Made by a program: the position numbers and the translations under genes. A stretch of 64,000 bases of DNA from an uncultured Gemmatimonadales bacterium (GTDB lineage Bacteria > Gemmatimonadota > Gemmatimonadetes > Gemmatimonadales > Gemmatimonadaceae), in assembly GCA_963701965.1 (NCBI GenBank), contig OY969695.1, positions 1,952,001 through 2,016,000 of the forward strand. Reading direction: 5' to 3'. How positions within the stretch are numbered: the stretch's first letter is position 1; the number at the start of each line of letters is the position of its first letter. Below the pieces are notes generated by a model. That model searched no databases, was not told where the DNA came from, and was given only the letters and a program-made list of their open reading frames with translations. Positions 1 to 64,000 of this stretch are shown piece after piece.

Positions 1-61
1 ATCGAGGTGGGACAGGAGGTGCCGCTGTAATTTCCGCCGCCTTCGGATCGTCTCTCCACAT

Positions 62-1858
62 ATGACGTTCCGCCGCTGCGCCGGCTTGGTGCTCTTTTCT
101 CTCGCCTGCGCCGGCCCGGGCGGCCCCGACCGGTCGACTCCGGTTATTCCGTCGACACCGACACGCCGGGATGCGTTCGCCGGCGGCTCGCCGAGTCGTC
201 TCGCGGTTCTCTTGACCGATACCACGGCGCCGTGGCTTCCGCTGGCGCATGGGCTGCGGACCATCGGGGTCCCTTTCACGATCACGACAGACTGGCGCGA
301 GGCGCTGGCGCATCGCGTGGTATTCGTGTACCCGATCATCTCGGGGCGGGTCTTGCCAGGTGACGCGCTCAAGGCGCTCATCGACTTTCCCCGGTCCGGC
401 GGCACGCTGATCGCCACGAATGTGCTCGGCGGCGGCATGGCGCGGACGTTCGGATTTATCAATGCTACGCCGTCGCGGGCGCGGCGCGCGATCACGTTCT
501 CGGTCGACGCGGTGCGGCGATTCGGCCTCGACGACCCGCGCGAGGAGACGCTGCGCGCGCCGGTCGGATATGGCTACACGCAAGTGGCGGCGCCGTTAGC
601 CAGCTACGACGACGGGACGGCGGCGCTCACCGGGCGGCCCATCGGCGCCGGGCATGCATATGCGCTCGGCGTCGATCTCGGGGCGCTCCTGGAATCGGGC
701 TACGGGGGACGCGACGACACGTTGGCGCGGGCCTACGACAACGAGTTCGAGCCGACGATCGACGTGTGGCTCCGGATCCTGCGCCGGCTGTACGTCGAGG
801 GCGAGCCGAACGCGGTCACGCTGGGGACGGTGCCCGATGCGCGGCCATTGGCGGTGATGATCACGCACGACGTGGACTACTCGCGGTCGGTCGCGAACGC
901 GCTGACGTACCTCGACTACGAACGGCGCGCGGGCATTCGGGCGACGTACTTCATTCAGACCAAGTACATCCGCGACTACAACGACGACGTGTTCTTCGAC
1001 GACGTCCAGCGGCCGCGCTTGCGGCAACTCGAAGCGGCCGGCATGGAGCTGGCGAGCCACTCGGTGGCGCATTCGCATCAATTCGACAGCATGCCCGTTG
1101 GCTCGGGCGACGAACGGTACCCGGCGTACCGGCCTTTCGTGCAAAACGCCGTGCTCACGACGGGCGGGACGGTGCTCGGCGAGTTGCGGGTCAGCAAGTA
1201 CTTGCTGGAGTCGTTGGACTCCACCCTCACGGTCACGGCCTTTCGGCCCGGCTATTTGGCCGAGCCGCATGCGCTGCCGGAAGCGCTGGCGGCCACGGGG
1301 TATCGGTTCAGCTCATCGACAACGGCCGACGCGTCGCTCACCCACTTGCCGTTCGCGCTCAATGCGGGGTTCGCGGGGCAGAGCGAGGCCGGAGTGTTTG
1401 AGTTTCCGGTGTCCATCGAGGACGAGGCGCGGCCGCGCATGGACCAACGGGTCCCTCAGGCGCTGGACCTCGCGCGCCGCGTAGCGCGCTACGGCGGCGA
1501 GATCGTGGTCCTCATCCATCCCAACGTCACCGACTACAAGCTCGCGTTCGAGCGCGGGTTCGTCGGCGCGCTCCGGGACTCGGCGTGGTTTGGCACTGTC
1601 TCGGACTTTGGCCGGTGGTGGGCGGCCCGCGACGGTGTCAGGTGTGATGTCACCACACGCGGTCGGGACGTCACGCTCCGCGTGACGTCCCCGTCCCCTA
1701 TCGCGGATGTCCCGTTGCAGATCCCCGCATCGTGGCGCTATGTCGCGGCGGACTCGGGGCTCACCGTCACGACGCCGAGCGCGGGAACGCTCATCGTGCG
1801 AGCGCCGTCGGGCGCCGCCACGATCACGTTTCGGCTAAAACCCGGCGGACACCCGTAA
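62..1858 (+). CDS. Secreted or lipoprotein polysaccharide deacetylase (NodB/CE4-like) domain protein
   Basis: N-terminal signal ending SLAC; CE4-like motifs ITHDVD, ELASHSVAH, FRPGY, LIHP. Confidence 0.7.
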   Translation: MTFRRCAGLVLFSLACAGPGGPDRSTPVIPSTPTRRDAFAGGSPSRLAVLLTDTTAPWLPLAHGLRTIGVPFTITTDWREALAHRVVFVYPIISGRVLPGDALKALIDFPRSGGTLIATNVLGGGMARTFGFINATPSRARRAITFSVDAVRRFGLDDPREETLRAPVGYGYTQVAAPLASYDDGTAALTGRPIGAGHAYALGVDLGALLESGYGGRDDTLARAYDNEFEPTIDVWLRILRRLYVEGEPNAVTLGTVPDARPLAVMITHDVDYSRSVANALTYLDYERRAGIRATYFIQTKYIRDYNDDVFFDDVQRPRLRQLEAAGMELASHSVAHSHQFDSMPVGSGDERYPAYRPFVQNAVLTTGGTVLGELRVSKYLLESLDSTLTVTAFRPGYLAEPHALPEALAATGYRFSSSTTADASLTHLPFALNAGFAGQSEAGVFEFPVSIEDEARPRMDQRVPQALDLARRVARYGGEIVVLIHPNVTDYKLAFERGFVGALRDSAWFGTVSDFGRWWAARDGVRCDVTTRGRDVTLRVTSPSPIADVPLQIPASWRYVAADSGLTVTTPSAGTLIVRAPSGAATITFRLKPGGHP

Positions 1859-4435
1859 CAGCCACGTGCGTGGCTGCGGCATGCGAAGCAGCGCTTCGTT
1901 GTACGTGATGTCCTGATCCGGATCCCCGCCCGTATAGTTGGTCTTGAGCGCCAGATTCCGCGCCGCCAGCGTGACACGCACGTCGCGATGGACCGGAAGC
2001 GCGGTCGAGACCGACAGCTCGCGCCAGCGGAGCGCGTTGACGTGCTCCCAGGCGGCCGTCGAAAATGGCCCGCTCAGCACTGCCGCTTGGGCGGCTAACG
2101 AGGCGCCGGGAATCACCAGCGCGCGACTCGTCAGGACTTCTCCCTGCAGCTGTCGTGATTCGTCCGGCAATACATACCCGCCGCTGTAGTCCGCCACGGT
2201 GGCAATGGTCAACCGACCACGAAACAGCGCGACCATCGTGGACAGGGCCGCCCGCCGGGTCGGTGTCGACGGGCCTACGAACACCGGGTCGTCCGAGAAT
2301 ACTCCGACCTCGTTTGGGTCAATGACGCCATCGTGATTGGCGTCGGTATACGTGTACGGGGCGGCCCAGACTCCGTTGACCGGGTATCCGATGACGTTGC
2401 TCACCACGGGGTTCCCGCTGGTCGCCGTGAAGGGGAACGTGAGACCCCGGAGGAACCGGGTGTCATCCGTGTTGGCACTCAAGGTCGCGTCCCAGGTGAC
2501 CGCGCGCGTCACGATCGGTCGCACCGTGATCGCGCCCTCGACGCCATAGTCCCGCGTCACCCCGCTCCCTAGAGTATCCCTGCCTTCGGCGCCGCTGGAG
2601 AGAAACACGGTGGGCAGGACGACATTGCTGTTCCGCCGCTGATATGCCGTGACCTCCAACATTACGCGTCCTCCCGGTACCGCGGCGTCTAACCCGATCT
2701 CCGTTTCGCGTTGCCGCTCGGCGCGTGGCTGACCGCACGGGGGTGGTGGTGGGGCACTGACTCCGATGACGGTGGTGATGGGAAACGGACAGTCGAGAAA
2801 AGGCTCTTCGTATTCCTGCGCCAATGGCAACCGGGTGGACTGCCCAAGCGCGCCGCGCACGCGCAGGCGCGGGTCCGCGAGGGTGCCGGCGAGGACGACA
2901 CTGCCTCGCACCGAGGGATTGAGTGACGTCGAGCTCAGATTGGTGCGCGTCCCACTGAGTCGCTCGTGGTCCCACCGGACGCCAGCACTCAGCGCCATCC
3001 GGTCGGCAATCCGGATGCCCTCGTCCGCATACGCGCTGTGGGTCCATTCGTCCGTCGGTGGGACCGACGGATTGTTCATCCCGCAGCTCGGACACAACGT
3101 CACAAAGTTCAACATCGACCGGAAATGCTGGTCGAGATACTGCAGACCCACATCACTGGTGACCCCGACCCAGGGCGCCGGCGCGAGATCCAGCGTCGCG
3201 CCGAGATCGCCGCTGTACTGGGCACTCACCTGCCGATCGCGCGCTTTGGACGACGCGGTGAGCGGCGGCACGACACTCGTGTCACGGCCGGTCTGGTCGA
3301 CGCCGTCGACTCCCAACGCGGCGTGTGTGACGATGGCCTCGATCGGACGCCAATGCGCCGTGGCGCTCGCGGTGATATGTGTGGCGTACTCGGCCGAGTA
3401 CTCGGCAAATAGCGTCGCCGGCCGTCCATCGGGCCCCCAGCCATCGTTGCCGGCCTGGCGAGCTCCGGGACCTGTGGCCGCATCGGTGAACAGGGCATCG
3501 ACATTGGCCGCGCGCTGATGTTGGACGCTGTACCCGATCATGAGGGCCGCATCGGCCCTGCTCCCCACATCCGTGGCGATCGTTCCCCGAATATCCGAGC
3601 GATCGGCCGCGTTCGGCTGGAGCTGCGCCCTTCCTGGCTTGGCTTGGAACGTCGTCTCATATGACACGATGTCCGGTTCGGCCATCGAGAGGTCGCCGAG
3701 CGTGTACCCATAGTGCCCGGAGAGGAATCCGCGCACGGGACCGCGACGGAGCGACACATCGGCGCCCACCCTTTGGATATTCCCCGTGGCCACGGGCGTC
3801 GTGGCGCTCGCCAGCAACGGGTTGAAGCTGGTCACGCTGTCCACCTGACACTGACCCGCGGCGACCTGGAAGAGCACGCACGGGCTCGTGCCATTCGTCC
3901 CGAACGTCCCATAGCTCGGGGCCACCGACAGCGACGTCGTCGTGAGACCGCCCTCGGCGGTCACGTGCCCGGACCACGCGGACGCCGACGTGCCCCGGCG
4001 TGTCGTCACCAGGACGACACCGTTCCCTGCACCGGGTCCGTACAGCGTGGAAGCCGCGGACGCGGGCAGGATCTCGACATGCGCGATCTCGGCGGGGTCA
4101 ATGTCATCGAACCGCCCCGTACCCGGCACGCCCGCGTGCACAGGATTGTCGCCCCCGGGTCGATTGTCGACGCGCACGCCGTCGATGTAGAGGAGCGGTT
4201 GGCTGCTCACGACCGGCTCCGACGCCCCGCGGAGCGAGACCGACGTGCCGGCCCCCGCGCTGCCATCGCGGGACATCACCAACAGTCCCGGCGCCCGATC
4301 CGTGAGCAGGTCCGAGAGGGTGCCGACCGGCGCCGATGGAACGATCGAGTCGGCGGCGATAGGGTGCGTCGTCTGTCCCAGCGCCGGGCCGGCGACGAAA
4401 AGAACAGTGAGGCTTACGGTCCAGGTCGGTCGCAT
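1835..4435 (-). CDS. TonB-dependent outer-membrane receptor, SusC-like, lacking the usual N-terminal extension
   Basis: Plug motifs QPLLYIDGVRV and DDIDPAEIAHVEILPASAASTLYG..AGNGVVLVTT; C-terminal Phe; start placed at ATG 4435 before the signal peptide MRPTWTVSLTVLFVAGPALG. Confidence 0.85.
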   Translation of the reverse strand: MRPTWTVSLTVLFVAGPALGQTTHPIAADSIVPSAPVGTLSDLLTDRAPGLLVMSRDGSAGAGTSVSLRGASEPVVSSQPLLYIDGVRVDNRPGGDNPVHAGVPGTGRFDDIDPAEIAHVEILPASAASTLYGPGAGNGVVLVTTRRGTSASAWSGHVTAEGGLTTTSLSVAPSYGTFGTNGTSPCVLFQVAAGQCQVDSVTSFNPLLASATTPVATGNIQRVGADVSLRRGPVRGFLSGHYGYTLGDLSMAEPDIVSYETTFQAKPGRAQLQPNAADRSDIRGTIATDVGSRADAALMIGYSVQHQRAANVDALFTDAATGPGARQAGNDGWGPDGRPATLFAEYSAEYATHITASATAHWRPIEAIVTHAALGVDGVDQTGRDTSVVPPLTASSKARDRQVSAQYSGDLGATLDLAPAPWVGVTSDVGLQYLDQHFRSMLNFVTLCPSCGMNNPSVPPTDEWTHSAYADEGIRIADRMALSAGVRWDHERLSGTRTNLSSTSLNPSVRGSVVLAGTLADPRLRVRGALGQSTRLPLAQEYEEPFLDCPFPITTVIGVSAPPPPPCGQPRAERQRETEIGLDAAVPGGRVMLEVTAYQRRNSNVVLPTVFLSSGAEGRDTLGSGVTRDYGVEGAITVRPIVTRAVTWDATLSANTDDTRFLRGLTFPFTATSGNPVVSNVIGYPVNGVWAAPYTYTDANHDGVIDPNEVGVFSDDPVFVGPSTPTRRAALSTMVALFRGRLTIATVADYSGGYVLPDESRQLQGEVLTSRALVIPGASLAAQAAVLSGPFSTAAWEHVNALRWRELSVSTALPVHRDVRVTLAARNLALKTNYTGGDPDQDITYNEALLRMPQPRTWLLRVSAGF

Positions 4436-4484
4436 GACGCCCACGAGATACGCTCGTGAACGCCTGTCGTCAAGCAACAGTTTG

Positions 4485-5045
4485 CTAGAACGCCTGGTCG
4501 ATCCCCATGCACCAGGCGTGAATCAGCATCAGGTGCACTTCCTGGATGCTGGCCGTCTCCATGCTTGGCACCCGAACGACATGGTCCGCGGTCGCATCGA
4601 TCAAGCCCGCGGCGCCAGTGAGCGCGACCGCGGTGGCACCGGCCCGGCGGGCGGCGTCGAGCCCGCGCTTCACGTTCTCCGACCGGCCGCTCGTCGTGAG
4701 ACCGATCGCGACATCGCCGGGCCGCGCCAGGGCCTCGACCTGACGCTCGAACAACGCGCCGTAGCCGAAATCGTTGGCAATACACGTTACCGAGCCCGGA
4801 TCACCGACCAAAGCGATCGCGGGCAACGGACGCCGCGTCTTGAGAAACCGCCCGATCAACTCACCGGCAAGATGACTGGCCTGCGTGGCGCTGCCACCGT
4901 TGCCGAACGCGATCACTTTATTGCCGTTCCGGAGCGCGGTGATCAACACGCGCATCACGGTCTCGGACACGTCCTCCACTTCGACCATGCTCTGACGCAC
5001 CACCTGTTGATGCGCCGCGAAGTGGTCGACGATTATCCCTGCCAT
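4485..5045 (-). CDS. gmhA: Phosphoheptose isomerase (SIS domain)
   Basis: GNGGSA..ASHLAGELIGRF, ANDFGY..LFERQV, TTSGRSENV and IQEVH motifs. Confidence 0.85.
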   Translation of the reverse strand: MAGIIVDHFAAHQQVVRQSMVEVEDVSETVMRVLITALRNGNKVIAFGNGGSATQASHLAGELIGRFLKTRRPLPAIALVGDPGSVTCIANDFGYGALFERQVEALARPGDVAIGLTTSGRSENVKRGLDAARRAGATAVALTGAAGLIDATADHVVRVPSMETASIQEVHLMLIHAWCMGIDQAF

Positions 5046-5061
5046 GCGCGAAAATGTACGA

Positions 5062-6117
5062 TCAGCGGCCTATCATTGCCATCGTTGCCGCTGCGTATCG
5101 CGTGCCCACCGCCGCCCCCTTCGGCGCGACGTCATCAATGCGCCGCAGATCCTCGGCGCTCAATCGCACCGCGAGCGCGCCGACGTTTTCCTCGAGGTAT
5201 TTCCGACGCTTCGTCCCGGGGATCGGGATGATGTCCCGTCCCTGCGCGAGGAGCCAAGCCAGGGCCAGTTGGGACGGCGCACAGCGCTTCTCGCGCGCGA
5301 TCTCCTGGATGCGGGTCACGAGGTCCAGATTCTTCTGAAAATTCTCACCCTGGAACCGCGGTGACGTGCGACGAAAGTCATCCGGGGCAAAGTCGTCGGG
5401 CGAAGTGATGGCACCGGTCAGGAAGCCGCGACCCAGCGGGCTGTAGGCCACGAACGCGATCCCGAGCTCCCGGCAGGTCGGCAGGATCTCGTCCTCGGGC
5501 TCGCGGCTCCAGAGCGAGTACTCCGTCTGCAATGCCGCTATCGGATGCACGTGGGCGGCGCGCCGGATGGTCGCGGCACCCGCCTCCGATAGCCCGATGG
5601 CGCGCACCTTACCGGCACGGACAAGGTCCGCCATGGCGCCTACGGTCTCCTCGATCGGCGTGCTCGCATCGACCCGATGCTGATAGTAGAGATCGATGTG
5701 GTCCGTGCCGAGACGCCGCAGCGATGCATCGCAGGACGAGCGGACATATTCGGGGCGACCGCTCACGCCCCGGTAGGCCGGATCGTCACTCCGCAGGATC
5801 CCGAACTTGGTCGCGAGGACGACGCCATCGCGGCGGCCCTTGATAGCGCGGCCGACCAGCTCTTCATTGGCGCCGCGGCCGTAGACGTCCGCGGTGTCCA
5901 GAAAGGTGATGCCGAGATCGAGCGCGCGGTGAATGGTCGCGATCGACTCGGTGTCATCGCCCTTGCCCTGCAGCTCGGCGCTAGGCGAGCGCACCCCAAC
6001 CGATGAGTTTGTCCTGCCGTGAAGCGGCAGATAAAACTCGGACATGCCCATCGTCCCGAGTCCCATCGCCGAGACGGCGATTCCGGAACCGCCAAGTATT
6101 CGTTGCTCAATCGGCAT
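5062..6117 (-). CDS. Aldo/keto reductase carrying a 21-aa insertion near the N-terminus
   Basis: [50 protein letters not shown] motifs; start ATG 6117. Confidence 0.92.
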
Positions 6118-6169
6118 CGTGATCCTGGTAACTTGAAGTATTGGGTGACCTGGCAACCTTACGTATCAT

Positions 6170-8881
6170 ATGCCTTCTCGCAAACTCGAGGAGTATCGCA
6201 AGAAGCGCGACTTCACGAAGACCGCCGAGCCGGCCGGCAAAGCGCACGCCACGCGCGCCGCCGGCGAACTGGCCTTCGTGATCCAGAAGCACGCCGCTAC
6301 CGCGCTGCACTTCGATCTCCGCCTCGAGCTCGACGGCGTGATGAAGAGCTGGGCGGTCCCCAAGGGGCCCAGCCTCGACCCCGCGGTCAAGCGCCTCGCC
6401 ATGGAAGTCGAGGACCATCCCATCGAGTACAACTCGTTCGAGGGGACGATACCAAAGGGCGAGTACGGCGGCGGCAGCGTCATGCTCTGGGATCGCGGCA
6501 CCTACAGCGCCAATGAGATCGCCGCCGGTGAAAGCGAGCCCCAAGCCATCGAAGCGGGCCTGGCGACCGGCAAACTCGCCTTCACGTTCCACGGGCAACG
6601 CCTGCACGGCTCGTTCGCGCTGGTGCGCACGAGAGGCACCGGCTCCAAGCCCCAGTGGCTGCTCATCAAGCATCGCGACCAACACGCGGACCCGGGCTCG
6701 GACATCGTCGCCGAGTATACCACGTCCGTTGCGACCGGCCGGACAATGGACGAGATCGCGACGGGCGCCGTTCCTCTGCGCGAAGCCGACGACCATCCGA
6801 GAGACGCCACCTGGACCCGCTCGGCCGAAACAAAGGCCGGGACGATCAGCCGGGTAAAGCAGCCGGCACCGACCAAACACACTCCGCCGCCGAAGGCCAC
6901 GAAGAGCGTCAGCACGAAGCGCGGCGCAAGGCGCGGCGAAGCCGCCGGCATTGAACCAATGCTCGCCTCCGTCGGCACCGAGCTCCCCGCCGGCAAAGGC
7001 TGGACGTTCGAGCCCAAGTACGACGGCATCCGCGTGATCGCCTACGCGACGCCGTCGCAGGTCGCGCTGATCACGCGCAACGGCATCGACAAGACCCGCC
7101 AGTTCCCGGAAATCGCGGAGGCCCTCAAGACGCTGGCCACGCGCCGGAAAGCGGACCTCGTGCTCGACGCCGAAGTCGTGGCGCTGGCCAACGGAAACCC
7201 CGCCAGGTTCCAGGCGCTTCAAAACCGCATTCACCTCACCAAGCCCAATGCCGTCGAGCTGCGCGAGGAAGACGAACCCGCCGCGCTCATCGCGTTCGAT
7301 CTCCTCGCCGACGGCCACGCCCCGCTCCTTTCGGAGCCGTGGACGACCCGGCGTCAGGCGCTCGAGCGCCGGCTCGGCGACGTCACCACCGGCGCGCTAC
7401 GCTTGGGCGAGACCAGCCCGGACGGCGAAGCAATGCTGGCGCGCGCGCGCGAAGCCGGTTGGGAGGGCGTGATGGCCAAACGCACCGACTCCCGCTACGA
7501 CCCCGGGCACCGCACCCGGGCCTGGATGAAACTCAAGATCGAGGAGCGCCAGGAGTTCGTCGTCGGCGGATGGACCGACCCGCGCCTCTCCCGGGTGCTG
7601 CTTGGCGCCCTGCTCATCGGCTACTACAAGGGATCGGACCTCCTCTACGCGGGACACGTCGGCGGCGGCTTCACCGACGGCGACCTTCGCGCCATGCACA
7701 AGCGCCTGATGCCACTGGCCCGTAAGACGTCGCCCTTCTCCACGATCCCCAAATCGAACGAACCCGCCCACTGGGTCGAGCCCAAGGTCGTGGTCGAGGT
7801 CAAGTTCAGCGAATGGACCGGCGACGGCCGGCTCCGCCACCCCGTCTTCGTGGGAGTCCGCGATGACAAATCGGCCAAGACCGTGACCCGCGAGCCCGAG
7901 AGCATCCAACACGCCCCCGACGACGACGCCGGCGACAACGCGCTCGTCGCCGCGTTGCTCGAGATCGAGCGCGGCGGAGGCGACGGCACAATCCGCATCG
8001 GGAAGTCGAGCCTCAATGTGTCGAACCTGGGCAAGAAGTTCTTCCCCAAGGATGGCTACACCAAGGGCGATCTCCTGCGCTTCTACGCCCGCATCGCCGA
8101 CGCGATCGTGCCGACGATGACCGACCGGCCCCTCGTCCTCAAACGCTTTCCCAACGGCATCGAGGGAAAACCGTTCTATCAGCAAAATGCGCCCGATACC
8201 GTGCCCGAGGGCGTACGCGTCGAGACCATCAAGGAAGCCGACGGCGACCGCGTGCATCGCTTCGTCGGCGGGTCGCTCGTGACCCTGCTCTACACTGTGC
8301 AGCTCGCCAGCATCTCCGTCGACCCGTGGATGGCGCGCCTCCAGTCAATGGACACGCCGGACTACACGGTGATCGACCTCGACCCGGGACCCGACGCGCC
8401 GTTTCGGCGCGTCGTCGACGTCGCCCGATTCGTCAAAGAAGAGTTGGACGCCTTGGGCCTGCACGGCGTGCCAAAGACATCGGGCGCGTCCGGCATTCAC
8501 ATCTATCTGCCCTTGCCGCCCAAGACGTCCGAAGAGTCGGCGCGCCTCATCGCCCAACTCATCGCCACGCGCGTCGCCCAGAAACACCCACAAGAGGCGA
8601 CGATAGAACGAAAAGTCCAATCGCGGCCTTCCGGCACGGTCTACGTCGACTATCTCCAGAACATCGTCGGGAAGACTGTCGCCGGCGTCTACGCCGTGCG
8701 CGCCGTCGACGGCGCCCACGTCTCCACGCCCCTGGAATGGTCGGAGTTGACCGATGACCTCGAGCCGTCCGCGTTCACGATCCGCACATTCCCCCGGCGC
8801 CTCGCCGCGCGCGGCGATCTGTGGGCCCAGGGGATGAAGATGCGGAATACGGCGAGGGCGCTGCGGGCGCTTACGACGTGA
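6170..8881 (+). CDS. ligD: DNA ligase D (phosphoesterase, ligase and polymerase domains; NHEJ)
   Basis: Phosphoesterase FVIQKH.A..LHFDLRLE; ligase EPKYDGIR and EGVMAK; polymerase DLDP, KTSG..GIH, YVDYLQN. Confidence 0.95.
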   Translation: MPSRKLEEYRKKRDFTKTAEPAGKAHATRAAGELAFVIQKHAATALHFDLRLELDGVMKSWAVPKGPSLDPAVKRLAMEVEDHPIEYNSFEGTIPKGEYGGGSVMLWDRGTYSANEIAAGESEPQAIEAGLATGKLAFTFHGQRLHGSFALVRTRGTGSKPQWLLIKHRDQHADPGSDIVAEYTTSVATGRTMDEIATGAVPLREADDHPRDATWTRSAETKAGTISRVKQPAPTKHTPPPKATKSVSTKRGARRGEAAGIEPMLASVGTELPAGKGWTFEPKYDGIRVIAYATPSQVALITRNGIDKTRQFPEIAEALKTLATRRKADLVLDAEVVALANGNPARFQALQNRIHLTKPNAVELREEDEPAALIAFDLLADGHAPLLSEPWTTRRQALERRLGDVTTGALRLGETSPDGEAMLARAREAGWEGVMAKRTDSRYDPGHRTRAWMKLKIEERQEFVVGGWTDPRLSRVLLGALLIGYYKGSDLLYAGHVGGGFTDGDLRAMHKRLMPLARKTSPFSTIPKSNEPAHWVEPKVVVEVKFSEWTGDGRLRHPVFVGVRDDKSAKTVTREPESIQHAPDDDAGDNALVAALLEIERGGGDGTIRIGKSSLNVSNLGKKFFPKDGYTKGDLLRFYARIADAIVPTMTDRPLVLKRFPNGIEGKPFYQQNAPDTVPEGVRVETIKEADGDRVHRFVGGSLVTLLYTVQLASISVDPWMARLQSMDTPDYTVIDLDPGPDAPFRRVVDVARFVKEELDALGLHGVPKTSGASGIHIYLPLPPKTSEESARLIAQLIATRVAQKHPQEATIERKVQSRPSGTVYVDYLQNIVGKTVAGVYAVRAVDGAHVSTPLEWSELTDDLEPSAFTIRTFPRRLAARGDLWAQGMKMRNTARALRALTT

Positions 8882-11609
8882 AGGCGCCGGGCGCCAGCAC
8901 GCCCAACGCGCGCTCGGCGAGCATGGCGCCCATCGCATCGCCCGAGAGCGGACGGGCGAAGTAGTACCCCTGTCCCAGTTGGCAGCCGAGTGCTTGCAAG
9001 CCGTCCAGCTGCTCCTGCACCTCGATGCCTTCGGCGATCGTCCGCAAGCACAACGTCTCGCCGAGGGCGATGATGGCGCGCGCCAGGGCGGGTTCGGCTT
9101 TCATGCCGCCGATGCCGTCGACGAACGGCTTGGCGATCTTGAGAATGTCGATCGGGAAGCGCTGCAGATAGGACAGCGATGAGTAGCCCGTCCCGAAATC
9201 ATCGATCGCCAGCCGCACCCCGACCTGCTTGAGGGCCTCCAACCGTTGGAGCATGACGTCGGCGTTTTGCATGAGCACGCTCTCGGTGATCTCCAGCACG
9301 AGGCGGCTCGCCGGCCAGCCGCAGTCCTCGAGCGCGCCGCGAACGACTTCCACGACCCCGGCATGTTGGAGTTGATGCCCCGAAACGTTCACGGTCATCG
9401 TGAACCCCGCGTCGACCCGCGGGTCCCAGACGCGCGCTTGGCGACACGCCTCGCGGAGCACCCACACGCCGAGGGGAACAATGAGCCCCGTTTCCTCGGC
9501 CAGCGGGATGAATTGCGCCGGGTACACCAGCCCTCGCCGCGGGTGATTCCACCGGCACAGCGCCTCGACTCCCGAGACGGCGCCGGTCTTGAGATCAATG
9601 ATCGGCTGGTAGACCAGCGAGAACTCGTCGCGATCCACGGCCCGCCGGAGATCGCCCTCGATCTCCAAGCGTTCCAACGCTTCGCGGTGCATGCGATCCT
9701 CGAACAGCGCGTAGCGCGCCTTCCCGCGGCCCTTGGCGGTATACATCGCCATGTCGGCATTCCGCAGCAGGTCCGACGCGGTGCCGGGGCCTTCGCCATC
9801 CGCGAGCGTGCCATCGGCGATGCCGACACTCGCCGACACGAAGATCTCCTTGCCTTCGACGGTGAACGGCGCCTCCATGGCGGTCGTGATCCGTTCCGCG
9901 ACCGCCGGCGCCGAGTGCTCGCCGACGGCGTTCTCGAGGAGCACGGCGAACTCGTCGCCACCGAGACGCGCCGCCGTATCGCTGGTCCGCACGCACCCGA
10001 CGAGTCGGACGGCGGCCGCCACCAGCAGCCGGTCGCCCGCCACGTGTCCCAGGCTGTCGTTGATGGTCTTGAAGTTGTCGAGATCGATGAACAGCACCGC
10101 GATCGACGATCGCGTGCGCCGGGCCCGGGCCAGCGCGTGCGTGACGCGATCGACGAACAAGGACCGGTTGGCCAGGCCCGTCAGCGGGTCATGGAAGGCC
10201 TGGAGCTTGAGCTGCGCTTCGAGCAGCCGCCGTTCGCTGACATCGCGCGTGTTGATGACGATGCCGCGCACGGTGGGATCGTGCAGCAGATTGGTGCCCA
10301 CGGTCTCCAGATCGAGCCAGCGCCCATCGCGATGCCGCACGCGCCATTCGACCGGCTCCGTCGGCTCGCCCGGCCCGCCGGCGGCCATGCCATTGCGCGA
10401 CAGGATTTCGCGGCCGCGGCTGCGGTCATCCGGATGCAGCAGATCGAGCAACGACCGCCCGTGCAACTCCGGGGCGTCGTACCCCAGCACGCGTTTGATC
10501 GACGGGCTGACGAATTGCACCGCGCCGTCGGCATCGATGATGGCAATGACGTCCGAGGAGTGCTGGATCAGCGACCGGAAGCGCGCTTCGTTGACCTCGG
10601 TCGCCCGCAGCGCCACCAGCCGCGCGTTCTCGCGCACGGCCTGCACCTGTCGAAGCACGACGAGAAACGTGAGCACCATGGCGCTCACGGTGAGCGCCGA
10701 CAGCCGGGTTGTGGGGTGGCGGCCCGCTTCCAGCAGCACCAGCACGTAGCACAGGGTGAGCGAGACGTACGGCAGAGGACTGAACGGTTGCGCCATCGCC
10801 TCCGGTCCATCCGGCGCCGGCGGCGGCACGGGATCGAACACGTACCGGTAGCACGCCACCGCCAGGAGGCAGTAGGCCGCCATGAACGTCACATCGGTCC
10901 ACCCGGAGACCCATTCGCCGATCTCCTGGATCACGTTCTCGCTGGCCAGATCGGACAGGATGTAGAGCGCCATGCCGGCCAGGAGCAGGTGGAGCGCCCG
11001 GCGCTGGCCGCGCATCGGCCGCCGGAGGAGCGCGGTCACGAGGCCGGAGATGACGAGCAGGTCGCCAACCGGATAGGCAATGTTGAAAAACGTCTCGGGC
11101 GAGCTGCGTTCCCCGGTCAGCGCGGTCGGGATGACCACCAGGTACCAGGCCGCCAGGCCGCCGCCAATGAGCACGACAATGGCGTCGAACAGGAATTTGC
11201 GGTGTTCGCCCCGGGCCCGGGGCGCGCGCGGCAGCGTGAGCAGGGCGATCGTCGTGAGGGGGTAGAACACGGCGAACGGCACGTTCGGCCACCACATGCG
11301 ATCGGGATCGGCGTGGCGCACGTGGTGGATGAACGCGGCGATCCCGTTGGCGAGCATGGCGACGGCGATGGCCGCGGCCAGGAGCGCCATGCAGCGGCGC
11401 ACCTCGGATACGGGCGCGCGCCGGGCGGCGTGCCAGGCGAGCGCCATGAGGGCGAGGTTGACAGGAACGAATTGCAGGCCGGCGATCTGTCCCCGGAGGC
11501 CCCCGCCCCATTCCGGAGCGAGCCACCCGGCGGTCAGCCACAGCCAGTAGATCACCGCATAGGCGATGACCCCCGCCGCGATCCATCGCCACGCGCGCCG
11601 GTTCCACAT
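8871..11609 (-). CDS. Membrane-bound PAS-GGDEF-EAL diguanylate cyclase/phosphodiesterase
   Basis: Multiple N-terminal TM helices, a PAS domain, intact ARLGGDEF, EAL and IDDFGTGYSSL. Confidence 0.93.
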   Translation of the reverse strand: MWNRRAWRWIAAGVIAYAVIYWLWLTAGWLAPEWGGGLRGQIAGLQFVPVNLALMALAWHAARRAPVSEVRRCMALLAAAIAVAMLANGIAAFIHHVRHADPDRMWWPNVPFAVFYPLTTIALLTLPRAPRARGEHRKFLFDAIVVLIGGGLAAWYLVVIPTALTGERSSPETFFNIAYPVGDLLVISGLVTALLRRPMRGQRRALHLLLAGMALYILSDLASENVIQEIGEWVSGWTDVTFMAAYCLLAVACYRYVFDPVPPPAPDGPEAMAQPFSPLPYVSLTLCYVLVLLEAGRHPTTRLSALTVSAMVLTFLVVLRQVQAVRENARLVALRATEVNEARFRSLIQHSSDVIAIIDADGAVQFVSPSIKRVLGYDAPELHGRSLLDLLHPDDRSRGREILSRNGMAAGGPGEPTEPVEWRVRHRDGRWLDLETVGTNLLHDPTVRGIVINTRDVSERRLLEAQLKLQAFHDPLTGLANRSLFVDRVTHALARARRTRSSIAVLFIDLDNFKTINDSLGHVAGDRLLVAAAVRLVGCVRTSDTAARLGGDEFAVLLENAVGEHSAPAVAERITTAMEAPFTVEGKEIFVSASVGIADGTLADGEGPGTASDLLRNADMAMYTAKGRGKARYALFEDRMHREALERLEIEGDLRRAVDRDEFSLVYQPIIDLKTGAVSGVEALCRWNHPRRGLVYPAQFIPLAEETGLIVPLGVWVLREACRQARVWDPRVDAGFTMTVNVSGHQLQHAGVVEVVRGALEDCGWPASRLVLEITESVLMQNADVMLQRLEALKQVGVRLAIDDFGTGYSSLSYLQRFPIDILKIAKPFVDGIGGMKAEPALARAIIALGETLCLRTIAEGIEVQEQLDGLQALGCQLGQGYYFARPLSGDAMGAMLAERALGVLAPGAFTS

Positions 11610-11663
11610 ATAGTAAGGGACGCGGGAGGCCGACGGCCGAAACGGAAATACGAGCGGGAAAAG

Positions 11664-13061
11664 CTAGGCCGTCGGCGTCTGCCGATGCTCTTCCTCGGCC
11701 AACGACAGCTCGCCCGCGCTATCGTCGTACGTGAAGAACTCGGCGTACCGGCCCCAATCGACCACGGTCTCGAATTGCCGGCGCGCTTCTTCGCCGCTGA
11801 ACGAGTGTTCGAGGTCGTCGAGCACGCGTTCGGCTTCCAGCGTGTGGGTCGGACTGGCTTCCAGCTCCCGCATGATGTACCGCAGCAGCGACACGTGCTC
11901 CAGCGCCACTTCCCGGAAAATCGACTTCTCGGCCTCGACGTCCGGCGCGTCGGCGAACCGGCGGCCGATCGGGGTCAGGATCACCTGGCGCTCCTGCAAA
12001 TCGGCGAACCCGAGGAGATCGGTGGCCTCGACCAGCGCCAGGAGGTCGTCCGTCCGCATTTGCAGGTCTCGGGACAACTCGTGCACCGTACCCCGGCCGC
12101 CGTTGGCCACGGCGAGATACTGGACGAAGCTCGTGAGGTCGTCGATCCCGACGTCGGGCAGGGTCTGGTACCGCCGGGGGCGGATGGCCGCCGAGACGCG
12201 GGCCGGCGCTTCGGCCGGACGCCCCGCTTCGGCCAGGCGCTGGGCGAGGTAGGCGGTCGCGTCTTCCTCGGGGTTGGTCATCACGTGGTAGATCGTGTCG
12301 ACCAGCCTGCCGCGGGCGGCGCCCTTCTCCCGGCGCTCGGCGGGCGGTAACCCCTTGAGCTCGACGCGGATATGGCCCGGGTTGGCCCCGAACACCAGAA
12401 TGCGGTCGGCGAGGGCCACGGCCTCGTCGATGTTGTGCGTGACGAGGAGAATGGCCTTCGTGGGAATCGACCGTGCGGTCCACAGCTCCTGCAGTTCCTG
12501 GCGCAGATTCTCGGCGGTCAGCACGTCCAGCGCCGAGAAGGGCTCGTCCATGAACAGCACTTCGGGCTGGACGACGAGAGCGCGGGCGAACCCGACCCGT
12601 TGTTTCATGCCGCCGGACAGCTCCTTCGGAAACGCTTCCTCGAAGCCCGCGAGGCCGATCAGCTCGATGGCCTGTTGCGCCCGGTCGCGCCGCTCGGCCG
12701 GCGACAGCGGGGACGCCAGGAGACCGAGTTGGACGTTGTCGAACACCGTGAGCCACGGAAACAGCGCGAAGCTCTGAAAGACGATGGCGACGTTTTCGTT
12801 CGAGCCACGCAGCGGCTCGCCGTGCACCAGCACCCGGCCTTCCGACGGCTCCATCAGACCAGCGAGGACGCGCAGGAGCGTCGACTTGCCCGAACCGGAC
12901 GGCCCCAGGAGGGCGACGAACTCTCCGGCGCGGAGATCGACGCTCACGTTGTCGAGCACCGGTGTGCGATCGTCCCCGTAGTATTGACGCACGCTTTCGG
13001 CCGCCAGCAAAACGGAGCCGGTGGCGATCGTAGCGGGCGTGGGTTCGAACGCGAGTGTCAT
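11664..13061 (-). CDS. NitT/TauT-family ABC transporter ATP-binding protein with C-terminal extension
   Basis: Walker A GPSGSGKST, LSGGMKQ, FMDEPF; ATG at 13061 overlaps the permease stop (TGATG). Confidence 0.9.
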   Translation of the reverse strand: MTLAFEPTPATIATGSVLLAAESVRQYYGDDRTPVLDNVSVDLRAGEFVALLGPSGSGKSTLLRVLAGLMEPSEGRVLVHGEPLRGSNENVAIVFQSFALFPWLTVFDNVQLGLLASPLSPAERRDRAQQAIELIGLAGFEEAFPKELSGGMKQRVGFARALVVQPEVLFMDEPFSALDVLTAENLRQELQELWTARSIPTKAILLVTHNIDEAVALADRILVFGANPGHIRVELKGLPPAERREKGAARGRLVDTIYHVMTNPEEDATAYLAQRLAEAGRPAEAPARVSAAIRPRRYQTLPDVGIDDLTSFVQYLAVANGGRGTVHELSRDLQMRTDDLLALVEATDLLGFADLQERQVILTPIGRRFADAPDVEAEKSIFREVALEHVSLLRYIMRELEASPTHTLEAERVLDDLEHSFSGEEARRQFETVVDWGRYAEFFTYDDSAGELSLAEEEHRQTPTA

Positions 13062-14826
13062 CAGTCCAGACGGTAGCGGGTCGCGGCCAGGGCGTACAGA
13101 CGGCGCCAGACGAGCCGATTTCCTGTGATGACGATCCCGGCCATCACCAACGTACCGGCCAGGAGCATCGGGAAGTTCCCTTTGTCGGCCGAATCGGTGA
13201 TGATCGCCCCGAGACCGACCGTGCTGACGGTACGGTGCTGCACGGTTACCAGCTCCGAGACGATGCTGGTGTTCCAGGCGCCGCCGGTCGCCGTGATCAT
13301 CCCGGTGACAAGGTACGGAAAGATCGCGGGCAGTATCAACGTCTTCCAGCGGCGCCACCCGGTCACCCGGTACGTGATGGCGGCCTCGCGCAGGTCCGAT
13401 GGGATCGCCATGGCACCGGCGACGACGTTGAAGAGGACATACCACTGGGTCCCCAGCAGCATCAGGAGGATGGCGGCGACGTTCAGACCGCCAGGCAGGC
13501 CGATAAGGATCGCCAGCAAAATCGGGAACACGGCCGTCGCCGGGACGGAGGCGATGACCTGGATGATCGGTTGGGCGCGGCGGGCCAACTTGGGGTTGAG
13601 GCCAATGGCAACGCCGGCGGGGATCGTCCAGGCGGCGGCCAATACCAGCGCGGTGAGCGTGCGCAGGAACGTGGCGCCGGCGCCGAGGGCGACGCTGCGC
13701 CAGTCTTGGGCGGGGAGGGCGGCTAGCTCTTGGACCGCGGCGATCGCCCCCCAGAGCACGAGGCCGCACACGATGATGATCACCGTGGTGCTCTTCCAGT
13801 AGCCGCGCCATCCGGTGGGGGTGGTCCCGGGTCTTCGTACTCGATGCGGGGCTCGCGGGGTTTGCTCAGGATCCGGTCGAGGGCGTGCATCATGGGGTCG
13901 AGCCAGTGGGCCTGCAGCCATTCGAGCATGGCCGATCCTTCCAGAGCTTCCAAGATCGCGGATCGTGGGGCGTCGCCCGTGCCGGATTGTTCGAACTTGA
14001 ACCGGTCGGACCAGGCCACCAGGGGACGCCACAGGAGCTGGTCGAGGCCGATGATGATGACGACGAGGGCGAGGAGGGCGAGCAGGAGGGCGACGGTGTC
14101 GCCGGCCCGGGCGGCTTCCTGGAGATACGATCCCAGGCCCGGCAGCTCGTAGCTGTCCTTGCCGAGGGGCCCCTGTTCGGCGGCGATCAGGAAGAACCAG
14201 CCGCCGGCCCAGCTCATCATGCTGTTGGCGATCAAGGAGATCGCGCCAAAGGGGAGCTCGAGTCGCGTGAACCGGCGCCAGGCGCCGAGGCGGTAAACGC
14301 GGGCGGCCTCGCTCAGGTCCTGGGGGATCGTGAGCAGGGACTGATGGAAGCTGAACGCGAGGTTCCAGGCCTGGCTCGTGAAGATCAGGATGATCGCGGC
14401 GAGCTCGAGTCCGACGGCCTTGCCCGGGAAGAGGGCGGCCAGGCCGAAGACGACGCCCGGCATGAACGACAGGATCGGGATGCTCTGGAGAATGTCGAGC
14501 AGCGGCAGCAGGAAACGCTCGGCGGTCCGGCTGGCGGCGGCGATCTTGGCGTAGGCGAGGCTGAAGACCAGCGAGATGACGTAGGCGAACGTCATCCGCA
14601 GGGTCGAGAGGGCGGCGTAGAGGGGAAGGTGCCAGAGATCGAGGGAGATCCTGGTGCCGAGGGCCAGTGGGGCGCGCCAGCTCATCACGGCGCGCAGCAC
14701 CCCGTAGCCCATCGCCAGCACGACCAGCAGCATCACCGCGTCGACCCAACGGGGCGTCAGGCGACGCCCCGCGACCGGGCCCGTTGGGGACTCGGCGGGG
14801 AGGACGGGAATGATGGGCTGGGCCAT
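13061..14826 (-). pseudogene. NitT/TauT-family duplicated ABC permease, apparently frameshifted (possible sequencing error)
   Basis: N-half (to 13780) and C-half (GWRGYWK...RYRLD) lie in different frames; adding one base at the G5 run 13817-13821 gives a single ~588-aa ORF with two EAA loops. Confidence 0.75.
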
Positions 14827-15243
14827 GGCGGCCGGAACATACACGGCCACCCGCGTGGGTCCAACACCGCCGCCCGTAACGGGGGTGAAACCCCCACCCC
14901 CGTCTCACCCCGCGCCGATCATCTCCCGCCCTTCACCTGACCGCAATCAGGGTGCACCCATCGGCATATCGCGCATGTCGCATCGCCTCGCGCATCATGC
15001 GTCGGTCCACGGCACCACGCGCTCGTTCGCGTGATCCACGAACAAGCACGGTGATAATTCGTCGCAGGCGGCCTGCTGTACCGAGACGCCGGAGACGAAT
15101 TATCAGCGTGCGACGTGGGCCGCGCGCAGTTTCCCGTCAAGAAGATGTTGTGGTCGACAGACGAGATGCTGACACGACCACTCCGTTGTCACAGCACTGT
15201 GATACCGCCGTCGGCGTCTCGTGTCAGACGCGGTGCCCGATCG

Positions 15244-15272
15244 TTGACTTGTCCAACCTGAGGTGGTATTCG
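15244..15272 (+). promoter_or_regulatory. Putative sigma70 promoter of the first SusC-SusD pair
   Basis: TTGACT-17 bp-TATTCG with an extended -10 TG; a near-identical element precedes the paralogue at 29172. Confidence 0.6.
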
Positions 15273-15348
15273 AGCGCCGCACCACCGGCGCTCCGCCCAC
15301 ATCGGGGCACACCGCGCCGCGTGCATCACTCTCTTTTCCCCAGAGGAG

Positions 15349-18342
15349 ATGCTGCGCATGAGCCCAACAATCGTACGCGCACTTTCCATCGCAGGACTCG
15401 CGATCACGGCATCGCGATCACTCGGCGCGCAGGAGGTCGCGCGCCTCACGGGCCGAGTCGTGGATGCCGCGGACAAGATCCCGATATCGGGCGCCGCCAT
15501 CACCGTCACCGGCACGACCATCGGCGCCCTCGCCACCGACAGTGGCACATTCTCCCTCCGCCTGCCCACCGACGCCAAGACGCTCTCCGTCCGCCGGATC
15601 GGCTATCACCAGGCGACGATCCCCATCACACCCGGCGTCACCGACCTCACGATCGCCCTCGACCGCAATGTGCTCAAGCTGGAACAGCAGGTCATCACGG
15701 GCGTCGCCACAACCGTGTCGTCGAAGAACGCCGCCAACGACGTCGCCGTCGTCACCGCGTCCGCGGTCAACGAAGTTCCGGCCCCGACGATGGAAAACGC
15801 CATTCAAGGCAAGGTGGCCGGCGCCGTCATTCAAGCCAACAACGGCGGCGCCCCGGGCGGCGGCCTGCAGATCCAGGTCCGCGGGATCACCTCGATCAAC
15901 GGCAACGCCTCCCCGCTCTACGTCATCGACGGCGTCATCGTCAACAACGAGACGGTGAACAACGACGCCAACGCCATCAGCCAATCCGGCGGCGGCATAT
16001 CCACAACCGGCCAACCCACCGGCAACGCCCCCAGTCGCCAAGACAACGGCGTCAACCGGATCGCCGACATCAACCCCGAGGACATCGAGACGATCGAGGT
16101 ACTCAAGGGCGCGTCCGCATCCGCCATCTACGGCTCGCAAGCTTCGGCCGGCGTCGTGGTCATCACGACAAAGAAAGGGACACCAGGAAAGCCGAAGTGG
16201 AACCTCGACACCCAGGTCGGACACTTCGCGCTCGCCAACGAGCTCCCCGACCGGACATTCCCGACGTTGGCCAGCGCGCTGGCCTGGGGTCAGGAGTTCG
16301 GCAAGGATCCGACACTGATTCGTCAGGTCTACGCCGGCCCGCAAGACTATCAACGCCAACTCTTCGGCAACAACCAGGCGTCCTACTCGGCCAACCTCAG
16401 TGTGTCCGGGACCGTCGCCGGCGGCACGCAGTTCTACCTCGCCGGGAATTCCAAGTACGACAACGGCGTCGAGAACAACATCGGCTACACCAAGCAATCG
16501 ATCCGCGCCAACGTCACCCAGCCGGTCTCCTCGGCGATCTCGCTCTCGGCGAACCTGAGCTACATGCACGACCTGACCCGCCGCGGCATCACCGGCAACG
16601 ACAACATCGGCTTGAGCCCCTACAACGTCATCGCCAACACCCCACAGTTCGTGGCGCTCGACAAGCAAAATCCCGACGGCACCTGGCCGTCCAACCCGTT
16701 CGCGTCCGCCAACCCCTTCGCCGACGCCGCCGACATCGCCACACCCGAGGAAGTAAGCCGCTTCATCGGCGGCGGCGTATTCGACTGGACCGTGTTCCAG
16801 GCCGAGCACCAGTCCCTCAAGCTCACGATCAACGGCGGCGCCGATCTGACCAGCTTGCACGATCTGCTGTACGCCCCACCCGACCTGCAAGTCGAACTCG
16901 CGATCCCCACCGGGTTGCCCGGCACGTCGGTCTCCAACGTCGCCCAGACTAACTATTTCAACTACGCGATCAACCTCAATCACCACTACACGGGCCTCCA
17001 ATGGCTCGACGCCAACACCACGCTGGGATTCACGCGCGACCGGCGTGAAACCAACAACCCGGTGACCGTCGGCCAGAACCTGCTGCCCGGCGTCAACTCC
17101 CCGACCGTGGGCACGGTGCAGACGAACTTCTTCACCCGCACCGCCCAACTCGATCAGTCCCTGTACGCCCAGGAGCAGCTGCTCACGTTCGACTCGCACC
17201 TGAACCTGACCGCCGGCCTCACGGCCGAGCGCTCCACGAACGACGGGGACATCAAGACATTCTCCTTCTTCCCCCACTACTCGGCGTCCTACCGCACGCC
17301 GGCTTTCAGCGTCGTCAATGAGCTCAAGCTTCGCGTTGCCTACGGCCAGTCTGGCAACCTCGCCCCCTACGGCGCCAAGTACACGCCCTACAACCCCACG
17401 ATCGTCGGCGGCGGCAACGGCGTGTACGTGAACGCCCAACAAGGCGACCCCAACATCAAGCCCGAGTCCGAGACGGAGATCGAGACCGGCATCGACGCGA
17501 CGCTCTTTCATTCCCGCGCCCAGCTCACCGCGACGATCTACCAGAAGCGCCTGACCGACCTCTTGCTCCTGGCCAACGTCGCCCCGACGCTCGGCTACCA
17601 ATTCCAATTCTTCAACGGCGGCGAGCTGACCAACCAGGGACTCGAGCTCTCGCTCAATTCGACACCGATCCAGCTGCGCAACGGCTTCAACTGGCTCAAC
17701 TCGATCACGTTTTACCGGAACTACAGCGTGGTCAATGCACTGCCCACGCCATCAGGGCCGATTGGGTTCACGTTCGGATTCGGAGAGGGATTCTTGGCAC
17801 CCGGCCGATCGGTGTCCGAGGTCGTCGACGAGAGTCGCACCGGCCCCGGTGGCCTGCCGGTGCAAGTCGGCGATTTCCAACCCGGCTACCGGATCAACGT
17901 CGGCAACGAATTCGGTTGGAAAGGATTTCGACTCTACGGCCTGATCGAGTGGAGCCAGGGCGGCAGCACCATCGATCTGACCGACTTGTACTTCGACGGC
18001 GGACCCGGACTGTCGGGCGATCCCACCGCGTCGACCGCGCGCCTCAACTCGTTCCTCGGCGGCAACCCGACCGAATACGTGCAAGACGCGAGCTACTTCA
18101 AGGTCCGGCAAATCTCCCTGAGCTACGTGCTGCCGGCCAACATCGCCCGGTGGGCCCTGGGCGGCCGCATCAACAGCGCGCGCCTGACCCTCTCCGGCTA
18201 CAACATGTTCTCGGTTTTCAAATTCCCCGGCCTCGACCCGGAAGCCAGCGTCAACGGCAATCAGCAGATCACGCGGGGCCAAGACATCGCCCCGTACCCG
18301 CCCGCGAAGAGCTACTTCCTCGGCCTCAACCTGGGGTTCTGA
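15349..18342 (+). CDS. SusC/RagA-family TonB-linked outer-membrane protein (copy 1)
   Basis: Signal peptide, carboxypeptidase-like N-domain, PLYVIDG, DINPEDIETIEVLKGASASAIYG, C-terminal F; GAGGAG Shine-Dalgarno. Confidence 0.93.
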   Translation: MLRMSPTIVRALSIAGLAITASRSLGAQEVARLTGRVVDAADKIPISGAAITVTGTTIGALATDSGTFSLRLPTDAKTLSVRRIGYHQATIPITPGVTDLTIALDRNVLKLEQQVITGVATTVSSKNAANDVAVVTASAVNEVPAPTMENAIQGKVAGAVIQANNGGAPGGGLQIQVRGITSINGNASPLYVIDGVIVNNETVNNDANAISQSGGGISTTGQPTGNAPSRQDNGVNRIADINPEDIETIEVLKGASASAIYGSQASAGVVVITTKKGTPGKPKWNLDTQVGHFALANELPDRTFPTLASALAWGQEFGKDPTLIRQVYAGPQDYQRQLFGNNQASYSANLSVSGTVAGGTQFYLAGNSKYDNGVENNIGYTKQSIRANVTQPVSSAISLSANLSYMHDLTRRGITGNDNIGLSPYNVIANTPQFVALDKQNPDGTWPSNPFASANPFADAADIATPEEVSRFIGGGVFDWTVFQAEHQSLKLTINGGADLTSLHDLLYAPPDLQVELAIPTGLPGTSVSNVAQTNYFNYAINLNHHYTGLQWLDANTTLGFTRDRRETNNPVTVGQNLLPGVNSPTVGTVQTNFFTRTAQLDQSLYAQEQLLTFDSHLNLTAGLTAERSTNDGDIKTFSFFPHYSASYRTPAFSVVNELKLRVAYGQSGNLAPYGAKYTPYNPTIVGGGNGVYVNAQQGDPNIKPESETEIETGIDATLFHSRAQLTATIYQKRLTDLLLLANVAPTLGYQFQFFNGGELTNQGLELSLNSTPIQLRNGFNWLNSITFYRNYSVVNALPTPSGPIGFTFGFGEGFLAPGRSVSEVVDESRTGPGGLPVQVGDFQPGYRINVGNEFGWKGFRLYGLIEWSQGGSTIDLTDLYFDGGPGLSGDPTASTARLNSFLGGNPTEYVQDASYFKVRQISLSYVLPANIARWALGGRINSARLTLSGYNMFSVFKFPGLDPEASVNGNQQITRGQDIAPYPPAKSYFLGLNLGF

Positions 18343-18343
18343 C

Positions 18344-19816
18344 ATGCAACCGTCTCACACCATCGTCATAGCCGCGCTGGTACTCGCGGCGTGCTCCGAC
18401 ACCAACGTGCCTTTCTACACGGCGCCGACCGTACTGCCCAACACTCCGGCCGGCGTGACGACGGCGCTGACGGGATTGGTCAGCGCGTCGCGCCTGGACC
18501 TGGGCGGCGCCCAGGGGTTGTTCATGTTCGACATGGCGGGCTACGCGCGCCAAGCCGCGAACTATACCAATACCGAGCCGCGTTTCATTACCTACATTCT
18601 GGGCCTGGCGCCGATTCCGCCGCAGGGCTGGCCGGCCGTATGGGCGCTCTCCTACGGCGAGATCCTCCAGTCGCACCAGATCATCGCCATGATCCCCAAC
18701 GCCAATCCAACCTTCACGCCGCAGCAGGCCGCGGCATTGACGGGCATCACGCAAACGCTGGAGGCCTACGACTACATCGTCGTGGCCGAGGACCACGATA
18801 CCTTGGGCGCGGCCGTGTTGCCGCAGAACCCCGGCACGACTCCTCCGCCGGCATACTGTATCAAGGACGTCTGGAAGTACATCGTGGCGCTCCTCGATTC
18901 GGCCAACGCCAATCTCAACATGGCCGGCGCCACGTCCCTCAAGTTCGCCCAGCTCCCGCCGGGGTTCGCCGCCGTCAGCGCCGTCGCCGGACCGAGCACC
19001 GTCGCCGGCTCGTTCGCGTCATTCAATCGCGCGCTGGCCGGACGCGCCGGACTGGAACTGGCCTACGCGATCGCCCGCAGCAGTCCCGCGACCACACCGT
19101 CGGAAACATCGCCGGGACAACCCGACATCGCGGCCCTGACCGCGGCCGACAGCGCCATGAGCCATTCGGCGTTGTTCGATCCGGCGGCGCTCGCCCCCAA
19201 TCCGACGGACGGCTGGAACGCCGACGCGCATTCCGTGTTCTTCGATTTCAGCGCGCAGTCGGGAGATCAGACGAACCCGATGAACGGCGTCATCGGCACG
19301 ATGGTCGTTCTCAAGAACGTGCCCGACGCGCAGGACACGATCAACGATCTGCGCTGGAAAGCGAAGTTCATCGTCAATCCGAATCAGGTCCAGCAACAGG
19401 CGTTCGACTCGGTCGTGTCACCGTACATCTATGACATGTATCCGAGCCCCGCGTCGTTCCTGCCCATCGTGCGCGACGAAGGCCTCACGCTGACGGAAGC
19501 GCAGATTCAGCTCGGGCTCGGCAACTTCGGCGCGGCCGCGACGCTCGTCAACAATGTCCGGACGCAGGTGGGCGGATTGGCGCCGGCCACGATTCCCAAC
19601 ACCTACGTCGGCACCCGCGACGCCCTGCTGCACGAACAGCAGATCTCCTCGTTCCTGGAGGCACTCGGCGACCGCACCGTCGCCATCCGGATGTACAAGC
19701 TGGAGAAAGCGCTGCTCACCACGTGGGGAGTCCAGGACCTGCACACCACGATCGATCCCATCCCCGGCACGGAGCTGGCCGGGCGGGGCGGGACATTCAC
19801 GAAAACCTGTCCCTAA
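18344..19816 (+). CDS. SusD/RagB-family lipoprotein (copy 1)
   Basis: Lipobox LAAC, directly after SusC; PIVRDEGL.L.EAQ motif. Confidence 0.85.
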   Translation: MQPSHTIVIAALVLAACSDTNVPFYTAPTVLPNTPAGVTTALTGLVSASRLDLGGAQGLFMFDMAGYARQAANYTNTEPRFITYILGLAPIPPQGWPAVWALSYGEILQSHQIIAMIPNANPTFTPQQAAALTGITQTLEAYDYIVVAEDHDTLGAAVLPQNPGTTPPPAYCIKDVWKYIVALLDSANANLNMAGATSLKFAQLPPGFAAVSAVAGPSTVAGSFASFNRALAGRAGLELAYAIARSSPATTPSETSPGQPDIAALTAADSAMSHSALFDPAALAPNPTDGWNADAHSVFFDFSAQSGDQTNPMNGVIGTMVVLKNVPDAQDTINDLRWKAKFIVNPNQVQQQAFDSVVSPYIYDMYPSPASFLPIVRDEGLTLTEAQIQLGLGNFGAAATLVNNVRTQVGGLAPATIPNTYVGTRDALLHEQQISSFLEALGDRTVAIRMYKLEKALLTTWGVQDLHTTIDPIPGTELAGRGGTFTKTCP

Positions 19817-19817
19817 G

Positions 19818-20246
19818 TCAGGCGGGACGCAGGCGGCCGTCGACCCCCGCGCATCGCGCGCGGACGGCGGCCGTCAAGTCCTCGATGTCGAACGGCTTGA
19901 GCAGCACGGGACATCCGGTCGCCTCCAGCGTCGCGTAGGTGGCGATCGCAATGTCCCCCGTGATGAAAATCGTGCGCTCCCTGAGCCCGGGCTGCACGCT
20001 CTGCGCGTACTCGAACAAGAGATCGCCGCGTACGTCGGGGATGCGATAGTCGAGAATCAGGCAGTCGAAGCAATGGTCTCCCAGCAGCCGCTCCGCCGTC
20101 TCCCCACCCGGCGCGACGTCCACGACATACCCATCGCGCGTCAGCAACACGGCGAACGCCTGGCGGATCGACGGCTCGTCGTCCACCAAGAGAATGCGCA
20201 GGCCGCTGCCGCGGCGCCCGCCCGCCCTATCCCTGTCCGGCGGCAT
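19818..20246 (-). CDS. Stand-alone response-regulator receiver domain
   Basis: ILLVDDE, phospho-acceptor in CLILD, FITG, LLKPF. Confidence 0.88.
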   Translation of the reverse strand: MPPDRDRAGGRRGSGLRILLVDDEPSIRQAFAVLLTRDGYVVDVAPGGETAERLLGDHCFDCLILDYRIPDVRGDLLFEYAQSVQPGLRERTIFITGDIAIATYATLEATGCPVLLKPFDIEDLTAAVRARCAGVDGRLRPA

Positions 20247-21168
20247 GGCGCAACAGGGTGAGCACCGGCAGCGCCGCCGGCGCGCGCCGGCCCACCACCA
20301 GTGTCGAGAGACACTCCGACACGCACTGGTCCGGCGTCACGACGCGACGCCACGCCGCGAAGCGGCGCCCGCTCATCAGGCGCACATGCGCCGCGAACAC
20401 ACGGGCGTCCCCGTAGCCGAGGCGCTGCGCGACATCCGCCATCGAGAGCGCCGGATTCTGCGCGTATTGATACGCGCGCAGGACGCGCGCCGCGACGACC
20501 ATGACGCGGGCCGGCGCCAAGCCCAGCCGCTCCAACCACCGGTTCACGCCGCGCCGCGGCATCTCGGCCGCCAAGGCGACGTCGCCGGCGCTCTGAAAGC
20601 GCATCGGTCGCCGGAACAGCTCCTCGACCGCCCCCGCCAAAGCCGCCGGCGCCTCACCCGCCATGAACACCACCCGCAGCGCGCACACGATCCGCTCCTC
20701 GAGCCCCGACGCGCGCAGCGTTTCCAACCGTTCCCGGAATCGCGTCGGCTCGTCGTCGAACCCCCGCAGGATGCAATGCCGCACGCCGCACTCGCCGAGC
20801 GACAACATCGCTCTGGTGGATTCGGCGGTGATGGACGTGTACACCAGCATGGAGACCAATGGAAAGCCGGCGCGGATCGCCCGGACGGCCTCGATGTCCG
20901 CGGGGCCGTCCACGCACGGATCCACGACCGTGATCTCCACCGGTCGCGCGCGGAGCACGCCGGCCAGCGCCGGCCAGCTCGTCGCCGCGAGCACGGTGTG
21001 TACATCACCGGCCACGGCGCGCAGGTGGGACAACATCAATGGCGACAAACGGGCGACCAGCTGGAGCGCCGGCGCCCGATTCCGCCGTCGAATGACCCGA
21101 TCGGCGATTGGCAGGCACGGCTCGGTAACCGAACGTTCTGCGAGGCGGCAATGGTCCGCCGTCTCCAT
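20227..21168 (-). CDS. AraC-like HTH regulator with a degenerate receiver-like N-domain (start uncertain, between 21168 and 21036)
   Basis: C-terminal double HTH (SAGDVALAAEMPRRGVNRWL...SMADVAQRLGYGDARVFAAHVR); N-terminal VVDP and LVYT receiver-like segments; its end overlaps the receiver gene start. Confidence 0.75.
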   Translation of the reverse strand: METADHCRLAERSVTEPCLPIADRVIRRRNRAPALQLVARLSPLMLSHLRAVAGDVHTVLAATSWPALAGVLRARPVEITVVDPCVDGPADIEAVRAIRAGFPLVSMLVYTSITAESTRAMLSLGECGVRHCILRGFDDEPTRFRERLETLRASGLEERIVCALRVVFMAGEAPAALAGAVEELFRRPMRFQSAGDVALAAEMPRRGVNRWLERLGLAPARVMVVAARVLRAYQYAQNPALSMADVAQRLGYGDARVFAAHVRLMSGRRFAAWRRVVTPDQCVSECLSTLVVGRRAPAALPVLTLLRHAAGQG

Positions 21169-21183
21169 GCCTTCGAGGTAACC

Positions 21184-21402
21184 ATGCTCGTTCGCCCCGC
21201 CCGCGGCGCCGCTCTCGTACTCGGCGCTACGATACTCGCCCTCGCGACTGCCTGCGCCAGCCCCATGGCGCCCCACGCCGCCAACAGCGGTATCGGCGCT
21301 GGCTCCAGCGGCCAATCGACGTCGGTCAGCTCCGGCATCGGCGCCGGCTCCAGCGGTCAGTCGGCGGCCCACTCCGGTATCGGCGCCGGCTCCAGCGGCT
21401 GA
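21184..21402 (+). CDS. 72-aa exported peptide with three SGIGAGSSG repeats (candidate signalling propeptide)
   Basis: GAGGT Shine-Dalgarno at 21175-21179, ATG 21184, hydrophobic signal ending ATAC, three repeats differing only synonymously, TGA directly after the last repeat. Confidence 0.8.
   Translation: MLVRPARGAALVLGATILALATACASPMAPHAANSGIGAGSSGQSTSVSSGIGAGSSGQSAAHSGIGAGSSG
21286..21399 (+). repeat. Three 27-bp coding repeats (21286-21312, 21331-21357, 21373-21399)
   Basis: All three encode SGIGAGSSG; the spacers encode QSTSVS and QSAAH. Confidence 0.95.
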
Positions 21403-21422
21403 GCGCCCCTGCGGCGGCGCGG

Positions 21423-22745
21423 TCATCCGCTGACCGCGGCCATCAATCGGGCCCCGTGAATCGCCTCCGCTACCCGGCTCACGCCAGACGGCCGGGACGC
21501 CGCGGATATCGCGGGTAGCGCGGCGCGCGGCGCCAGATCGAGGCCGGAACGGAGCGCCGCGCGCGCCGCACCGGCGCGCTGTGCCAGTTCGGCCAGCCCG
21601 TGCCGTTCGGCGATGGCGACCGCCCGGTCGAATGCCGCCGCCGCGCGCACGGGCTGCCCGAACGTAATGTGGCCCTGCGCGACGTAGTACTCGAACTCGC
21701 CCGCCACCACCGGCGGCAGCGCCGCACCCGCCAGGGCTTTCCAATGGCGCCGGAAATCCAGCTCCGATCCCTCGATCGTCGCGATCTCAATGAGGTTGAC
21801 CGTCGCCACCCACCGCGTGTACGGCTCGTGCGCCGTGTCGGCGAGCAAGGCGTTCGCGTCGCGCGCGACATCGGGAAACCCGGCCAGCTGCAGCAACGAG
21901 GCCAACGTCACCAGCACGCGCTCGCGCTCCACCGCGTCGGCCGTGGAGACGAGCGCCTCGTAGCCATAGCCGATGCCCTGCTCATAGTCGCCGCGCTGCA
22001 GGGCCACGTTGGCCAGATCGTGCCAGGCGAACGCGCGCACTTCGCTGCAATCGGCGGCCGACGCGGCGGTCACGATCTCCAACAACTGCTCGTGCGCCTG
22101 CGGCAGATCGCCGAGACCCGCGCAGAGCTTGGCCTCGCCCAGTCGCGCCCGCAGCACGCCGCGCTGGTCGTTCCGCGACGCGGCCAACGACCCGGCCGCG
22201 TGAAACGCCTGCGCCGCCCTCGGCGCGTCGCCCAGCGTCCGATAGCAAATGCCCAGGTAGAGGGCCGCCGACGTCGCGACGTCGTCGTCGACCGGACCGA
22301 TGACCAGGTCGTCCACGTAGGCTTCCCACACCAGCGCGTAGACGTCGGCCGCCAATCCCCACGCCGAACGAACATGCAGCGCGCGGGCATATGCGAATAG
22401 CGGCGGGATGATGCGCGGGGATTCGCCCTCGCGTAGCGCGACGACACGCGCCACGATATTGCTCAGGAGACGCCGTTCGGCGCCCTCCAATGGCCACTCG
22501 GCGATCGCGTGGTGCACGGCATGGACTTCGTACTGGAACGCCCGCTCCTGCGCCCGCGCGTTGGCGAGCGACTCCGCGCCCCAGCGAACGGGTCGGGGAT
22601 GCCACGAGTCGAGTAGGCGAAGCGTGACGAGTCCCGCGCGCGCCGCTCTCCATCCATCGCTGGCCTCATCAGTAGACGCCAGCGCGTCGAAGAACGCGCT
22701 ATGCCGCAGGGACGTCTCAGTCTGAATCACTGGAACGACGGCCAT
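21423..22745 (-). CDS. Cytoplasmic all-helical TPR-like repeat protein
   Basis: TPR-like segments ALYLGICYRTLGDAPRAAQAF, AWHDLANVALQRGDYEQGIGY, YYVAQGHITFGQPVRAAAAFDRA; no signal peptide. Confidence 0.72.
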   Translation of the reverse strand: MAVVPVIQTETSLRHSAFFDALASTDEASDGWRAARAGLVTLRLLDSWHPRPVRWGAESLANARAQERAFQYEVHAVHHAIAEWPLEGAERRLLSNIVARVVALREGESPRIIPPLFAYARALHVRSAWGLAADVYALVWEAYVDDLVIGPVDDDVATSAALYLGICYRTLGDAPRAAQAFHAAGSLAASRNDQRGVLRARLGEAKLCAGLGDLPQAHEQLLEIVTAASAADCSEVRAFAWHDLANVALQRGDYEQGIGYGYEALVSTADAVERERVLVTLASLLQLAGFPDVARDANALLADTAHEPYTRWVATVNLIEIATIEGSELDFRRHWKALAGAALPPVVAGEFEYYVAQGHITFGQPVRAAAAFDRAVAIAERHGLAELAQRAGAARAALRSGLDLAPRAALPAISAASRPSGVSRVAEAIHGARLMAAVSG

Positions 22746-22873
22746 GATGTACCTCGGTGCGCTACGATATGGTAAGGCGGGGCAACGCGCCATGCCGTGA
22801 CCCAGTCCACAGACTCGGGCACCGAATCCCACGCCCGGACACTACTGTAATAGGCGACTGAGTGATATATCGT

Positions 22874-22899
22874 TCAATACCAACGCGTTACGGTATTGA
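22874..22899. promoter_or_regulatory. Inverted repeat (candidate operator) between the divergent TPR and permease genes
   Basis: TCAATACC-N10-GGTATTGA in an AT-rich patch; the spacer contains the palindrome AACGCGTT. Confidence 0.45.
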
Positions 22900-22938
22900 T
22901 AAGACTGGGTACGTCGGTTGCTCCCTGCGTAGGCAGCC

Positions 22939-25326
22939 ATGCAATCCCTCGCCCAAGACCTCAAGCTCGCCATGCGCCGGATTGGGCGCTATCCGGCGAT
23001 TTCGTTTGCTATTATCGCGACACTAACGCTTAGTATTGGCGCCAGCGTCGCGACATTTAGTATCGTTAGCGGCGTTCTGCTCCACCCGCTCCCGTATCCC
23101 GAACCTGACCGTCTGCTCGTGCTCGCCCCGGATGGCGTATCGATACCGGACGGCGTCGACTGGCGGGAGCGGAGCCACACGCTGCGCGATGCCGCGCTCT
23201 TTCTCCCCACCTGGGATTTCGACCTGACCGGACGTGGCGCGCCCGAACGCCTGGATGGCGCTGTCATCGAGCCACGCCTGTTCCGCGTGCTCGGCGTGCA
23301 CGCCGAGTTGGGTCGGGATCTCAGCGACGCCGATGATCGCGCGGGCGGACCACACGTCGCCGTCATCGCCCGCGGCCTCTGGGTCCGCCGGTTCGGCGCC
23401 GACCCGCAAGCGATCGGGCGGACCATCACGTTGAATGGCGCGGCCACCACCATTGTCGGCGTCATGCCCGCCGAAGCGGACGTCTTCGGCACCGGAGTGC
23501 AGGTGTGGGTGCCGCAGGCCATCGAAACGCCGTGGGCCGCCACCAGTCGCGGGAGCAACAACTTCGCCGCCATCGGCCGCCTCGCGCCCGCGACCACCCT
23601 CGAGGCCGGACGCGCTGAATTGCTGACGATCAGCCGCGCATTGGCCGCCAAGTACCCGGACACGAACGAGGGCAAGCTCCTCGCGCCGGTACCGATCCTC
23701 GACGCCCTCGTCGGCCAGGTCCGGGCACCGCTCGTGCTCCTCCTCGCGGCCGTCTCGCTTGCGCTGCTCCTCGCCGCCGCGAATCTCGCGGGCCTGCTCC
23801 TCGCCCGCGCCGAGTCGCGCCGCGACGAGATCGCCGTCCGCCTCGCCTTGGGCGGCGGACGCCGGCGCATCGTGCGGCAACTCGTCACCGAAGGCGCCGT
23901 GCTCGTCGGCGTCGGCGCCGCCCTCGGCACCCTGCTCGCGGCCATGGGACGCGACCTCCTCGTCGCACTGGCCCCGGCGTCGCTGCCTCGCGCCGCGGAG
24001 ATCGGTATCGACTGGAGAGTCCTCGCCTTCGCCGTCATTGCGGCCGCGGTCACCGGCGCCCTGTGCTCGGCCCTGCCGGCGCTGGTGACGGTGCCATCCA
24101 GTCGCGCCCGCCGCGCCGCGCCGCGCTCCCGGACGTTCTTGCGCGGCCTCGTGGTGGGCGAGCTGACGGCGGGCCTCGTCCTCGTCAGCGGCGCCGCACT
24201 CCTGGCGCGCAGTCTCTTCGCCCTGGAACGCGTGAACCTCGGGTTTGATCCGGCGCGCGTCGTCACCGCCGACCTGGTTCTTCCCGAAGCGCGCTATGGA
24301 GTCCGCGAGCGGCAAACGGCGGCGTTCCTGGCCGCGGTGCGGGCGCTAGCCGTGGCGCCGGGAGTCGAGGCCGCGGGATCGGGGATGGGCATTCCGCTCT
24401 CCGGGAACATGCACGTCGGATACCGGTTCGCCATCAATGGACGGCCTCCGCTCCCCGCGGGTCAGGACGGCGCCGCCGATCGCCCGGTGACCGGTGAATA
24501 CTTCCGGGCAATGGGGCTGCCCCTCCTGTCCGGCCGCACCTTCACGGAATCCGACCGCGCGGGAACGGCACCCGTTGCCGTCGTCAACCAAACATTCGCG
24601 CGCCAGTACTGGCCCGGCGCGTCCGCGCTCGGCGCGCACGTCCACTGGGTCGGGATCGACGGTGGCGGCGCGTGGATGACGGTGGTCGGGGTCGTCGGCG
24701 ATGCGGCGGGCGCGGCGCCCACGACGCGCGATGCGCCAGCGATCTACGTTCCCTACGCCCAACGCACCGAGCAGTGGCAGCGATTTGGCACACTCGTCGT
24801 GCGGCTCCGCGCCGGCCTCGATCCTGCCGCCGGCGCCGCGCTCCTGCGGGATACCTGGGCCCGCGTGGACCCGGACGTGCCGCTCGCCCATGTGGGGCCG
24901 ATGACGCGCCGGCGCGCCGACAGCATCGCCCAGCCGCGGTTCAATGCGCTGGCGCTGGGCGTGTTCGCGCTCGGCGCGCTCATCCTCGCCGTGCAGGGCG
25001 TATACGGGACCGTCAGCTATGTCGTCGAGCAACGGCGGCGCGAGTTCGGCGTGCGCGTCGCCATCGGCGCCACGGCGCTCAATGTCGTGCGCATCGTCAT
25101 GCGCGACGCGGCCGCAATGGCGCTCGGCGGCATCGCCCTCGGCACCATTGGCGCATTGGCGGCGACCCGGGCCTTGGGGAGCCTGTTGTATGGCGTTGGC
25201 GCCAGCGATCCCGCGACGCACGCGGCCGCAGCCGCGGCCCTGGCCGCCGCCGCGCTCGTCGGCGCCTATGTCCCCGCGCGCCGCGCGGGCCGCGCCGACG
25301 CCGCCCAGTCCCTGCGCGGCGAGTAA
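22939..25326 (+). CDS. ADOP-type duplicated ABC permease (MacB/FtsX-like)
   Basis: MQSLAQDLKLAMR start, HPLPYPEPDRL, two FtsX-like halves (EIAVRLALGG, EFGVRVAIGA), ending PARRA...LRGE. Confidence 0.9.
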   Translation: MQSLAQDLKLAMRRIGRYPAISFAIIATLTLSIGASVATFSIVSGVLLHPLPYPEPDRLLVLAPDGVSIPDGVDWRERSHTLRDAALFLPTWDFDLTGRGAPERLDGAVIEPRLFRVLGVHAELGRDLSDADDRAGGPHVAVIARGLWVRRFGADPQAIGRTITLNGAATTIVGVMPAEADVFGTGVQVWVPQAIETPWAATSRGSNNFAAIGRLAPATTLEAGRAELLTISRALAAKYPDTNEGKLLAPVPILDALVGQVRAPLVLLLAAVSLALLLAAANLAGLLLARAESRRDEIAVRLALGGGRRRIVRQLVTEGAVLVGVGAALGTLLAAMGRDLLVALAPASLPRAAEIGIDWRVLAFAVIAAAVTGALCSALPALVTVPSSRARRAAPRSRTFLRGLVVGELTAGLVLVSGAALLARSLFALERVNLGFDPARVVTADLVLPEARYGVRERQTAAFLAAVRALAVAPGVEAAGSGMGIPLSGNMHVGYRFAINGRPPLPAGQDGAADRPVTGEYFRAMGLPLLSGRTFTESDRAGTAPVAVVNQTFARQYWPGASALGAHVHWVGIDGGGAWMTVVGVVGDAAGAAPTTRDAPAIYVPYAQRTEQWQRFGTLVVRLRAGLDPAAGAALLRDTWARVDPDVPLAHVGPMTRRRADSIAQPRFNALALGVFALGALILAVQGVYGTVSYVVEQRRREFGVRVAIGATALNVVRIVMRDAAAMALGGIALGTIGALAATRALGSLLYGVGASDPATHAAAAAALAAAALVGAYVPARRAGRADAAQSLRGE

Positions 25327-26733
25327 GCCGGCCCGTATACTCCACGCACGTCCAGAGCCGTCCTCACTACCATCGCCGCGACCGCGGCGGCGCGGCTCGC
25401 GCTGGCGGCCGCTTTTGGGCTGGGCGTCGATGAGTCCTACGCCGCATCGGTGGCCCGGCCACCATCGCTCAGCTACTTCGAGCACCCACCGCTCCATTTC
25501 TGGATCGCGGCGGGCGCCGAGGCGGTGGCGCGGGTCCACGGCGCGAGTCCCATGGCGGATCTGGCGGTGCGCGCGCCCTTCATCGCACTGTTCGCGCTGA
25601 CCACGTGGCTCATGTACCGCCTGACGGCACGTCTGTTCAATGAACCGGCCGGCGTCGCCGCGGCACTGGCGCTCAACGTCTCCGCCGTGTTCACCGTCAG
25701 CACCGGCGGGTGGGTCCTGCCGGATGGGCCCCTCATGTGCGCGGCGCTCGCCGCCGTCTACTGCGTCGTGCGCGCGGTCGACAATGACGCGCCGGCATGG
25801 TGGCTCGGAGCCGGGCTCGCGTGTGGTGTCGCTTTGCTCTCCAAGTACCACGGCGTGCTCGTTATCGCCGGGGTGTTTCTCTTTCTCGTGAGCACGCCGG
25901 GCGCGCGTCGATGGCTGGCGCGTCCCGCTCCCTATCTCGCCGTGCTCATCGCCGCTTTGGTGTTTTCGCCGGTGCTCATCTGGAATGCGCGGCATGGGTG
26001 GATTTCGTTCGTCTTTCAGCTCGGGCGCAACGCGCCGCCCCATGGGCGGCCGTTGCTCGCGCTGTTGCAGAACATTGGGGGGCAGATTGGCTTTGTGTTG
26101 CCGTGGGTGTGGATTCCACTGATCATGGCCTTCGTCTCGGCGCTTCGCGCCGGACGAAAAGACGCACGAGGGTGGTTGTGCTGCAGCCTGGCGATCATAC
26201 CCATCACGTTGTTCACCTTGGCGTCGCTGGGCGGGAATCCGGGGCAGCCGCATTGGCCGGCGCTCGGCTATCTCTTTCTCTTCCCTCTGCTCGGGCGCGG
26301 CGCGACGGCCTGGCCGTTTCGGCGCTGGCTCGCCGCGTCGTTCGCGGTGCTCGGCGCGGCCGCGCTCATCGTGTGTTGGCGCCCGCCGGCCGATCTCGTG
26401 GATTGGAAGGACATTCAGCAGCTCGATACGCGCGGCCGTTTCGTCGCGGCGCCGAGTTGGATCCAAGCGGGCAAGGTCGCGTGGGCGCTCGGTCCGGACG
26501 TGCCGGTGCTCTGTCTCAGCGTCGAGCCCCACCAATTCGCCTTTCTCCGGGACCCGCGCGATTTCGTCGGGAAAGACGGACTCCTCATCATGCGCCCCCA
26601 AGGCGCGAAGGCCACCCTGGCCCGGTACGCGTCCTTGTTCGCGGCGATCACCCCTCTCGGTGAACGGCCGATCACGCGCCTCGGCCGCACCCAGTTCACG
26701 GTGGCGGTCTTCTCAGCGACCCAAATGAAATAA
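25327..26733 (+). CDS. GT-C fold glycosyltransferase (family 39 / ArnT-like); start codon unresolved
   Basis: GVDESY, SYFEHPP, PDGPL, LLSKY and SPVLIWNA motifs; the open frame extends upstream of GTG 25450 to the preceding stop. Confidence 0.8.
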   Translation, partial: AGPYTPRTSRAVLTTIAATAAARLALAAAFGLGVDESYAASVARPPSLSYFEHPPLHFWIAAGAEAVARVHGASPMADLAVRAPFIALFALTTWLMYRLTARLFNEPAGVAAALALNVSAVFTVSTGGWVLPDGPLMCAALAAVYCVVRAVDNDAPAWWLGAGLACGVALLSKYHGVLVIAGVFLFLVSTPGARRWLARPAPYLAVLIAALVFSPVLIWNARHGWISFVFQLGRNAPPHGRPLLALLQNIGGQIGFVLPWVWIPLIMAFVSALRAGRKDARGWLCCSLAIIPITLFTLASLGGNPGQPHWPALGYLFLFPLLGRGATAWPFRRWLAASFAVLGAAALIVCWRPPADLVDWKDIQQLDTRGRFVAAPSWIQAGKVAWALGPDVPVLCLSVEPHQFAFLRDPRDFVGKDGLLIMRPQGAKATLARYASLFAAITPLGERPITRLGRTQFTVAVFSATQMK

Positions 26734-29056
26734 GTAGGTGACCTTCACGAAGAAGCTGTCGTTCAGCCGATTGAGTCCCGTGAAATTGAATGCATAGGGC
26801 TCGGCCAGATTGCTACTGTAGCCCAGGTAGAATACGGTCCCCGGCGTCGGCTGATACGAGAACAGAAAGTTTCCGCTGACCGCGTTGGCCAGCGTCTTGG
26901 GCTGCGGCAGGAACGTATTCGTGGCCGGGTCACGAATCAGAATCGGATCATTCGTGCGTCCGTCGTCGCGCAGCGCCGCGACCCACGTCGAGTTGTACTG
27001 GCCGATGAACCGGACGAAGATCGGCCGCGCCAGCTGATAGGCGACTTCGAGGTAGGGCACGCGCTGCACGGCCACCTGCGTATTGTCCGATCGCCGGACC
27101 CACTGCTGTTGCGCATAAATCAGGGATACCCGCGCCCGATCGGTCGGTCGCCAGTCGATCGTCGCGTTGAAATCGAGGATCCAGGACGACGACCACTCGT
27201 AAAAGTTGTCGTCGATCCCCGTGACGGCGGTGATAGACGCGTCAAATCCCTTCCATCGCGGCGTCGTGAACCCCGTGACGATGTCGAGGTTCGGCAGGTT
27301 CGGCGTGCCCACGTACGGCACGGTGTCCACCCCCGCAGCCGTGCGTTTCGCCACGTAATAGTTGGCGTACAGGGACGGATCGTACCCGTACGTCTCGACG
27401 AACACGTTTCCCACGAACTGCCATCCCCCGTGCAGGGTCACGGCGTTGCTGAAGTGCCACCGCACGTCCTCGCCACGGTGGAGCGCCAGAAAATTGTCGT
27501 AGCGCCACGTGGTGACCTGGCTGAAATCGAACGTGTAGCTCTCGACGAGCGCGCCCGGCTTCCCGTACACGATCAGCGCATTGTCGAGATCCATGTTCAC
27601 GATGCCCGTGCGGGCGACGTATCCACTTTCGTCAATGAATTGCGGCGCGTACCCGGTCAGCAACCAATGCAGGCGGAGATGCCGGCCGTTGCGCTCGAAC
27701 AACCCGCTCCAGAGGGGACCCGCGCCGCGGGTGGTATCCGTGCGCGTATCGCTCACGGCCCCCTGGAGGCGGAGGTCGTAGATGTCGCCGAACACCAGGC
27801 GCGCATCGAGACTCCCGACGTGATTGAAGTACGGCCCGTCCTCGCGGTCCGCGGCCAGGAGGCCGACCGTGAGCGCCGATCCCAGATCGCGGCGGACGCG
27901 CAGGATGTTGAAGACCGGGTGATCCGTCCCCGTCGCGGAGCCCGTCGTCGCATCGGCCGCCGAGAGGAGGCCGATGCTGGCGCCCGCCATTTCGCCGGTG
28001 AGCTTCACGGCCGCGTCCGGCTGCAGGATCTGTCGGGTGTAGACGAGCAGGTTCGGCGTGTCGAACTGCTCGAGGCCATCGAGGAAGAAGGGACGTTTTT
28101 CGGGGAAAAAGAGCGCGTTGCGCGGGTCGTAGGACAGCACGGGGACGTCGGATTCGATCTGGGAGAAGTCCGGCCGCACGGTGCCATCGAGCGTGAGGTT
28201 GTCGGTGAGGCCCCACCGGACGTTGCCGCCGGGGTGCAAGGGTTGCGCGCTGTAACGCCATCCACCCGGTTGCGGCGTGCCGTCGACGTGCGACGTGAGC
28301 TCGGGATTGACGTCGAGGACCGTGCCCCGACTCAGCTCCTGCAATCCTTCCAATGTGCCGAATTGACCAATGAACGAGGCGTTCGATTGGCGCGCCGGCG
28401 TCCAGGTGTCCTGATAGCCCGAGTGTTGGACCTGCCGCACGATGTTCATGCCCCAGCGTTGGGCCCCGCCGGAGCTGAAGCTGATGCTGCTGAAAGGAAT
28501 GCGGACCGCGACCTCGTAGCCGTAGTCGGTGACGTGGCCGCGAGATTCATACGTGTAGTCGGTGCTGAGATCGACGGTATCGCGGATGGGCGCCGGCCCG
28601 CCGATGCTGGACGTCTTGGCCTGGATCCCTTCGCTGAGGATCCCGTCCGCCTGAATGCCCAGCGGGTTCACGCCAAAGACGTATGTGTGTCGATGGTCGT
28701 GGGATGTATCGAGGAGAATCTGGATGTAGTCGTCCGACGCGATCTTGTCGCGATCGGCGAGCGTCGCGTGGACCGGCCCGTGTGATTCGTAGGCGCGGAT
28801 GCCGAAGTAGATGGCCCGGCGCGAGTAGAACACCAGAATTCGCGTCGAATCGGCTGCCGGAACGCCGTCCGACGGCGAGTATTGCGAGAACCCGCGCAAA
28901 ACCGCCGCTCGTGTCCACGCCGGGTCATCGAGCGTGCCGTCGATACGGATGTCCGTTTCGACGCGCGGGATGCGGACGGCCACTTGACCCGCGCGGCCGT
29001 CGTACACCGAATCAGAATGTTGTGGCCAAAACGAGGGCCAGCAGGGGCACGAGCAC
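26713..29056 (-). CDS. DUF5916 / CBM9-like secreted outer-membrane protein; N-terminus probably frameshifted
   Basis: IRIDGTLDDPAW, VRIPFSSI, PDFSQIESD, FFPEKRPFFLDG, FFVKVTYLF; a signal-like VLVPLLALVLA lies in an adjacent frame starting at GTG 29056. Confidence 0.75.
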
Positions 29057-29171
29057 GGGCGACAGTACGCCAATGACGCCAGTCCAACAAGGGAAATCAG
29101 GCGTATCGGTACCCCATTCCCTATGTCCAGACAAAATACTTACGTAGCTATGATGTCGCGTTGTCCGAACG

Positions 29172-29200
29172 TTGACAGTTCCCGCCTGTGGTGTTATTCG
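29172..29200 (+). promoter_or_regulatory. Putative sigma70 promoter of SusC copy 2 operon
   Basis: TTGACA-17 bp-TATTCG with an extended -10 TG. Confidence 0.62.
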
Positions 29201-29315
29201 ATGGCCCGACCTTCATCACACGTCTCTATTAAGTCGTGGCGGGGCACTATGTCCGGTGCCGCGCTCCGGCGGAGCCGTGTCTGTTTGGGGGATAACACAT
29301 CCACCGGGGAGCGGA

Positions 29316-32300
29316 ATGAAACGAAACATGGTGCGCATGGTGGGACTCATGGCGGTCGCGTGGAGCGCGGCCGGTGCGCAGGAGGGCGGCCGGATCACGG
29401 GCCACGTGCTGGATGGCGCGGATAAGGTGCCTCTTTCGGCGGCCCAGGTTTTGGTCAGCGGCACGACGATCGGTACGATCACGAACGACAGTGGGACGTT
29501 CAACCTGCGCGTGCCGGCGGACGGCAAGAGCCTGACGGTCCGCCGCATCGGCTATCGGCAGTCGATTATCCCGTTGGTGGCCGGCCAGGCGGACTACACG
29601 GTCTCTCTGGACCGCGACGTGCTCCGTCTCGAGCAGCAGGTCATCACGGGCGTGGCGACAACCGTTTCGTCCAAGAACGCGGCGAACGCGGTGGCGGTGG
29701 TCTCCGCGGCGGCGGTCAACGAGGTGCCTGCCCCGACGATGGAGAACGCGATCCAGGGCAAGGTGCCCGGCGCGCTCATCGCGTCGAACAACGGCGGCGC
29801 CCCGGGCGGCGGACTCCAGATTCAGGTCCGCGGCGTGACGTCGATCAACGGCAACGCCTCACCGCTCTACGTCATCGACGGCGTCATCGTCAACAACGAG
29901 ACGGTGAACCCCGACGCCAACGCCATCAGCCAGTCGGGCGGCGGCACGACGTCGACCGGTCAGGCGGCATCGGCGGCGCCGAGCCGTGAGGACAACGGCG
30001 TCAATCGTATCGCCGACATCAACCCCGAGGACATCGAGTCCATCGAAGTCCTGAAGGGCGCGTCGGCGTCGGCCATTTACGGCTCCAAGGCCTCCGCGGG
30101 CGTGATCGTCATCACCACGAAGAAGGGCACCGCAGGCAAGCCGCGGTGGGACTTCAACTCGCAGCTCGGCCACTTCTCGCTGGAAAACACCCTGCCGATT
30201 CGCTCGTTCCCAACGCTCGGCAGCGCGCAGCTTTGGTATATCACCGACATCAAGGGCAAGGACGCCGCCACACCCGCGGCGACCGCGGACAGCGCGTTCA
30301 TCAAGACGGTCTACGCCGGTCCGCAGGATTACCAGAGCCAGTTGTTCGGCAATCCGCAGCTCTCGTACTCGTCCAACCTGAGCGTGTCCGGTACGGCCGG
30401 CCAGACGCAGTATTTCGTGTCCGGCCTCACCAAGTACGACAACGGCATCCAGGACAACACGGGTTACAACAAGCAGTCGATCCGCGCCAACGTCACGCAG
30501 GAGTTCAGCTCGAACTTCCACGTGTCGGCGAACCTGAACTACATCCACGACGTCACGCGGCGTGGTATCACGGGCAACGACAACATCGGCATCAGCCCGT
30601 ACAACGTCCTCTCGACGACGCCGCAGTTCGTCAGCCTGAATCATCAGGCCGCGAACGGCACGTGGCCGATCAACCCGTTCGGTTCGGCGAACCCGTTTGC
30701 CGACGCCGAGGAGATCGCCACGCCGGAGGCGCTGAGCCGCTTCATCGGCGGTGGCAACGTGAACTGGGACCTGTTCAAGACCGAGCACCAGACGTTGAAC
30801 TTCACGGCGATCGGCGGGGCCGACGTCGCGAACTACACCAGCCTCCTGTTCGCGCCGACCGACCTGCAGGTCGAGCAGTTGATTCCGAACGGTCTCGTGG
30901 GCACCTCGGTGACCAACTCGGCGTCGATCCAGTATTTCAACTACTCGTTGAACCTGAGCCACCACTACACGGGCTTGTCCTTCATGGACATGACCACGAC
31001 CGCGGGCTTCACGCGCGACCGGCGCAGCCTGACGAACCCGGTGACCGTCGGACAGAACCTGTTGGCGGGGGTCAACTCGCCGACGGTCGGCACGGTGCAG
31101 CAGAACTTCTATCAGCACACGCAGCAGCTCGACCAGTCGTTCTACGGCCAAGAGCAGCTGTTGCTCCTCGACCAGCGCCTCGCGCTGACCGGCGGCGTCA
31201 CGGCCGAGCGCTCGACGAACGACGGCAACATCGGACGGTTCTACGCGTATCCGCGCGGGTCGGCGTCGTTCCGGATCCCGCAGATCGCCAGCTTCGTCGA
31301 TGAGTTGAAGCTGCGCTTCGCCTATGGACAGTCGGGGAACCTGCCCCTGTACGGCGCCAAGTACACGCCGTTCAACCCGTCGCAGATCAGCGGCCTGGGC
31401 GGCATCTCGGGCAACCCGAACCACGGCGACCCGACGATCACGCCGGAGCAGGAAACCGAGATGGAGACGGGCTTCGACTTGACGTTCTTCAAGTCACGGG
31501 CGCAGTTCTCCGCGACCGTCTATCAGAAGCAGCTCTCCAACCTGATTCTCCAGGCCAGCGTTGCGCCGTCGCTCGGGTTCGCGACGCAGTTCTTCAACGG
31601 TGGTCAGTTCACGAACCAGGGTATCGAGCTGCAGCTGCAGGCAACACCGATCCAGACGCGTAGCGGCTTCGCGTGGACGTCGAACATCACGTACTCGCGT
31701 AACTACAGCGTCGTGAACTCGCTGCCCACGGCTCCTGGCCCGATCGGCAACACGTTCGGGTTCGGCAACGCGTTCCTCGCGCCCGGCCGCTCCGTCAGCG
31801 AGCTGGTGAATCCGAACATCCTCGGCAAGGACAACCTGCCGATTCAGGTGGGCGACTTCCAGCCGACGTTCCGGATGGACTTCGAAGAAGCGATTTCGTT
31901 TGGTCCGCTCCGCGCCTCTGGCCAGATGGAATGGAGCAAAGGCGGAAGCACGATCAACTTGACGAACCTGTACTTCGACGGCGGCCCGCAGCTCTGGGCT
32001 GACTCGGCGGCGTCCACGAACCGGCTCAATGCGTTCGTGAACGGCCTCACGCCGTATGTGCAGGACGCGACGTTCCTCAAGCTGCGTAACGTCTCGTTGA
32101 GCTACACGTTGCCCAAGGTCACGTACGGCTGGGCGCACGGGAAAATCGCCAGCGCCAAGCTGATTGCCAGCGGTTACAACTTGTTCAGCTGGTTCAAGTT
32201 CCCGGGACTCGATCCTGAAGTCAGCGTCAACGGAAATCAGACAGTCACACGAGGGCAAGACATCACCCCATATCCGCCGGCCCGAAGCTACTTCCTCGGC

Positions 32301-32318
32301 ATCGACCTGGGGCTCTGA
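29316..32318 (+). CDS. SusC/RagA-family TonB-linked outer-membrane protein (copy 2)
   Basis: Close paralogue of 15349-18342; signal peptide begins at ATG 29316 after a GGGGAG Shine-Dalgarno. Confidence 0.93.
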   Translation: MKRNMVRMVGLMAVAWSAAGAQEGGRITGHVLDGADKVPLSAAQVLVSGTTIGTITNDSGTFNLRVPADGKSLTVRRIGYRQSIIPLVAGQADYTVSLDRDVLRLEQQVITGVATTVSSKNAANAVAVVSAAAVNEVPAPTMENAIQGKVPGALIASNNGGAPGGGLQIQVRGVTSINGNASPLYVIDGVIVNNETVNPDANAISQSGGGTTSTGQAASAAPSREDNGVNRIADINPEDIESIEVLKGASASAIYGSKASAGVIVITTKKGTAGKPRWDFNSQLGHFSLENTLPIRSFPTLGSAQLWYITDIKGKDAATPAATADSAFIKTVYAGPQDYQSQLFGNPQLSYSSNLSVSGTAGQTQYFVSGLTKYDNGIQDNTGYNKQSIRANVTQEFSSNFHVSANLNYIHDVTRRGITGNDNIGISPYNVLSTTPQFVSLNHQAANGTWPINPFGSANPFADAEEIATPEALSRFIGGGNVNWDLFKTEHQTLNFTAIGGADVANYTSLLFAPTDLQVEQLIPNGLVGTSVTNSASIQYFNYSLNLSHHYTGLSFMDMTTTAGFTRDRRSLTNPVTVGQNLLAGVNSPTVGTVQQNFYQHTQQLDQSFYGQEQLLLLDQRLALTGGVTAERSTNDGNIGRFYAYPRGSASFRIPQIASFVDELKLRFAYGQSGNLPLYGAKYTPFNPSQISGLGGISGNPNHGDPTITPEQETEMETGFDLTFFKSRAQFSATVYQKQLSNLILQASVAPSLGFATQFFNGGQFTNQGIELQLQATPIQTRSGFAWTSNITYSRNYSVVNSLPTAPGPIGNTFGFGNAFLAPGRSVSELVNPNILGKDNLPIQVGDFQPTFRMDFEEAISFGPLRASGQMEWSKGGSTINLTNLYFDGGPQLWADSAASTNRLNAFVNGLTPYVQDATFLKLRNVSLSYTLPKVTYGWAHGKIASAKLIASGYNLFSWFKFPGLDPEVSVNGNQTVTRGQDITPYPPARSYFLGIDLGL

Positions 32319-32320
32319 TC

Positions 32321-33886
32321 ATGACACATACGAAACTGCGCGCCTCTTTCCTGGCGCTTGCGGCAGCCGCGGTAGCCTTCACGGCTTGCTCGGATACGAA
32401 CGTCCCATTCTTCACCGCTCCGACCAGCGTGCCGAGCACGCCGCCGGGCGTGCAGAACGGCATGACCGGCTTGTTCGCCGGCTCGCGGAACGATGTCCAG
32501 AGCTTCATTCTGGACATGACCGGGTACGGACGCCAAGGCGCCAACTTCACCAACACCGAGCCGCGGTTCATCACGTATGACCTCGGTGTCGTCCCGATTC
32601 CGTCGCAGAGCGGCACGATCTGGACGAACGCGTTCGCCAATATCCTGCAGGCGCATCAGATCCTCGCGACACTGCCGTCGGTGATTCCGGCATATACGCC
32701 GGCGCAGATCTCGGCGCTGACGGGCGTCGTGCAGACCATGATCGCCTACAACTACATGCACATGCAGATCGACCACGACTCCGGTGGTGGCACGATCCAG
32801 CCGGCCACGACGGCGGCGAACACGCCGCTGCCCGCGGCGCTCTGCAATCAGGACATGTGGAAGTACATCGTGGCGTTGCTCGACTCGGGGAACGCCCAGC
32901 TCAACACCGCTGGTGCCACGCCGATTCCCGTGAAGTTGCCGAACGGCTTCTCCGCGGTGAGTCAGGTTGCTGGACCCAGCACTGCCGCTGGCTCGTTCGC
33001 CGCGTTCAACCGGGCGCTTGCCGGTAAGGCGAACTTCGAGTTGGCGTACGCGCTCGCTCGTGGCCCTGGTGGCTCGGCCCCAACGGCGACCACGCCGGGG
33101 AGCCCCAACGTCGCGGCCCTGACCCGCGCGGATAGTGCGCTCACCAACTCGGCGCTCTACGCGCCGGGCGCCCTGGCGGCTGGACCTGCCGGGAGTTGGG
33201 CGGCCGATGCGCATAGCGTATTCTGGGACTTTTCCGCGACGTCGGGCGATCTCGTGAACCCGATGAATGCGCTGGTCGGAACGTATGTAATGCTCAAAGA
33301 ATTTGTCACGCTCGTCGACACGGCTGACCTGCGGTGGAAAGCGAAGTTCGCGCCGTACCCCGCGACGGTTCAGCAGCCGACGTACGCGCCGGTGGCGGTG
33401 CAGGTGTCCTATGCCATGTACGACCAACCGGGCAGCCTTATCCCGATCGTGCGGAACGAGGGCCTCGTCCTATGGCGTGCCCAGATTCAGCTCGGGCTGG
33501 GGAACTTGGCCACGGCCGCGGCCCTGACCGACCAGGTCCGTACCACGGTTGGTGGGGAGCCAGCGGGAACGACCGGGCCCACCACGGTCAGGAACTCGCT
33601 CGGAACCACGGTCACCTTCGCCAAAGTCGACCCGACCAGCTACACGTCGGTGCGCGACTACATCATGAGGGAACAGCAGGTCTCGACGGCGATCGAGGAT
33701 AACGGCGACCGGACGGCGGCGATTCGCGACTACCGGTTGGAGCTCGTCGCCGATACGACGTGGGATTCGTCGAACCCGACGATCAAGAAAGCAGCACCAA
33801 ACGGCGACCAGCACACGACCGTTGACCCCATCCCGTTCGCCGAGCTCTCGGCGCGCGGCGGAGCGTTTAACAAAACCTGCCCGTAA
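32321..33886 (+). CDS. SusD/RagB-family lipoprotein (copy 2)
   Basis: FTAC lipobox; shares CSDTNVPF, NTEPRFITY and terminal KTCP with copy 1. Confidence 0.85.
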   Translation: MTHTKLRASFLALAAAAVAFTACSDTNVPFFTAPTSVPSTPPGVQNGMTGLFAGSRNDVQSFILDMTGYGRQGANFTNTEPRFITYDLGVVPIPSQSGTIWTNAFANILQAHQILATLPSVIPAYTPAQISALTGVVQTMIAYNYMHMQIDHDSGGGTIQPATTAANTPLPAALCNQDMWKYIVALLDSGNAQLNTAGATPIPVKLPNGFSAVSQVAGPSTAAGSFAAFNRALAGKANFELAYALARGPGGSAPTATTPGSPNVAALTRADSALTNSALYAPGALAAGPAGSWAADAHSVFWDFSATSGDLVNPMNALVGTYVMLKEFVTLVDTADLRWKAKFAPYPATVQQPTYAPVAVQVSYAMYDQPGSLIPIVRNEGLVLWRAQIQLGLGNLATAAALTDQVRTTVGGEPAGTTGPTTVRNSLGTTVTFAKVDPTSYTSVRDYIMREQQVSTAIEDNGDRTAAIRDYRLELVADTTWDSSNPTIKKAAPNGDQHTTVDPIPFAELSARGGAFNKTCP

Positions 33887-33893
33887 TGCAATT

Positions 33894-34504
33894 GTGGGCA
33901 GGTTGCGGAATGCCCTAACCGTAGTAGGCGTGGCGTGCGCGGCCCTCTGGGCCGCGCCGCCCGCCGAGGCGCATAACGCGGCCCGCATAACGCGGCCTCG
34001 CATAACGCGGCCTCGCATAACGCGGCCTCGCATAACGCGGCCTCGCATAGCGCTGGATCCGAGGGGCGCGCGTGTCGCCCGCCGCTGTACAAGATCGACC
34101 TCCTCCCCCTCGATGAATCGGTCGCCGGCAAGGGTGTCGCCAGCATAGAGCCCGCCGTGACCCCGTTCGGGATGGCCCTGACCCCCGACGGACATGTGAT
34201 CTACGACGTCCACATCTCGCTCTCCAACCTGCCGCCGGCCTCCGAGTTGGGCGGCGCCGAATACGTTGCGTGGGTGACCTCGCCGGATCTCGACCGCGCC
34301 GAGCGGTTGAGCCCCATCGGCCACGATGGCACGGCGCAGGGACGCGTGACGATGAACAAGTTCATCATCTTGGTCACCGCCGAGCACACGCCGGTCGGGG
34401 CCCATTGGACCGGCCGCGTCGCGCTGCGCGGGTTCTCGCCAAGCACCTTTCTGCAGAACTTCTCCAGCGAAGAACTGTTCCTGGGCGGCACACCGCCATG
34501 CTGA
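33894..34504 (+). CDS. Small secreted accessory protein with (HNAAS)n repeat; 1-bp frameshift in the first repeat unit
   Basis: Signal peptide from GTG 33894; the downstream frame (RPPLYKIDLLP...DGHVIYDV...YVAW...NKFIILVTAE) matches the paralogue at 45548-46030. Confidence 0.7.
33971..34050 (+). repeat. Tandem 15-bp repeat GCATAACGCGGCCTC (one 14-bp unit, four full units, one partial)
   Basis: Read directly from the sequence. Confidence 0.95.
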
Positions 34505-36168
34505 GGCGCCTGTTGGCGATCGCATGGCTGCTGCCGATCGCCGTTCGGGCGCAACAGATGTCCGGCATGGACATGTCCGGTATGGATATGTCGGGCGACA
34601 CCGCGGCCGACCGCGCGCCGCCGATGCCCAAGGGCATGCCGATGATGCCGGGCATGGTCGGGAAAGGTCCGAGCATCGTCCAGTATCTGCCGGCCGACGC
34701 CGCCAGCATCAAAGCCGCCGTCCCGAGCACCGTGGTGACGGTCGCCAACGGCGACACGTTCAACCTAGACGCCAGCCTCGTCCGCCGAACGATCAACGGT
34801 CGCACGTTCGTCATGTACGGGTTCAACGGACAGTACCCGGGTCCGATGATCCGGGTGAAACAGCAGTCCACGATCACCGTGCGGTTCACCAATCACTTGG
34901 ACATGCCGTCGTCCGTGCACTGGCATGGCATTCGGTTGGACAACCAGTACGACGGCGCCGTCGGCGTCACGCAGGACGCGGTCCCACCCGGCGGGACCTT
35001 TGTCTACACGGTCCGGTTTCCGGATGCGGGTTTGTACTGGTACCACCCCCACGTGCGGGAGGACATCGAGCAGAATCTCGGATTGTACGGGAACCTGCTC
35101 GTCGACTCGCCGGATGCCAACTATTACAACCCCGTCAATGCCGAGCGCGCGCTCATCCTGAGCGATCTCTTGATCGACAAGAAGGGGCTTTTCCCGTACG
35201 GGAAGGACACGCCCGACTTCACGATCATGGGGCGCTTCGGAAACGTGATGCTGGTCAACGGCGAGCCACGGTACGCGCTCACGGCACACAAAGGAGACGT
35301 CGTGCGGCTCATGCTGACCGACGTGTCCAGCACGCGGAGCTACAACCTGAGTCTAGGCGGGGCCAAGCTCAAGCTCGTCGCCGCCGACGTCAGCCGCTAC
35401 GAGCACGAACAGATGGTCGACAACGTGACCATCGTGCCCGCGGAGCGCTACGTCGTGGATGCCAAGTTCGACAGCGCGGGCACCTTCGCGTTGACCAATC
35501 GCGTGCAGGCGCTGAACAACTTCTTGGGCGAGTACTCACCCGAGATCGACACGCTGGCGATCGTGACTGTCGATCCGACTCCGTCGGCGACGAGTTACGC
35601 CAAGGAGTTCGCGACGCTCCGGACCAACGCCGACGTCGCGTCCGAGATCGCGCGGTTCAAGGAGGCTTTCACCAAGGCGCCGGACAAGGAACTGGAGCTC
35701 ACGGTCAACATCCAGGGGCTGCCGACGCCGATCGTGGCGCTGATGGCCATCGACACGTCGTACTACTCGCCCGTCGAGTGGAACGACGGCATGCCCGACA
35801 TGAATTGGGTGTCGACGGCCAAGCAAGTGCGGTGGATCATGCGCGACAAGGCCACCGGCAAGGAAGACATGGACATCGACTGGCACTTCAAGAAGGGCGA
35901 TATGGTGAAGATCCGGATCCATAACGACCCCCAGTCGATCCACCCCATGGGCCATCCCCTGCACTTCCACGGTCAGCGCTTTCTGATCATCTCCCGCAAC
36001 GGCATACCCAACCCGTATCTGGCCTGGAAGGATACCGAGCTCATTCCCGTCGGGGAGACCGTCGACATCCTGCTCGACGCGTCGAACCCCGGGCGCTGGA
36101 TGGCGCACTGCCACATTGCCGAGCATCTCGAGGCCGGCATGCACCTCGTGTTCACCGTGGATCCATAG
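34498..36168 (+). CDS. Three-domain multicopper oxidase with Met-rich N-terminus
   Basis: HWHG, WYHPH, HPLHFHG, HCHIAEHLEAGM; MSGMDMSGMDM after the signal peptide. Confidence 0.93.
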   Translation: MLRRLLAIAWLLPIAVRAQQMSGMDMSGMDMSGDTAADRAPPMPKGMPMMPGMVGKGPSIVQYLPADAASIKAAVPSTVVTVANGDTFNLDASLVRRTINGRTFVMYGFNGQYPGPMIRVKQQSTITVRFTNHLDMPSSVHWHGIRLDNQYDGAVGVTQDAVPPGGTFVYTVRFPDAGLYWYHPHVREDIEQNLGLYGNLLVDSPDANYYNPVNAERALILSDLLIDKKGLFPYGKDTPDFTIMGRFGNVMLVNGEPRYALTAHKGDVVRLMLTDVSSTRSYNLSLGGAKLKLVAADVSRYEHEQMVDNVTIVPAERYVVDAKFDSAGTFALTNRVQALNNFLGEYSPEIDTLAIVTVDPTPSATSYAKEFATLRTNADVASEIARFKEAFTKAPDKELELTVNIQGLPTPIVALMAIDTSYYSPVEWNDGMPDMNWVSTAKQVRWIMRDKATGKEDMDIDWHFKKGDMVKIRIHNDPQSIHPMGHPLHFHGQRFLIISRNGIPNPYLAWKDTELIPVGETVDILLDASNPGRWMAHCHIAEHLEAGMHLVFTVDP

Positions 36169-36184
36169 GAGGAGGTCGCTACTG

Positions 36185-37585
36185 ATGCACAAACGTGTTC
36201 TGATCGCAGCCGCGCTCGTGCCTGTGCTCGCCCTGGCCCAACAAGGTCAGGGGGCGCCCGGCGTGTTGCCCAACGTCAAGAGTGGAGGGAGCACCAATAT
36301 CCATCTCTTGGGTCACGTCCCGTTGGGCGGGTTTTTCCGCGTCATGGACGATGAGATCGAACAGGACCCAGGCCGGCCCTACGCCTACGTATCGCAGGCG
36401 CACGATCGGCCGGGCTTCACGATCATGGACCTGCACGATCTGAATCACATCCACGTCCTGTACAACTGGCGCATCGAGAACGCCGACCTGCACAAAGGAC
36501 TCGGCGGCATGGACGGCAAGTACTTCAAGATCAAGGGCAAGTACTACTACGAGCAGTCTCTGCAGTTCATGCAGGGTGGTCCTGACGCCGATCTCGGCGC
36601 GGTCATCGCCGACGTCACGGGTCTGCCCGACACCAACAAGATCAAGATCGTGGCGCGGCTCCGTGAACCGGACCACCCGGGCGGCTTCCACAATACGTTC
36701 GTCTACAAGCACTCCGACGGGCGCGTCCTCCTGTTCAATACGTTGAACGCGCCGTTCGTCGAGATCTGGGATTTGGAAAAAGTTCTGGCGTCACCCGATA
36801 ACCCGAAGGCCGGTCTGATTGGACAGGTGCCGGTCCCCGGGGGAGAATCGAACGACCGCATGGGCCGCTACGGCTACCATGACTTCTATCTGGGTTACGA
36901 TCCCGCGACCCACCAGGACAAGTTCTACGGCGCGGGACGCGGTGGGTACTACATCTTCGACGTGACCGATCCCACGCAGCCCAAGCTCCTGACGTCGATC
37001 ACGGGTTCGGCGGGTATCGAGTTCGGTCACACGTTCACGCCGACGCCCGACGGCAAGTACGCGGTCGCCGAGACCGAGTACGAGTACGCGCCGCTCCGCA
37101 TCTTCGATCTGCAGCCGGGCTTGAGCGGTCAGGTGCAGGCCATCACGCGGCCAATCGGCGCCTGGACGGCCGACTGGCACGATCTCGCGCACAACCACGA
37201 GATCCGCTGGCCCTACGTGTTCGTCTCCGCGTACGAAGATGGGCTCCAGATCTTCAATATGATCGATCCCAAGAACCCGGTGACGGTCGGCTGGTACTAC
37301 ACCTGCCAGTGCGCCCATGAGACCGGCTTTGGCGGGATCCCGGCCTGGAACGGCACCAGCGTCGAGAACGGCGCGTTCGGCATCGACATCCGGAACTACG
37401 ACGGCGTGATCATGATCAGCGATGCCAACACCGGGGTATGGTTCTTCAAGTTGGATGGCTTCGACGGATGGAACGGCACCGACTGGGGGATGCCGAACAT
37501 CTCGAGCGTGCAGGACTACGATCACGGACCACCGGGCGCCAGCGGGCAGAAGAAAATGGCGCAGGCCACGCCCGGCGTACAGTAA
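36185..37585 (+). CDS. Secreted LVIVD-like beta-propeller protein with conserved His motifs (copy 1)
   Basis: Strong Shine-Dalgarno AGGAGGAGG; signal peptide; YIFDVTDP and LQIFNMIDP repeats; FHN, YHD, GHT and AHNHE motifs. Confidence 0.7.
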   Translation: MHKRVLIAAALVPVLALAQQGQGAPGVLPNVKSGGSTNIHLLGHVPLGGFFRVMDDEIEQDPGRPYAYVSQAHDRPGFTIMDLHDLNHIHVLYNWRIENADLHKGLGGMDGKYFKIKGKYYYEQSLQFMQGGPDADLGAVIADVTGLPDTNKIKIVARLREPDHPGGFHNTFVYKHSDGRVLLFNTLNAPFVEIWDLEKVLASPDNPKAGLIGQVPVPGGESNDRMGRYGYHDFYLGYDPATHQDKFYGAGRGGYYIFDVTDPTQPKLLTSITGSAGIEFGHTFTPTPDGKYAVAETEYEYAPLRIFDLQPGLSGQVQAITRPIGAWTADWHDLAHNHEIRWPYVFVSAYEDGLQIFNMIDPKNPVTVGWYYTCQCAHETGFGGIPAWNGTSVENGAFGIDIRNYDGVIMISDANTGVWFFKLDGFDGWNGTDWGMPNISSVQDYDHGPPGASGQKKMAQATPGVQ

Positions 37586-37602
37586 CAGGGCTGCTGGGCA
37601 GG

Positions 37603-37638
37603 ACAACGGGCGGCAGAGGGTACTCTGCCGCCCGTTGT
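37603..37638. terminator. Perfect 16-bp stem-loop after the propeller gene (terminator or REP-like)
   Basis: ACAACGGGCGGCAGAG-GGTA-CTCTGCCGCCCGTTGT; no clear U-tract. Confidence 0.6.
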
Positions 37639-37670
37639 GCATCGCGGCACCGTCGCGTTACTTCGACGCC

Positions 37671-39743
37671 ATGCGCGGGCGACTCGCTCGTACTCTGTTG
37701 CTGGTCATCGCCGTCGCCTGGGCCGCCACGGCGCGTGGTCAGGTGTGCGATGCCGGCGACCGCGCGCTCGCCGCGAGCCGCGACCTTTATTGCCTCACGC
37801 TCGTTCCCGCCGCCGGCTTCGACGGCGCGCGCGGACACGTGGAGCTGGGGCGGATCGCCGGACCGTTCACGGTCGCCGTCACCGCCGACGGCAACCCGCT
37901 CTACGAACCGGTCATCACCATCACCGGCCTCTCGCCCACCGCGCGGTACGAAGCCTGGGTTTCACCGCCGACCATGTACCCCATGGAGAGCCTCGGCGCG
38001 GTGACGAACGGCCGCACCAGCCTGCGGCGCGTGGGTATCGACCCATTCGTCCTGCTGGTCAAAGAGGTGCCGAGCGGCCGTCTCGTGCTCCGCGGCCAGT
38101 CGCCCAGTTCGCGGCTCCAGCCCGCCGATTTTCTGCAGTTCGCGGTCGGCGCCGTACCCGACTCCACTCCGCCGCCGCCCGTTGATACCGCGGCGGTCCG
38201 CTGGACGACCGTGCCAATGTCTCCGGGGATCCCGATGCTGGCCGCCGAGATGGCGCTCCGCCCCTCGGTAGCCGCGACGCTCCCCCACCCGGAGGGCCCA
38301 GTGCCCAACGCCCGCCCGCACACGATCGTGCGCCTCGCCGACGGCGACACGTTGCATTTGCGCGCGGGTCTCGTGCACCGGACGATCCGCGGACGGCCCG
38401 CGGTCATGTACGCGTACAACGGTCAGATCCCCGGCCCGCTGATCGTTGTCCCCCAGGGGGCCGAGATCACGGTCGACTTCGCGAATCATCTCGATCAACC
38501 GACGAGCGTGCACTGGCATGGCGTCCGGCTGGACAACGCATCCGACGGCGTCCCGGGGTTGACCCAGCCGCCGATCGCGCCGGGTAGCCACTTCACGTAT
38601 CGCGTGCGGTTTCCCGACGCCGGGACCTACTGGTATCACCCGCACGTGCGCGAGGACACGCAGCAAGATCTCGGACTCTACGGCAACATCGTCGTCGAAC
38701 CGCGCGGCGGCGCGCTACTACCGCGCGAGCAGGTACTCATGCTCGATGACATCTCGGTGACGGCCGACGGCCTCGTGCCTTACGGACGCGACGCCGCGAC
38801 GCACGCGCTCATGGGTCGCTTTGGCAATGTCCTGCTCGTGAACGGGGAACCGGCCTATCATCTCACCGCTCGGCGCGGCGAGGTCGTGCAGTTCCGCCTC
38901 ACGAACGCCTCGAACACGCGCGTCTTCAATCTGTCATTTCCCGGCGCCCGCATGAAGGTCGTGGGCAGCGACGCGGGAATGTTCGAGCGCCCGGAATGGG
39001 TCGAAAGCGTCGTCATCGCGCCCGCCGAGCGGTACATCGTGCAAGTGCGGTTCGACACCCCCGGTCGTGTGCCGTTCGTCAACCGCGTGCGCTCGCTCGA
39101 TCATCTCTTTGGCCGCTTTCTCACGCTGGCCGACACCCTGGGCATCGTCCACGTGCGGTCACCGTCCGTGCCTCGTGACGCGGGCTTCGACCGGCTTGTC
39201 GCCGACCGTCGGATGACCGCCGACATCGAGCGCCTTCGGCCGTATTTCCAGCGGCTACCCGATCACACGCTGCTCCTGACGCTCGAGACCCACGATCTCC
39301 CCTTCGTCACCCGCCAGCTCATGCTGCTCGACTCTGTGTACTTCACGCCTGTGGAGTGGACGGAGAGCATGCCCAACATGAACTGGGCGGCGACCAGCGA
39401 TCAGGTACGCTGGGTGTTGCGCGACCCGGCAACCGGCCGGGAGAACATGGACATCGACTGGACCTTTCGCCGGGACACGGTCATCACGCTGCGGCTGGTC
39501 AACGACCGGAACACGCTCCATGGCATGCAGCACCCGATCCACATCCACGGCCAGCGCTTTCTCGTCCTCGCCGTGAATGGCGTGCCCAATACGAACCTGG
39601 TGTGGAAAGACACCGTCCTGGTGCCGGCGGGAGCGGCCGTGGACATCCTGCTCGACTTGTCCAACCCCGGCCAATGGATGATCCACTGCCACATCGCCGA
39701 GCACCTGACCGCCCAGATGATGGCCGCCTTCACGGTGGAGTGA
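37671..39743 (+). CDS. Fusion of the accessory domain and a multicopper oxidase
   Basis: N-domain PFTVAVTADG..YE...YEAWV..LG resembles the small accessory proteins; C-part has HWHG, WYHPH, HPIHIHG, HCHIAEH...M. Confidence 0.88.
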   Translation: MRGRLARTLLLVIAVAWAATARGQVCDAGDRALAASRDLYCLTLVPAAGFDGARGHVELGRIAGPFTVAVTADGNPLYEPVITITGLSPTARYEAWVSPPTMYPMESLGAVTNGRTSLRRVGIDPFVLLVKEVPSGRLVLRGQSPSSRLQPADFLQFAVGAVPDSTPPPPVDTAAVRWTTVPMSPGIPMLAAEMALRPSVAATLPHPEGPVPNARPHTIVRLADGDTLHLRAGLVHRTIRGRPAVMYAYNGQIPGPLIVVPQGAEITVDFANHLDQPTSVHWHGVRLDNASDGVPGLTQPPIAPGSHFTYRVRFPDAGTYWYHPHVREDTQQDLGLYGNIVVEPRGGALLPREQVLMLDDISVTADGLVPYGRDAATHALMGRFGNVLLVNGEPAYHLTARRGEVVQFRLTNASNTRVFNLSFPGARMKVVGSDAGMFERPEWVESVVIAPAERYIVQVRFDTPGRVPFVNRVRSLDHLFGRFLTLADTLGIVHVRSPSVPRDAGFDRLVADRRMTADIERLRPYFQRLPDHTLLLTLETHDLPFVTRQLMLLDSVYFTPVEWTESMPNMNWAATSDQVRWVLRDPATGRENMDIDWTFRRDTVITLRLVNDRNTLHGMQHPIHIHGQRFLVLAVNGVPNTNLVWKDTVLVPAGAAVDILLDLSNPGQWMIHCHIAEHLTAQMMAAFTVE

Positions 39744-39785
39744 TTACGTTTCGCGTACGACCGCCCATACCCGAGGAGAGCTCCT

Positions 39786-40958
39786 ATGGCAGATCAGCAC
39801 GGCGACGCGAATATCACGCGCCGCGGTTTCGCATCGTTGACCGGTCTCGCGGCGCTGGGCGCGATGTCGCGGGGCGGTCTCGAGCGGCCGATGACGCTCG
39901 CCGAGCGGGTCATGGCCGCGCCAGCGGAGCCCATTCCGGCGTTTACGTACAACATTGAGAATCAGACGGGGAAGGTGACCGAGGGCGGGTCGGGCAAGGA
40001 GGCGACCGTCAAAGAGTTCGCCATCTCCGAGGGGCTGGCCGGGGTGTCCATGCGCCTCAAGCCGGGCGGTTTGCGCGAGCTGCACTGGCACGCCCTGGCG
40101 GCGGAATGGGCATTCATGATCAAGGGCCGTTGCCAGATCACCGTGTTCGATCCCGACGGGCGCATGGAGCGGGTGGATTTCGCGCCGGGTGACATCTGGT
40201 ATTTCCCCCGCGGGTATGGCCACTCGCTGCAGGGCCTGGGTCCCGAGGAGACGCACTTCATTTTGATCTTCGACAACGGCCATTTCTCCGAGTACGGCAC
40301 CTTCAGCGTGACGGATTGGATGTCGTTGACTGCTCCCAAAGTGGTGGCCCAGAACTTCGGGATGCCGGCGTCCACGTTCGCCAACATCCCGAAGAAGGAG
40401 ATGTATATCGGCCAGGGGCGCGTGCCGGCGCCCGTACCGGCCGATCCCCCGGCGGGATCGGACCGAGAGGGGGCGTTGTCGCACCGCTATCGGTTGATGG
40501 CGCAGGTGCCCCATGAGTTCCCCGGTGGCACGCTGCGGGTGGCCTCGTCGGTCGAGTTTCCAATGTCGACGACCATGACCGGCGCGTACATGACCATCGC
40601 GCCCGGCGGGCTTCGGGCCATGCATTGGCATCCCAACGCCGACGAGTGGCAGTACTACCTGCAGGGGCGGGCGCGGGTGACGCTCTTTGGATCGAGCGGG
40701 CGGTCCCGCACCGAGGAGGTGGGACCGGGCGAGGTGGTCTACATCCCGCGCGGGTTCGGGCACCACATCGAGAGCATCGGGGCCGAGGAGGCGCACGTGG
40801 TGATCGGCTTCAACTCCGGCATCTACCAGGAGTCGAGCTTCTCCCAGTGGCTGCGCTCGGTTCCGCCCGAGCTGGTGACCGACAACTTCGGGATTCCCGA
40901 ACAGGTGGTGAGTGCATTCCCGAAGTCCACGCTCCCGATTGTGGGCGCCGGGCAGTAG
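39786..40958 (+). CDS. oxdC: Bicupin oxalate decarboxylase-family protein with a Tat signal
   Basis: TRRGF twin-arginine motif; RELHWH...EW, WYFPRG.GHSLQG, FSEYGTF, MHWHPNADEWQY. Confidence 0.82.
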   Translation: MADQHGDANITRRGFASLTGLAALGAMSRGGLERPMTLAERVMAAPAEPIPAFTYNIENQTGKVTEGGSGKEATVKEFAISEGLAGVSMRLKPGGLRELHWHALAAEWAFMIKGRCQITVFDPDGRMERVDFAPGDIWYFPRGYGHSLQGLGPEETHFILIFDNGHFSEYGTFSVTDWMSLTAPKVVAQNFGMPASTFANIPKKEMYIGQGRVPAPVPADPPAGSDREGALSHRYRLMAQVPHEFPGGTLRVASSVEFPMSTTMTGAYMTIAPGGLRAMHWHPNADEWQYYLQGRARVTLFGSSGRSRTEEVGPGEVVYIPRGFGHHIESIGAEEAHVVIGFNSGIYQESSFSQWLRSVPPELVTDNFGIPEQVVSAFPKSTLPIVGAGQ

Positions 40959-40997
40959 CGTTCAAGCGCGGTCCCTAGCGTTCAAAAACAGAAACGG

Positions 40998-41036
40998 AAC
41001 AGGCGGCAGAGCGAACTCTGCCGCCTGTTTTGTTTT
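40998..41036 (+). terminator. Rho-independent terminator
   Basis: 14-bp stem AACAGGCGGCAGAG/CTCTGCCGCCTGTT, CGAA loop, T-rich tail; A-rich left flank suggests bidirectional use. Confidence 0.85.
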
Positions 41037-41075
41037 CGTCTTGGTTCAGATGTAGGGTCGCCTTGCCCTGTTTGA

Positions 41076-41104
41076 TTGACATCGCATCTCATTTCTGTTA
41101 TGGC
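41076..41104 (+). promoter_or_regulatory. Putative sigma70 promoter of SusC copy 3 operon
   Basis: TTGACA-17 bp-TATGGC with an extended -10 TG, just after the terminator. Confidence 0.5.
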
Positions 41105-41219
41105 TGCCGGCGTAACGTTTCAGTACTGAAGCGTCGGTCATCCACCCCGTACTCCTTGGACGAGGGGCGCGCTTTGTCGTGCCCCTTGCCCAAGAACATC
41201 CGACTGGGGCAAACGCGAA

Positions 41220-44168
41220 ATGCGATTCTCTCGTGCGCTCGTGCTGTTCGGCGCTTTCGCCGTCCTTCCCGCCGTAGCCCGCGCCCAAGGGCGCGTCATC
41301 GGCGGTCGTGTGACGGACGGCGAGAGCGGGCAACCGCTCTCTGACGTGCAGGTGGTCATCAAGGGCACCCAGATCGGCGCCCATACCCACGACGACGGAC
41401 AGTACGTTCTCCCAACGCAGACCGGCGCCGTGACGTTGACGTTCCGGCGGATCGGATACAAAGCGGCCGAGCTCGCCGTCGCCGCCACGGAGACGAGCGC
41501 CAACGTCGCGCTCACCCGCGACGTGCTCAAGCTCGAAGAAACGATCGTCACCGGTGAGGCGACGAACGTCACCCGGCGGAACGCCGCCAACGCCGTAGCG
41601 ACCGTGTCGGCGGATCAGCTGTCGCAAGTGCAGGCCCAGACTCTCGATCAACAGCTCGCGGGCAAGGTCGCCGGCGCGGACATTCAGCAGAACTCCGGCG
41701 CGCCCGGCGGCGGCCTTCAGGTCAGGCTCCGCGGCGCCTCCACCATCATCGGCCAGTTCGATCCGCTCTACGTGATCGACGGGATCATCGTCAGCAACAA
41801 CGCGATTCCGCCGGGCACGAACGCGATTACGCAGGCGGCGAGCGCCAGCGGCATCTCGTCGAACGAGGACAACCCGACGAGCCGCATCGCCGATATCGAC
41901 CCCAATGACATCGAGAACATCGAAATCCTGAAGGGGCCGTCCGCCGCCGCGATCTACGGATCCAAAGCCGCCAACGGCGTCGTGCTCATCACGACGAAAC
42001 GGGGCCGGGCGGGCAAGACCCGCATCAACATCGCGCAACGGTTCGGATTCAGCGCACTGTCGCACGAACTGGGTTCCCGGACGTTCGACTCCACGGGCGC
42101 CATTGCCCAGTTCGGGTCGGCGGTCGCGCCACTCTTCCACTCTGGTGTCACCTACAACCACGACGAGGAATTGGCCGGTCACAAGCCGCTGTCCTACCAG
42201 ACGACGGCCAACATCGGCGGCGGCACGGACGCCACCAAATACTACGCCTCCGGCATCAACGAGTACGACGGCGGCATCATCGACAACACGTACTTCCGGA
42301 AGCAGTCCGTATCGGGCTCGCTCGACCAATCGATCGGCAGCAAGGTCCAAGTCGGGTTCAACACCTCGTTGATGCACACCGCGGCGGGGCGCGGGCTCAC
42401 GAACAACGACAACGTGACGGCATCCTTCTACACCGCGATGGCCGGCATCCCGAGTTTCTTGAATCTGCAGGCCAATAACAACGGGCAGTTCCCCAACAAT
42501 CCCCTGGGGCCCAGCAATCCGTTGCAGACCGCCGCCCTGCTGCACAATGACGAGGGGGTCTACCACGGCTTCGGCGCGTTCCGCGGCACGTGGCATGTGC
42601 TGGAACAGCGCAGCAACTCCCTGGACCTGACCACCACGGCCGGCGTCGACTACTTCCAGCAGCAGAATTCGGTCTACGCGCCACCGTCGCTGCAGTTCGA
42701 GCAATCCTCGCCCCCGCCGGGCGTGAGCGTGCTCACGAACTCGAACAACCTGAATACCAACGTCAATCTCAACCTGATCGACCGGTTCACGCCTGGCGGA
42801 TTCTCGGCGACGACATCGTTCGGGGTCGAGCAAGAGACGCGGACGCTGAACGTCGCCGCCACCGCGGCCCGCGGGTTGAGCGGGACGCTCACCAGCGTGT
42901 CGAGTGGCACGTCGGTGGCCGTGCAACAAGCCCGCGAAGACGTCGTCGACCAGGGCGTGTTCTTGCAGGAGGAGTTCTTGACCTTGGCGGATCGGCTCCT
43001 GCTGACGGCGGGTGCGCGCGCCGATCGCAGCAGCAACAACGCCAATACGAGTCACTTGTATGTCTATCCCAAGGCCGCGGCGTCCTATCGGCTGCCGACT
43101 CAGACGTCGTTCTTGGACGAGATCAAGTTCCGCGCGGCCGTCGGCGCCTCGGGCAACGAGCCCCAATACGGCCAGAAGTTTGGCGAGCTGGTGACGGCCA
43201 ATCTCGCGGGGCTGCCCACGCAACAGGTCAAGGGTTCGATCGCCGCGCCCGACCTCCGGCCTGAGCGCTCGTTCGAGATCGAAGGAGGTTTCGACGCGAC
43301 GCTGTTCCACGGCCGGGCGACGCTGGGCGTGACGGGCTATCAAAAGCGCACCACGGATCTCCTGCTCTCGCGCGCTCTGGCTCCCTCGTTCGGAGACACC
43401 ACCGAGTACTTCAACGCCGGCGTCATGCGGACCCGCGGCATCGAGGTCGAGGCGTCCGTGATCGCCGCCCAGGGACGGAATCTCAACTGGACCATCACCA
43501 GCACGTTCTCCAAGCAGGCAGCACTCATCGTCGAACTGCCCGTGCCGTCGTTCAGCCCTGGTGGCTTCCCGACGGAGTTCGGCACGTTCATGATCGAACA
43601 GGGGGCGTCGCCGACGCAGATTGTCGGGAACGTGACGCTAGCGAATGGCACGCTCACCACGGGGAAGATCGGCGACGCCAACCCGGACTACCGCGTGTCC
43701 CTGGCCAACAACGTCACGTTCCGGCAACTCCACCTGTCATTCCTGTTCGATGCCTCGAAGGGTCAGGACGTCGATAACCTGACCGAGCTGCTGTACGACT
43801 TCGGCGGCAACACGAAGGACTACGCCGACCTGATCACGGTAGGCGGCAAGCAGGTCATGAAGGGGGTGTATCGGCTCACCCAATGGCCCACGAATACCTC
43901 GGTGTACGTGCAGGATGCCTCGTATATCAAGCTGCGCGAGATCAACATCTCCTACGACCTGCCGACGTACATGCTGTCGCCGTTCGGCCGGGGACTGCAT
44001 TCCGCCTCGCTCAGCTTCTCCGTGCGGAATCTCTTCACGCTGACGCACTATCAGGGCATGGACCCCGAGGTCTCGAACTTCGGCAACCAAGCCATCTCGC
44101 GAAACGTGGACGTCGCGCCATTCCCTCCGAGCCGCACCTTCTGGTTCGGCATCAACCTGGGGCTCTGA
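41220..44168 (+). CDS. SusC/RagA-family TonB-linked outer-membrane protein (copy 3, more divergent)
   Basis: PLYVIDG, DIDPNDIENIEILKGPSAAAIYG, MDPEVSNFG...PFPPSR. Confidence 0.93.
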   Translation: MRFSRALVLFGAFAVLPAVARAQGRVIGGRVTDGESGQPLSDVQVVIKGTQIGAHTHDDGQYVLPTQTGAVTLTFRRIGYKAAELAVAATETSANVALTRDVLKLEETIVTGEATNVTRRNAANAVATVSADQLSQVQAQTLDQQLAGKVAGADIQQNSGAPGGGLQVRLRGASTIIGQFDPLYVIDGIIVSNNAIPPGTNAITQAASASGISSNEDNPTSRIADIDPNDIENIEILKGPSAAAIYGSKAANGVVLITTKRGRAGKTRINIAQRFGFSALSHELGSRTFDSTGAIAQFGSAVAPLFHSGVTYNHDEELAGHKPLSYQTTANIGGGTDATKYYASGINEYDGGIIDNTYFRKQSVSGSLDQSIGSKVQVGFNTSLMHTAAGRGLTNNDNVTASFYTAMAGIPSFLNLQANNNGQFPNNPLGPSNPLQTAALLHNDEGVYHGFGAFRGTWHVLEQRSNSLDLTTTAGVDYFQQQNSVYAPPSLQFEQSSPPPGVSVLTNSNNLNTNVNLNLIDRFTPGGFSATTSFGVEQETRTLNVAATAARGLSGTLTSVSSGTSVAVQQAREDVVDQGVFLQEEFLTLADRLLLTAGARADRSSNNANTSHLYVYPKAAASYRLPTQTSFLDEIKFRAAVGASGNEPQYGQKFGELVTANLAGLPTQQVKGSIAAPDLRPERSFEIEGGFDATLFHGRATLGVTGYQKRTTDLLLSRALAPSFGDTTEYFNAGVMRTRGIEVEASVIAAQGRNLNWTITSTFSKQAALIVELPVPSFSPGGFPTEFGTFMIEQGASPTQIVGNVTLANGTLTTGKIGDANPDYRVSLANNVTFRQLHLSFLFDASKGQDVDNLTELLYDFGGNTKDYADLITVGGKQVMKGVYRLTQWPTNTSVYVQDASYIKLREINISYDLPTYMLSPFGRGLHSASLSFSVRNLFTLTHYQGMDPEVSNFGNQAISRNVDVAPFPPSRTFWFGINLGL

Positions 44169-44171
44169 ACC

Positions 44172-45548
44172 ATGACGATGCGTCGAATTGCGCTCTGTGG
44201 CATGGTGGTCGCGCTCGCGGCGTGCCGTGATACGACCGTGCCCGATCTCAACAGCGGCAGTGTCAGCGGATTCGAGACGAATCCGACTGCAGATGGCGCC
44301 AACGCCCTCGCCGTCGGTCTCATTCGCGGCGCACGGGACAACAATGCGCTCATCGTCTCGACGATCGGCCCGTTTGGTCGCGAGGGCTACGAGCTGAATC
44401 TGGCTCGCGGCGACCTGCCCGACTACATCATCGGCCCCCTCACACCGGGCACGTTCTACGTTGCCCAGCTCTGGATCGGGGAATACGCCGACCTGCGCTC
44501 GGCGGGCCTTCTCCTCGACAAGGTCGGCAGCATCAGCAACTTGTCGCCGGCGCAGCAGGAGGGGCTGAGGGGCTTTGCCCAGACGATGCAGGCCTACGAC
44601 CTCACGCTCCTGGCGGAGACGCGCGACACGCTAGGCCTGCCGATCGACGTGTACGTCGATCCGACGGGTACACCGGCGCCGGTCGCCACCAAGACGGTCG
44701 TGTACCAGCACATTCTCAATCTGCTCGATTCCGCGTCCACGCACCTGAATGCCGCGGGGAGCGGGTTCTCGATCTCGACGTTAGACCTTGACAAGGCGGG
44801 CTTTGCGGACTTCGACACGCCGAGCACGTTCCTCACGTTCAACCGCGCGCTCCGCGCGCGGGTTGATATTCTCACGAATCAGTATGCCGACGCACTGACC
44901 GACCTCTCCGCATCGTTTCTCACGACTGGTACCGGCTCCCTCAACATCGGTCCCGTGTTCGCGTTCTCGGCGAATTCCGGGGACGAACCGAACCCGCTGT
45001 TTTCACAGTTCCTGTATGCCGAGCCGGATCTCATCACCAACGCGCAGCGACAGGCCGGCGACACGGTGCGGGATGCGCGAATTCTGGCCAAGCTCATCCC
45101 CGCCGTGCAGTCCGCCACGTTGGACGGGGTGACGTCGGACCTCGCGTTCGCGGCCTACCAGAGCCTGGGCGCGCCGCTACCGATCATTCGGAATGAAGAG
45201 CTGATCCTCTTGCGCGCCGAGGCGAACATTGGCCTGGGCAACCTCGGTCCGGCGGTGACCGACCTCAATCTGATTCGCACGCAGTCGGGCGGTCTCGCTC
45301 CGCTCTCCGGAGCGGCGGCGGCCAGCGCCGATTCGCTGCTCGAAGACCTGCTCTACGAGAAACGATACTCGCTGCTGTGGGAGGGCGGACACAACTGGGT
45401 GGACATGCGCCACTATAGCAAGCTGGCCGAGATTCCCAAGGGGCAACTCGCGACCTCGAAGATCTTCACCGTGGTACCGTACCCGATCGAGGAATGCAAC
45501 GCGCGGGTACCGAAGCCCAAGGGCTGCACCAACGACGCAGGGTTGTAA
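44172..45548 (+). CDS. SusD/RagB-family lipoprotein (copy 3)
   Basis: LAAC lipobox; PIIRNEELILLRAEA and EKRYSLLWEGGH.W.DMR motifs. Confidence 0.9.
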   Translation: MTMRRIALCGMVVALAACRDTTVPDLNSGSVSGFETNPTADGANALAVGLIRGARDNNALIVSTIGPFGREGYELNLARGDLPDYIIGPLTPGTFYVAQLWIGEYADLRSAGLLLDKVGSISNLSPAQQEGLRGFAQTMQAYDLTLLAETRDTLGLPIDVYVDPTGTPAPVATKTVVYQHILNLLDSASTHLNAAGSGFSISTLDLDKAGFADFDTPSTFLTFNRALRARVDILTNQYADALTDLSASFLTTGTGSLNIGPVFAFSANSGDEPNPLFSQFLYAEPDLITNAQRQAGDTVRDARILAKLIPAVQSATLDGVTSDLAFAAYQSLGAPLPIIRNEELILLRAEANIGLGNLGPAVTDLNLIRTQSGGLAPLSGAAAASADSLLEDLLYEKRYSLLWEGGHNWVDMRHYSKLAEIPKGQLATSKIFTVVPYPIEECNARVPKPKGCTNDAGL

Positions 45549-46030
45549 TGCTGGCGAAGGGCCGGATCCTGCTGACGCTGGGCGCGCTGTGGCTGGCGCG
45601 CCCAGCGATGTATGCGATTCCACTCATTGCGACGCCCACGGGGACGGGGGCGTCGGGAGTGGCGACGTTGTCGCGTCCCGAGTCGCCGTTCAGTGTCCCG
45701 GTGACGCGGGATGGGCACGTGATCTACAACGTGGCCATCACGGTCCAAGGACTGCCGCCGGCCAGCGCGTTCGACGGCGCGACGACCTACGTCGCCTGGG
45801 CGACCGTTCCCGACCTGTCGCTCGCCCGTAGCCTCGGCCCCATCACGGCCGACGGCAGGGCCAAGGGCCAAGTGGCCTGGAACAAGTTCATCGTGCTGGT
45901 CACGGCCGAAAAGACCGCGGGCGCGCATTGGACCGGACCCATCCTGCTCAAGGGCGTGAGCCCGAGCACGTGGATGCAACGGTTCCAGGCCCACGTCATC
46001 GGGAACGGCGGCAATCCCGACCCGCCATGA
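45548..46030 (+). CDS. Small secreted accessory protein (paralogue of 33894-34504)
   Basis: TAATG and ATGA coupling to both neighbours; DGHVIY, YVAW, NKFIVLVTAE, GAHWTG motifs. Confidence 0.8.
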   Translation: MLAKGRILLTLGALWLARPAMYAIPLIATPTGTGASGVATLSRPESPFSVPVTRDGHVIYNVAITVQGLPPASAFDGATTYVAWATVPDLSLARSLGPITADGRAKGQVAWNKFIVLVTAEKTAGAHWTGPILLKGVSPSTWMQRFQAHVIGNGGNPDPP

Positions 46031-47703
46031 GACGGGTCGTGATGCTCATGACGCTGCTCGCGGCCCGCGTGGGAGCGCAGGACACGTCCATGGCGGGCAT
46101 GCACATGAACATGGACATGCCGGGCATGGGTGGGCACCGGATGCCACCGATGCCCGCGGGCATGCCCATGATGTCCGGCATGGAGGGCGCGGCGCCGCAA
46201 GTAAAAGCATTTCTGCCCGGCGCCGGCGTCGATCCGGCGACCGTACCGGTCGCCCACGCCAGCAAGATCATAGAAGTCGCGAACGGCGACACGCTGGATC
46301 TCGACGCCGGCCTCGTCCGCCGCACGATCAACGGCGCGACCTATACAATGTACGCGTTCAACGGCCAATCTCCCGGACCGTTGATCCGCGTCAAGCAGAA
46401 CGCCACGATCGTCGTCCGGTTCACCAATCACATCGACCTGCCGTCCTCGATCCACTGGCACGGCGTGCGACTGGCCAATGCGTTCGACGGCAGCGTGGGC
46501 ATGACGCAGGCGGCCGTCGCTCCCGGCGGACGCTTCATCTACCAAGTGCACTTCCCCGACGCGGGCCTCTACTGGTACCACTCCCACGTCCGCGAAGATA
46601 TCGAGCAAGGCCTTGGGCTCTTTGGCAACATTAGAGTCGATTCGCCGGACCCGCAGTACTACAGCGCCGTGAACACCGAGTCCACGCTCATCCTGAACGA
46701 CATCCTCGTGGATCCGCACGGGCTCATTCCCTATGGTGGCGAGGCGTCGGACTTCTCCATCATGGGCCGCTTCGGGAATCTGCTGCTGGTGAACGGCGAG
46801 CCCCGCTATCATCTGGCCGTCCACAAAGGCGACGTCGTGCGGTTCTTCCTCACCAACGCCTCCAACGCCCGGAGCTACAACATCGATTTCGGCGGCGCGA
46901 CCCTCAAGGTCGTCGGCACCGACGTCAGCCGCTACGAGCGGGAGATCCCCGTGACCAGCGTCGTCATCGCCCCTGCGCAACGGTTCATCGTCGAGGCGCG
47001 GTTCGACACGGCGGGCCGCTTCGTGCTGGCCAACCGCGTCCAAGCCGTCTCCAATTTCACGGGCGAATACGCGACCGAAGTCGACACGCTGGGGACGATC
47101 GAAGTGTCCCCGCAACCGACGGCGGTGGACCACGGGAAACAGTTCGCCACCCTGCGCGCGTACCCGGAGGTCTCCCACGACATCGATCGCTTCCGTGCCC
47201 AGTTCACCAAACCCGTGGATCACGAGCTCACGCTCACCGTCAACATTCAAGGCCTGCCGCACGATCTCGTGGCGTTCATGGCGATCGACACCATGTACTT
47301 CAACCCCGTGGAGTGGAACGACGGGATGCCCGACATGAATTGGGTGTCCACGGGCAAGGAAGTCCACTGGATCCTGCGCGACGCCGCGACGGGCAAGGAG
47401 AACCTGGACATCGACTGGCACATGCACGCGGGCGACGTCGTGAAGATCCGGCTCCACAACGACGAACGCTCGATGCACCCAATGGCGCACCCGATCCACT
47501 TTCACGGCCAGCGTTTTCTCGTGCTGTCCCGGGATGGCGTGGCGAATACCGACTTGGCCTGGCAGGACACGGAGCTCGTCCCGGTCGGCTCGACCGAGGA
47601 CATCCTGCTGGATGCGTCCAACCCGGGCGTCTGGATGGCCCACTGTCACATCGCGGAACATCTCGACGCCGGTATGCAAATGCGGTTTACCGTCGACCCT
47701 TAG
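46027..47703 (+). CDS. Three-domain multicopper oxidase with Met/His-rich N-terminus
   Basis: HWHG, WYHSH, HPIHFHG, HCHIAEHLDAGM. Confidence 0.93.
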   Translation: MRRVVMLMTLLAARVGAQDTSMAGMHMNMDMPGMGGHRMPPMPAGMPMMSGMEGAAPQVKAFLPGAGVDPATVPVAHASKIIEVANGDTLDLDAGLVRRTINGATYTMYAFNGQSPGPLIRVKQNATIVVRFTNHIDLPSSIHWHGVRLANAFDGSVGMTQAAVAPGGRFIYQVHFPDAGLYWYHSHVREDIEQGLGLFGNIRVDSPDPQYYSAVNTESTLILNDILVDPHGLIPYGGEASDFSIMGRFGNLLLVNGEPRYHLAVHKGDVVRFFLTNASNARSYNIDFGGATLKVVGTDVSRYEREIPVTSVVIAPAQRFIVEARFDTAGRFVLANRVQAVSNFTGEYATEVDTLGTIEVSPQPTAVDHGKQFATLRAYPEVSHDIDRFRAQFTKPVDHELTLTVNIQGLPHDLVAFMAIDTMYFNPVEWNDGMPDMNWVSTGKEVHWILRDAATGKENLDIDWHMHAGDVVKIRLHNDERSMHPMAHPIHFHGQRFLVLSRDGVANTDLAWQDTELVPVGSTEDILLDASNPGVWMAHCHIAEHLDAGMQMRFTVDP

Positions 47704-47713
47704 GAGATCTCTG

Positions 47714-49120
47714 ATGCTGCGAACGACCGTCTTTCTGCTGGCCGTGAGTGCCGCTGCCGCTGCGGCGCAGGACCCGGCACCGTCTCAACCCCCGAAGCTC
47801 GACAAAGTCGGCGGCAGCCCCAACGTGCACCTGCTGTCGCACGTCCCCCTCGGCGGCTACTTCCGCGTGGCCGACGCGGACCTGGAGCAGGAGATGTCGC
47901 GCCCCTACGCCTACGTCGGACAGATCCGCGACCGCCCCGGCTTCACGATTCTCGATATCAAAGATCCATCGAACGCCAAAGTCCTGTACAAGTGGAAGAT
48001 CGAAAATGCCGATCTCCACCAGGGGGACGGCGGCCTCCGCGCCAAGTACTTCAAGCTCAAAGGACGCTACTACGTCGCCGTCTGCTATCAGTTCCTCCAG
48101 GGCTCACCGGACACCGACCTCGGCGCCATCATCTACGACGTGACGGGTCTGCCGGACACGAGCAAGATCAAGGTCGTCGCCCGGATCACCGCGCCCTCCA
48201 CGCCCGGTGGCTTCCACAATCTCTTCATGTACAAGCACTCCGATGGCCGGGTGCTGATGTTCACCACGACCACGACGAGCCAAGCCAACATCTACGACAT
48301 GGAGAAGACAATCGCCGGCGACAAGGACTTCGGATTCATCGGCACGGTCCCAATTCCCCAAGGATCCGCCCACAAAGAAGTCCTGCCGGGCTTCGCGCAG
48401 GGACAGATCGCGATCTCGGGCTACCACGATTTCTACGTGGGCTTCGATCCGGCCACGCGGCAGGACAAGTTCTATGGCGCTGGCGCGGGCGGCTACTACG
48501 TCTACGATGTCACCCACACCGATCAGATCAAGCTGGTCACCTCGGTGGTCGGCTCGGCTGGGGTAGGCTGGGGCCACACCTTCACGCCGACGCCCGATGG
48601 CGCGTTCGCTATCACCGAGACCGAGTATCAGTGGGCGCCACTGCGTATCTACGACCTGCGTCCCGGGTTGGAGGGGAAAGTCCAGGCCGTCACGCAACCC
48701 GTGTCGGTGTGGAACGCCGACTGGAACGACCTCGCCCACAACCACGAAGTCCGCTGGCCGTACGTGTTCGTCTCCGCCTACGAGGATGGTCTCCAGATCT
48801 TCAACATGCAGGATCCGGCGCACCCGAAGACCATCGGCTGGTACTACACATGCGAATGCCAGCACGAGACCGGGTTCGGCGGCCTGCCGCAGTGGACCGG
48901 CAAGAGCATCTATAATGGCGCCTTCGGCATCATGGTGCGGAATGCCGATGGCCTCATCATGATCACCGACTCCAACACCGGCGCCTGGTTCTTCAAGCTC
49001 GACGGGTTCAGTGGCTGGAATGGCGACGACTGGGGCATGCCCAACATCTCCAGCGCGCAGGACTGGGATCACGGCCCGCCGGGATCGGCGGCCCATAAAG
49101 TCGCCACCGCTACCAAGTAA
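47714..49120 (+). CDS. Secreted LVIVD-like beta-propeller protein with conserved His motifs (copy 2)
   Basis: Paralogue of 36185-37585; AGGAG Shine-Dalgarno. Confidence 0.7.
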   Translation: MLRTTVFLLAVSAAAAAAQDPAPSQPPKLDKVGGSPNVHLLSHVPLGGYFRVADADLEQEMSRPYAYVGQIRDRPGFTILDIKDPSNAKVLYKWKIENADLHQGDGGLRAKYFKLKGRYYVAVCYQFLQGSPDTDLGAIIYDVTGLPDTSKIKVVARITAPSTPGGFHNLFMYKHSDGRVLMFTTTTTSQANIYDMEKTIAGDKDFGFIGTVPIPQGSAHKEVLPGFAQGQIAISGYHDFYVGFDPATRQDKFYGAGAGGYYVYDVTHTDQIKLVTSVVGSAGVGWGHTFTPTPDGAFAITETEYQWAPLRIYDLRPGLEGKVQAVTQPVSVWNADWNDLAHNHEVRWPYVFVSAYEDGLQIFNMQDPAHPKTIGWYYTCECQHETGFGGLPQWTGKSIYNGAFGIMVRNADGLIMITDSNTGAWFFKLDGFSGWNGDDWGMPNISSAQDWDHGPPGSAAHKVATATK

Positions 49121-49127
49121 GCGTTCC

Positions 49128-50867
49128 ATGAAACTCTTCTCCCTCCTGGCGCTGGTGCCGCTCGCGACGAGCGGCGCCAGCGCCCGGGCGCAACAGCCGC
49201 GGTTCGAGGTCAGCTTCCCCGCCTCGCTCAACGCGCAGCCCATCACCGGCCGCGTGTTCGTGACGCTGTTCCAGCGCGCCGACATCGAACCGCGCATCGC
49301 CGCCTATCAGTCGGCGCGCTTCCGCATCGGACGCGTCCCGATCTTCTCGGTCGACATCGACCAGCTGGCGCCGGGCAAGGCGGCGATCGTCGACGCCCGC
49401 GCCGCGGGATATCCGCTGGCCAGCCTCCGCGACCTGCCGGCCGGTGACTACTACGCCCAAGCCGTCCTCAACGTCTACACGCAGTACCGCCGGTCCGACG
49501 GTCACACGATCTGGGCCCACCAGGATCACTGGGAGGGCCAGCGATGGGCCTACGCGCCGGGCAATCTGCTCTCGACCCCGTTCAAGGTGCACCTCGATCC
49601 TGCCAAGGGATTCACGGTCACGCTGGCGTTCGACCACGCGATCCCGCCGCTCGAGCCACCGAAGGACACGAAGTGGGTCAAGTGGGTCCGGATCAAGAGT
49701 GACCTGCTCACGAAATTCTGGGGCGTGCCGCAGGAGTTGGGCGCCACGGTGCTCTTGCCCAAGGGGTACGACGAGCATCCGGACGTGCACTACCCGGTGC
49801 TCTATATCCAGACGCATTTCTCGCTCGACCCGCCATTCAATTTCACCGACGACCCGTCACCGCCACCGCCGGGCATTCAGCTGGCGCCGGCGAGCGCGCG
49901 GTCGAACGTCGAATCGGCGCGCCCTTTCGGTGGGGGTGGGAAGAAAGAAACAGGATACGAGTTCTACCAGTCGTGGATCTCCGACGACATGCCGCGGATG
50001 ATCCTCGTCACCTTCCAGCACGTGACGCCGTACTTCGACGACTCGTACGCCGTCAACTCGGCGAACAACGGCCCGTACGGCGACGCGCTCATGCAGGAGC
50101 TGATCCCGTACCTGGAATCGCACTTCCGCATCATCCGGGAGCCGTACGCGCGCGTCCTGACGGGTGGGTCGACCGGTGGGTGGGAATCCCTGGCGCTGCA
50201 GCTCTATCATCCGGACTTCTTCGGCGGCACGTGGACGTTCTACCCCGATCCGATCGATTTCCGGCGCTATCAGATGGTGGACATCTACTCCGACTCGAAC
50301 GCGTTCGTCGTACCGAACGCGGCGCCGGGCGCACCGGAGCGAATGATGCAGATGACGCCCGAGGGGCAGCCCGTGGCCTCGATGCGGGCCATTGCCCAGA
50401 TGGAGGACGTATCGGGTACGCACGGCCGGTCGGCCGCGCAGTTCGACGTGTGGAACGCGGTCTATGGCCCCGTCGGCGCCGACGGGTATCCGCGGCAGGT
50501 GTTCGACTTCCACACGGGAAAAATCGATCACGAGGTCGCGAGCTACATGCGCGACCACGGCTATGACCTCCGCTACTACGCCGAGCAGAACTGGGCCAAG
50601 ATCGGGCCATCGCTCGTCGGCAAGATTCACATGCTCTCCGGCGACATGGATGATTTCATGCTGGCGCCGGCGATCTATCTCATGCAGGACTTCCTCGAGA
50701 GCACGAAGAACCCGTACTACGCCGGAGATTTTCGCTTTGGGCGGCCCATGAAAGGCCATGGTTGGCAGCCCATGACGAACGCCGATCTGATTCGTGAAAT
50801 GGCGGCGCAGATCGCGAAGAACGCCCCCTCCGGCGAATCCACGAGGGCCTGGCGCGATGCACAATAA
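49128..50867 (+). CDS. Secreted alpha/beta-hydrolase (putative esterase)
   Basis: GGSTGG nucleophile elbow, LLPKGY...YPVLY, NSANNGPYG, GDMDD, KGHGW. Confidence 0.8.
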   Translation: MKLFSLLALVPLATSGASARAQQPRFEVSFPASLNAQPITGRVFVTLFQRADIEPRIAAYQSARFRIGRVPIFSVDIDQLAPGKAAIVDARAAGYPLASLRDLPAGDYYAQAVLNVYTQYRRSDGHTIWAHQDHWEGQRWAYAPGNLLSTPFKVHLDPAKGFTVTLAFDHAIPPLEPPKDTKWVKWVRIKSDLLTKFWGVPQELGATVLLPKGYDEHPDVHYPVLYIQTHFSLDPPFNFTDDPSPPPPGIQLAPASARSNVESARPFGGGGKKETGYEFYQSWISDDMPRMILVTFQHVTPYFDDSYAVNSANNGPYGDALMQELIPYLESHFRIIREPYARVLTGGSTGGWESLALQLYHPDFFGGTWTFYPDPIDFRRYQMVDIYSDSNAFVVPNAAPGAPERMMQMTPEGQPVASMRAIAQMEDVSGTHGRSAAQFDVWNAVYGPVGADGYPRQVFDFHTGKIDHEVASYMRDHGYDLRYYAEQNWAKIGPSLVGKIHMLSGDMDDFMLAPAIYLMQDFLESTKNPYYAGDFRFGRPMKGHGWQPMTNADLIREMAAQIAKNAPSGESTRAWRDAQ

Positions 50868-52785
50868 CACACTCGTCATTCTCGCCCTCTCGGCCGTGGC
50901 GCTGCGTGCCAACGCGCAGGGGCCACTGTCCCCAGAGGAGCTCACCAACATTCGATCCGTCGTGGGCACGGCGGCGCCGCAATGGTCGCCCGATGGGTCC
51001 CGTTTGATGTTCGCCTCACCCCTCGGCGGGTCGGACCTGTGGACCATCCCCGCGACGGGTGGTTTCCCGGTGCCGCTCGACGTCGACATGGGCGAGGTCG
51101 CATTTCTGCAGGGACACCAGCCGACGTTCTCGCCCGACGGAAAATGGATCGCCTATATCTCCAACAAGACGGGCGCGGCGGAGATGTTCGCGACGTCGCT
51201 CGAGGATGGACGGGCGATCCAGCTGACGCATCTCGGGGCCCGCATCAATTCGTACTCCTGGTCGCCGGACAGCCGGTGGATCGCCGTCGCCAATGATCGC
51301 TCCGGGAGCTACGACATTTATAAGGTCGCGGTGCCGACGGGAGCCATCACCCGCCTGACCACGGATACCCGATATGAGGTGTATCCGTCGTGGACGCCGG
51401 ACAGCAAGCGCATCGTCTACGTCCGACTCGATGATCGCTGGCTGGACCATGACGTGCTGACGATCGACGCCGACGGCGGACGGGTCCCGCAGGTGGTGGT
51501 CAAGGACACGGACTTCTTCGACTACGGCGCCGGCCAGACGTTCGGGTACCCGCAGATCTCGCCCGACGGGTCGACGCTGCTCTTTCGCTCCCAACGCAGC
51601 GGCTGGATCAACTACTGGACGGTGCCGCTGGCCGGCGGGACGCCCAAGCTGCTGGCCCCGGAGGCGGCGAATCAAAACGGCGCCCACTGGAGCCCGGACG
51701 GCAAGTCAATCCTGTACGTCGCCCTGTGGAACGGCACGCAGGACCTTCGCGTGGTCGCCGCCAGCGGCGGCACGCCGCGCGTGCTCGTCAAACCCGCCGA
51801 CCAGGGATACATCGATAACGCCTCCTGGTCCCCGGATGGCGCGCACGTCAGCTACACGATGGCCACGACGACGGCGCCCGCGGACCTGTACGTGGTGGCC
51901 GCCGCCGGCGGCACGCCTAATCGTCTCACGATCTCCGTGGCGCCGTCGTTTCGCGACGCGGCGCTGATCGTGCCGAAGAAGATTCACTACAAAGCCGTGG
52001 ACGGCGTCACCACGGCGGCCTACCTCTACGAGCCGCGGCTCGCCGCGGGCCAGAAGGCGCCGGGCATTCTCCTGATCCACGGGGGACCGACCAGCTCGTG
52101 GAACGACACGTATCAGGTCCAGGCGCAGTTCTTCACCATGCGGGGCTACGCGGTACTGCTGCCGAATATCCGGGGCAGCTCGGGTTATGGCAAACCGTTC
52201 GAGGACTCGAACAACGGGTGCTGGGGCCGGTGCGACCTCAAGGACGTCGAGGGCGGCGTCGCTTATCTCAAGACGCTCCCGTACATTGATGCGGCGCACA
52301 TGGGCATCACCGGCACCAGTTACGGCGGGATCATGACGCTGGACGCCGCGGCGTTCGCGCCCGGGCTCTTTCAAGCGGGCATCGCGGCGTCGGGCTATGG
52401 GGACTGGCTGGCGTTCACCGATGAGCAGGAGATGCGCCACATCAAGCTGCTGCACTACGAGCTGGGCTATCTCCCGCAGGCCGAGAAGCTGTACCGGAAT
52501 CTGTCGGCGATCTACTACATCGACTCGATCCAGACGCCGCTCTTCCTGGTGCACGGCGAAGGCAAGTCCCTGCCGCGGTCCGACGCGTCCAAGATCTTCG
52601 TCGATCGGATGGAGATGAAGTACAAGCCCGTGCGGTACAAGACCTACCCGAACGAGAACTACTACATCCAGAGCGCCGCGAACATCCGGGTGCTCATGGT
52701 GGACATGCTGGCGTTCTTCGAGCAATACTTGCGCGATCCGGGGAGCGAGACGGCGACGGCGTCGGGTCTTTCACCGCATCGTTAG
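50857..52785 (+). CDS. S9 (prolyl oligopeptidase-like) homologue with WSPDG propeller repeats; catalytic Asp and His not conserved
   Basis: WSPDG repeats, IHGGP, NIRGSSGYG, GTSYGG. Confidence 0.85.
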   Translation: MHNNTLVILALSAVALRANAQGPLSPEELTNIRSVVGTAAPQWSPDGSRLMFASPLGGSDLWTIPATGGFPVPLDVDMGEVAFLQGHQPTFSPDGKWIAYISNKTGAAEMFATSLEDGRAIQLTHLGARINSYSWSPDSRWIAVANDRSGSYDIYKVAVPTGAITRLTTDTRYEVYPSWTPDSKRIVYVRLDDRWLDHDVLTIDADGGRVPQVVVKDTDFFDYGAGQTFGYPQISPDGSTLLFRSQRSGWINYWTVPLAGGTPKLLAPEAANQNGAHWSPDGKSILYVALWNGTQDLRVVAASGGTPRVLVKPADQGYIDNASWSPDGAHVSYTMATTTAPADLYVVAAAGGTPNRLTISVAPSFRDAALIVPKKIHYKAVDGVTTAAYLYEPRLAAGQKAPGILLIHGGPTSSWNDTYQVQAQFFTMRGYAVLLPNIRGSSGYGKPFEDSNNGCWGRCDLKDVEGGVAYLKTLPYIDAAHMGITGTSYGGIMTLDAAAFAPGLFQAGIAASGYGDWLAFTDEQEMRHIKLLHYELGYLPQAEKLYRNLSAIYYIDSIQTPLFLVHGEGKSLPRSDASKIFVDRMEMKYKPVRYKTYPNENYYIQSAANIRVLMVDMLAFFEQYLRDPGSETATASGLSPHR

Positions 52786-52870
52786 TCGAATCCAGGACCT
52801 GGTCGGCCGCCGTCTCGGGGTCGACCGGGTCCCCTGGACGCTGGGCGTGCCCAGGAGAATTTTTCCAGTC

Positions 52871-53356
52871 ATGGACACTCGCCTCGTGGGACTCGCCGAT
52901 CTGCTGAAGTGGAATACGCTGCTCTTTCGGAACTGCCTGGATGGAGTCTCGCCGGAGCAATCGTTCATGCGCCCAACGCCCAAGACGAACCATCTCGCCT
53001 TCGTGGCGGCGCACGTCACGGACTCGCGATATAACCTGCTGAAGGTGCTCGGCGCCCAGCGGCCGAGCCCGATGCAGCAATACATTGGGAAAGCGCGCGC
53101 GTTGGATGAAATCGAGCGCTGGCCGACGCTAACCGAAACGCTGGACGCATGGACGAAAGCAGGACATGCGTTGCGCGATCGGCTGGACTCCCTGACAACC
53201 GCCGATGTCGCGGCGCCGATGGATCCGCCGTTTCTCGGCCCCGACAAGACGCGGTTGGACGGGCTCTCGTTCCTGGCCCAGCACGAGAGCTACCATATCG
53301 GGCAACTCTCGCTCCTGCGCACGTTCGTCGGCTTACCGGCGATGAGGTACTCGTAG
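52871..53356 (+). CDS. DinB-family protein
   Basis: NHLAFVAAH and QHESYHIGQL His triad. Confidence 0.85.
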   Translation: MDTRLVGLADLLKWNTLLFRNCLDGVSPEQSFMRPTPKTNHLAFVAAHVTDSRYNLLKVLGAQRPSPMQQYIGKARALDEIERWPTLTETLDAWTKAGHALRDRLDSLTTADVAAPMDPPFLGPDKTRLDGLSFLAQHESYHIGQLSLLRTFVGLPAMRYS

Positions 53357-53357
53357 C

Positions 53358-54146
53358 CTATGGCGTCGAGTCTTTCGCCGAGTCGCCCGTCGAATCCTGG
53401 GCCCGGTCGGCCGCCGTCTCGGGGCCGACCCCGATCGTGCGCAGGTAGAGATTCAGGGATCCGAACGACAGCTTGGATTTGATCTGGAGGACGGCGCGCG
53501 TCGAGTCGTTGGACACCCAGACTTCGGCGTGCCCGCCTTCGGAGAAGATGCCCGGGGTCTTGAAGATCGGCTGCACGACGAGGGCGTCGAACTTGCCCGC
53601 CGGGACCTCTACCTTTTCCTGGCGCAACACCTTGAGAATGACGGGATTGATCTTGGGCCGGAAATACCGGTCCCACTGATACGTTTGTCCCACGACCAAG
53701 GGCTGGGTACGGACGAAATACAGGAAGGTCGCATCATCGAGCGGCTGCTCCACCGATTGCTCGACGGCCTTCCCCTCCTGCTGCATGGCCTTCATGTCGG
53801 GGTAGAACTCGAACCGCCGATGCACGTGCCGGCCGCCCTCGTTGACGTCCTGCCAGAACCGGAGCGACGTCATCGTCTTGGGGTCGAACCAGCTTTGCGT
53901 CGTGTCGTTCACGTGATAGAACAACGCGCTCCCCTGCACTACGAAGAGAACGTGGAGCACGTGCCGGCCACGCAGCGTGTCGGAGCCCACGATCTCCAGC
54001 GTCGCGTGCCCGACGCGCAGCGACCCGAATTTCACGTTGTACGTGAAGCGCTCGCCTTCGTGGAACGGCACGCGCGCCACGGTGTCGGTTTGGGCGGCGG
54101 CGCGGACCCCAAAGACCAGCGCCGCGAGAAGCAGAAATCGCGTCAC
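53358..54146 (-). CDS. DUF3108-like secreted protein
   Basis: GERFTYNVKFG...VG.ATL and EKVEVPAGKFDA; GTGA overlap with the upstream gene. Confidence 0.78.
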   Translation of the reverse strand: MTRFLLLAALVFGVRAAAQTDTVARVPFHEGERFTYNVKFGSLRVGHATLEIVGSDTLRGRHVLHVLFVVQGSALFYHVNDTTQSWFDPKTMTSLRFWQDVNEGGRHVHRRFEFYPDMKAMQQEGKAVEQSVEQPLDDATFLYFVRTQPLVVGQTYQWDRYFRPKINPVILKVLRQEKVEVPAGKFDALVVQPIFKTPGIFSEGGHAEVWVSNDSTRAVLQIKSKLSFGSLNLYLRTIGVGPETAADRAQDSTGDSAKDSTP

Positions 54147-55315
54147 GCCAACGCGGGCTGGGGACGCGGGGCCACCGCGCGACGGCGCGCGATCTGCGCC
54201 CGGAGGCGCAGCAGCCAGAAGAGCACCACGGCGGTCGCCAGCAACGCCGACCGGCCTTCCCATGTGCGCCGGACATCGAACACCGCCACCGGTCGCGCGA
54301 GACGCCGCCCGTCGTACCGGATGACGGGATTCAGGAACATGACGGAGTGTCGGGTCGCGATCACGGTCCGCACATAGGGGTCGTCGGGTCGCAGGACGTA
54401 GGATGCCGAGCGTACGCCGAGCGCACGGCCCCGCAGCACGCCGCCTTGGCCAATGAAGTCGATACGGGTCACGGGTGTATCGCAGCTCACTACCAGCGTA
54501 TCACCGTGAACGTCGATTCGTTCCGGGTGGGCATCGCTCTGGGCATGATGACCGGCGACGGCATAGGCCCGGCCGGCCCGCAGCGCCCCCACGATGTCCG
54601 CGGCCTTGGTGCTCGTGCTGTAGACCATAGTCCACATCGCGCCGGTCTGGCCGGGGTCACGAACATCGTGCGAGTCGTCGCTGCCCAGCGCCCACACGGG
54701 GTGCCCCGACGACAAGGCGGCGTCCCATAGGGAGTCGGACACGACGAAGTGGTTGAGCACTTCGATGAAATCGTAGTGGGTCAGCATCCGCAGATCACGC
54801 ACCGAGTAGGCGCCGCGCAGTCCTGGATGCGCGATAGCCACGAGTCCGGCCTGGGCCGCGACCTGGTCGATGACGTATTGCTTTTGGGCGCGCGTCTGGA
54901 AGAGTGGGAAATCGAGCCAGGCGACGTGGCGGGCGTCGATCGCCAGGAGATGACTCTTCAGGATGTTGTAGCCGTGTTCGTACGTGGGCACGAACGTGGA
55001 GTCGCCGCCTCGGGCCCGGCGCTGGTCGATCTGCATGTAGTCGGAAACGCCATCGACATCATACCCGAGCGATCGGTATCGGCTCACGACCGCGCTATCG
55101 GTCTGGCGCGCTTCGGTCAGCCCACCCCACGCCCGGCCATGGGCATGAAAGTTCGCCGTGCGCCACTCCCCGCCATCCCCCAGCCCTTGGTACGGATTGT
55201 ACAGGGCTGGGCCGGCGAATGGGGCGGGCGCTGGGAAATCGTAAACCGGAACGAGAACGTACGGCGCAACAACGAAGGTAACGATGACGCCGACGACCAG
55301 GAGTGTACGTCGCAC
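54143..55315 (-). CDS. Membrane-anchored PHP-family metallophosphoesterase-like protein
   Basis: NFHAH, VSDY, IAHP, IEVLN, GSDDSH motifs. Confidence 0.72.
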   Translation of the reverse strand: MRRTLLVVGVIVTFVVAPYVLVPVYDFPAPAPFAGPALYNPYQGLGDGGEWRTANFHAHGRAWGGLTEARQTDSAVVSRYRSLGYDVDGVSDYMQIDQRRARGGDSTFVPTYEHGYNILKSHLLAIDARHVAWLDFPLFQTRAQKQYVIDQVAAQAGLVAIAHPGLRGAYSVRDLRMLTHYDFIEVLNHFVVSDSLWDAALSSGHPVWALGSDDSHDVRDPGQTGAMWTMVYSTSTKAADIVGALRAGRAYAVAGHHAQSDAHPERIDVHGDTLVVSCDTPVTRIDFIGQGGVLRGRALGVRSASYVLRPDDPYVRTVIATRHSVMFLNPVIRYDGRRLARPVAVFDVRRTWEGRSALLATAVVLFWLLRLRAQIARRRAVAPRPQPALA

Positions 55316-55335
55316 CGCATAGGAGTATAGCCGGC

Positions 55336-56322
55336 TTACGGCCCGAACACGAGCACGGCAAACGTGCCCGGAACGACACTGGGACGCGGCGGAGGCGTCA
55401 GCTCAGCGCCGATGAGATATGCGCGGTGCGAGGTCGGGTCCACGGCGATGGTGCGGACGCCGTTCTGGGTATTCACGGTCTCAGCGACGCGATAGCCGTT
55501 CGGCCCGTCGGCCGCCACGACGGTGAGGGTCCCGTCACCATTGGCGCTGAACGCGAGGCCGGTGCCGGGATCGTAGTCGACGGCGTCCACACCATCGCCG
55601 ATCGGCACGGTCGAGACGACGGACCCGGTCTCGATGTCGGAGATCGCCATCACTTTGTTGTGACACCCGCTGAACAGCCGGCGGTGCACGCGATCGATGG
55701 CGAGCGCGGCGGGAACGTGGCAAGGCGCCACGGACCACCGGCGCAGCACGGCCAGGGTCTTGACGTCGATCTCCGCCACGGAGTCGGCGTGCTCGAGGTT
55801 CACGTAGGCACGGCCGCGACCGTCGACCGCGCCGTAGCCCGGCGAGGCGCCCAAGGGCACCGTGCCGACGATGGTGCCTTTCGCGGCGTCGATCACGGTG
55901 ACGTCGTTGCCGTTGCCATTGAACGTGAGCACGCGCTTGGTCGCGGGATCGTAGACGATGGCGTCGGGATCGTCGCCGGTGCCGGTGACGACGCCGATCG
56001 TGGCCAGTGTCTTGAGATCGAAGATGGTCACACTGGCGGTACGCCCGTTGCTGGTGTAGCCCCGACCCAGCTCGTTGGCCAGGGCGACGCCGTGCACCCC
56101 GTCGGTGTGGACAATGGCGCCGAGTTGGCCCCCGGTCTTGGCATCCACGACGTCGACGTGGGCGCCGTGGGTGACGAACAGCCGGTGGGTCGCGGTGTCG
56201 ACGGTGAGATAGTCCCAACCGCTGGCGCCACCGAGGACAACCTTCGCAATCAGATGATAGCCTGGATCGGTGGCAAGGATCAGAGACCCGAGCACCGCGA
56301 GCAAATAGGTGAGGATGCGCAT
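55336..56322 (-). CDS. YncE/YVTN-type secreted beta-propeller
   Basis: GWDYLTVD, HGVALA, GYTSNG, PDAIVYDP, RLFSGC. Confidence 0.82.
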   Translation of the reverse strand: MRILTYLLAVLGSLILATDPGYHLIAKVVLGGASGWDYLTVDTATHRLFVTHGAHVDVVDAKTGGQLGAIVHTDGVHGVALANELGRGYTSNGRTASVTIFDLKTLATIGVVTGTGDDPDAIVYDPATKRVLTFNGNGNDVTVIDAAKGTIVGTVPLGASPGYGAVDGRGRAYVNLEHADSVAEIDVKTLAVLRRWSVAPCHVPAALAIDRVHRRLFSGCHNKVMAISDIETGSVVSTVPIGDGVDAVDYDPGTGLAFSANGDGTLTVVAADGPNGYRVAETVNTQNGVRTIAVDPTSHRAYLIGAELTPPPRPSVVPGTFAVLVFGP

Positions 56323-56411
56323 GCGCACAGTCTGGCGCGCCCATGGGCGGATGCGCACGGCCGCCAGCGGCACGTATTGTCCGGCAGGCACGTGTCAGGT
56401 GACATTTGGTC

Positions 56412-57518
56412 ATGAACCACCCGTCCGACATGGTGCGGGGCTCGGCTATTGTCTACCGGCTGTACGACGTTGGCTACGAGATCCACTTGGACCGCGCCAT
56501 CGATCTCCTGTCCGGGGCGGGGAATGCCAGCGCTCCGCTGCGCGTGCGTCCCGTTCGTGGCGAAGCGCAAGCGATCCAGATCGCCAACCCGCCGATTACG
56601 GTCGCGCTCGGCGCCGAGGTAGTGGCCGCGCCAGGGGTGTGCGGGCCGGCGGAAGTCTCGGCGCGCATCTTCGATTTCGGAGTGGTGTCGTTGCGGCTGA
56701 CGATTCCGGCTGAGGAGATGACATGGCCGGAGTTCACGCGGTTCGGGAACGCGGTGGACGTCAAGATCGACTTGAGTCCGGTGTTCGAGCGCCACCTGAC
56801 GGCGCTGCTGGCGCGCATCGCGCCGGCGGTCGAACGGCAGGTGGTGCAGACGGTCACCGAAGACTACGTGGTGTTTCGCATCACGTCGGAGACGAGCGCC
56901 GAGACGCTGCGCGATGAGAACATCGTCCCGCTGCTCTTGAACGAACGGCGGCCGTTGTCGAATACGGCAAAGGCCGAGCTACTGCCGCACCGGTTTTCCT
57001 ACTATACCGACGATCTCACGATCCTGACGTGGGACAATGCGCTCATCGTCGAACCCTCGGCCGACGACGCGGACGTGCAGTACATCCTGGAGTTCGCCAA
57101 CGCCCAACTGTTGGAGCTCCGCGTCTACGACGCCATCCTCGACGCCGAGCTGCCGAAGATGTACGACCGCGTGGCGATCGCGCGGCCCCGGGGCGTGACG
57201 CTCTTGCGGGGCCGCTACGCGTCGATCCTCGCCGACCTGCAGGCTTTGGTCGCCGACTCCACCGAGTTGGTCGAGCGCGTGGAGAGCGCGCTCAAGGTCA
57301 CCGACGACGTCTACCTGGCGCGGATCTACACCGCGGCGCTGGAGATCTTTCGCGGCCGGGAATGGCGGCGGGGGATCGACCGCAAGCTGTCGATCATCCG
57401 CGAGACCTACGACATGCTGAACGGCGAGTCCCAGGCGGCGCGGTCAGAGGCCCTGGAGATCCTCGTGGTCGCGCTCATCGCGGCCGAGATCCTGTTGGCG
57501 ATCTTGATGCGGCATTAG
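56412..57518 (+). CDS. Conserved membrane-anchored protein, RMD1/DUF155-like
   Basis: YRLYDVG.EI.L, EFANAQLLELRVYD, C-terminal ARSEALEILVVALIAAEI helix. Confidence 0.6.
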   Translation: MNHPSDMVRGSAIVYRLYDVGYEIHLDRAIDLLSGAGNASAPLRVRPVRGEAQAIQIANPPITVALGAEVVAAPGVCGPAEVSARIFDFGVVSLRLTIPAEEMTWPEFTRFGNAVDVKIDLSPVFERHLTALLARIAPAVERQVVQTVTEDYVVFRITSETSAETLRDENIVPLLLNERRPLSNTAKAELLPHRFSYYTDDLTILTWDNALIVEPSADDADVQYILEFANAQLLELRVYDAILDAELPKMYDRVAIARPRGVTLLRGRYASILADLQALVADSTELVERVESALKVTDDVYLARIYTAALEIFRGREWRRGIDRKLSIIRETYDMLNGESQAARSEALEILVVALIAAEILLAILMRH

Positions 57519-57561
57519 CCGCTTGCTCGCCGACGGCCCCTGTATGTACATTTATAGTATA

Positions 57562-57774
57562 ATGTCATTACAGGCCCGCAAGAAGACATCGCGAAAGACT
57601 TCGAAGACCTATCGCCTCGATACCACCCGCATCGAAGCGGCCCGAAAAGCGCTCGGCGCCAAGACTGCCACCGAGGCGATCGAGCGTGCCCTGGACCTCG
57701 TGGTCCTCCGCCGGGAGCTCGTCGAGGGGACGAAGCGTATGCTCGGCGTCCGGATCGAGCGGTCGGACGACTAG
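57562..57774 (+). CDS. Putative VapB-like antitoxin
   Basis: Small basic protein (RLD..RIEAARKALGAKTATEAIERAL) directly upstream of a PIN toxin. Confidence 0.7.
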   Translation: MSLQARKKTSRKTSKTYRLDTTRIEAARKALGAKTATEAIERALDLVVLRRELVEGTKRMLGVRIERSDD

Positions 57775-57786
57775 CGCGACATCCCC

Positions 57787-58239
57787 GTGCGCCGTCGCAA
57801 GTACGCGCTCGATACGAACCTGTTCATTGATGGTTTCGCGACCCGCGAGGCCAATGCGGAGCTACAGGAGTTCCACGCCGTCTTTGCTCCCTACGAGTAC
57901 CTGAGCGCGGTAGTCGCGGCCGAGCTGCGCGCCGGCGCGCGCACCGCCGCCGACCGACTGGCGCTCCAGCGAGACGTCTTCCGCCCCTTCGAGCAGCGCG
58001 GGCGGGTCATCACCCCGTCCTATCGCGCGTGGTCGGAAGCCGGCGATGTCCTGGCGGCACTGGCGGCCTCCGAAGGCTTGGAGCTCAAACGAGTTACGCG
58101 GAACTTCGGGCACGACGTGCTGATCGCGGCCTCATGCCGCGAAGCCGGCACCATCGTCGTCACGCGGAACCGCCGTGATTGCGAGCGGATCGCTCGCGTA
58201 CTCCCGTTCGACTTCGTCGACGCCTACCCGACATCGTAG
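57787..58239 (+). CDS. vapC: PIN-domain (VapC-family) toxin
   Basis: ALDTNLFI, SAVVAAEL, DVLIAAS, VTRN..D. Confidence 0.85.
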   Translation: MRRRKYALDTNLFIDGFATREANAELQEFHAVFAPYEYLSAVVAAELRAGARTAADRLALQRDVFRPFEQRGRVITPSYRAWSEAGDVLAALAASEGLELKRVTRNFGHDVLIAASCREAGTIVVTRNRRDCERIARVLPFDFVDAYPTS

Positions 58240-58504
58240 GTCTCTCCTGCCATTTCGCACTTTCGCATTTTCGCGCGGATTCGAACTCGTTACATGCGAA
58301 CTGGTGCGGCTGCTGGCGCGTTTGCGAGGCGCCGATCGGTCGTGGAGACGAACGCACGACGCATTGAAGGCATCGCCCGCGATTGGCAGACCGGCCGGTC
58401 TGCACAGCGACGTACCATCTGCCGATCGCGCAGACTTCGCCAACGACACCCGCAGCCGACGATCGCTGCTTGCGAGGCGTTATAACTCGTGCGACCCATC
58501 ACCA

Positions 58505-59726
58505 TTAGACGGTAAGCGAGCGCACTCCCTCCACGAACCGATCCACTTCCTCCTCCGTCGCATAGCACGCGCACCCCGCGCGGACGACGCCCTCGGGACA
58601 CACTTTCGCGATCACCGTCGATGCGTAGAAATCGCCGCTCGACGCGAAGAGAGCGGCCCTTGCCAGATGGCGTGCGACATCGTCGGGATGCGCGCCGCGG
58701 TAGGAGAACGACAGCGTCGACGTGCGCGGCCGGTCGGGCTTCGGCCCGTAGAGCGTCACCGCGGGGATCGCGGCGAGACCCATCCAGAGCCGCGTGAGCA
58801 GCGCGCGCCCCGCGTGATCGAGCGCCGTGAGCGACGAGACGAGACGCTGGCGTCGTGTGCCCGTCGCCAGAGCGAGCGACGCCAGGAAGTCGATCGCGGC
58901 GCGGGTGCCGATGATGCCCTCGTGATCGAGCGTGCCGGTCTCGAAACGCTCGGGCGCCGTATCAGGGGCTGGATCGAGCTTCGGCACATCGATCGACGAC
59001 AGCAGGCGACGCCTGGCCGTACAAGACGCCGACGTGCGGGCCGTAGAATTTGTACGCCGAGCAGGCGAGGAAGTCGCAATCCCACGCTCTGACGTCAATG
59101 ACGGCGTGCGGCGCGTAGTGCACCGCGTCGACGTAGAACAACGCGCCGGCACTGCGGGCCAGGCGCCCAATTGTCATCAGATCGTTGATCGTGCCAAGCG
59201 CGTTGGAAGCGGCACCGACGGCGACCAAGCGCGTGCGCGGGGACAGGAACCGGGACAGCGCCTCGAGATCGAGCTCGCCCGTGGCGGCATCGAACGGCAC
59301 TACCCGAATCGTGATACCACGCTCGCGCGCCAGCGCCTGCCATGGGGCGACGTTGCCCTGGTGATCCAGCTCGGTGACGATCACCTCGTCGCCCGGCCCC
59401 CACGCGCGCCCCAGCGCGCGGGCCACGTGGAACGTCAACGTCGTCATGTTGGCACCGAACACGATCTCGTCCGGCGTCGCGTTCACGAGATCGGCCGCCG
59501 CCGCGCGCGCGTCAGCGATCATCGCGTCGGTCTCCGCGCTCGACGGATACGGCCAGTGCGTGTTGGCGTTGTGATGATAGAGATAGTCCGCCATCGCCTC
59601 GACCACCGGCGTGGGCACCTGGGTGCCGCCCGGGCCGTCGAAATAGGCGACCGGGAGACCGTTGTGGCAACGCGTCAACGCCGGGAATGCGGCGCGGATC
59701 TCGGACGTCGTTTTAGGCGTCGTCAT
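58505..59726 (-). pseudogene. Cysteine desulfurase-like class V aminotransferase, frameshifted near 59015 (possible sequencing error)
   Basis: YFDGPGGTQVP, VDAVHYAPH and CSAYKFYGPH in one frame, ERFETGT in another; removing one base gives ~406 aa. Confidence 0.8.
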
Positions 59727-59768
59727 GGTTTAAAGCTAAGAATGAGCAAGTCACGAAGTGATCCAATA

Positions 59769-59972
59769 TCACGTCACCCAATCTCACGTCACCCAAGTTC
59801 ACGTCACTCAGTTCACGTCACGCAAGTTCACGTCACCCAGTTCACGTCACCCAGTTCACGTCACCCAGTTCACGTCACCCAGTTCACGTCACCCAGTTCA
59901 CGTCACCCAGTCTCACATCACCCAGTCTCACGTCACCCAGTCTCACGTCACCCAGTCTCACGTAATCCAATA
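59769..59972. repeat. Tandem array of 14 units of 14-15 bp (TCACGTCACCCAGT[C])
   Basis: Units counted directly; the array is bounded by ATCCAATATC direct repeats at 59761-59770 and 59965-59974. Confidence 0.95.
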
Positions 59973-61115
59973 TCGCCAGGCCACGGCGATCGTCGCGAGC
60001 TGCACCGCGACGACGAGCGCCACACAGCCGGGCCACCCGCCCCAGCGCCAGAGGATGCCAGGGAGCTCGCTGCCGACGCTTCCCCCGAAATAGTAGCAGG
60101 CGACGTAGAGCCCGGCCGCCGAGGACCGCGTCGCGGCCGGCGCGGCATGCTGGAGAAAGGACGTCGACGCCGACTGACAGACGAAGACCGCCGAGCTGCA
60201 GACCGCGAGCCCGAGCGCCACCAGTGCGAGATTGTGCGTCAGCGTCAATGGCATGGCGCCGGCCGCGATGGCCAGCGCGATCGAGAGCGCACGCCGCGAT
60301 CCGAAGCGATCGATCCACCGCCCCGCGATCGGCGTCACCGGCACTCCGACCAGATACACGACGAAGATGCTGGAGAGCAGCGCCGGTCCGAGCAGGAACG
60401 GCGGCGCCGCCAGATAGAACGTGACATACGTGAACGTCGCCACCAGCGAGAACAGCACACAAAAACCCACCACGTACGTCGCCAGCAACCGCCGATCGGT
60501 GAAATGCGCGAACATGGCGACGAACCCCCGCGCGAATGGAACCCGCCGCGGTTGGAATCGCGTCTCCGCGGGAAGCCATCGCCACGTCACCAACGCCCCC
60601 GCGATGTTGAGCGCCCCGAGGACGACGAACGCCATCCGCCACCCCGCAGCCGCGGTGACAAAACCCGTGATCACGCGGCCACTGAAGCCCCCAATGACGT
60701 TGCCCGTCACCAGCGCCGCCATCGCCGCCCCCACCCCGCGACCCGCGAACTCCTCCGTCACATAGGCAATGGAGACCGCAAAGACCGCCGGCATGACCAT
60801 CCCCTGCAAGAACCGCCAGAACACGAGCGCGTGCAGCGAATGCGACGTCCCTGCCAGCATGGTCGGGATGGCGAGCAACGCCATGGCCGGCACGATCACC
60901 CGTTTTCGCCCCAGCCGGTCCGCCGCCAATCCAACCAGGGGCGCCGCCAGCGAGACGGCGAGCGTCGACGCGCTCACCGTCGCGGCGACCGCCGCTTTGG
61001 AGACGTGAAACTCCGCCTCCAGCGTGGGCAGGAGCGGCTGCGTCGCGTAGAGGCCGAGAAAGGCGCACACACCGCTGGCGCCGACCGCGAGCAACTCCTG
61101 ACGGGTCGCGTTCAT
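59958..61115 (-). CDS. MFS transporter (YnfM-like)
   Basis: LYATQPLLP, G.AADRLGRKR motif A, GLYVACYYFGGSVG. Confidence 0.9.
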   Translation of the reverse strand: MNATRQELLAVGASGVCAFLGLYATQPLLPTLEAEFHVSKAAVAATVSASTLAVSLAAPLVGLAADRLGRKRVIVPAMALLAIPTMLAGTSHSLHALVFWRFLQGMVMPAVFAVSIAYVTEEFAGRGVGAAMAALVTGNVIGGFSGRVITGFVTAAAGWRMAFVVLGALNIAGALVTWRWLPAETRFQPRRVPFARGFVAMFAHFTDRRLLATYVVGFCVLFSLVATFTYVTFYLAAPPFLLGPALLSSIFVVYLVGVPVTPIAGRWIDRFGSRRALSIALAIAAGAMPLTLTHNLALVALGLAVCSSAVFVCQSASTSFLQHAAPAATRSSAAGLYVACYYFGGSVGSELPGILWRWGGWPGCVALVVAVQLATIAVAWRYWIT

Positions 61116-62545
61116 GCCGCGCGCGCCGCGGCCGCCAACACCTCATCGATCAACGCGTCGATGTCGGACTCCTGCGTCAGATGATTGACGAGGCACGCCC
61201 GCAACCAGAAGCGCCCGTCCAACACCGTCCCTGAAAGAAACGCCCGCCCCCCGAGCTGAATGTCGCGCAGCACCGCACGATTTCTTTCGTCAGACCCTGC
61301 AATTCGAAAGCACACGATGCTGAGCGACGACGGCTCCCACAACTCGAGCGACGGCAACGCCCGCACGCCCGCCGCCAGGCGGGCCGCCAGTCCGCAGTCC
61401 CGGGTGATGCGCGCCGCATAGCCCGCGAACCCGTGGTGCCGCAGCGCCATCCATGTCTTGAGCGCGCGAAACCCACGCGTCTGCTGGATGCCGTACTCGC
61501 TGAACCACGGCGGCCCTTGCACACCGTGCGCGTTCTCGTCCGTCCGCAAATACGCCGGCACCAGGCTGAACGTCTCCCGCATGAGCGCCGCATCGCGCAC
61601 GACCACGAGCCCACTCTCCACCGGCACGGACAGCCACTTGTGCGGGTCCATCGCCACGCTGTCGGCGCGGGCGATCGGCGCCAGCGCCTCGCGATACGCA
61701 TCGGTGAGAATGGCCGGCGCCCCGTAGGCGCCATCGACGTGCAGCCACAGCCCGCGCCGGGCGCACACGTCGGCGATAGGGCCCAGCGGGTCGATCGCTC
61801 CCGTGTTCACCGTTCCGGCACTGGCAACGACCGCCATGGGGCAGTCACCGCGCGCCAGGTCATCGGCGATCATCCCGTCGAGGGCCACGGGATCGAGGCG
61901 CAGCGCGGCGTCCGTCGGAACGGCGCGCAGTGCTGTGCGCCCGAGGCCCAGAATCTCGACGGCCTTTTGATGACAGGAATGGGCCTCCGCCGACGCGTAG
62001 ACCCTGAGGCGGGCATCGGCCGGCAGCCCGTCGGCGCGAACGTCCCAACCGAGCCGGCGGCACGCCGCGGTGCGGGCGACCGCCAGCGCCGTTAGCGCGG
62101 CCGCCGACGATCCGCTCACCAGCAGTCCCATGGCCTCCGCCGGCGCCCCGAGGATGGCTTTGACCCAGGCCACGACCTGATGCTCGACGTAGACCGCGGC
62201 GTGGTTGCCGCCCGCCACGCTCGGGTTCATAGTCGCGGCCAACGCTTCGGCGAAAATGCCGATCACGGTGGGCGGCGAGTTCACCCAACCGAAGAACCGC
62301 GGGTGCCCGTTACCGAACGGATACACCGCGATCTCGCGCGCGAAGTCGGCGAGGATATCATCGGGGGTTGCCGGAGCCAGCGGCGGCGGAGCGCTCGCCC
62401 AGGCGCGCGCCTGCTCGCGCGGCACCGGTCGAAAGACGGGCTCATCGGACAGTTCGGCGAGATATCGCGCGATGAGATCGACGACCAGCCCACCGACCCG
62501 CCTGACCTCGGCGTCTGTCCACTCGGTACCGTTAGTGGGGACCAT
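61112..62545 (-). CDS. Group II PLP-dependent amino-acid decarboxylase
   Basis: HPRFFGW, AGTVNTGAIDP, WLHVDGAYG, DPHKWL, RALKTW. Confidence 0.9.
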   Translation of the reverse strand: MVPTNGTEWTDAEVRRVGGLVVDLIARYLAELSDEPVFRPVPREQARAWASAPPPLAPATPDDILADFAREIAVYPFGNGHPRFFGWVNSPPTVIGIFAEALAATMNPSVAGGNHAAVYVEHQVVAWVKAILGAPAEAMGLLVSGSSAAALTALAVARTAACRRLGWDVRADGLPADARLRVYASAEAHSCHQKAVEILGLGRTALRAVPTDAALRLDPVALDGMIADDLARGDCPMAVVASAGTVNTGAIDPLGPIADVCARRGLWLHVDGAYGAPAILTDAYREALAPIARADSVAMDPHKWLSVPVESGLVVVRDAALMRETFSLVPAYLRTDENAHGVQGPPWFSEYGIQQTRGFRALKTWMALRHHGFAGYAARITRDCGLAARLAAGVRALPSLELWEPSSLSIVCFRIAGSDERNRAVLRDIQLGGRAFLSGTVLDGRFWLRACLVNHLTQESDIDALIDEVLAAAARAA

Positions 62546-62602
62546 GTTCACGGGCGAAAAAAGCCTTGCATCCACAGCGCGAAACGGCGACTCTCTGTAA
62601 CG

Positions 62603-63286
62603 ATGGAGTCACAGGAAGAGTTTACGCCACCGCCGGTCGACGCGTTCGCAATCGGGTCCGCTCCCGAAGCCGCGCCCGAGACCAAGGCACAGGCGCGGCG
62701 CGTGAGGCGCACGCCCGCGTACACGCTCGACCTGCTGGTGGTGCGGCACGGGCCGGCCGGCGATCGCGAGGAGTTCGCGCGCACGGGCCGCGACGATGAC
62801 GAGCGGCCGCTGACCGCCAAGGGCATCCGGCAGATGCGGCGGGCGGCGGGCGGCCTGGTGGAGCTGATCGAGTCCGTGGACACCCTTGGCACCAGTCCCC
62901 TCGTGCGGGCGCGGGAGACCGCCGCCATCGTGGCCGAGGCCTGGGACGTCGCGCCCGACGAGGTCGGCGCCTTGGGTGAGGGAGACCGGCGCGGGATGCT
63001 CCGGTGGGTCCGGAACACGGCCGCAGTGGTCGCCCGGAAACGCCGCAAAAGCCACCCGGCGGACGCGGCCCATGTCACCGTCGCCATCGTCGGTCATGAG
63101 CCGGACCTCGGCGCGTTCATCGCCTGGCTGCTGTCGGGCCGGCCCGCCGAGGCGGTCGGTGACCCCTGGATCGAGCTCAAGAAAGGCGGGGCGTGTCTGC
63201 TCTCCTTCGCCAGCCGGCCGACACCGAGGCACGGCCGTCTCGAGTGGTGCCTGACGCGGTCCCAGCTCGAACGATTGAGGCGCTGA
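62603..63286 (+). CDS. sixA: SixA-like histidine phosphatase
   Basis: VRHG, RPLT.KG, TSPLVRARETA, IVGHEPDL, LKKGG. Confidence 0.82.
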   Translation: MESQEEFTPPPVDAFAIGSAPEAAPETKAQARRVRRTPAYTLDLLVVRHGPAGDREEFARTGRDDDERPLTAKGIRQMRRAAGGLVELIESVDTLGTSPLVRARETAAIVAEAWDVAPDEVGALGEGDRRGMLRWVRNTAAVVARKRRKSHPADAAHVTVAIVGHEPDLGAFIAWLLSGRPAEAVGDPWIELKKGGACLLSFASRPTPRHGRLEWCLTRSQLERLRR

Positions 63287-63291
63287 CCCAC

Positions 63292-64000
63292 ATGAGTGGA
63301 TTGGGGGAGTTTCTCGACCAACCGGTCGAGCGGGCCGCGCGTCTCGTCGCGATCGACCTCCTGCGCCAGGCGGCCGCGGCGCGGGAGCGGCTGATCGATC
63401 CCGCCGACGTCGAAGCGCTCCACGATTTTCGCGTGGCGATGCGCCGGCTCCGGACGTGGCTCCGCGCCTATCGTCCGCACCTGGGCGGCAGCGTCCGCAA
63501 ACGCGAGCGCCGGCGGCTCAAGCGCGTCACGTGCGCGACCGGCGCGGCGCGCGACACCGAGGTGCAGCTCGCCTGGCTCGCCGAGCGTGAGTCGACGCTG
63601 GATGTCGCCGAGCGGTTCGGCGCCACGCACCTCCGCCACCGGTTGGAACGCAAGAAGCACGAGGCAACGGCTGGCATGCACACCGCCATCAGCCGGCATT
63701 TCGCGCGGGCGGCGGGCGAGTTGGCGGTCGCCCTGCCCGTCTATTACATCCCGGCCCGCGTCGATGAGCCGTTGCGCACCACGCCGATGGCCGCGGCGGC
63801 GGCCGAGGTCGTCCATCGCAGCACGGCGTTGTTGCGCGACCGGCTGCGGCGGGTCCGCTCCGTCGACGATCAGGAGTTGGCGCACGACGCGCGCATCGAA
63901 GGCAAGCGGCTGCGCTACGTGCTGGAGCCCATCGCCGACTGGGTCGAGGGCGCGCCCGAGATCATCCGGCAGCTCAAACGGCTCCAGGACGTGATCGGCG
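63292..64000 (+). CDS. CHAD-domain protein, truncated by the window end
   Basis: Manual translation from ATG 63292: EALHDFRVAMRRLR...ARDTEV...AHDARIEGKRLRYVLE...LKRLQDVIG. Confidence 0.85.
   Translation, partial: MSGLGEFLDQPVERAARLVAIDLLRQAAAARERLIDPADVEALHDFRVAMRRLRTWLRAYRPHLGGSVRKRERRRLKRVTCATGAARDTEVQLAWLAERESTLDVAERFGATHLRHRLERKKHEATAGMHTAISRHFARAAGELAVALPVYYIPARVDEPLRTTPMAAAAAEVVHRSTALLRDRLRRVRSVDDQELAHDARIEGKRLRYVLEPIADWVEGAPEIIRQLKRLQDVIG

Follow-up and report, generated by a model that had tools for sequence, protein, structure and literature searches.

A conserved Gemmatimonadota cassette of a TPR protein, a convergent small lipoprotein-type peptide and an AraC-type regulator as a candidate Rap-Phr-like signalling circuit

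Genes and features of the locus

The window analyzed in this work is a 64,000 nucleotide stretch of contig OY969695.1 from an uncultured Gemmatimonadales bacterium, for which a quorum-sensing module analogous to the RRNPP systems had been proposed from the sequence. The genes and features at the locus are the following.

19818..20246, minus strand: single-domain receiver P0004 (PF00072, E 2.8e-16)
20227..21168, minus strand: pseudo-receiver/AraC regulator P0003, AraC-type double HTH, start uncertain
21072..21102, plus strand: direct repeat, two CCCGAT-containing half-sites 21 bp apart (21072-21081 and 21093-21102)
21175..21179, plus strand: Shine-Dalgarno-like sequence GAGGT of the peptide gene
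21184..21402, plus strand: propeptide gene P0001, 72 aa, with signal, predicted lipobox, short S-P spacer and three cores
21184..21252, plus strand: signal of P0001, followed by the codon of the lipobox Cys24 (21253-21255)
21286..21312, plus strand: core copy 1, SGIGAGSSG
21331..21357, plus strand: core copy 2, SGIGAGSSG
21373..21399, plus strand: core copy 3, SGIGAGSSG, with free C-terminus
21423..22745, minus strand: cytoplasmic TPR protein P0005, 440 aa, putative receptor, with its own GAGGT

The coordinates of the small ORF, its Shine-Dalgarno sequence, the three core copies, the gap of exactly 20 bp between the stops of the convergent TPR and peptide genes, and the overlap of the receiver gene with the end of the AraC-like gene (20 bp) all hold, and GAGG is found at the same place upstream of the peptide gene in four orthologues. 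The signal peptide is likewise present but, because it ends in a lipobox (Cys24, a pattern-based call), P0001 is a predicted lipoprotein and not a protein with a plain Sec signal. Such a lipid anchor would keep the precursor in a membrane, which counts against the circuit proposed below. The three core copies differ at five nucleotide positions, all of them silent and including a Ser AGC/TCC switch; with a silent-site fraction of 0.27, the four codon events would be expected by chance with a probability of about 0.005, and at the codon level these silent-only differences demonstrate selection on the core. The minimal unit is probably the seven residues G-I-G-A-G-S-S. A multi-core propeptide, as originally described, is thus what this locus encodes, but it is a minority state in the family (9 of 119 peptides); the orthologous peptides of loci L002, L004, L005 and L006 have two cores, and most family peptides carry a single one, with Cys-bounded cores in 77 of the 119.

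The highest 19-residue hydropathy of P0005 is 1.31, which indicates that there is no signal or transmembrane segment and agrees with the cytoplasmic location first proposed. In the structural model an N-terminal helical bundle (residues ~14-110) precedes a TPR superhelix (~113-400), a flexible linker and a C-terminal helix. All Pfam TPR matches remain below the curated cut-offs, and the absence of an HTH noted earlier is borne out by Pfam and by the all-helical, Rap-like model, so P0005 is predicted to have the Rap architecture without an HTH. Rap chains align to the model from about residue 30 to 385, with Z 22.5 for 6t46 (rmsd 8.2, 325 aligned residues), 21.8 for RapH 3q15 (rmsd 6.3, 327 aligned) and 20.1 for RapF 3ulq (rmsd 6.6, 324 aligned), while NprR 5dbk gave Z 21.8 (rmsd 5.3, 289 aligned). 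The structure search suggested with the original prediction recovers Rap and NprR, but the highest-scoring folds belong to the eukaryotic LGN/Pins TPRs (Z 23-25.5, above the 20-22.5 of Rap); as judged from the model, the Rap fold match is generic for TPR superhelices. Identity to the Rap chains in the structural alignments is 8-12%. Models of the RRNPP family (Rap/NprR/PlcR/AimR) in Pfam, NCBIfam and PHROGs gave no match to P0005 at the thresholds used, none of these proteins is among the 60 listed of 105 PDB sequence matches, and matches in the ESM Atlas were only unnamed or TPR clusters, mostly of Gemmatimonadota. Polar residues are conserved at concave-face positions, as assigned by TPR register and not by coordinates: R169 in 169 of 175 sequences, R276 in 156, D at 280 in 157 and N/E at 317 in 163.

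The AraC-like gene was recognized correctly (P0003 against HTH_18: E 1.4e-7, 32.2 bits, cut-off 33.6), although its fusion to a pseudo-receiver and the likely operator upstream of the peptide gene had been overlooked. The N-terminal receiver fold of P0003 (~35-152 in the model) has an invariant D83, with no acidic pair and no Lys, which marks it as a pseudo-receiver and the protein as something other than a canonical receiver-AraC response regulator. The start of P0003 is uncertain: most of residues 1-30 are modelled with a pLDDT below 50, and the ATG at which the close AraC orthologues begin reads CTC here (21066-21064). The lack of the family start codon in this AraC gene counts against the proposed circuit. 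The receiver P0004 carries the canonical D22/D23, D66, T96 and K117, and receiver and AraC genes occur together in 83 of the 119 peptide-bearing loci.

The direct repeat lies 112 bp upstream of the peptide ATG, and with its 21-bp spacing is likely to be an AraC-type operator. It is positionally conserved: a family repeat matrix, trained on the same loci as were scored, gives at least 12 bits in 132 of 152 AraC-linked loci, with a median position of -113. Scored with this matrix, the window's own repeat reaches only 3.9 bits, and the repeat pattern of its clade is not enriched in this genome at the 21-bp spacing (14 occurrences genome-wide vs 3-14 at other spacings); both results weigh against the circuit. 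Scanning this genome with the family matrix for a regulon gave 11 sites of at least 14 bits, of which one is strong (28 bits) and has no cassette gene beside it; a sigma-70 promoter scan gave 0 sites.

Conservation and distribution of the cassette

The 72-aa ORF represents one copy of a cassette that is conserved in Gemmatimonadota and composed of the TPR gene, a convergent small lipoprotein gene, the pseudo-receiver/AraC gene and the receiver gene. The flank scan proposed with the original prediction covered 129 homologous TPR loci and found a convergent ATG lipobox ORF at 119 of them and a co-directional one at a single locus; of 600 control ORF ends in this genome, 23 are followed by a convergent one. 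Among 175 unique full-length loci the peptide is present in 162 and peptide plus AraC in 152, and the median distance between the stops of the TPR and peptide genes is 28 bp in the family. The genome studied here has 17 TPR paralogues; eight have a convergent peptide, each with a different core, nine have none, and five of the eight pairs are without an adjacent AraC gene; the last two counts weigh against the circuit. All 80 named related loci belong to Gemmatimonadota, a diderm phylum, in line with the diderm host first suggested. The system was found in 117 of 301 sampled genomes of the phylum, the TPR-peptide pair spans at least two families of the order, and well-assembled genomes of this genus contain 16-21 receptor-family genes.

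In 10 of the 79 named loci the TPR gene has an SBP_bac_5 gene immediately upstream, and the families SBP_bac_5, Peptidase_A8 (signal peptidase II) and LolA are present. No dedicated protease or modifying enzyme was detected among the 14 neighbour ORFs scanned in the conserved neighbourhood, 12 of which were picked from 40 clusters consisting largely of shadow frames; the lack of a protease there is a further point against the circuit. The SusC/SusD pair next to the receiver gene lacks a counterpart within the 3-kb flanks of the 79 named loci, and for this reason was not counted as part of the cassette. Two other assignments were considered. A mobile-element origin was rejected, since the 24 candidate stretches in viral contigs yielded 0 confirmed cases and plasmids gave no match, a search of limited sensitivity which with the queries used found no relatives in either. 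A defence system was also rejected, the only hit being a marginal match of the AraC HTH to mad1 (E 9e-4); PHROG and PADLOC, again with limited sensitivity, gave no match to the TPR protein or the peptide.

Divergence of repeats and cores, and the proposed circuit

Co-divergence of receptor and peptide was analyzed over 76 independent pairs. Divergence of TPR residues 151-400 follows that of the core with a partial r of 0.43 (p 1e-4) given AraC, N-terminus and signal, but it also follows that of the signal region (r 0.33), so that physical linkage alone could yield the pattern. The TPR N-terminus correlates with the core at -0.27 and with AraC at r 0.61, these last two both flanking the swapped block. 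The receptor-core co-variation anticipated earlier is thus present as co-divergence, with no signal specific to the groove (Mann-Whitney p 0.077): of 500 sets of random positions, 237 did as well as the groove set, and outer TPR positions correlate with the core as well as groove ones do (0.46 vs 0.41). Pairs of close relatives show the block itself. In L141 vs L143 the flanks are mostly 90-97% identical (lowest 83%), the repeats 68-86% and the core 52%; in L122 vs L109 the flanks are 84-94% and the block 49-79% identical; silent divergence is raised too. At the level of sequence comparison, TPR repeats and core are one exchangeable block between conserved flanks.

Complex prediction for the TPR protein with the core gave a score of 0.42 (runs of 0.42, 0.02 and 0.63), the best of three controls reaching 0.01, with run contacts agreeing to at least 48% and partner pLDDT of at least 38. 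Among solved complexes 116 of 157 attain the score mark, as do 2 of 215 mismatches, but when scores are restricted to 0.60 or less the figures are only 18 of the 157 and both of the mismatches; the result lends weak support to a predicted TPR-peptide complex. Of the module originally proposed, the family-wide linkage, the Rap-like architecture and the co-divergence have stood, but peptide binding is predicted only weakly.

We favor the reading, at a probability of roughly 60%, that the cassette is a Rap-Phr-like peptide signalling circuit with a lipidated precursor. It infers lipidation, export, release and uptake, and binding within it is predicted only. The precursor would be lipidated and exported, consistent with its lipobox and with the presence of the signal peptidase II and LolA families; some protease acting outside the cytoplasm would free its C-terminal core, with the three copies giving up to three signals per precursor; and the core could then re-enter the cell by way of a family-5 peptide ABC transporter and bind to the cytoplasmic TPR protein. 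The N-terminal bundle of the latter may hold the AraC protein until the peptide binds, an anti-activator mode as in the holding of ComA by RapF, and the receiver P0004 could be a second target, as Spo0F is for RapH. The AraC regulator would likely drive the peptide gene through the 21-bp repeat, producing positive feedback, and the tail-to-tail layout would place both specificity determinants in one strain-swappable block and so generate signalling dialects.

Four other explanations were weighed. In the first, which we judge unlikely, the TPR protein binds the core in the same cell, as unexported precursor or recycled periplasmic fragment, and the circuit reports lipoprotein export, processing or redox state, or serves as a timer, and does not report population density. 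The lipid anchor, which argues against free diffusion, the PBP1A gene that 28 of 79 named loci have in the vicinity of the TPR gene, and a T/S-x-P-like motif after the lipobox Cys (118 of 119 family peptides vs 10 of 40 other lipoproteins), suggestive of dedicated trafficking or cleavage, speak for such a monitor, but it gives no reason for the hypervariable cores, the block swapping of relatives or the eight distinct pairs of this one genome, and the paralogue-linked peptide of locus L018 keeps signal and core despite having lost the lipobox Cys. Slightly less likely again is that the peptide is an output and not a ligand, namely an AraC-switched surface lipopeptide tag (a contact-dependent kin marker, adhesin or small toxin), with the TPR protein sensing something else or serving as cognate chaperone or immunity protein. 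The operator-like repeat and the missing groove-specific co-variation fit this view, as does the +2 residue: in 115 of 119 family peptides this position holds Ala, Thr or Ser, which by the E. coli rule means outer-membrane sorting; against it are the cytoplasmic, Rap-like TPR protein with its conserved polar concave face, the small Gly/Ser/Thr/Asn-rich cores without cationic or amphipathic character, and the complex prediction, which weakly favors binding. It is quite improbable that the ligand is a cleaved fragment of the lipoprotein signal peptide, as in enterococci, and the mature part a by-product: the precursor is indeed a predicted lipoprotein whose signal region is tracked by the repeats, but it is the C-terminal core that is duplicated, that differs between its copies only at silent positions and that is hypervariable, and between L002 and L004 the signal changes little (0.09) while the core (0.69) and the repeats do change. 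Least probable of all is mere hitch-hiking of linked genes, since, even if linkage explains the co-divergence and several TPR paralogues have no peptide, the pair has survived repeated duplication to new sites, at five AraC-less loci of this genome, and is also retained in at least two families of the order.

No description of the cassette was found in the literature on Gemmatimonadota with quorum sensing or peptide signalling. According to PMC10075063, peptide signals are typical of Bacillota and small molecules of Proteobacteria and Actinobacteria. It is likely that a kind of peptide circuit found described only in Gram-positive bacteria is here present in two-membrane bacteria. We give even odds to the wider proposal of a phylum-specific peptide language, in which lipid-anchored precursors would yield 7-residue linear or disulfide-looped signals for cytoplasmic Rap-like receptors acting on a pseudo-receiver/AraC activator, dialects would change by block swap, and the 16-21 receptor-family genes would provide at least eight private channels in this genome, with peptide-less receptors possibly eavesdropping; this would be an RRNPP-style family native to a two-membrane phylum. 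If true, cytoplasmic-receptor peptide signalling would extend across an outer membrane in the 117 sampled genomes, and Gemmatimonadota would have its first candidate communication system. Such a system raises the mechanistic questions of how the signal leaves its lipid anchor and returns to the cell, and of how a cytoplasmic receptor reads disulfide-looped cores. The 162 natural receptor-peptide pairs, including near-identical backgrounds with swapped alleles, make the proposal testable with short synthetic peptides.

Comparison with known signalling systems

The RRNPP signature, as given in PMC10075063, is an intracellular TPR receptor of 250-500 aa with an adjacent propeptide of 10-100 aa within -60 to 400 bp, an RBS, a Sec/SPI signal at the strict level (Sec/SPII signals count only at the relaxed level), and a host among Bacillota or their mobile elements. 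P0005 corresponds in size (440 aa), in its lack of a transmembrane segment or signal, and in its modelled TPR superhelix, and the propeptide corresponds in length (72 aa), distance (20 bp) and GAGGT. The pattern-based Cys24 lipobox, which recurs in the ORFs at 119 of 129 loci, departs from the strict signal type, and the exclusively Gemmatimonadota affiliation of the named loci departs from the host range. The best structural match, the TPR domain of LGN/Pins (GPSM2), binds extended peptides in its groove, but it is eukaryotic, most of its matches are without the N-terminal bundle, and it shows only a generic peptide-binding TPR superhelix.

The closest parallel is with Rap-Phr of Bacillus and its mobile elements (RapF-PhrF-ComA, RapH-Spo0F, Rap pLS20), the HTH-less RRNPP branch, whose N-terminal helical bundle plus TPR domain (PMC3601957) is matched by the P0005 model in receptor size, all-helical build and absence of an HTH. 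Both have an adjacent small precursor with a C-terminal core, its export being predicted here, and response-regulator-type proteins as candidate targets; intragenic core duplications in Phr and nprX/NprX and expansion of Rap-Phr paralogues, both reported in PMC5199041, also have counterparts here. The differences are the Gemmatimonadota host, the predicted lipobox (Sec/SPII) precursor, the convergent genes, the 7-residue Gly-rich and often Cys-bounded cores, and a candidate target that is the adjacent pseudo-receiver/AraC protein. The HTH-bearing systems NprR-NprX, PlcR-PapR and AimR-AimP share the TPR fold and adjacent propeptide, but here the receptor has no HTH and DNA binding would be left to the separate AraC-type protein. 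In the enterococcal sex pheromones (cCF10/PrgX) the ligand derives from the signal peptide of unlinked lipoproteins and the receptor is of TPR type; a lipoprotein-derived signal and a TPR-type receptor would be common to both, whereas in this cassette variation and duplication affect the C-terminus of a micro-lipoprotein that is dedicated and linked. The agr and comQXP systems rely on histidine kinases in the membrane and on dedicated modifying enzymes, with cyclic peptides in agr, unlike the cytoplasmic receptor of this cassette, in whose conserved neighbourhood no modifying enzyme was found; their pherotype loci are nevertheless alike in carrying, between conserved flanks, a hypervariable block that contains both the signal and the specificity region of the receptor.

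The four-gene cassette and its setting

The window belongs to a 5.1-Mb genome in a single contig (G000:C1:1952001-2016000), and re-reading of its sequence bore out the coordinates of the four open reading frames in the original prediction:

19818..20246, minus strand, receiver gene
20227..21168, minus strand, AraC-like gene
21184..21402, plus strand, small peptide gene
21423..22745, minus strand, TPR gene

Behind a ribosome-binding site, the small ORF encodes a hydrophobic leader that ends in a lipobox (Cys24), followed by a short Ser-Pro spacer and three identical nonapeptides (SGIGAGSSG), the cores. All five nucleotide differences among the three copies are silent, which shows that selection acts on the peptide. 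On the opposite strand the stop of the TPR gene is 20 bp from that of the small ORF, and the TPR protein has no signal or membrane segment. The AraC-like protein combines a receiver-fold domain, in which the acidic pair and Lys are absent, with an AraC-type HTH; the separate receiver protein carries the full set of canonical residues. At 21064-21066 the window reads CTC where, with a 3-bp shift, three close orthologues have the start ATG of the AraC-like gene; the window gene must either start at the ATG at 21168, running through the candidate operator, or use a downstream start, or be translated poorly. A GC-rich hairpin between the convergent genes (21417-21443; -20.8 kcal/mol for 21399-21450, a value without shuffle control) overlaps the TPR stop and is a possible terminator.

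Two similar SusC-like TonB-dependent transporter genes lie at 15349-19816 and 29172-32318, the first followed by a gene for a SusD-like lipoprotein, whose end is 1 bp away from the receiver gene. None of 79 named loci has a SusC/SusD-like match next to the cassette. A gene for an ADOP-family duplicated permease (22939-25326; TIGR03434, above cut-off) is divergent from the TPR gene, and a PMT_2 glycosyltransferase is encoded at 25450-26733; among the 79 loci, 3 and 5, respectively, have these genes upstream of the cassette.

Distribution of the putative receptor family and its peptides

A search with the TPR protein alone was positive in 14 of 21 genomes: five congeners had 7-21 matches apiece, and 15 others had one or none. 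A 23-row profile matched in 117 of 301 phylum genomes, mostly from two families of the same order, with at most five candidates scored per genome. The unpublished genome G012 counts as one genome in both tallies (21 and 301), and its loci are excluded from every alignment and locus count. All 80 named loci are from Gemmatimonadota. With E up to 1e-30, the profile search returned 801 clusters (50% identity).

The flanks of TPR homologues were predicted to hold short signal-bearing ORFs, and these were found. After removal of eight loci (duplicates or G012) and three with less than 500 bp downstream, L001-L140 left 129 TPR loci, of which 119 are followed by a convergent lipobox ORF with an ATG start, at a median stop-to-stop distance of 28 bp, and one by a co-directional ORF, versus 23 of 600 control ORF ends in the own genome. 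A stricter lipobox pattern, used first, gave 103/129 versus 15/600; it was relaxed after viewing the misses, and the control was rescored likewise. Peptide and AraC genes occur together at 112 of the 129 loci and all four genes at 83. The ten misses include four TPR-AraC pairs without room for a peptide, one Cys-less peptide and one peptide with an unrecognised start. At L016, L017, L019 and L024 the AraC-like gene comes straight after the TPR gene, without an intervening peptide gene; these TPR proteins and those of other peptide-less paralogues may be orphan receptors. At locus L018 the peptide gene keeps the signal and a Cys-bounded core but Tyr replaces the lipobox Cys, possibly a non-lipidated variant. 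With 220 loci reduced to 175 by removing identical or partial receptors, the peptide is present at 162.

Mature parts of the family peptides have a median of 24 aa and hypervariable tails with a G-S-x-x bias. A T/S-x-P-like motif follows the Cys in 118 of 119, versus 10 of 40 long lipoproteins of the own genome. Two extra Cys are found in 77 of 119 (commonest loop, 7), and tandem cores in nine, up to six copies; the core has expanded independently at loci L121 (the six-copy case), L129, L110 and L140. The four closest orthologues with downstream DNA each carry a core of their own in duplicate, and the alignment of these cores reads G-hydrophobic-x-x-G-S/G-x.

The own genome has 17 family members at E < 1e-25, one of them partial. 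Eight of them, the window's included, face a small convergent lipobox ORF; the eight Gly-rich cores all differ, and six are bounded by two Cys. Genome-wide there are 38 short lipobox ORFs. Eight of these combine ATG, ribosome-binding site and Gly-rich tail, and each of the eight stops no more than 172 bp from a TPR match. An AraC-like gene lies downstream of four of the TPR genes, with the peptide between in three. A lone AraC-like paralogue (L263:4768-5592), with orthologues at 72-74% identity in three congeners, has no TPR or peptide gene and is flanked by homologues of two cassette-flanking genes (present in 40 and 44 of 79 named loci); the site looks like an ancestral one after the TPR-peptide pair was lost or moved. 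One TPR and one AraC paralogue, near C1:4790900 and C1:1706600, are split across frames, by frameshift or assembly error.

Candidate operator, model of the putative receptor and proposed circuit

Motif sampling of 88 dereplicated upstream regions gave a direct repeat, TGtCnCAAAA, with 21-bp spacing. Scored with a matrix trained on the same loci, it reaches 12 bits or more in 132 of the 152 loci with a linked AraC gene, where its median position is -113 (10-90% range -122 to -107). It does so too in 3 of 10 loci without a detected AraC gene; none of the five AraC-less peptide genes of the own genome exceeds 2.6 bits. In the window's clade the repeat takes another form, CCCGA(A/T) occurring twice 21 bp apart; four loci have it at identical offsets, and in a fifth it is displaced by 3 bp. 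AraC proteins bind direct repeats spaced in this way (a literature search on this point gave nothing relevant), and we infer that the window's AraC-like protein binds this candidate operator. A 28-bit repeat elsewhere in the own genome (L262, about 6736-6771, minus strand) has no adjoining cassette gene and few long ORFs around it; it is possibly a regulon target or a remnant.

The TPR model (pLDDT 90.9) is all-helical: its N-terminal bundle is followed by about seven repeats, then a loose linker and a final helix. In Foldseek and VIA-align rankings LGN/Pins came first (Z 23-25.5), followed by Rap pLS20 (Z 22.5), NprR and RapH (21.8) and RapI and RapF (20.1-20.2). Since the Rap rows align back to about residue 30, the model shares the bundle-plus-TPR layout described for RapF (PMC3601957). 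Because matches among TPR folds are generic and identity is 8-12%, the predicted fold shows likeness, not membership. Arg, His, Asp and Asn are conserved at concave-face positions assigned by TPR register; the usual Asp280 is Thr or Ser in the window's clade. Prediction of the proposed TPR-peptide complex (100-row TPR alignment; last 30 peptide residues, 5 rows) scored 0.42 versus 0.01 for the best of three controls, with runs of 0.42, 0.02 and 0.63, contact agreement of at least 48% and partner pLDDT of at least 38. Of 157 solved complexes, 116 reached the mark, as did 2 of 215 mismatches; scores up to 0.60 account for only 18 of the 157 and for both mismatches. The prediction lends the complex weak support, and likeness to solved TPR-peptide complexes could contribute to the score.

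We favour, at a probability of about 0.6, a peptide circuit. The precursor would be exported and lipidated; by analogy with Rap-Phr, its core would be released and taken up. The core would then bind the TPR domain and, if the TPR target is as in Rap-Phr, relieve control over the AraC protein, which would feed back on the peptide promoter. By analogy we also infer a role for the receiver. The own genome has genes for signal peptidase II, LolA and family-5 peptide-binding proteins. A family-5 gene (L261:7011-8693) lies three genes downstream of an AraC-like paralogue (L261:4206-5129), and 10 of 79 named loci have such a gene as the immediate upstream neighbour of the TPR gene; these are candidates for the uptake system. 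In 28 of the 79, a class A penicillin-binding protein is encoded no more than 3 kb upstream of the TPR gene. That the cassette is instead a cell-autonomous export monitor is unlikely, and that the peptide is itself the output, as a surface tag, a little more so; a pheromone cut from the signal peptide is very improbable, and mere linkage of the genes about equally so.

Block exchange and comparison with known systems

Receptor-core co-variation was examined across 76 path-independent pairs from the AraC tree of 152 loci. Once AraC distance is accounted for, core distance goes with distance at TPR positions, both in the groove (correlation 0.41) and outside it (outer positions, 0.46). For the N-terminus there is no such correlation (0.10), and no excess specific to the groove emerged from these pairs (237/500 nulls). 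The correlation sets in at residue 151. With all controls, repeats versus core gave 0.43, repeats versus signal 0.33 and N-terminus versus AraC 0.61; physical linkage alone can mimic these correlations. In the close pairs L141/L143 and L122/L109, DNA identity is sharply lower over the repeats and core and high on both flanks, with silent and replacement divergence both raised in this block. Old receptor-peptide alleles are therefore swapped as a single block, an exchange made possible by the convergent layout, and this fits cognate pairs under diversifying selection. A third comparison, with L142, is less clear because upstream synteny is lost.

In a search of mainly open-access literature we found no account of such a cassette from Gemmatimonadota; the supplements of PMC10075063 might list candidates from outside Bacillota. 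Of the RRNPP signature set out in that paper, the cassette fits the size, TPR and adjacency parts and departs from the Sec/SPI and host criteria. Duplication of the core within a gene is already known from Phr and NprX (PMC5199041), so the triple core is not itself new. The cassette would work like Rap-Phr and may or may not be a member of that family; the locus adds a genus-level expansion, evidence of block swaps and a clade-specific operator variant.

Follow-up and report, generated by a model that had tools for sequence, protein, structure and literature searches.

Tandem octapeptide cores in a predicted lipoprotein precursor encoded beside a TPR protein gene: a candidate peptide ligand and receptor in Gemmatimonadota

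Intracellular TPR receptors for exported peptides have been described for Bacillota. According to the available text of PMC11343458, the propeptides of the Rap-Phr systems are exported by the Sec route and yield pheromones of 5–10 aa, the pheromone can be present as several identical or nearly identical copies, every one of them functional, the Rap targets are response regulators or repressors, and a groove Asn of Rap (N226) anchors the peptide backbone. Propeptides of the RRNPPA group carry up to six identical copies (PMC9765709, in the accessible part), and Rap of pLS20 takes a repressor off DNA (PMC7641744, likewise). In the portion of PMC10075063 that is available, RRNPP is framed as a Firmicutes system, and the signals of Gram-negative bacteria as typically enzyme-made small molecules.

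The locus described here lies in the window (the whole stretch of 64,000 nucleotides that was analysed) from an uncultured Gemmatimonadales bacterium, genome G000, and is a cassette of a propeptide gene, a convergent TPR gene, a divergent gene for an atypical receiver-AraC regulator and a gene for a lone receiver. As far as the accessible accounts of Rap-Phr go, in particular those of Rap105-Phr105, Rap3T-Phr3T and the action of Rap pLS20 on Rco, the likeness is manifold: Rap, like the window TPR protein, is a cytoplasmic TPR protein of ~400 aa without an HTH; the receptor gene adjoins a gene for a small precursor that is exported and has at its C-terminus a short, sometimes duplicated core; many paralogous pairs occur in one genome together with orphans, as in the TPR family; the receptor likely acts on a separate DNA-binding protein; and the folds match with Z scores of 20–21. 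The selected C-terminal unit here spans 7–8 residues, with duplications, compared with the 5–10 aa of the mature Rap-Phr signal.

There are also differences. Gemmatimonadota have two membranes, and the window host belongs to this phylum, whereas Rap-Phr resides in Bacillota and their mobile elements. No sequence similarity was found between Rap-Phr and the window TPR protein. The peptide and TPR genes of the window are convergent, unlike rap-phr, where the phr gene usually follows rap on the same strand; moreover, the cassette carries its own atypical receiver-AraC gene and a lone receiver, and the cores are mostly Cys-bracketed and Gly-rich, all unlike Rap-Phr. A lipobox is present in every Gemmatimonadota precursor found, in contrast to 7.7% with SPII signals in RRNPPA (accessible part of PMC9765709). 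The cassette is not counted in the RRNPP/RRNPPA group, since no sequence homology was found in the searches made and the host range is not that of Bacillota.

Other peptide receptors share particular features. The TPR peptide-binding fold is likewise found in NprR-NprX, PlcR-PapR and AimR-AimP (NprR, Z 17.8), and the NprR, PlcR and AimR subfamilies, too, include multi-copy propeptides (PMC9765709, same part). However, these receptors carry an HTH, whereas none is detected in the window TPR protein, which likely delegates DNA binding to the AraC protein. The enterococcal sex pheromones, such as cCF10, whose receptor is PrgX, are cut from the signal peptides of lipoproteins. They resemble the proposed window system in that a lipoprotein-derived peptide signal is paired with a TPR-like receptor, but the cCF10 signal lies inside the signal peptide, whereas the amplified selected unit of the window precursor lies at the C-terminus of the mature part. 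Literature naming Gemmatimonadota (main texts of mainly open papers) yielded no account of such a system.

The propeptide gene and its cassette

The 72-codon ORF of the propeptide (Table 1) has no internal stop on translation and makes up the 3' end of a 402-aa ORF (20194-21402), the sole entry for it in the ORF listing, as the preliminary description had noted. An RBS-like 4-mer precedes 115 of the 124 family peptides versus 302 of 3000 random ATGs, a difference that is partly circular given that the choice of start favoured an RBS. The cores lie in 27-nt units that include the leading Ser codon (21286-21312, 21331-21357 and 21373-21399) and differ by three third-position changes and one AGC/TCC exchange, all silent; re-reading recovered these sequences, and the dissimilar spacers QSTSVS and QSAAH, exactly as first reported. 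Only frame +1 gives identical peptides three times, the copies diverging in each of the other five frames. Within the 8-codon core, 3 of 3 single changes are silent (P 0.025–0.033), and with a P of only ~0.03 the window gene by itself is modest evidence for selection.

Table 1. Positions of the features of the cassette in the window
Feature	Position	Strand	Remarks
Propeptide gene, 72 aa	21184..21402	+	Predicted small lipoprotein with three core repeats; homologues found
GAGGT, RBS-like	21175..21179	+	GAGG at 21175-21178, 5' of ATG
Signal peptide residues 1–23 and lipobox Cys24	21184..21255	+	Cys24 at 21253-21255; sequence motif, family alignment
Core copy 1, GIGAGSSG	21289..21312	+	Repeat comparison
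Core copy 2, GIGAGSSG	21334..21357	+	Repeat comparison
Core copy 3, GIGAGSSG	21376..21399	+	C-terminal; repeat comparison
TPR protein, 440 aa	21423..22745	-	All-helical, predicted receptor; convergent with peptide gene; no export signal, no detectable HTH
Degenerate direct repeat (TGTCnCAAAA twice, 21-bp spacing)	21070..21101	+	Candidate AraC operator; 3.9 bits
Atypical receiver + AraC-type HTH regulator	20227..21066	-	Divergent from peptide gene; start uncertain, open upstream to ATG at 21168
Single-domain receiver, CheY-like	19818..20246	-	Downstream of AraC gene

The signal of the window propeptide ends in A-T-A followed by Cys24, with Ala rather than Leu at position -3, which bears out the lipobox-like end described earlier. 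Ala-Cys occurs in 121 of 121 aligned peptides and a K/R with a hydrophobic run in 124 of 124 family peptides, both counts being partly built into the detection rule. From the basic n-region, the hydrophobic h-region, the lipobox Cys and the Lgt and LspA of the host (G000 encodes both, as well as family-5 solute-binding proteins, SBP_bac_5), the window propeptide is predicted to be, and likely is, a lipid-anchored precursor. A Tat route is conceivable for the family, with RR in 88 of the 124 peptides and an RRxFL-like motif in eight; the window propeptide has no RR. The mature part of the family precursors comprises ~17–67 residues and is rich in Gly, Ser and Pro.

Homologues were hard to reach with the peptide itself. 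The propeptide query matched 5 of 61 genomes, G000 included, and two of these matches were spurious on inspection; NCBIfam and Pfam gave no family above cut-off, only weak matches to lipoprotein signals. Because this query finds almost nothing, relatives were sought through the TPR protein. Thus, the search of related genomes for signal peptides with repeated Gly/Ser-rich cores, as originally suggested, came back nearly blank in its peptide form and succeeded through the TPR gene. Scans of positions 21000–21500 for sigma-70 promoters and terminators found none.

Among 147 distinct TPR ORFs, 141 have at least 400 nt of downstream sequence, and of these loci 121 have a convergent lipobox peptide, 115 an AraC gene, 109 both and 14 neither. 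The sample consists of search matches together with 80 regions picked from match lists, that is, of best hits, so that 121/141 overstates the rate for the family as a whole. Applied to 400 other long ORFs of G000 as controls, the peptide rule scored six, a family member among them. TPR and peptide occur without AraC at 12 loci, and TPR with AraC but without peptide at six, at one of which the peptide had been missed by the rule and was found otherwise. The lone receiver lies 3' of the AraC gene in 55 of the 67 loci with room for it. Of 7996 candidates scored with a peptide profile, 378 called proteins matched; the 120 matches listed are unnamed or bear generic lipoprotein names. These 378 homologous called proteins and the fixed place in the cassette support the propeptide ORF as a real gene. 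Amino acid identities of the TPR and AraC proteins are correlated (Spearman 0.74), with a shared nearest neighbour in 53 of 91 cases, a tracking that indicates co-inheritance rather than contact.

The genome of the window holds 17 ORFs of the TPR family. Eight of them are accompanied by a convergent small ORF that encodes a signal, a lipobox and a Gly-rich C-terminal core, each core being different and six of the eight peptides Cys-bracketed; no adjoining peptide was found for the other nine. TPR matches are present in all six genomes of the genus (7–21 matches each), in 76 of 151 genomes of the family and in 116 of 301 of the phylum, mostly in two families, the latter two tallies taking in one unpublished genome, G012, on which nothing else reported here depends. 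The gene order is fixed across at least two families. The closest TPR records bear Gemmatimonadaceae or Gemmatimonadales in their titles; the Atlas clusters ranked highest for the TPR protein are from Gemmatimonadota, with names no more specific than TPR or hypothetical. In viral contigs, nine pattern matches were obtained and none was confirmed with a single TPR query; plasmids gave no TPR match.

The surroundings of the cassette are more variable. Within ~2 kb upstream of the TPR gene, the commonest gene is shared by 31 of 118 loci and the remainder vary; no conserved modifying enzyme was found in this interval in the 118 loci, and the downstream partners are the AraC and receiver genes. In the window, a TonB-dependent receptor (Plug domain) followed by a lipoprotein, which we take to be SusD-like, occupies 15349-19816 (+) and reaches to within 2 bp of the lone receiver gene; this pair was not seen in the loci of seven relatives compared, some with short flanks. 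A MacB/FtsX ABC permease and a PMT_2 glycosyltransferase (22939-26733, +) are divergent from the TPR gene, and the two are kept together in three relatives of the genus and the glycosyltransferase in five.

Core repeats in orthologues and relatives

The orthologue set was defined as the 14 loci, the window counted in, whose TPR protein is at least 53% identical to that of the window; the duplicates L179, L180 and L183 and the contig-cut L008, whose remnant carries the same two cores as L009, were left out. The ten distinct complete peptides that result, selected on TPR identity and not on repeat quality, all have two to four cores. Besides GIGAGSSG three times in the window, these are GVGAGSSG three times with GVGAGSSN; GVMPGSGG, GVTTGGGT, GVIIGST, GVVIGTGG and GVGLGGST twice each; GVTVGGGT twice (two loci); and GTTVGSSG with GTTIGSSG. 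Differences between copies in the ten orthologues amount to 37 silent and 2 replacement changes, and with the distant amplifications L144 and L169 (12 repeat-bearing precursors) to 46 and 2, where ~30% silent is expected; a binomial P on 46:2 overstates the case, since related sequences do not count as independent and the patterns of the cores were defined by eye. As judged by this comparison of sequences, the core peptide is shown to be under selection. Moreover, cores are alike within a gene and unlike between species, a comparative pattern that shows the copies within a gene to change in concert.

The preliminary description had proposed selection on a nonapeptide and had counted the AGC/TCC serine swap as part of the evidence. 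Selection on the repeat stands, but the residue ahead of the core varies between copies in 7 of the 10 orthologous peptides, so that the selected unit is the octapeptide GIGAGSSG, with the leading Ser as flank; the nine-residue boundary was accordingly rejected, and the swap, being located in the flank, drops out as evidence. Linker-like drift of the repeat in homologues, which had been named as the observation that would overturn the idea, was looked for, and the ratio of 37 silent to 2 replacement changes speaks against it.

The receptor closest to the window TPR protein, at 69% identity and its sister on the tree, is that of L176, and its core, GVGAGSSG, is also the closest. Of the four cores of L176, the last stands between two Cys, which links the linear repeat form to a disulfide-loop form. 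Across the family, a Cys pair brackets the core in 82 of 124 peptides, and single-copy relatives keep a G-x-x-x-G-S/G-x motif at the C-terminus. Separate core amplifications were observed in L144 and L169, with six copies of SGYNGSGT and three of HTIGSGN. On the TPR tree, which is unrooted and does not tell gain from loss, the repeat trait changes three times. Comparison of the orthologues revealed no consistent protease site flanking the cores.

The TPR protein, covariation with the core and the AraC regulator

The TPR protein is likely a receptor. Its model is all-helical (pLDDT 90); Pfam TPR matches are below cut-off in the window protein, and TPR_12 is matched in 14 of 21 members. Only 2 of 130 TPR representatives have a hydrophobic N-terminus, and the family is therefore likely cytoplasmic. 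Structural matches were led by LGN (Z 23.9) and Pins (23.8), with MalT domain III at 19.1 and NprR at 17.8, and the best bacterial ones were Rap pLS20 (20.9), Rap phi105 (20.5), RapH (20.2) and RapI (20.0); Foldseek also placed LGN first and the Rap entries lower. Since LGN and Pins outscore Rap, the match is to the TPR superhelix in general. LGN, to go by the titles of its structure entries, binds extended peptides in its groove, but LGN/Pins is a eukaryotic polarity adaptor and MalT a STAND ATPase sensor, neither with a linked peptide gene. Rap proteins bear a three-helix bundle at the N-terminus where other RRNPP members have an HTH; in the model of the window protein, N-terminal helices span residues 30–47, 60–83 and 89–105, and RapH aligns with the full model from residue 31, with an rmsd of 5.9 over 311. 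No homology to Rap, NprR, PlcR, Rgg, PrgX or AimR was detected among 28 PDB sequences at E values up to 10, none to RRNPP proteins in the best 60 of 118 profile matches and none by NCBIfam for 21 members of the TPR family.

Some members of the family depart from this architecture. In a single protein, P0043 (644 aa), the TPR part follows an ECF-type sigma factor (Sigma70_r2, r4_2); this arrangement is in line with TPR proteins acting on transcription factors and could be a read-through of two genes. Forms of ~500 aa (P0006, P0014, P0029, P0042, P0044, P0048, P0068 and P0104, and one at about 4337130 of G000:C1) have an N-terminal module, C-x-G-x3-H-x-W-x-D-x2-D-A-x2-CC-N-G-Y, for which no Pfam match was found and which is a possible metal-binding sensor.

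Covariation between the TPR protein and the core centres on position 243. Positions 243, 280 and 317 occupy the same place in three successive TPR A-helices, and 243 corresponds in the alignment to Asn6 of the TPR consensus, a groove-facing residue. In the family, D243 is present in 72, D280 in 104 and N317 in 82 of 121 proteins; the window protein has D243, T280 and N317. Among the ten orthologues, five combine D243 with Ser at core position 6, and five combine E243 with Gly or Thr. Over 15 independent pairs on the tree, the association of D243 with core Ser6 scores 7.0 versus 0.4 (nominal median p 0.031), and 6.0 versus 0.5 when the ten orthologues that suggested the rule are removed; position 243 ranks first of 324 TPR positions for core Ser6, as position 280 does for core Gly5. 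Of five pairs put through the tree-aware test, this is one at nominal p<0.05, and four are not: R237 with core position 4 and N317 with core position 2, the top pairs by mutual information, lost their signal and were rejected, as was D/E243 with core position 5, and D280 with core position 5 gave a median p of 0.125. As TPR identity increases, core identity goes up only from 0.21 to about 0.65, and signal-peptide identity climbs at least as fast, so that kinship accounts for the rise. The covariation at position 243 is suggestive of contact between the TPR groove and the core.

The N-terminal part of the AraC protein models as a receiver (pLDDT 91; Z 16.9; rmsd 1.9 over 113 residues). Canonical receivers have a phospho-Asp, an acidic pair after beta1 and a Lys after beta5. 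Here, the beta3 Asp is present in 106 of 109 relatives, and the consensus has neither the acidic pair nor the Lys, from which it appears that the protein is likely not switched by ordinary phosphorylation. In 67 of 120 loci, a TGTCnCAAAA direct repeat with 21 bp spacing precedes the peptide start by 110–119 nt, with a motif likelihood of 1141 versus 70–85 for shuffles, and its median score is 26.5 bits at loci with AraC (n=109) versus 5.7 at those without (n=12). Tandem direct repeats are the usual form of AraC operators. The AraC protein is thus suggested, by its co-occurrence with this motif, to be a regulator of the peptide gene, of its own gene or of both. The window repeat lies at -114, the same distance as 14-bit sites in two orthologues; with 3.9 bits, a score equalled or beaten at 2633 sites of the genome, this degenerate copy is credible by its position only.

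A genome scan with the direct-repeat matrix yielded no clear regulon, the best site in G000 (27 bits, contig position 1669773) being away from any TPR gene. Elsewhere in this genome, the AraC partner of another TPR-peptide pair (G000:C1:1706051-1706834) is in two pieces in different frames, from a frameshift or an assembly error. A closely related AraC paralogue (G000:C1:2329767-2330591) has neither TPR nor peptide beside it; it lies downstream of the gene found most often ahead of the TPR gene in family relatives and may be a remnant of an ancestral position of the cassette. At L021:3707-4072 (G000:C1:4339654-4340019), an orphan TPR-AraC pair without peptide is followed by a PqqD-family gene, whose neighbour is presumably a lasso-peptide B2 protease, and the region is possibly a regulated RiPP cluster.

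Proposed mechanism, rival readings and significance

The gene, its repeats and the cassette around them are established by direct observation. That the TPR protein and the core form a receptor-ligand pair is, in our judgment, very probable, and we consider it probable, with considerable room for doubt, that the pair serves signalling between cells in the manner of Rap-Phr, from a lipoprotein precursor. The precursor would be exported by Sec, lipidated by Lgt and cleaved by LspA at Cys24, as the lipobox and the presence of both enzymes in the genome suggest; a protease would then cut GIGAGSSG from it in the periplasm or outside the cell. The octapeptide would be taken up by a peptide ABC transporter, family-5 binding proteins being present in the genome, and bound in the TPR groove along D243/T280/N317, as fold and covariation suggest. 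By analogy, the free TPR protein might hold the AraC regulator inactive until the peptide frees it, the sign of this effect being a guess, and the freed regulator might then attach to the direct repeat that precedes the peptide gene, resulting in positive feedback. Extra core copies would raise the dose per precursor, and the copies in one gene would change together as receptor specificity drifts. A point against this reading is that a lipid-anchored peptide would leave a cell with two membranes less easily than a peptide leaves Bacillus.

Signalling between cells shares its ligand and receptor with a rather unlikely, if still serious, alternative, in which the TPR protein is a monitor within the cell that detects unexported or unlipidated precursor, or core freed in the cell's own periplasm, and reports the status of export, lipoprotein maturation or envelope proteases to the AraC protein. 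The lipobox in all aligned peptides would tether the precursor to the membrane of its producer, and only 211 of 2734 predicted secreted propeptides of Bacillota RRNPPA have SPII signals (accessible part of PMC9765709); the evidence from linkage and covariation fits equally well. However, species- and paralogue-specific cores (eight different ones in G000) are expected of kin-specific signals and less so of a housekeeping monitor, and the Cys pairs around 82 of 124 cores suggest, against detection of unexported precursor, that the active form has passed through the periplasm. It is also conceivable, albeit improbable, that the small lipoprotein is the output of the system, a membrane-anchored tag or adhesin-like peptide, on the surface or in the periplasm, induced by AraC, whose repeats add avidity for an external partner while the TPR protein senses something else. 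The direct repeat upstream of the peptide gene does accompany the AraC gene, six TPR-AraC loci are classed as orphans without peptide (one of them with a missed peptide), and the cores have no consistent flanking protease site; but 12 loci retain TPR and peptide without AraC, covariation between TPR groove and core points to contact, and the mature part is only about 17–67 residues long and Gly/Ser/Pro-rich.

Multi-core precursors are also the logic of cyanobactins and microviridins, and the cores, repeated behind a leader, might be modified enzymatically into a secreted metabolite, the more so as ABC permease and glycosyltransferase genes lie upstream of the TPR gene in the window genus. We hold such a RiPP precursor to be very improbable, because modifying enzymes are not consistently associated with the cassette, the genes conserved alongside the precursor encode regulators, and the leader is a lipobox-bearing export signal. 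The remaining explanation, a non-functional GC-rich slippage repeat or an ordinary Gly/Ser linker in a shadow ORF, is largely refuted and scarcely to be believed: the sequence is of low complexity, the within-gene P is only about 0.03 and stop-free frames are not unusual at 67% GC, but against this stand the 37 silent versus 2 replacement changes in orthologues chosen by TPR identity, copies conserved in frame +1 only, and 378 homologous proteins with a gene order fixed across at least two families.

The contribution of this locus is the orthologue series, which provides an eight-residue ligand boundary, the concerted change of the copies and the rule at position 243. In the repeat-bearing clade, the repeats mark the boundaries of the ligand and no disulfide is needed, which makes a test cheap; the ten orthologous receptor-core pairs constitute a specificity matrix in which D243 or E243 predicts Ser or Gly/Thr at core position 6. 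The series bears on an open question of Rap-Phr, namely whether duplicated pheromones serve divergence or dose: here, the copies are the same within a gene and change between species. On a wider scale, the Gemmatimonadota might possess a phylum-wide, independently evolved form of peptide communication. Octapeptides, either looped by a disulfide or linear and repeated in tandem, would be released from lipid-anchored precursors and read by a TPR anti-activator, which in turn would control a receiver-AraC regulator independent of phosphorylation; each genome would have about 20 receptor paralogues with private ligands, and the amplified copies would evolve in concert with the receptor. We put forward this composite picture tentatively and with more reserve than the signalling role itself. 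If such a system works in a two-membrane soil phylum, it would broaden the picture of intracellular TPR receptors for exported peptides and raise the question of how a lipid-anchored peptide crosses the envelope.

Follow-up and report, generated by a model that had tools for sequence, protein, structure and literature searches.

A phylum-wide accessory protein–multicopper oxidase–propeller module in Gemmatimonadota that is occasionally placed behind SusCD importers

The conserved unit at the locus described here is a triplet of an accessory gene, a multicopper oxidase (MCO) and a beta-propeller with conserved histidines, and not the five-gene operon in which this triplet follows a SusC/SusD (SusCD) importer pair. 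The triplet is found throughout the Gemmatimonadota, whereas its SusCD linkage is confined to one small MCO clade and one further paralog in the source genome. We analysed a window of 64,000 nucleotides from an uncultured Gemmatimonadales bacterium, in which the triplet stands twice behind SusCD. Our tentative reading, to which we give somewhat less than an even chance, is that a non-glycan SusCD importer and the phylum-wide triplet, each conserved separately, cooperate in the periplasm, where a non-sugar compound would be cleaved after its import and then oxidised.

As an earlier note on this DNA had described, the order SusC-SusD-accessory-MCO-propeller is present twice (Table 1), with overlaps and gaps that never exceed 16 bp: the intergenic distances are 2, 7, -7 and 16 bp from SusC1 to propeller 1, and 3, -1, -4 and 10 bp from SusC2 to propeller 2. 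Its view that the SusCD pairs have diverged while the cargo was retained also stands, as the copies are 37% identical in SusC and 27% in SusD, against 49% in the accessory protein, 63% in the MCO and 63% in the propeller. Downstream of propeller 2, the co-directional run extends through an esterase and an S9 peptidase and ends at 52785. Absent from that description were a frameshift in accessory gene 1 and, between copies 1 and 2, a fused accessory-MCO gene followed by a bicupin gene. A recent tandem duplication of the five-gene unit was considered and rejected: SusC1 and SusC2 fall into separate clades and their SusCD types are unrelated in what is only a quick tree, and MCO1 and MCO2 are each closer to an MCO of another genus with the matching SusCD type than to each other. 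A sigma-70 promoter scan gave counts no better than chance.

Table 1. Features of the twofold SusCD-triplet locus and its downstream genes (positions in the window).
Feature	Coordinates	Strand	Length (aa)	Remarks
SusC1, SusC/RagA TonB-dependent transporter	29316..32318	+	1000	TIGR04056 440.6 bits, cut-off 368
SusD1, SusD-like lipoprotein	32321..33886	+	521	E 4e-26 to SusD2
Accessory gene 1, frameshifted	33894..34504	+		Signal peptide and body in different frames
MCO1, three-domain	34498..36168	+	556	Pfam Cu-oxidase, Cu-oxidase_2, Cu-oxidase_3
Propeller 1, secreted, LVIVD/choice-of-anchor-B-like	36185..37585	+	466	His motifs
Strong hairpin, possible terminator	37592..37649	+		z -6.1; 0/200 shuffles equally stable
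Fused accessory-MCO gene	37671..39743	+	690	Cu-oxidase domains, copper motifs
Oxalate-decarboxylase-family bicupin	39786..40958	+		Twin-arginine-like leader; TIGR03404 366.9 bits, cut-off 254
Terminator-like hairpin with T-run ahead of SusC2	40985..41042	+		z -5.5
SusC2	41220..44168	+	982	TIGR04056 458.7 bits
SusD2, lipoprotein	44172..45548	+	458	PF07980 29.8 bits, over cut-off; PDB SusD homologs
Accessory gene 2	45548..46030	+	160	Predicted SOD/CCS-domain-II-like beta-barrel
MCO2	46027..47703	+	558	Met-rich N-terminus; three Cu-oxidase Pfam domains, copper motifs
Propeller 2	47714..49120	+	468	Predicted seven blades; conserved His and acidic residues
Secreted PF00756 esterase	49128..50867	+		Pfam; frequent companion of SusD2-type loci
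Secreted S9 peptidase with PD40 propeller	50857..52785	+		Pfam; frequent companion of SusD2-type loci

In this assembly, accessory gene 1 carries a one-base frameshift, either an error or a real change, near 33983, within a 15-nt tandem repeat encoding (HNAAS)n; the contigs of the one run listed (share 0.09) leave the site unbridged, and an intact ortholog in locus L231 (66%) has a matching signal peptide and lacks the repeat. The fused gene between the copies has the accessory domain as its N-terminus (hhalign probability 99.5, E 1e-22), and together with the bicupin gene it is flanked by two strong, related hairpins. A REP-like repeat family was rejected for these hairpins, as their core palindrome has just two copies in the genome (37592..37649 and about 41000). 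The bicupin was not retained as a module member either, since none adjoins the module in L036-L110 or L111-L190.

How widely is the module conserved? Our counts are based on 83 accessory copies in Gemmatimonadota loci, 67 of them standalone and 16 fused. In 81 of the 83 copies an MCO comes directly after the accessory gene or forms a fusion with it, the accessory stop lies at most 5 nt from the MCO start in 55 of 63, and MCO Pfam domains are present on 119 of the 120 longer accessory-domain proteins listed. A propeller is adjacent to most standalone copies (59/67) and to none of the fused ones (0/16), in which an amidohydrolase comes next instead (15/16). The accessory was found in 219 of 401 Gemmatimonadota genomes, including all 143 genomes that bear the propeller, where 78 would be expected if the two were independent. 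Beyond the phylum, the range of the module is based on named loci in Rhodothermales/Bacteroidota and on source labels. No published description of the module was found among titles and abstract openings, mostly of non-subscription journals.

Linkage to SusCD is much rarer. With a co-oriented SusD at most 8 kb upstream of the accessory gene as the criterion, SusCD precedes 5 of the 83 copies, and none of 40 further SusD2-like loci contains an accessory or MCO gene. Rarity of this link elsewhere is what the earlier note had named as speaking against its reading, and across the phylum the link is indeed largely rare; the five-gene operon was rejected as a phylum-wide unit on these counts. Because 78 of the 83 copies have no upstream SusCD, the module also works without import.

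What, then, do the few linked loci represent? Possibly the triplet was inserted once or twice behind a highly expressed SusCD operon in an ancestor of a few genera, has been passed on since then and is functionally uncoupled from it. The absence of the accessory and MCO from the further SusD2-like loci would fit such a history, as would the grouping of all sampled SusCD-linked MCOs in one 7-row clade (support 84; the own-genome paralog at 1733k excepted) and the presence of about 20 SusC genes in the source genome, which offers many insertion targets. We nonetheless regard this as improbable, since junctions of the translational-coupling type are retained with two SusCD types in three or more genera belonging to no fewer than two families, and the SusCD-accessory-MCO arrangement recurs in other genomes with both types. 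In addition, the 1733k paralog has an MCO of a different clade and yet likewise lies behind SusCD (in the order amidohydrolase, ECF sigma, FecR, SusC, SusD, propeller, accessory, MCO, propeller), and propellers lacking an MCO adjoin SusCD in other genomes. The proposal of a utilisation locus in which copper oxidases process the substrate survives in part: a non-glycan locus is plausible, given that the arrangements recur and that the 1733k paralog stands behind ECF sigma/FecR, but it does not hold as a general rule.

SusC1 and SusC2 both exceed the TIGR04056 and TIGR04057 cut-offs and thus belong to the SusC/RagA class. SusD1 gives no match to Pfam or NCBIfam profiles and is assigned through its homology to SusD2 alone; a lipobox-like AFTAC can be read off its sequence. 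No gene between 29316 and 53356 has a glycoside hydrolase or polysaccharide lyase match in Pfam or NCBIfam, the trait of a glycan PUL. An S9 peptidase or esterase adjoins 13 of the 40 SusD2-like loci, against 1 of 73 SusD-free accessory loci. Contrary to the earlier suggestion, copper oxidases are probably not the only processing enzymes, because the MCO has a constant propeller or amidohydrolase companion and S9 peptidases and esterases are usual with these SusCDs.

The downstream esterase belongs to PF00756, a Pfam family that also covers Fes-type siderophore esterases, and its presence would suit the import of a metal chelate by SusCD, with the esterase or the propeller opening the chelator and the MCO oxidising the freed metal. 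TonB-dependent copper and chalkophore importers provide a precedent (PMC7558416). This scenario seems quite improbable to us, however, since the PDB matches of the esterase are an 'esterase' and feruloyl esterases, and the SusCD link is both rare and made with two unrelated SusCD types. The transporters are of the SusC/RagA and not of the siderophore or OprC class, and import of a metal complex, as put forward before, has no direct support.

Both MCOs contain three cupredoxin domains, all four copper-binding motifs (HWHG, WYHPH, HPLHFHG and HCHIAEHLEAGM in MCO1) and the T1 Cys, and across 77 sequences each copper-binding His or Cys residue either never varies or is conserved to 90% or more. 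The N-terminus of MCO1 is Met-rich, with 11 Met within the first 65 residues, and 108 of 119 standalone MCOs have at least 5 Met in this tail (median 9). Similar to CueO/PcoA/CopA and to Lac15-type laccases (PDB 4f7k, 6vox), the MCOs combine three cupredoxin domains and a Met-rich segment with complete T1/T2/T3 motifs and an axial Met. CueO and CopA are also their top NCBIfam matches, but at 122-170 bits the scores lie far below the cut-offs of 525 (CueO) and 479 (CopA). Unlike CueO/PcoA/CopA and the Lac15-type laccases, the MCOs always have the accessory as a partner or a fused domain; the scanned flanking genes include none for copper efflux, and of 63 N-termini searched by regular expression only, none matches a strict Tat motif (5 match a loose one). 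A twin-arginine export signal is typical of CueO/CopA oxidases; export of these MCOs is probably via Sec.

Could the triplet serve periplasmic metal handling instead? The MCO would then be a cuprous (or Fe/Mn) oxidase and the propeller a copper-binding or copper-storing protein, together protecting or metallating secreted metalloenzymes encoded nearby, while SusCD merely shares the transcript. We consider this somewhat unlikely. The conserved Met/His-rich MCO N-termini agree with it, but these tails do not discriminate, as a cuprous oxidase and an oxidase of organic substrates fit them equally. The CueO and CopA matches, the resemblance of the accessory fold to SOD/CCS domain II and the frequent metalloenzyme-like neighbours of the MCO (amidohydrolase, bicupin) point in the same direction, whereas copper ATPase, Cus, HMA and SCO domains are all absent from the 118 flanking genes scanned, and neither His nor Met nor Cys is conserved in the accessory protein. 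DUF411 adjoins three loci, all of one genus, and DUF305 lies upstream of one locus in the source genome, both in keeping with metal handling; none of the heavy-metal ATPases of that genome comes closer than about 45 kb to its six MCO loci. Finally, the six paralogs, all in the accessory-linked family and one of them sigma/FecR-SusCD controlled, suit substrate diversity better than detoxification.

Structural searches with the accessory model rank SOD1-family barrels first. With the predicted structure of accessory 2 (pLDDT 83.8), the top eight rows of the VIA search are all Cu/Zn-SOD, at a best Z of 8.8 (rmsd 2.7, 100 aligned) that is near background, and Foldseek matches SOD1-family barrels at an E of about 0.005, again near background. 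Unlike Cu/Zn superoxide dismutase, the protein is tied to the MCO and, in 84 sequences, has no conserved His (at the 90% level), Met or Cys. It is thus not an active SOD, and the model predicts an SOD-like barrel devoid of metal ligands. A weak lead points to RskA_C, matched by 1 of 57 accessory members at E 0.002 and by an Atlas lead (score 0.83; the family is on 35% of the matched cluster).

The propeller 2 model (pLDDT 93.5, pTM 0.93) is seven-bladed, its matches being seven-bladed folds at Z of about 31. His74, 140, 210, 260, 314 and 316 are retained in 216-234 of 239 propellers, and conserved His, Glu and Asp lie near the blade starts; several blades are predicted to carry a conserved His at or near the start of their first strand. 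The Atlas neighbours are LVIVD clusters (PF08309; score 0.95-0.97), and 94 of 105 propeller members match the choice-of-anchor B family TIGR04312 weakly, the window propellers scoring only some 23 bits where the cut-off is 100. To our knowledge, the LVIVD and choice-of-anchor B families have no established function. Sb-PTE, the phosphotriesterase of Sphingobium sp. TCM1, holds a binuclear metal site inside a seven-bladed propeller, and a PDB search by sequence with the propeller profile matches this enzyme alone (5hrm E 0.007, in partial alignments; 5ioj E 0.012). 5hrm also has the top query TM-score, 0.62, among the Foldseek rows listed, but by E-value Sb-PTE ranks only 10th amid generic WD40 propellers, which makes the link weak. 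Its absence from the best 50 rows of either VIA search, where mostly generic WD40-type propellers are found, speaks neither for nor against kinship. Identity is 13%, and the likeness does not imply phosphotriesterase activity. The constant companion of the MCO, whether propeller or amidohydrolase, is probably a metallohydrolase.

For joint cutting and oxidation of an imported non-sugar compound, the following sequence of steps may be envisaged. SusCD would import a peptide-like or ester- or amide-linked compound, and the propeller would act as a metal-dependent hydrolase. The MCO, probably exported via Sec, would gain its copper in the periplasm, where the accessory protein may be a docking or folding partner for copper loading and the Met-rich tail a Cu(I) site. 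Using O2, the MCO would then oxidise either a phenol or amine that has been set free or a metal in its reduced form. A bolder version, which we hold to be rather doubtful, is a novel two-subunit periplasmic copper oxidase in which the SOD-like barrel, itself free of ligands, attaches to the Sec-exported MCO or helps it to mature, with an exchangeable metallohydrolase (propeller or amidohydrolase) in series. In some Gemmatimonadaceae this oxidase would be wired to SusCD importers of its own, as an oxidative utilisation locus for soil organic matter of an aromatic or modified-peptide kind.

Gemmatimonadota are abundant, largely uncultured bacteria of soil and sediment. Bacteroidota SusCD loci, described as PULs and as the oligopeptide-binding RagAB and Bt2261-64 (PMC7782687), resemble the present locus in that a SusC/RagA transporter and a SusD lipoprotein are followed by co-oriented secreted enzymes, and in the ECF sigma/FecR pair at one paralog. 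They differ from it in host and in that a glycoside hydrolase is absent here, the cargo being an MCO, its partner protein and a His-ring propeller that are mostly SusCD-free. In one soil metagenome, Gemmatimonadales account for 13.5% of the bacterial laccase genes (PMC12045287). With all six MCO genes of the source genome linked to the accessory, and the accessory present in more than half of the genomes surveyed, this MCO family may be the main laccase-like system of Gemmatimonadota, and its gene context supplies testable partners for that system. If the SusCD coupling is functional, SusCD loci would reach past glycan and peptide hydrolysis into oxidative processing.

Translation and start mapping confirm the doubled five-gene run described in the earlier note, in which SusC, SusD, a small accessory protein, a multicopper oxidase (MCO) and a His-ring propeller follow one another at junctions of −7 to +16 bp. 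The window comes from a 5.1-Mb genome of one contig, and close homologs carry Gemmatimonadaceae or Gemmatimonadales labels. Beyond the second run, tight coupling continues through the genes of a PF00756 esterase and an S9 peptidase. A fused accessory-MCO gene and an oxalate-decarboxylase-type bicupin sit between the two runs. The hairpins flanking these two genes (Table) possibly mark them as an inserted unit. Taken together, run junctions, intervening genes and hairpins suggest three transcription units, and an additional SusC/SusD pair upstream brings the SusCD pairs in the region to three.

Table. Features of the window and of the source genome (G000)
Feature	Location	Remarks
LigD-type DNA ligase	window 6170-8881	
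Third SusC/SusD pair	window 15349-19816	10 kb upstream, without triplet; 65% / 52% identity to SusC1 / SusD1
DUF5916 gene	window 26713-29073 (-)	divergent from SusC1; homologs in 4 accessory loci elsewhere
First five-gene run	window 29316-37585	
15-nt tandem repeat encoding (HNAAS)n	window 33970-34050	site of accessory 1 frameshift; not present in L231 ortholog
Two related strong hairpins	window 37592-37649 and 40985-41042	flank fused MCO and bicupin; shared core palindrome, no other genome copy
Fused accessory-MCO gene	window 37671-39743	
Bicupin	window 39786-40958	
Second five-gene run	window 41220-49120	
Esterase	window 49128-50867	
S9 peptidase	window 50857-52785	
DinB-family gene	window 52847-53356	directly past the operon's terminal hairpin
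Degraded propeller-accessory-MCO locus	G000:C1:470272-476471 (0.47 Mb)	many frameshifts; DUF305 ~2 kb upstream; 620-aa lipoprotein-like gene also upstream
Paralogous locus	G000:C1:1730188-1743065	amidohydrolase, ECF sigma, FecR, SusC, SusD, frameshifted propeller, accessory, MCO, propeller

Both SusC proteins belong to the SusC/RagA class, and the divergence of the two SusC/D pairs noted earlier holds. In a quick 40-row tree, SusC1 clusters with two paralogs from the same genome, neither of which has the triplet, and SusC2 falls in another clade. An 80-row tree of MCOs (FastTree) unites MCO1, MCO2 and the rows of loci L111-L114 and L116 from other genomes in a seven-row clade with support 84; MCO2 clusters with L111 and L112, which carry SusC2-type importers, and the nearest rows to MCO1 are L113 and L114, where the adjacent SusD is SusD1-type. 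Copy identities of 27-63%, the differing SusC clades and the placement of the nearest MCO rows in other loci rule out a recent duplication of the five-gene run.

The signal peptide and body of accessory 1 lie in different frames, with a break near 33983 within the tandem repeat. Metagenome contig L231 shows the same gene order, with SusD1 at 65%, an unbroken accessory 1 at 66% and MCO1, of which the beginning is present, at 79%. As several further SusC genes of the source genome are split as well, an assembly error is plausible; the frameshift reflects either such an error or a slippage-prone tract.

How widespread is the accessory-MCO-propeller module? The accessory profile has a match in 219 of 401 phylum genomes (one unpublished genome, G012, is counted in both numbers and is the basis of nothing else) and the propeller profile in 143. 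All 143 lie within the 219, with 78 expected if the two were independent, which related genomes are not. We fetched 80 regions around accessory matches, picked from the best 150 of 358 with longer contigs favoured; since matches were ranked by likeness to a profile built from the window's close relatives, any bias favours the window's arrangement. These regions contain 83 accessory copies, 67 standalone and 16 fused. An MCO follows 65 of the standalone copies, one of the two exceptions being due to the end of the contig and the other to an insertion of 4 kb, and a propeller adjoins 59 (41 upstream, 19 downstream, one of these on both sides). Fused copies precede a secreted amidohydrolase-superfamily gene in 15/16 cases, as does an own-genome fusion at 675 kb; neither a following propeller nor a nearby SusD was found for any of the 16. 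MCO domains occur in 119 of the 120 longer accessory-domain proteins listed among 423 found, with source labels of Gemmatimonadota, Rhodothermales/Bacteroidetes and Gammaproteobacteria. Rhodothermales have propeller arrays that terminate in accessory-MCO. Five loci of Gemmatimonadota and Rhodothermales (L062, L086, L094, L105, L110) hold tandem arrays of ~5 to 9 propeller paralogs, some ending in accessory-MCO, with many arrays in one genome.

The earlier reading of a SusCD-MCO utilisation locus stands insofar as the coupling recurs in relatives and in an own-genome paralog, but it describes a minority state: among standalone copies, 5/67 have a co-oriented SusD no more than 8 kb upstream, and in 3 it is the gene directly upstream. 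The SusC2/D2-accessory-MCO-propeller order is retained in 4/5 same-genus genomes, in L116 from another family and in L081. Three of six own-genome accessory-MCO loci lie behind SusCD, and one of these three, at 1.73 Mb, has an MCO from a different clade of the 80-row tree; the link is therefore real and old, with probably two or more origins. We regard an incidental linkage of triplet and SusCD as improbable. We examined 40 further high-ranking SusD2-like loci, drawn from 150 listed of 246 matches and omitting loci already covered, among them L111, L112 and L116, known to be linked, and those in L070, L123 and L160. None of the 40 holds an accessory or MCO gene and one holds a propeller. An S9 peptidase or esterase occurs in 13/40 of these loci versus 1/73 accessory loci without SusD. 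Genome-wide, the source genome has about 20 SusC genes and eight PF00756 esterase paralogs; in a crude gene call, few SusCD pairs seemed to be accompanied by cargo of clear co-orientation.

The accessory model (pLDDT 83.8) resembles Cu/Zn-SOD barrels, which fill the top eight structural rows with CCS domain II lower (best SOD match Z 8.8, rmsd 2.7, 100 aligned; Foldseek agrees weakly). Because accessory sequences share no conserved His, Cys or Met, a metal carrier or SOD is unlikely; the accessory-MCO fusions suggest that the protein may be a docking or folding partner of the MCO. The MCOs have complete copper motifs including the axial Met, among PDB sequences they match laccase 4f7k best, and 108/119 standalone and 12/17 fused sequences (sets overlapping in loci) have a Met/His-rich N-terminal stretch with at least 5 Met. 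A strict twin-arginine motif was found in none of 63 N-termini, from which we infer Sec export and periplasmic copper loading.

These copper features could also suit a metal-oxidase or homeostasis unit, the strongest rival but less likely than the reading given below. MCO scores fall far under the CueO and CopA cut-offs. The 118 scanned flanking genes (of the 132 nearest from a crude caller; the 14 omitted are mostly amidohydrolases and near-duplicates) include no copper ATPase, Cus, HMA or SCO protein, with DUF411 in 3, CtaG in 1 and cytochrome c in 1. Own-genome heavy-metal ATPases lie ~45 kb or more from all six MCO loci.

In the seven-bladed propeller model (pLDDT 93.5), conserved histidines sit where the first strand of blades 2-6 begins, or close by; His74, 140, 210, 260, 314 and 316, together with several Asp/Glu, are ~90-98% kept in 239 sequences. 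The sole PDB sequence match of the profile (E 0.007) is the Sphingobium sp. TCM1 phosphotriesterase (Sb-PTE); among the Foldseek rows listed, this enzyme reaches the highest query TM-score although it is 10th by E-value. Sb-PTE has a binuclear site. As the third slot holds an amidohydrolase in fused forms, the propeller may be a hydrolase as well. Our tentative best reading is a periplasmic hydrolase-plus-oxidase module, which we infer wherever it goes beyond gene context and predicted folds. The earlier interpretation survives in part, in that the SusCD loci bearing the module appear to be non-glycan; its metal-chelate import through SusCD is a rival reading, and an even less probable one than incidental linkage.

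Among the titles and abstract openings that literature searches gave for Gemmatimonad SusC, MCOs and laccases, Gemmatimonadota SusCD and peptides, LVIVD/choice-of-anchor B and non-glycan SusCD, none describes the module. In conclusion, the oxidase module is undescribed but widespread; the analysis adds a predicted fold for the accessory, its fusion to the MCO with an amidohydrolase in place of the propeller, a Sec-type leader on the MCOs and counts that show how rarely SusCD is linked to the module. Within this lineage, it would have been joined to non-glycan SusCD loci that otherwise bear peptidases and esterases.
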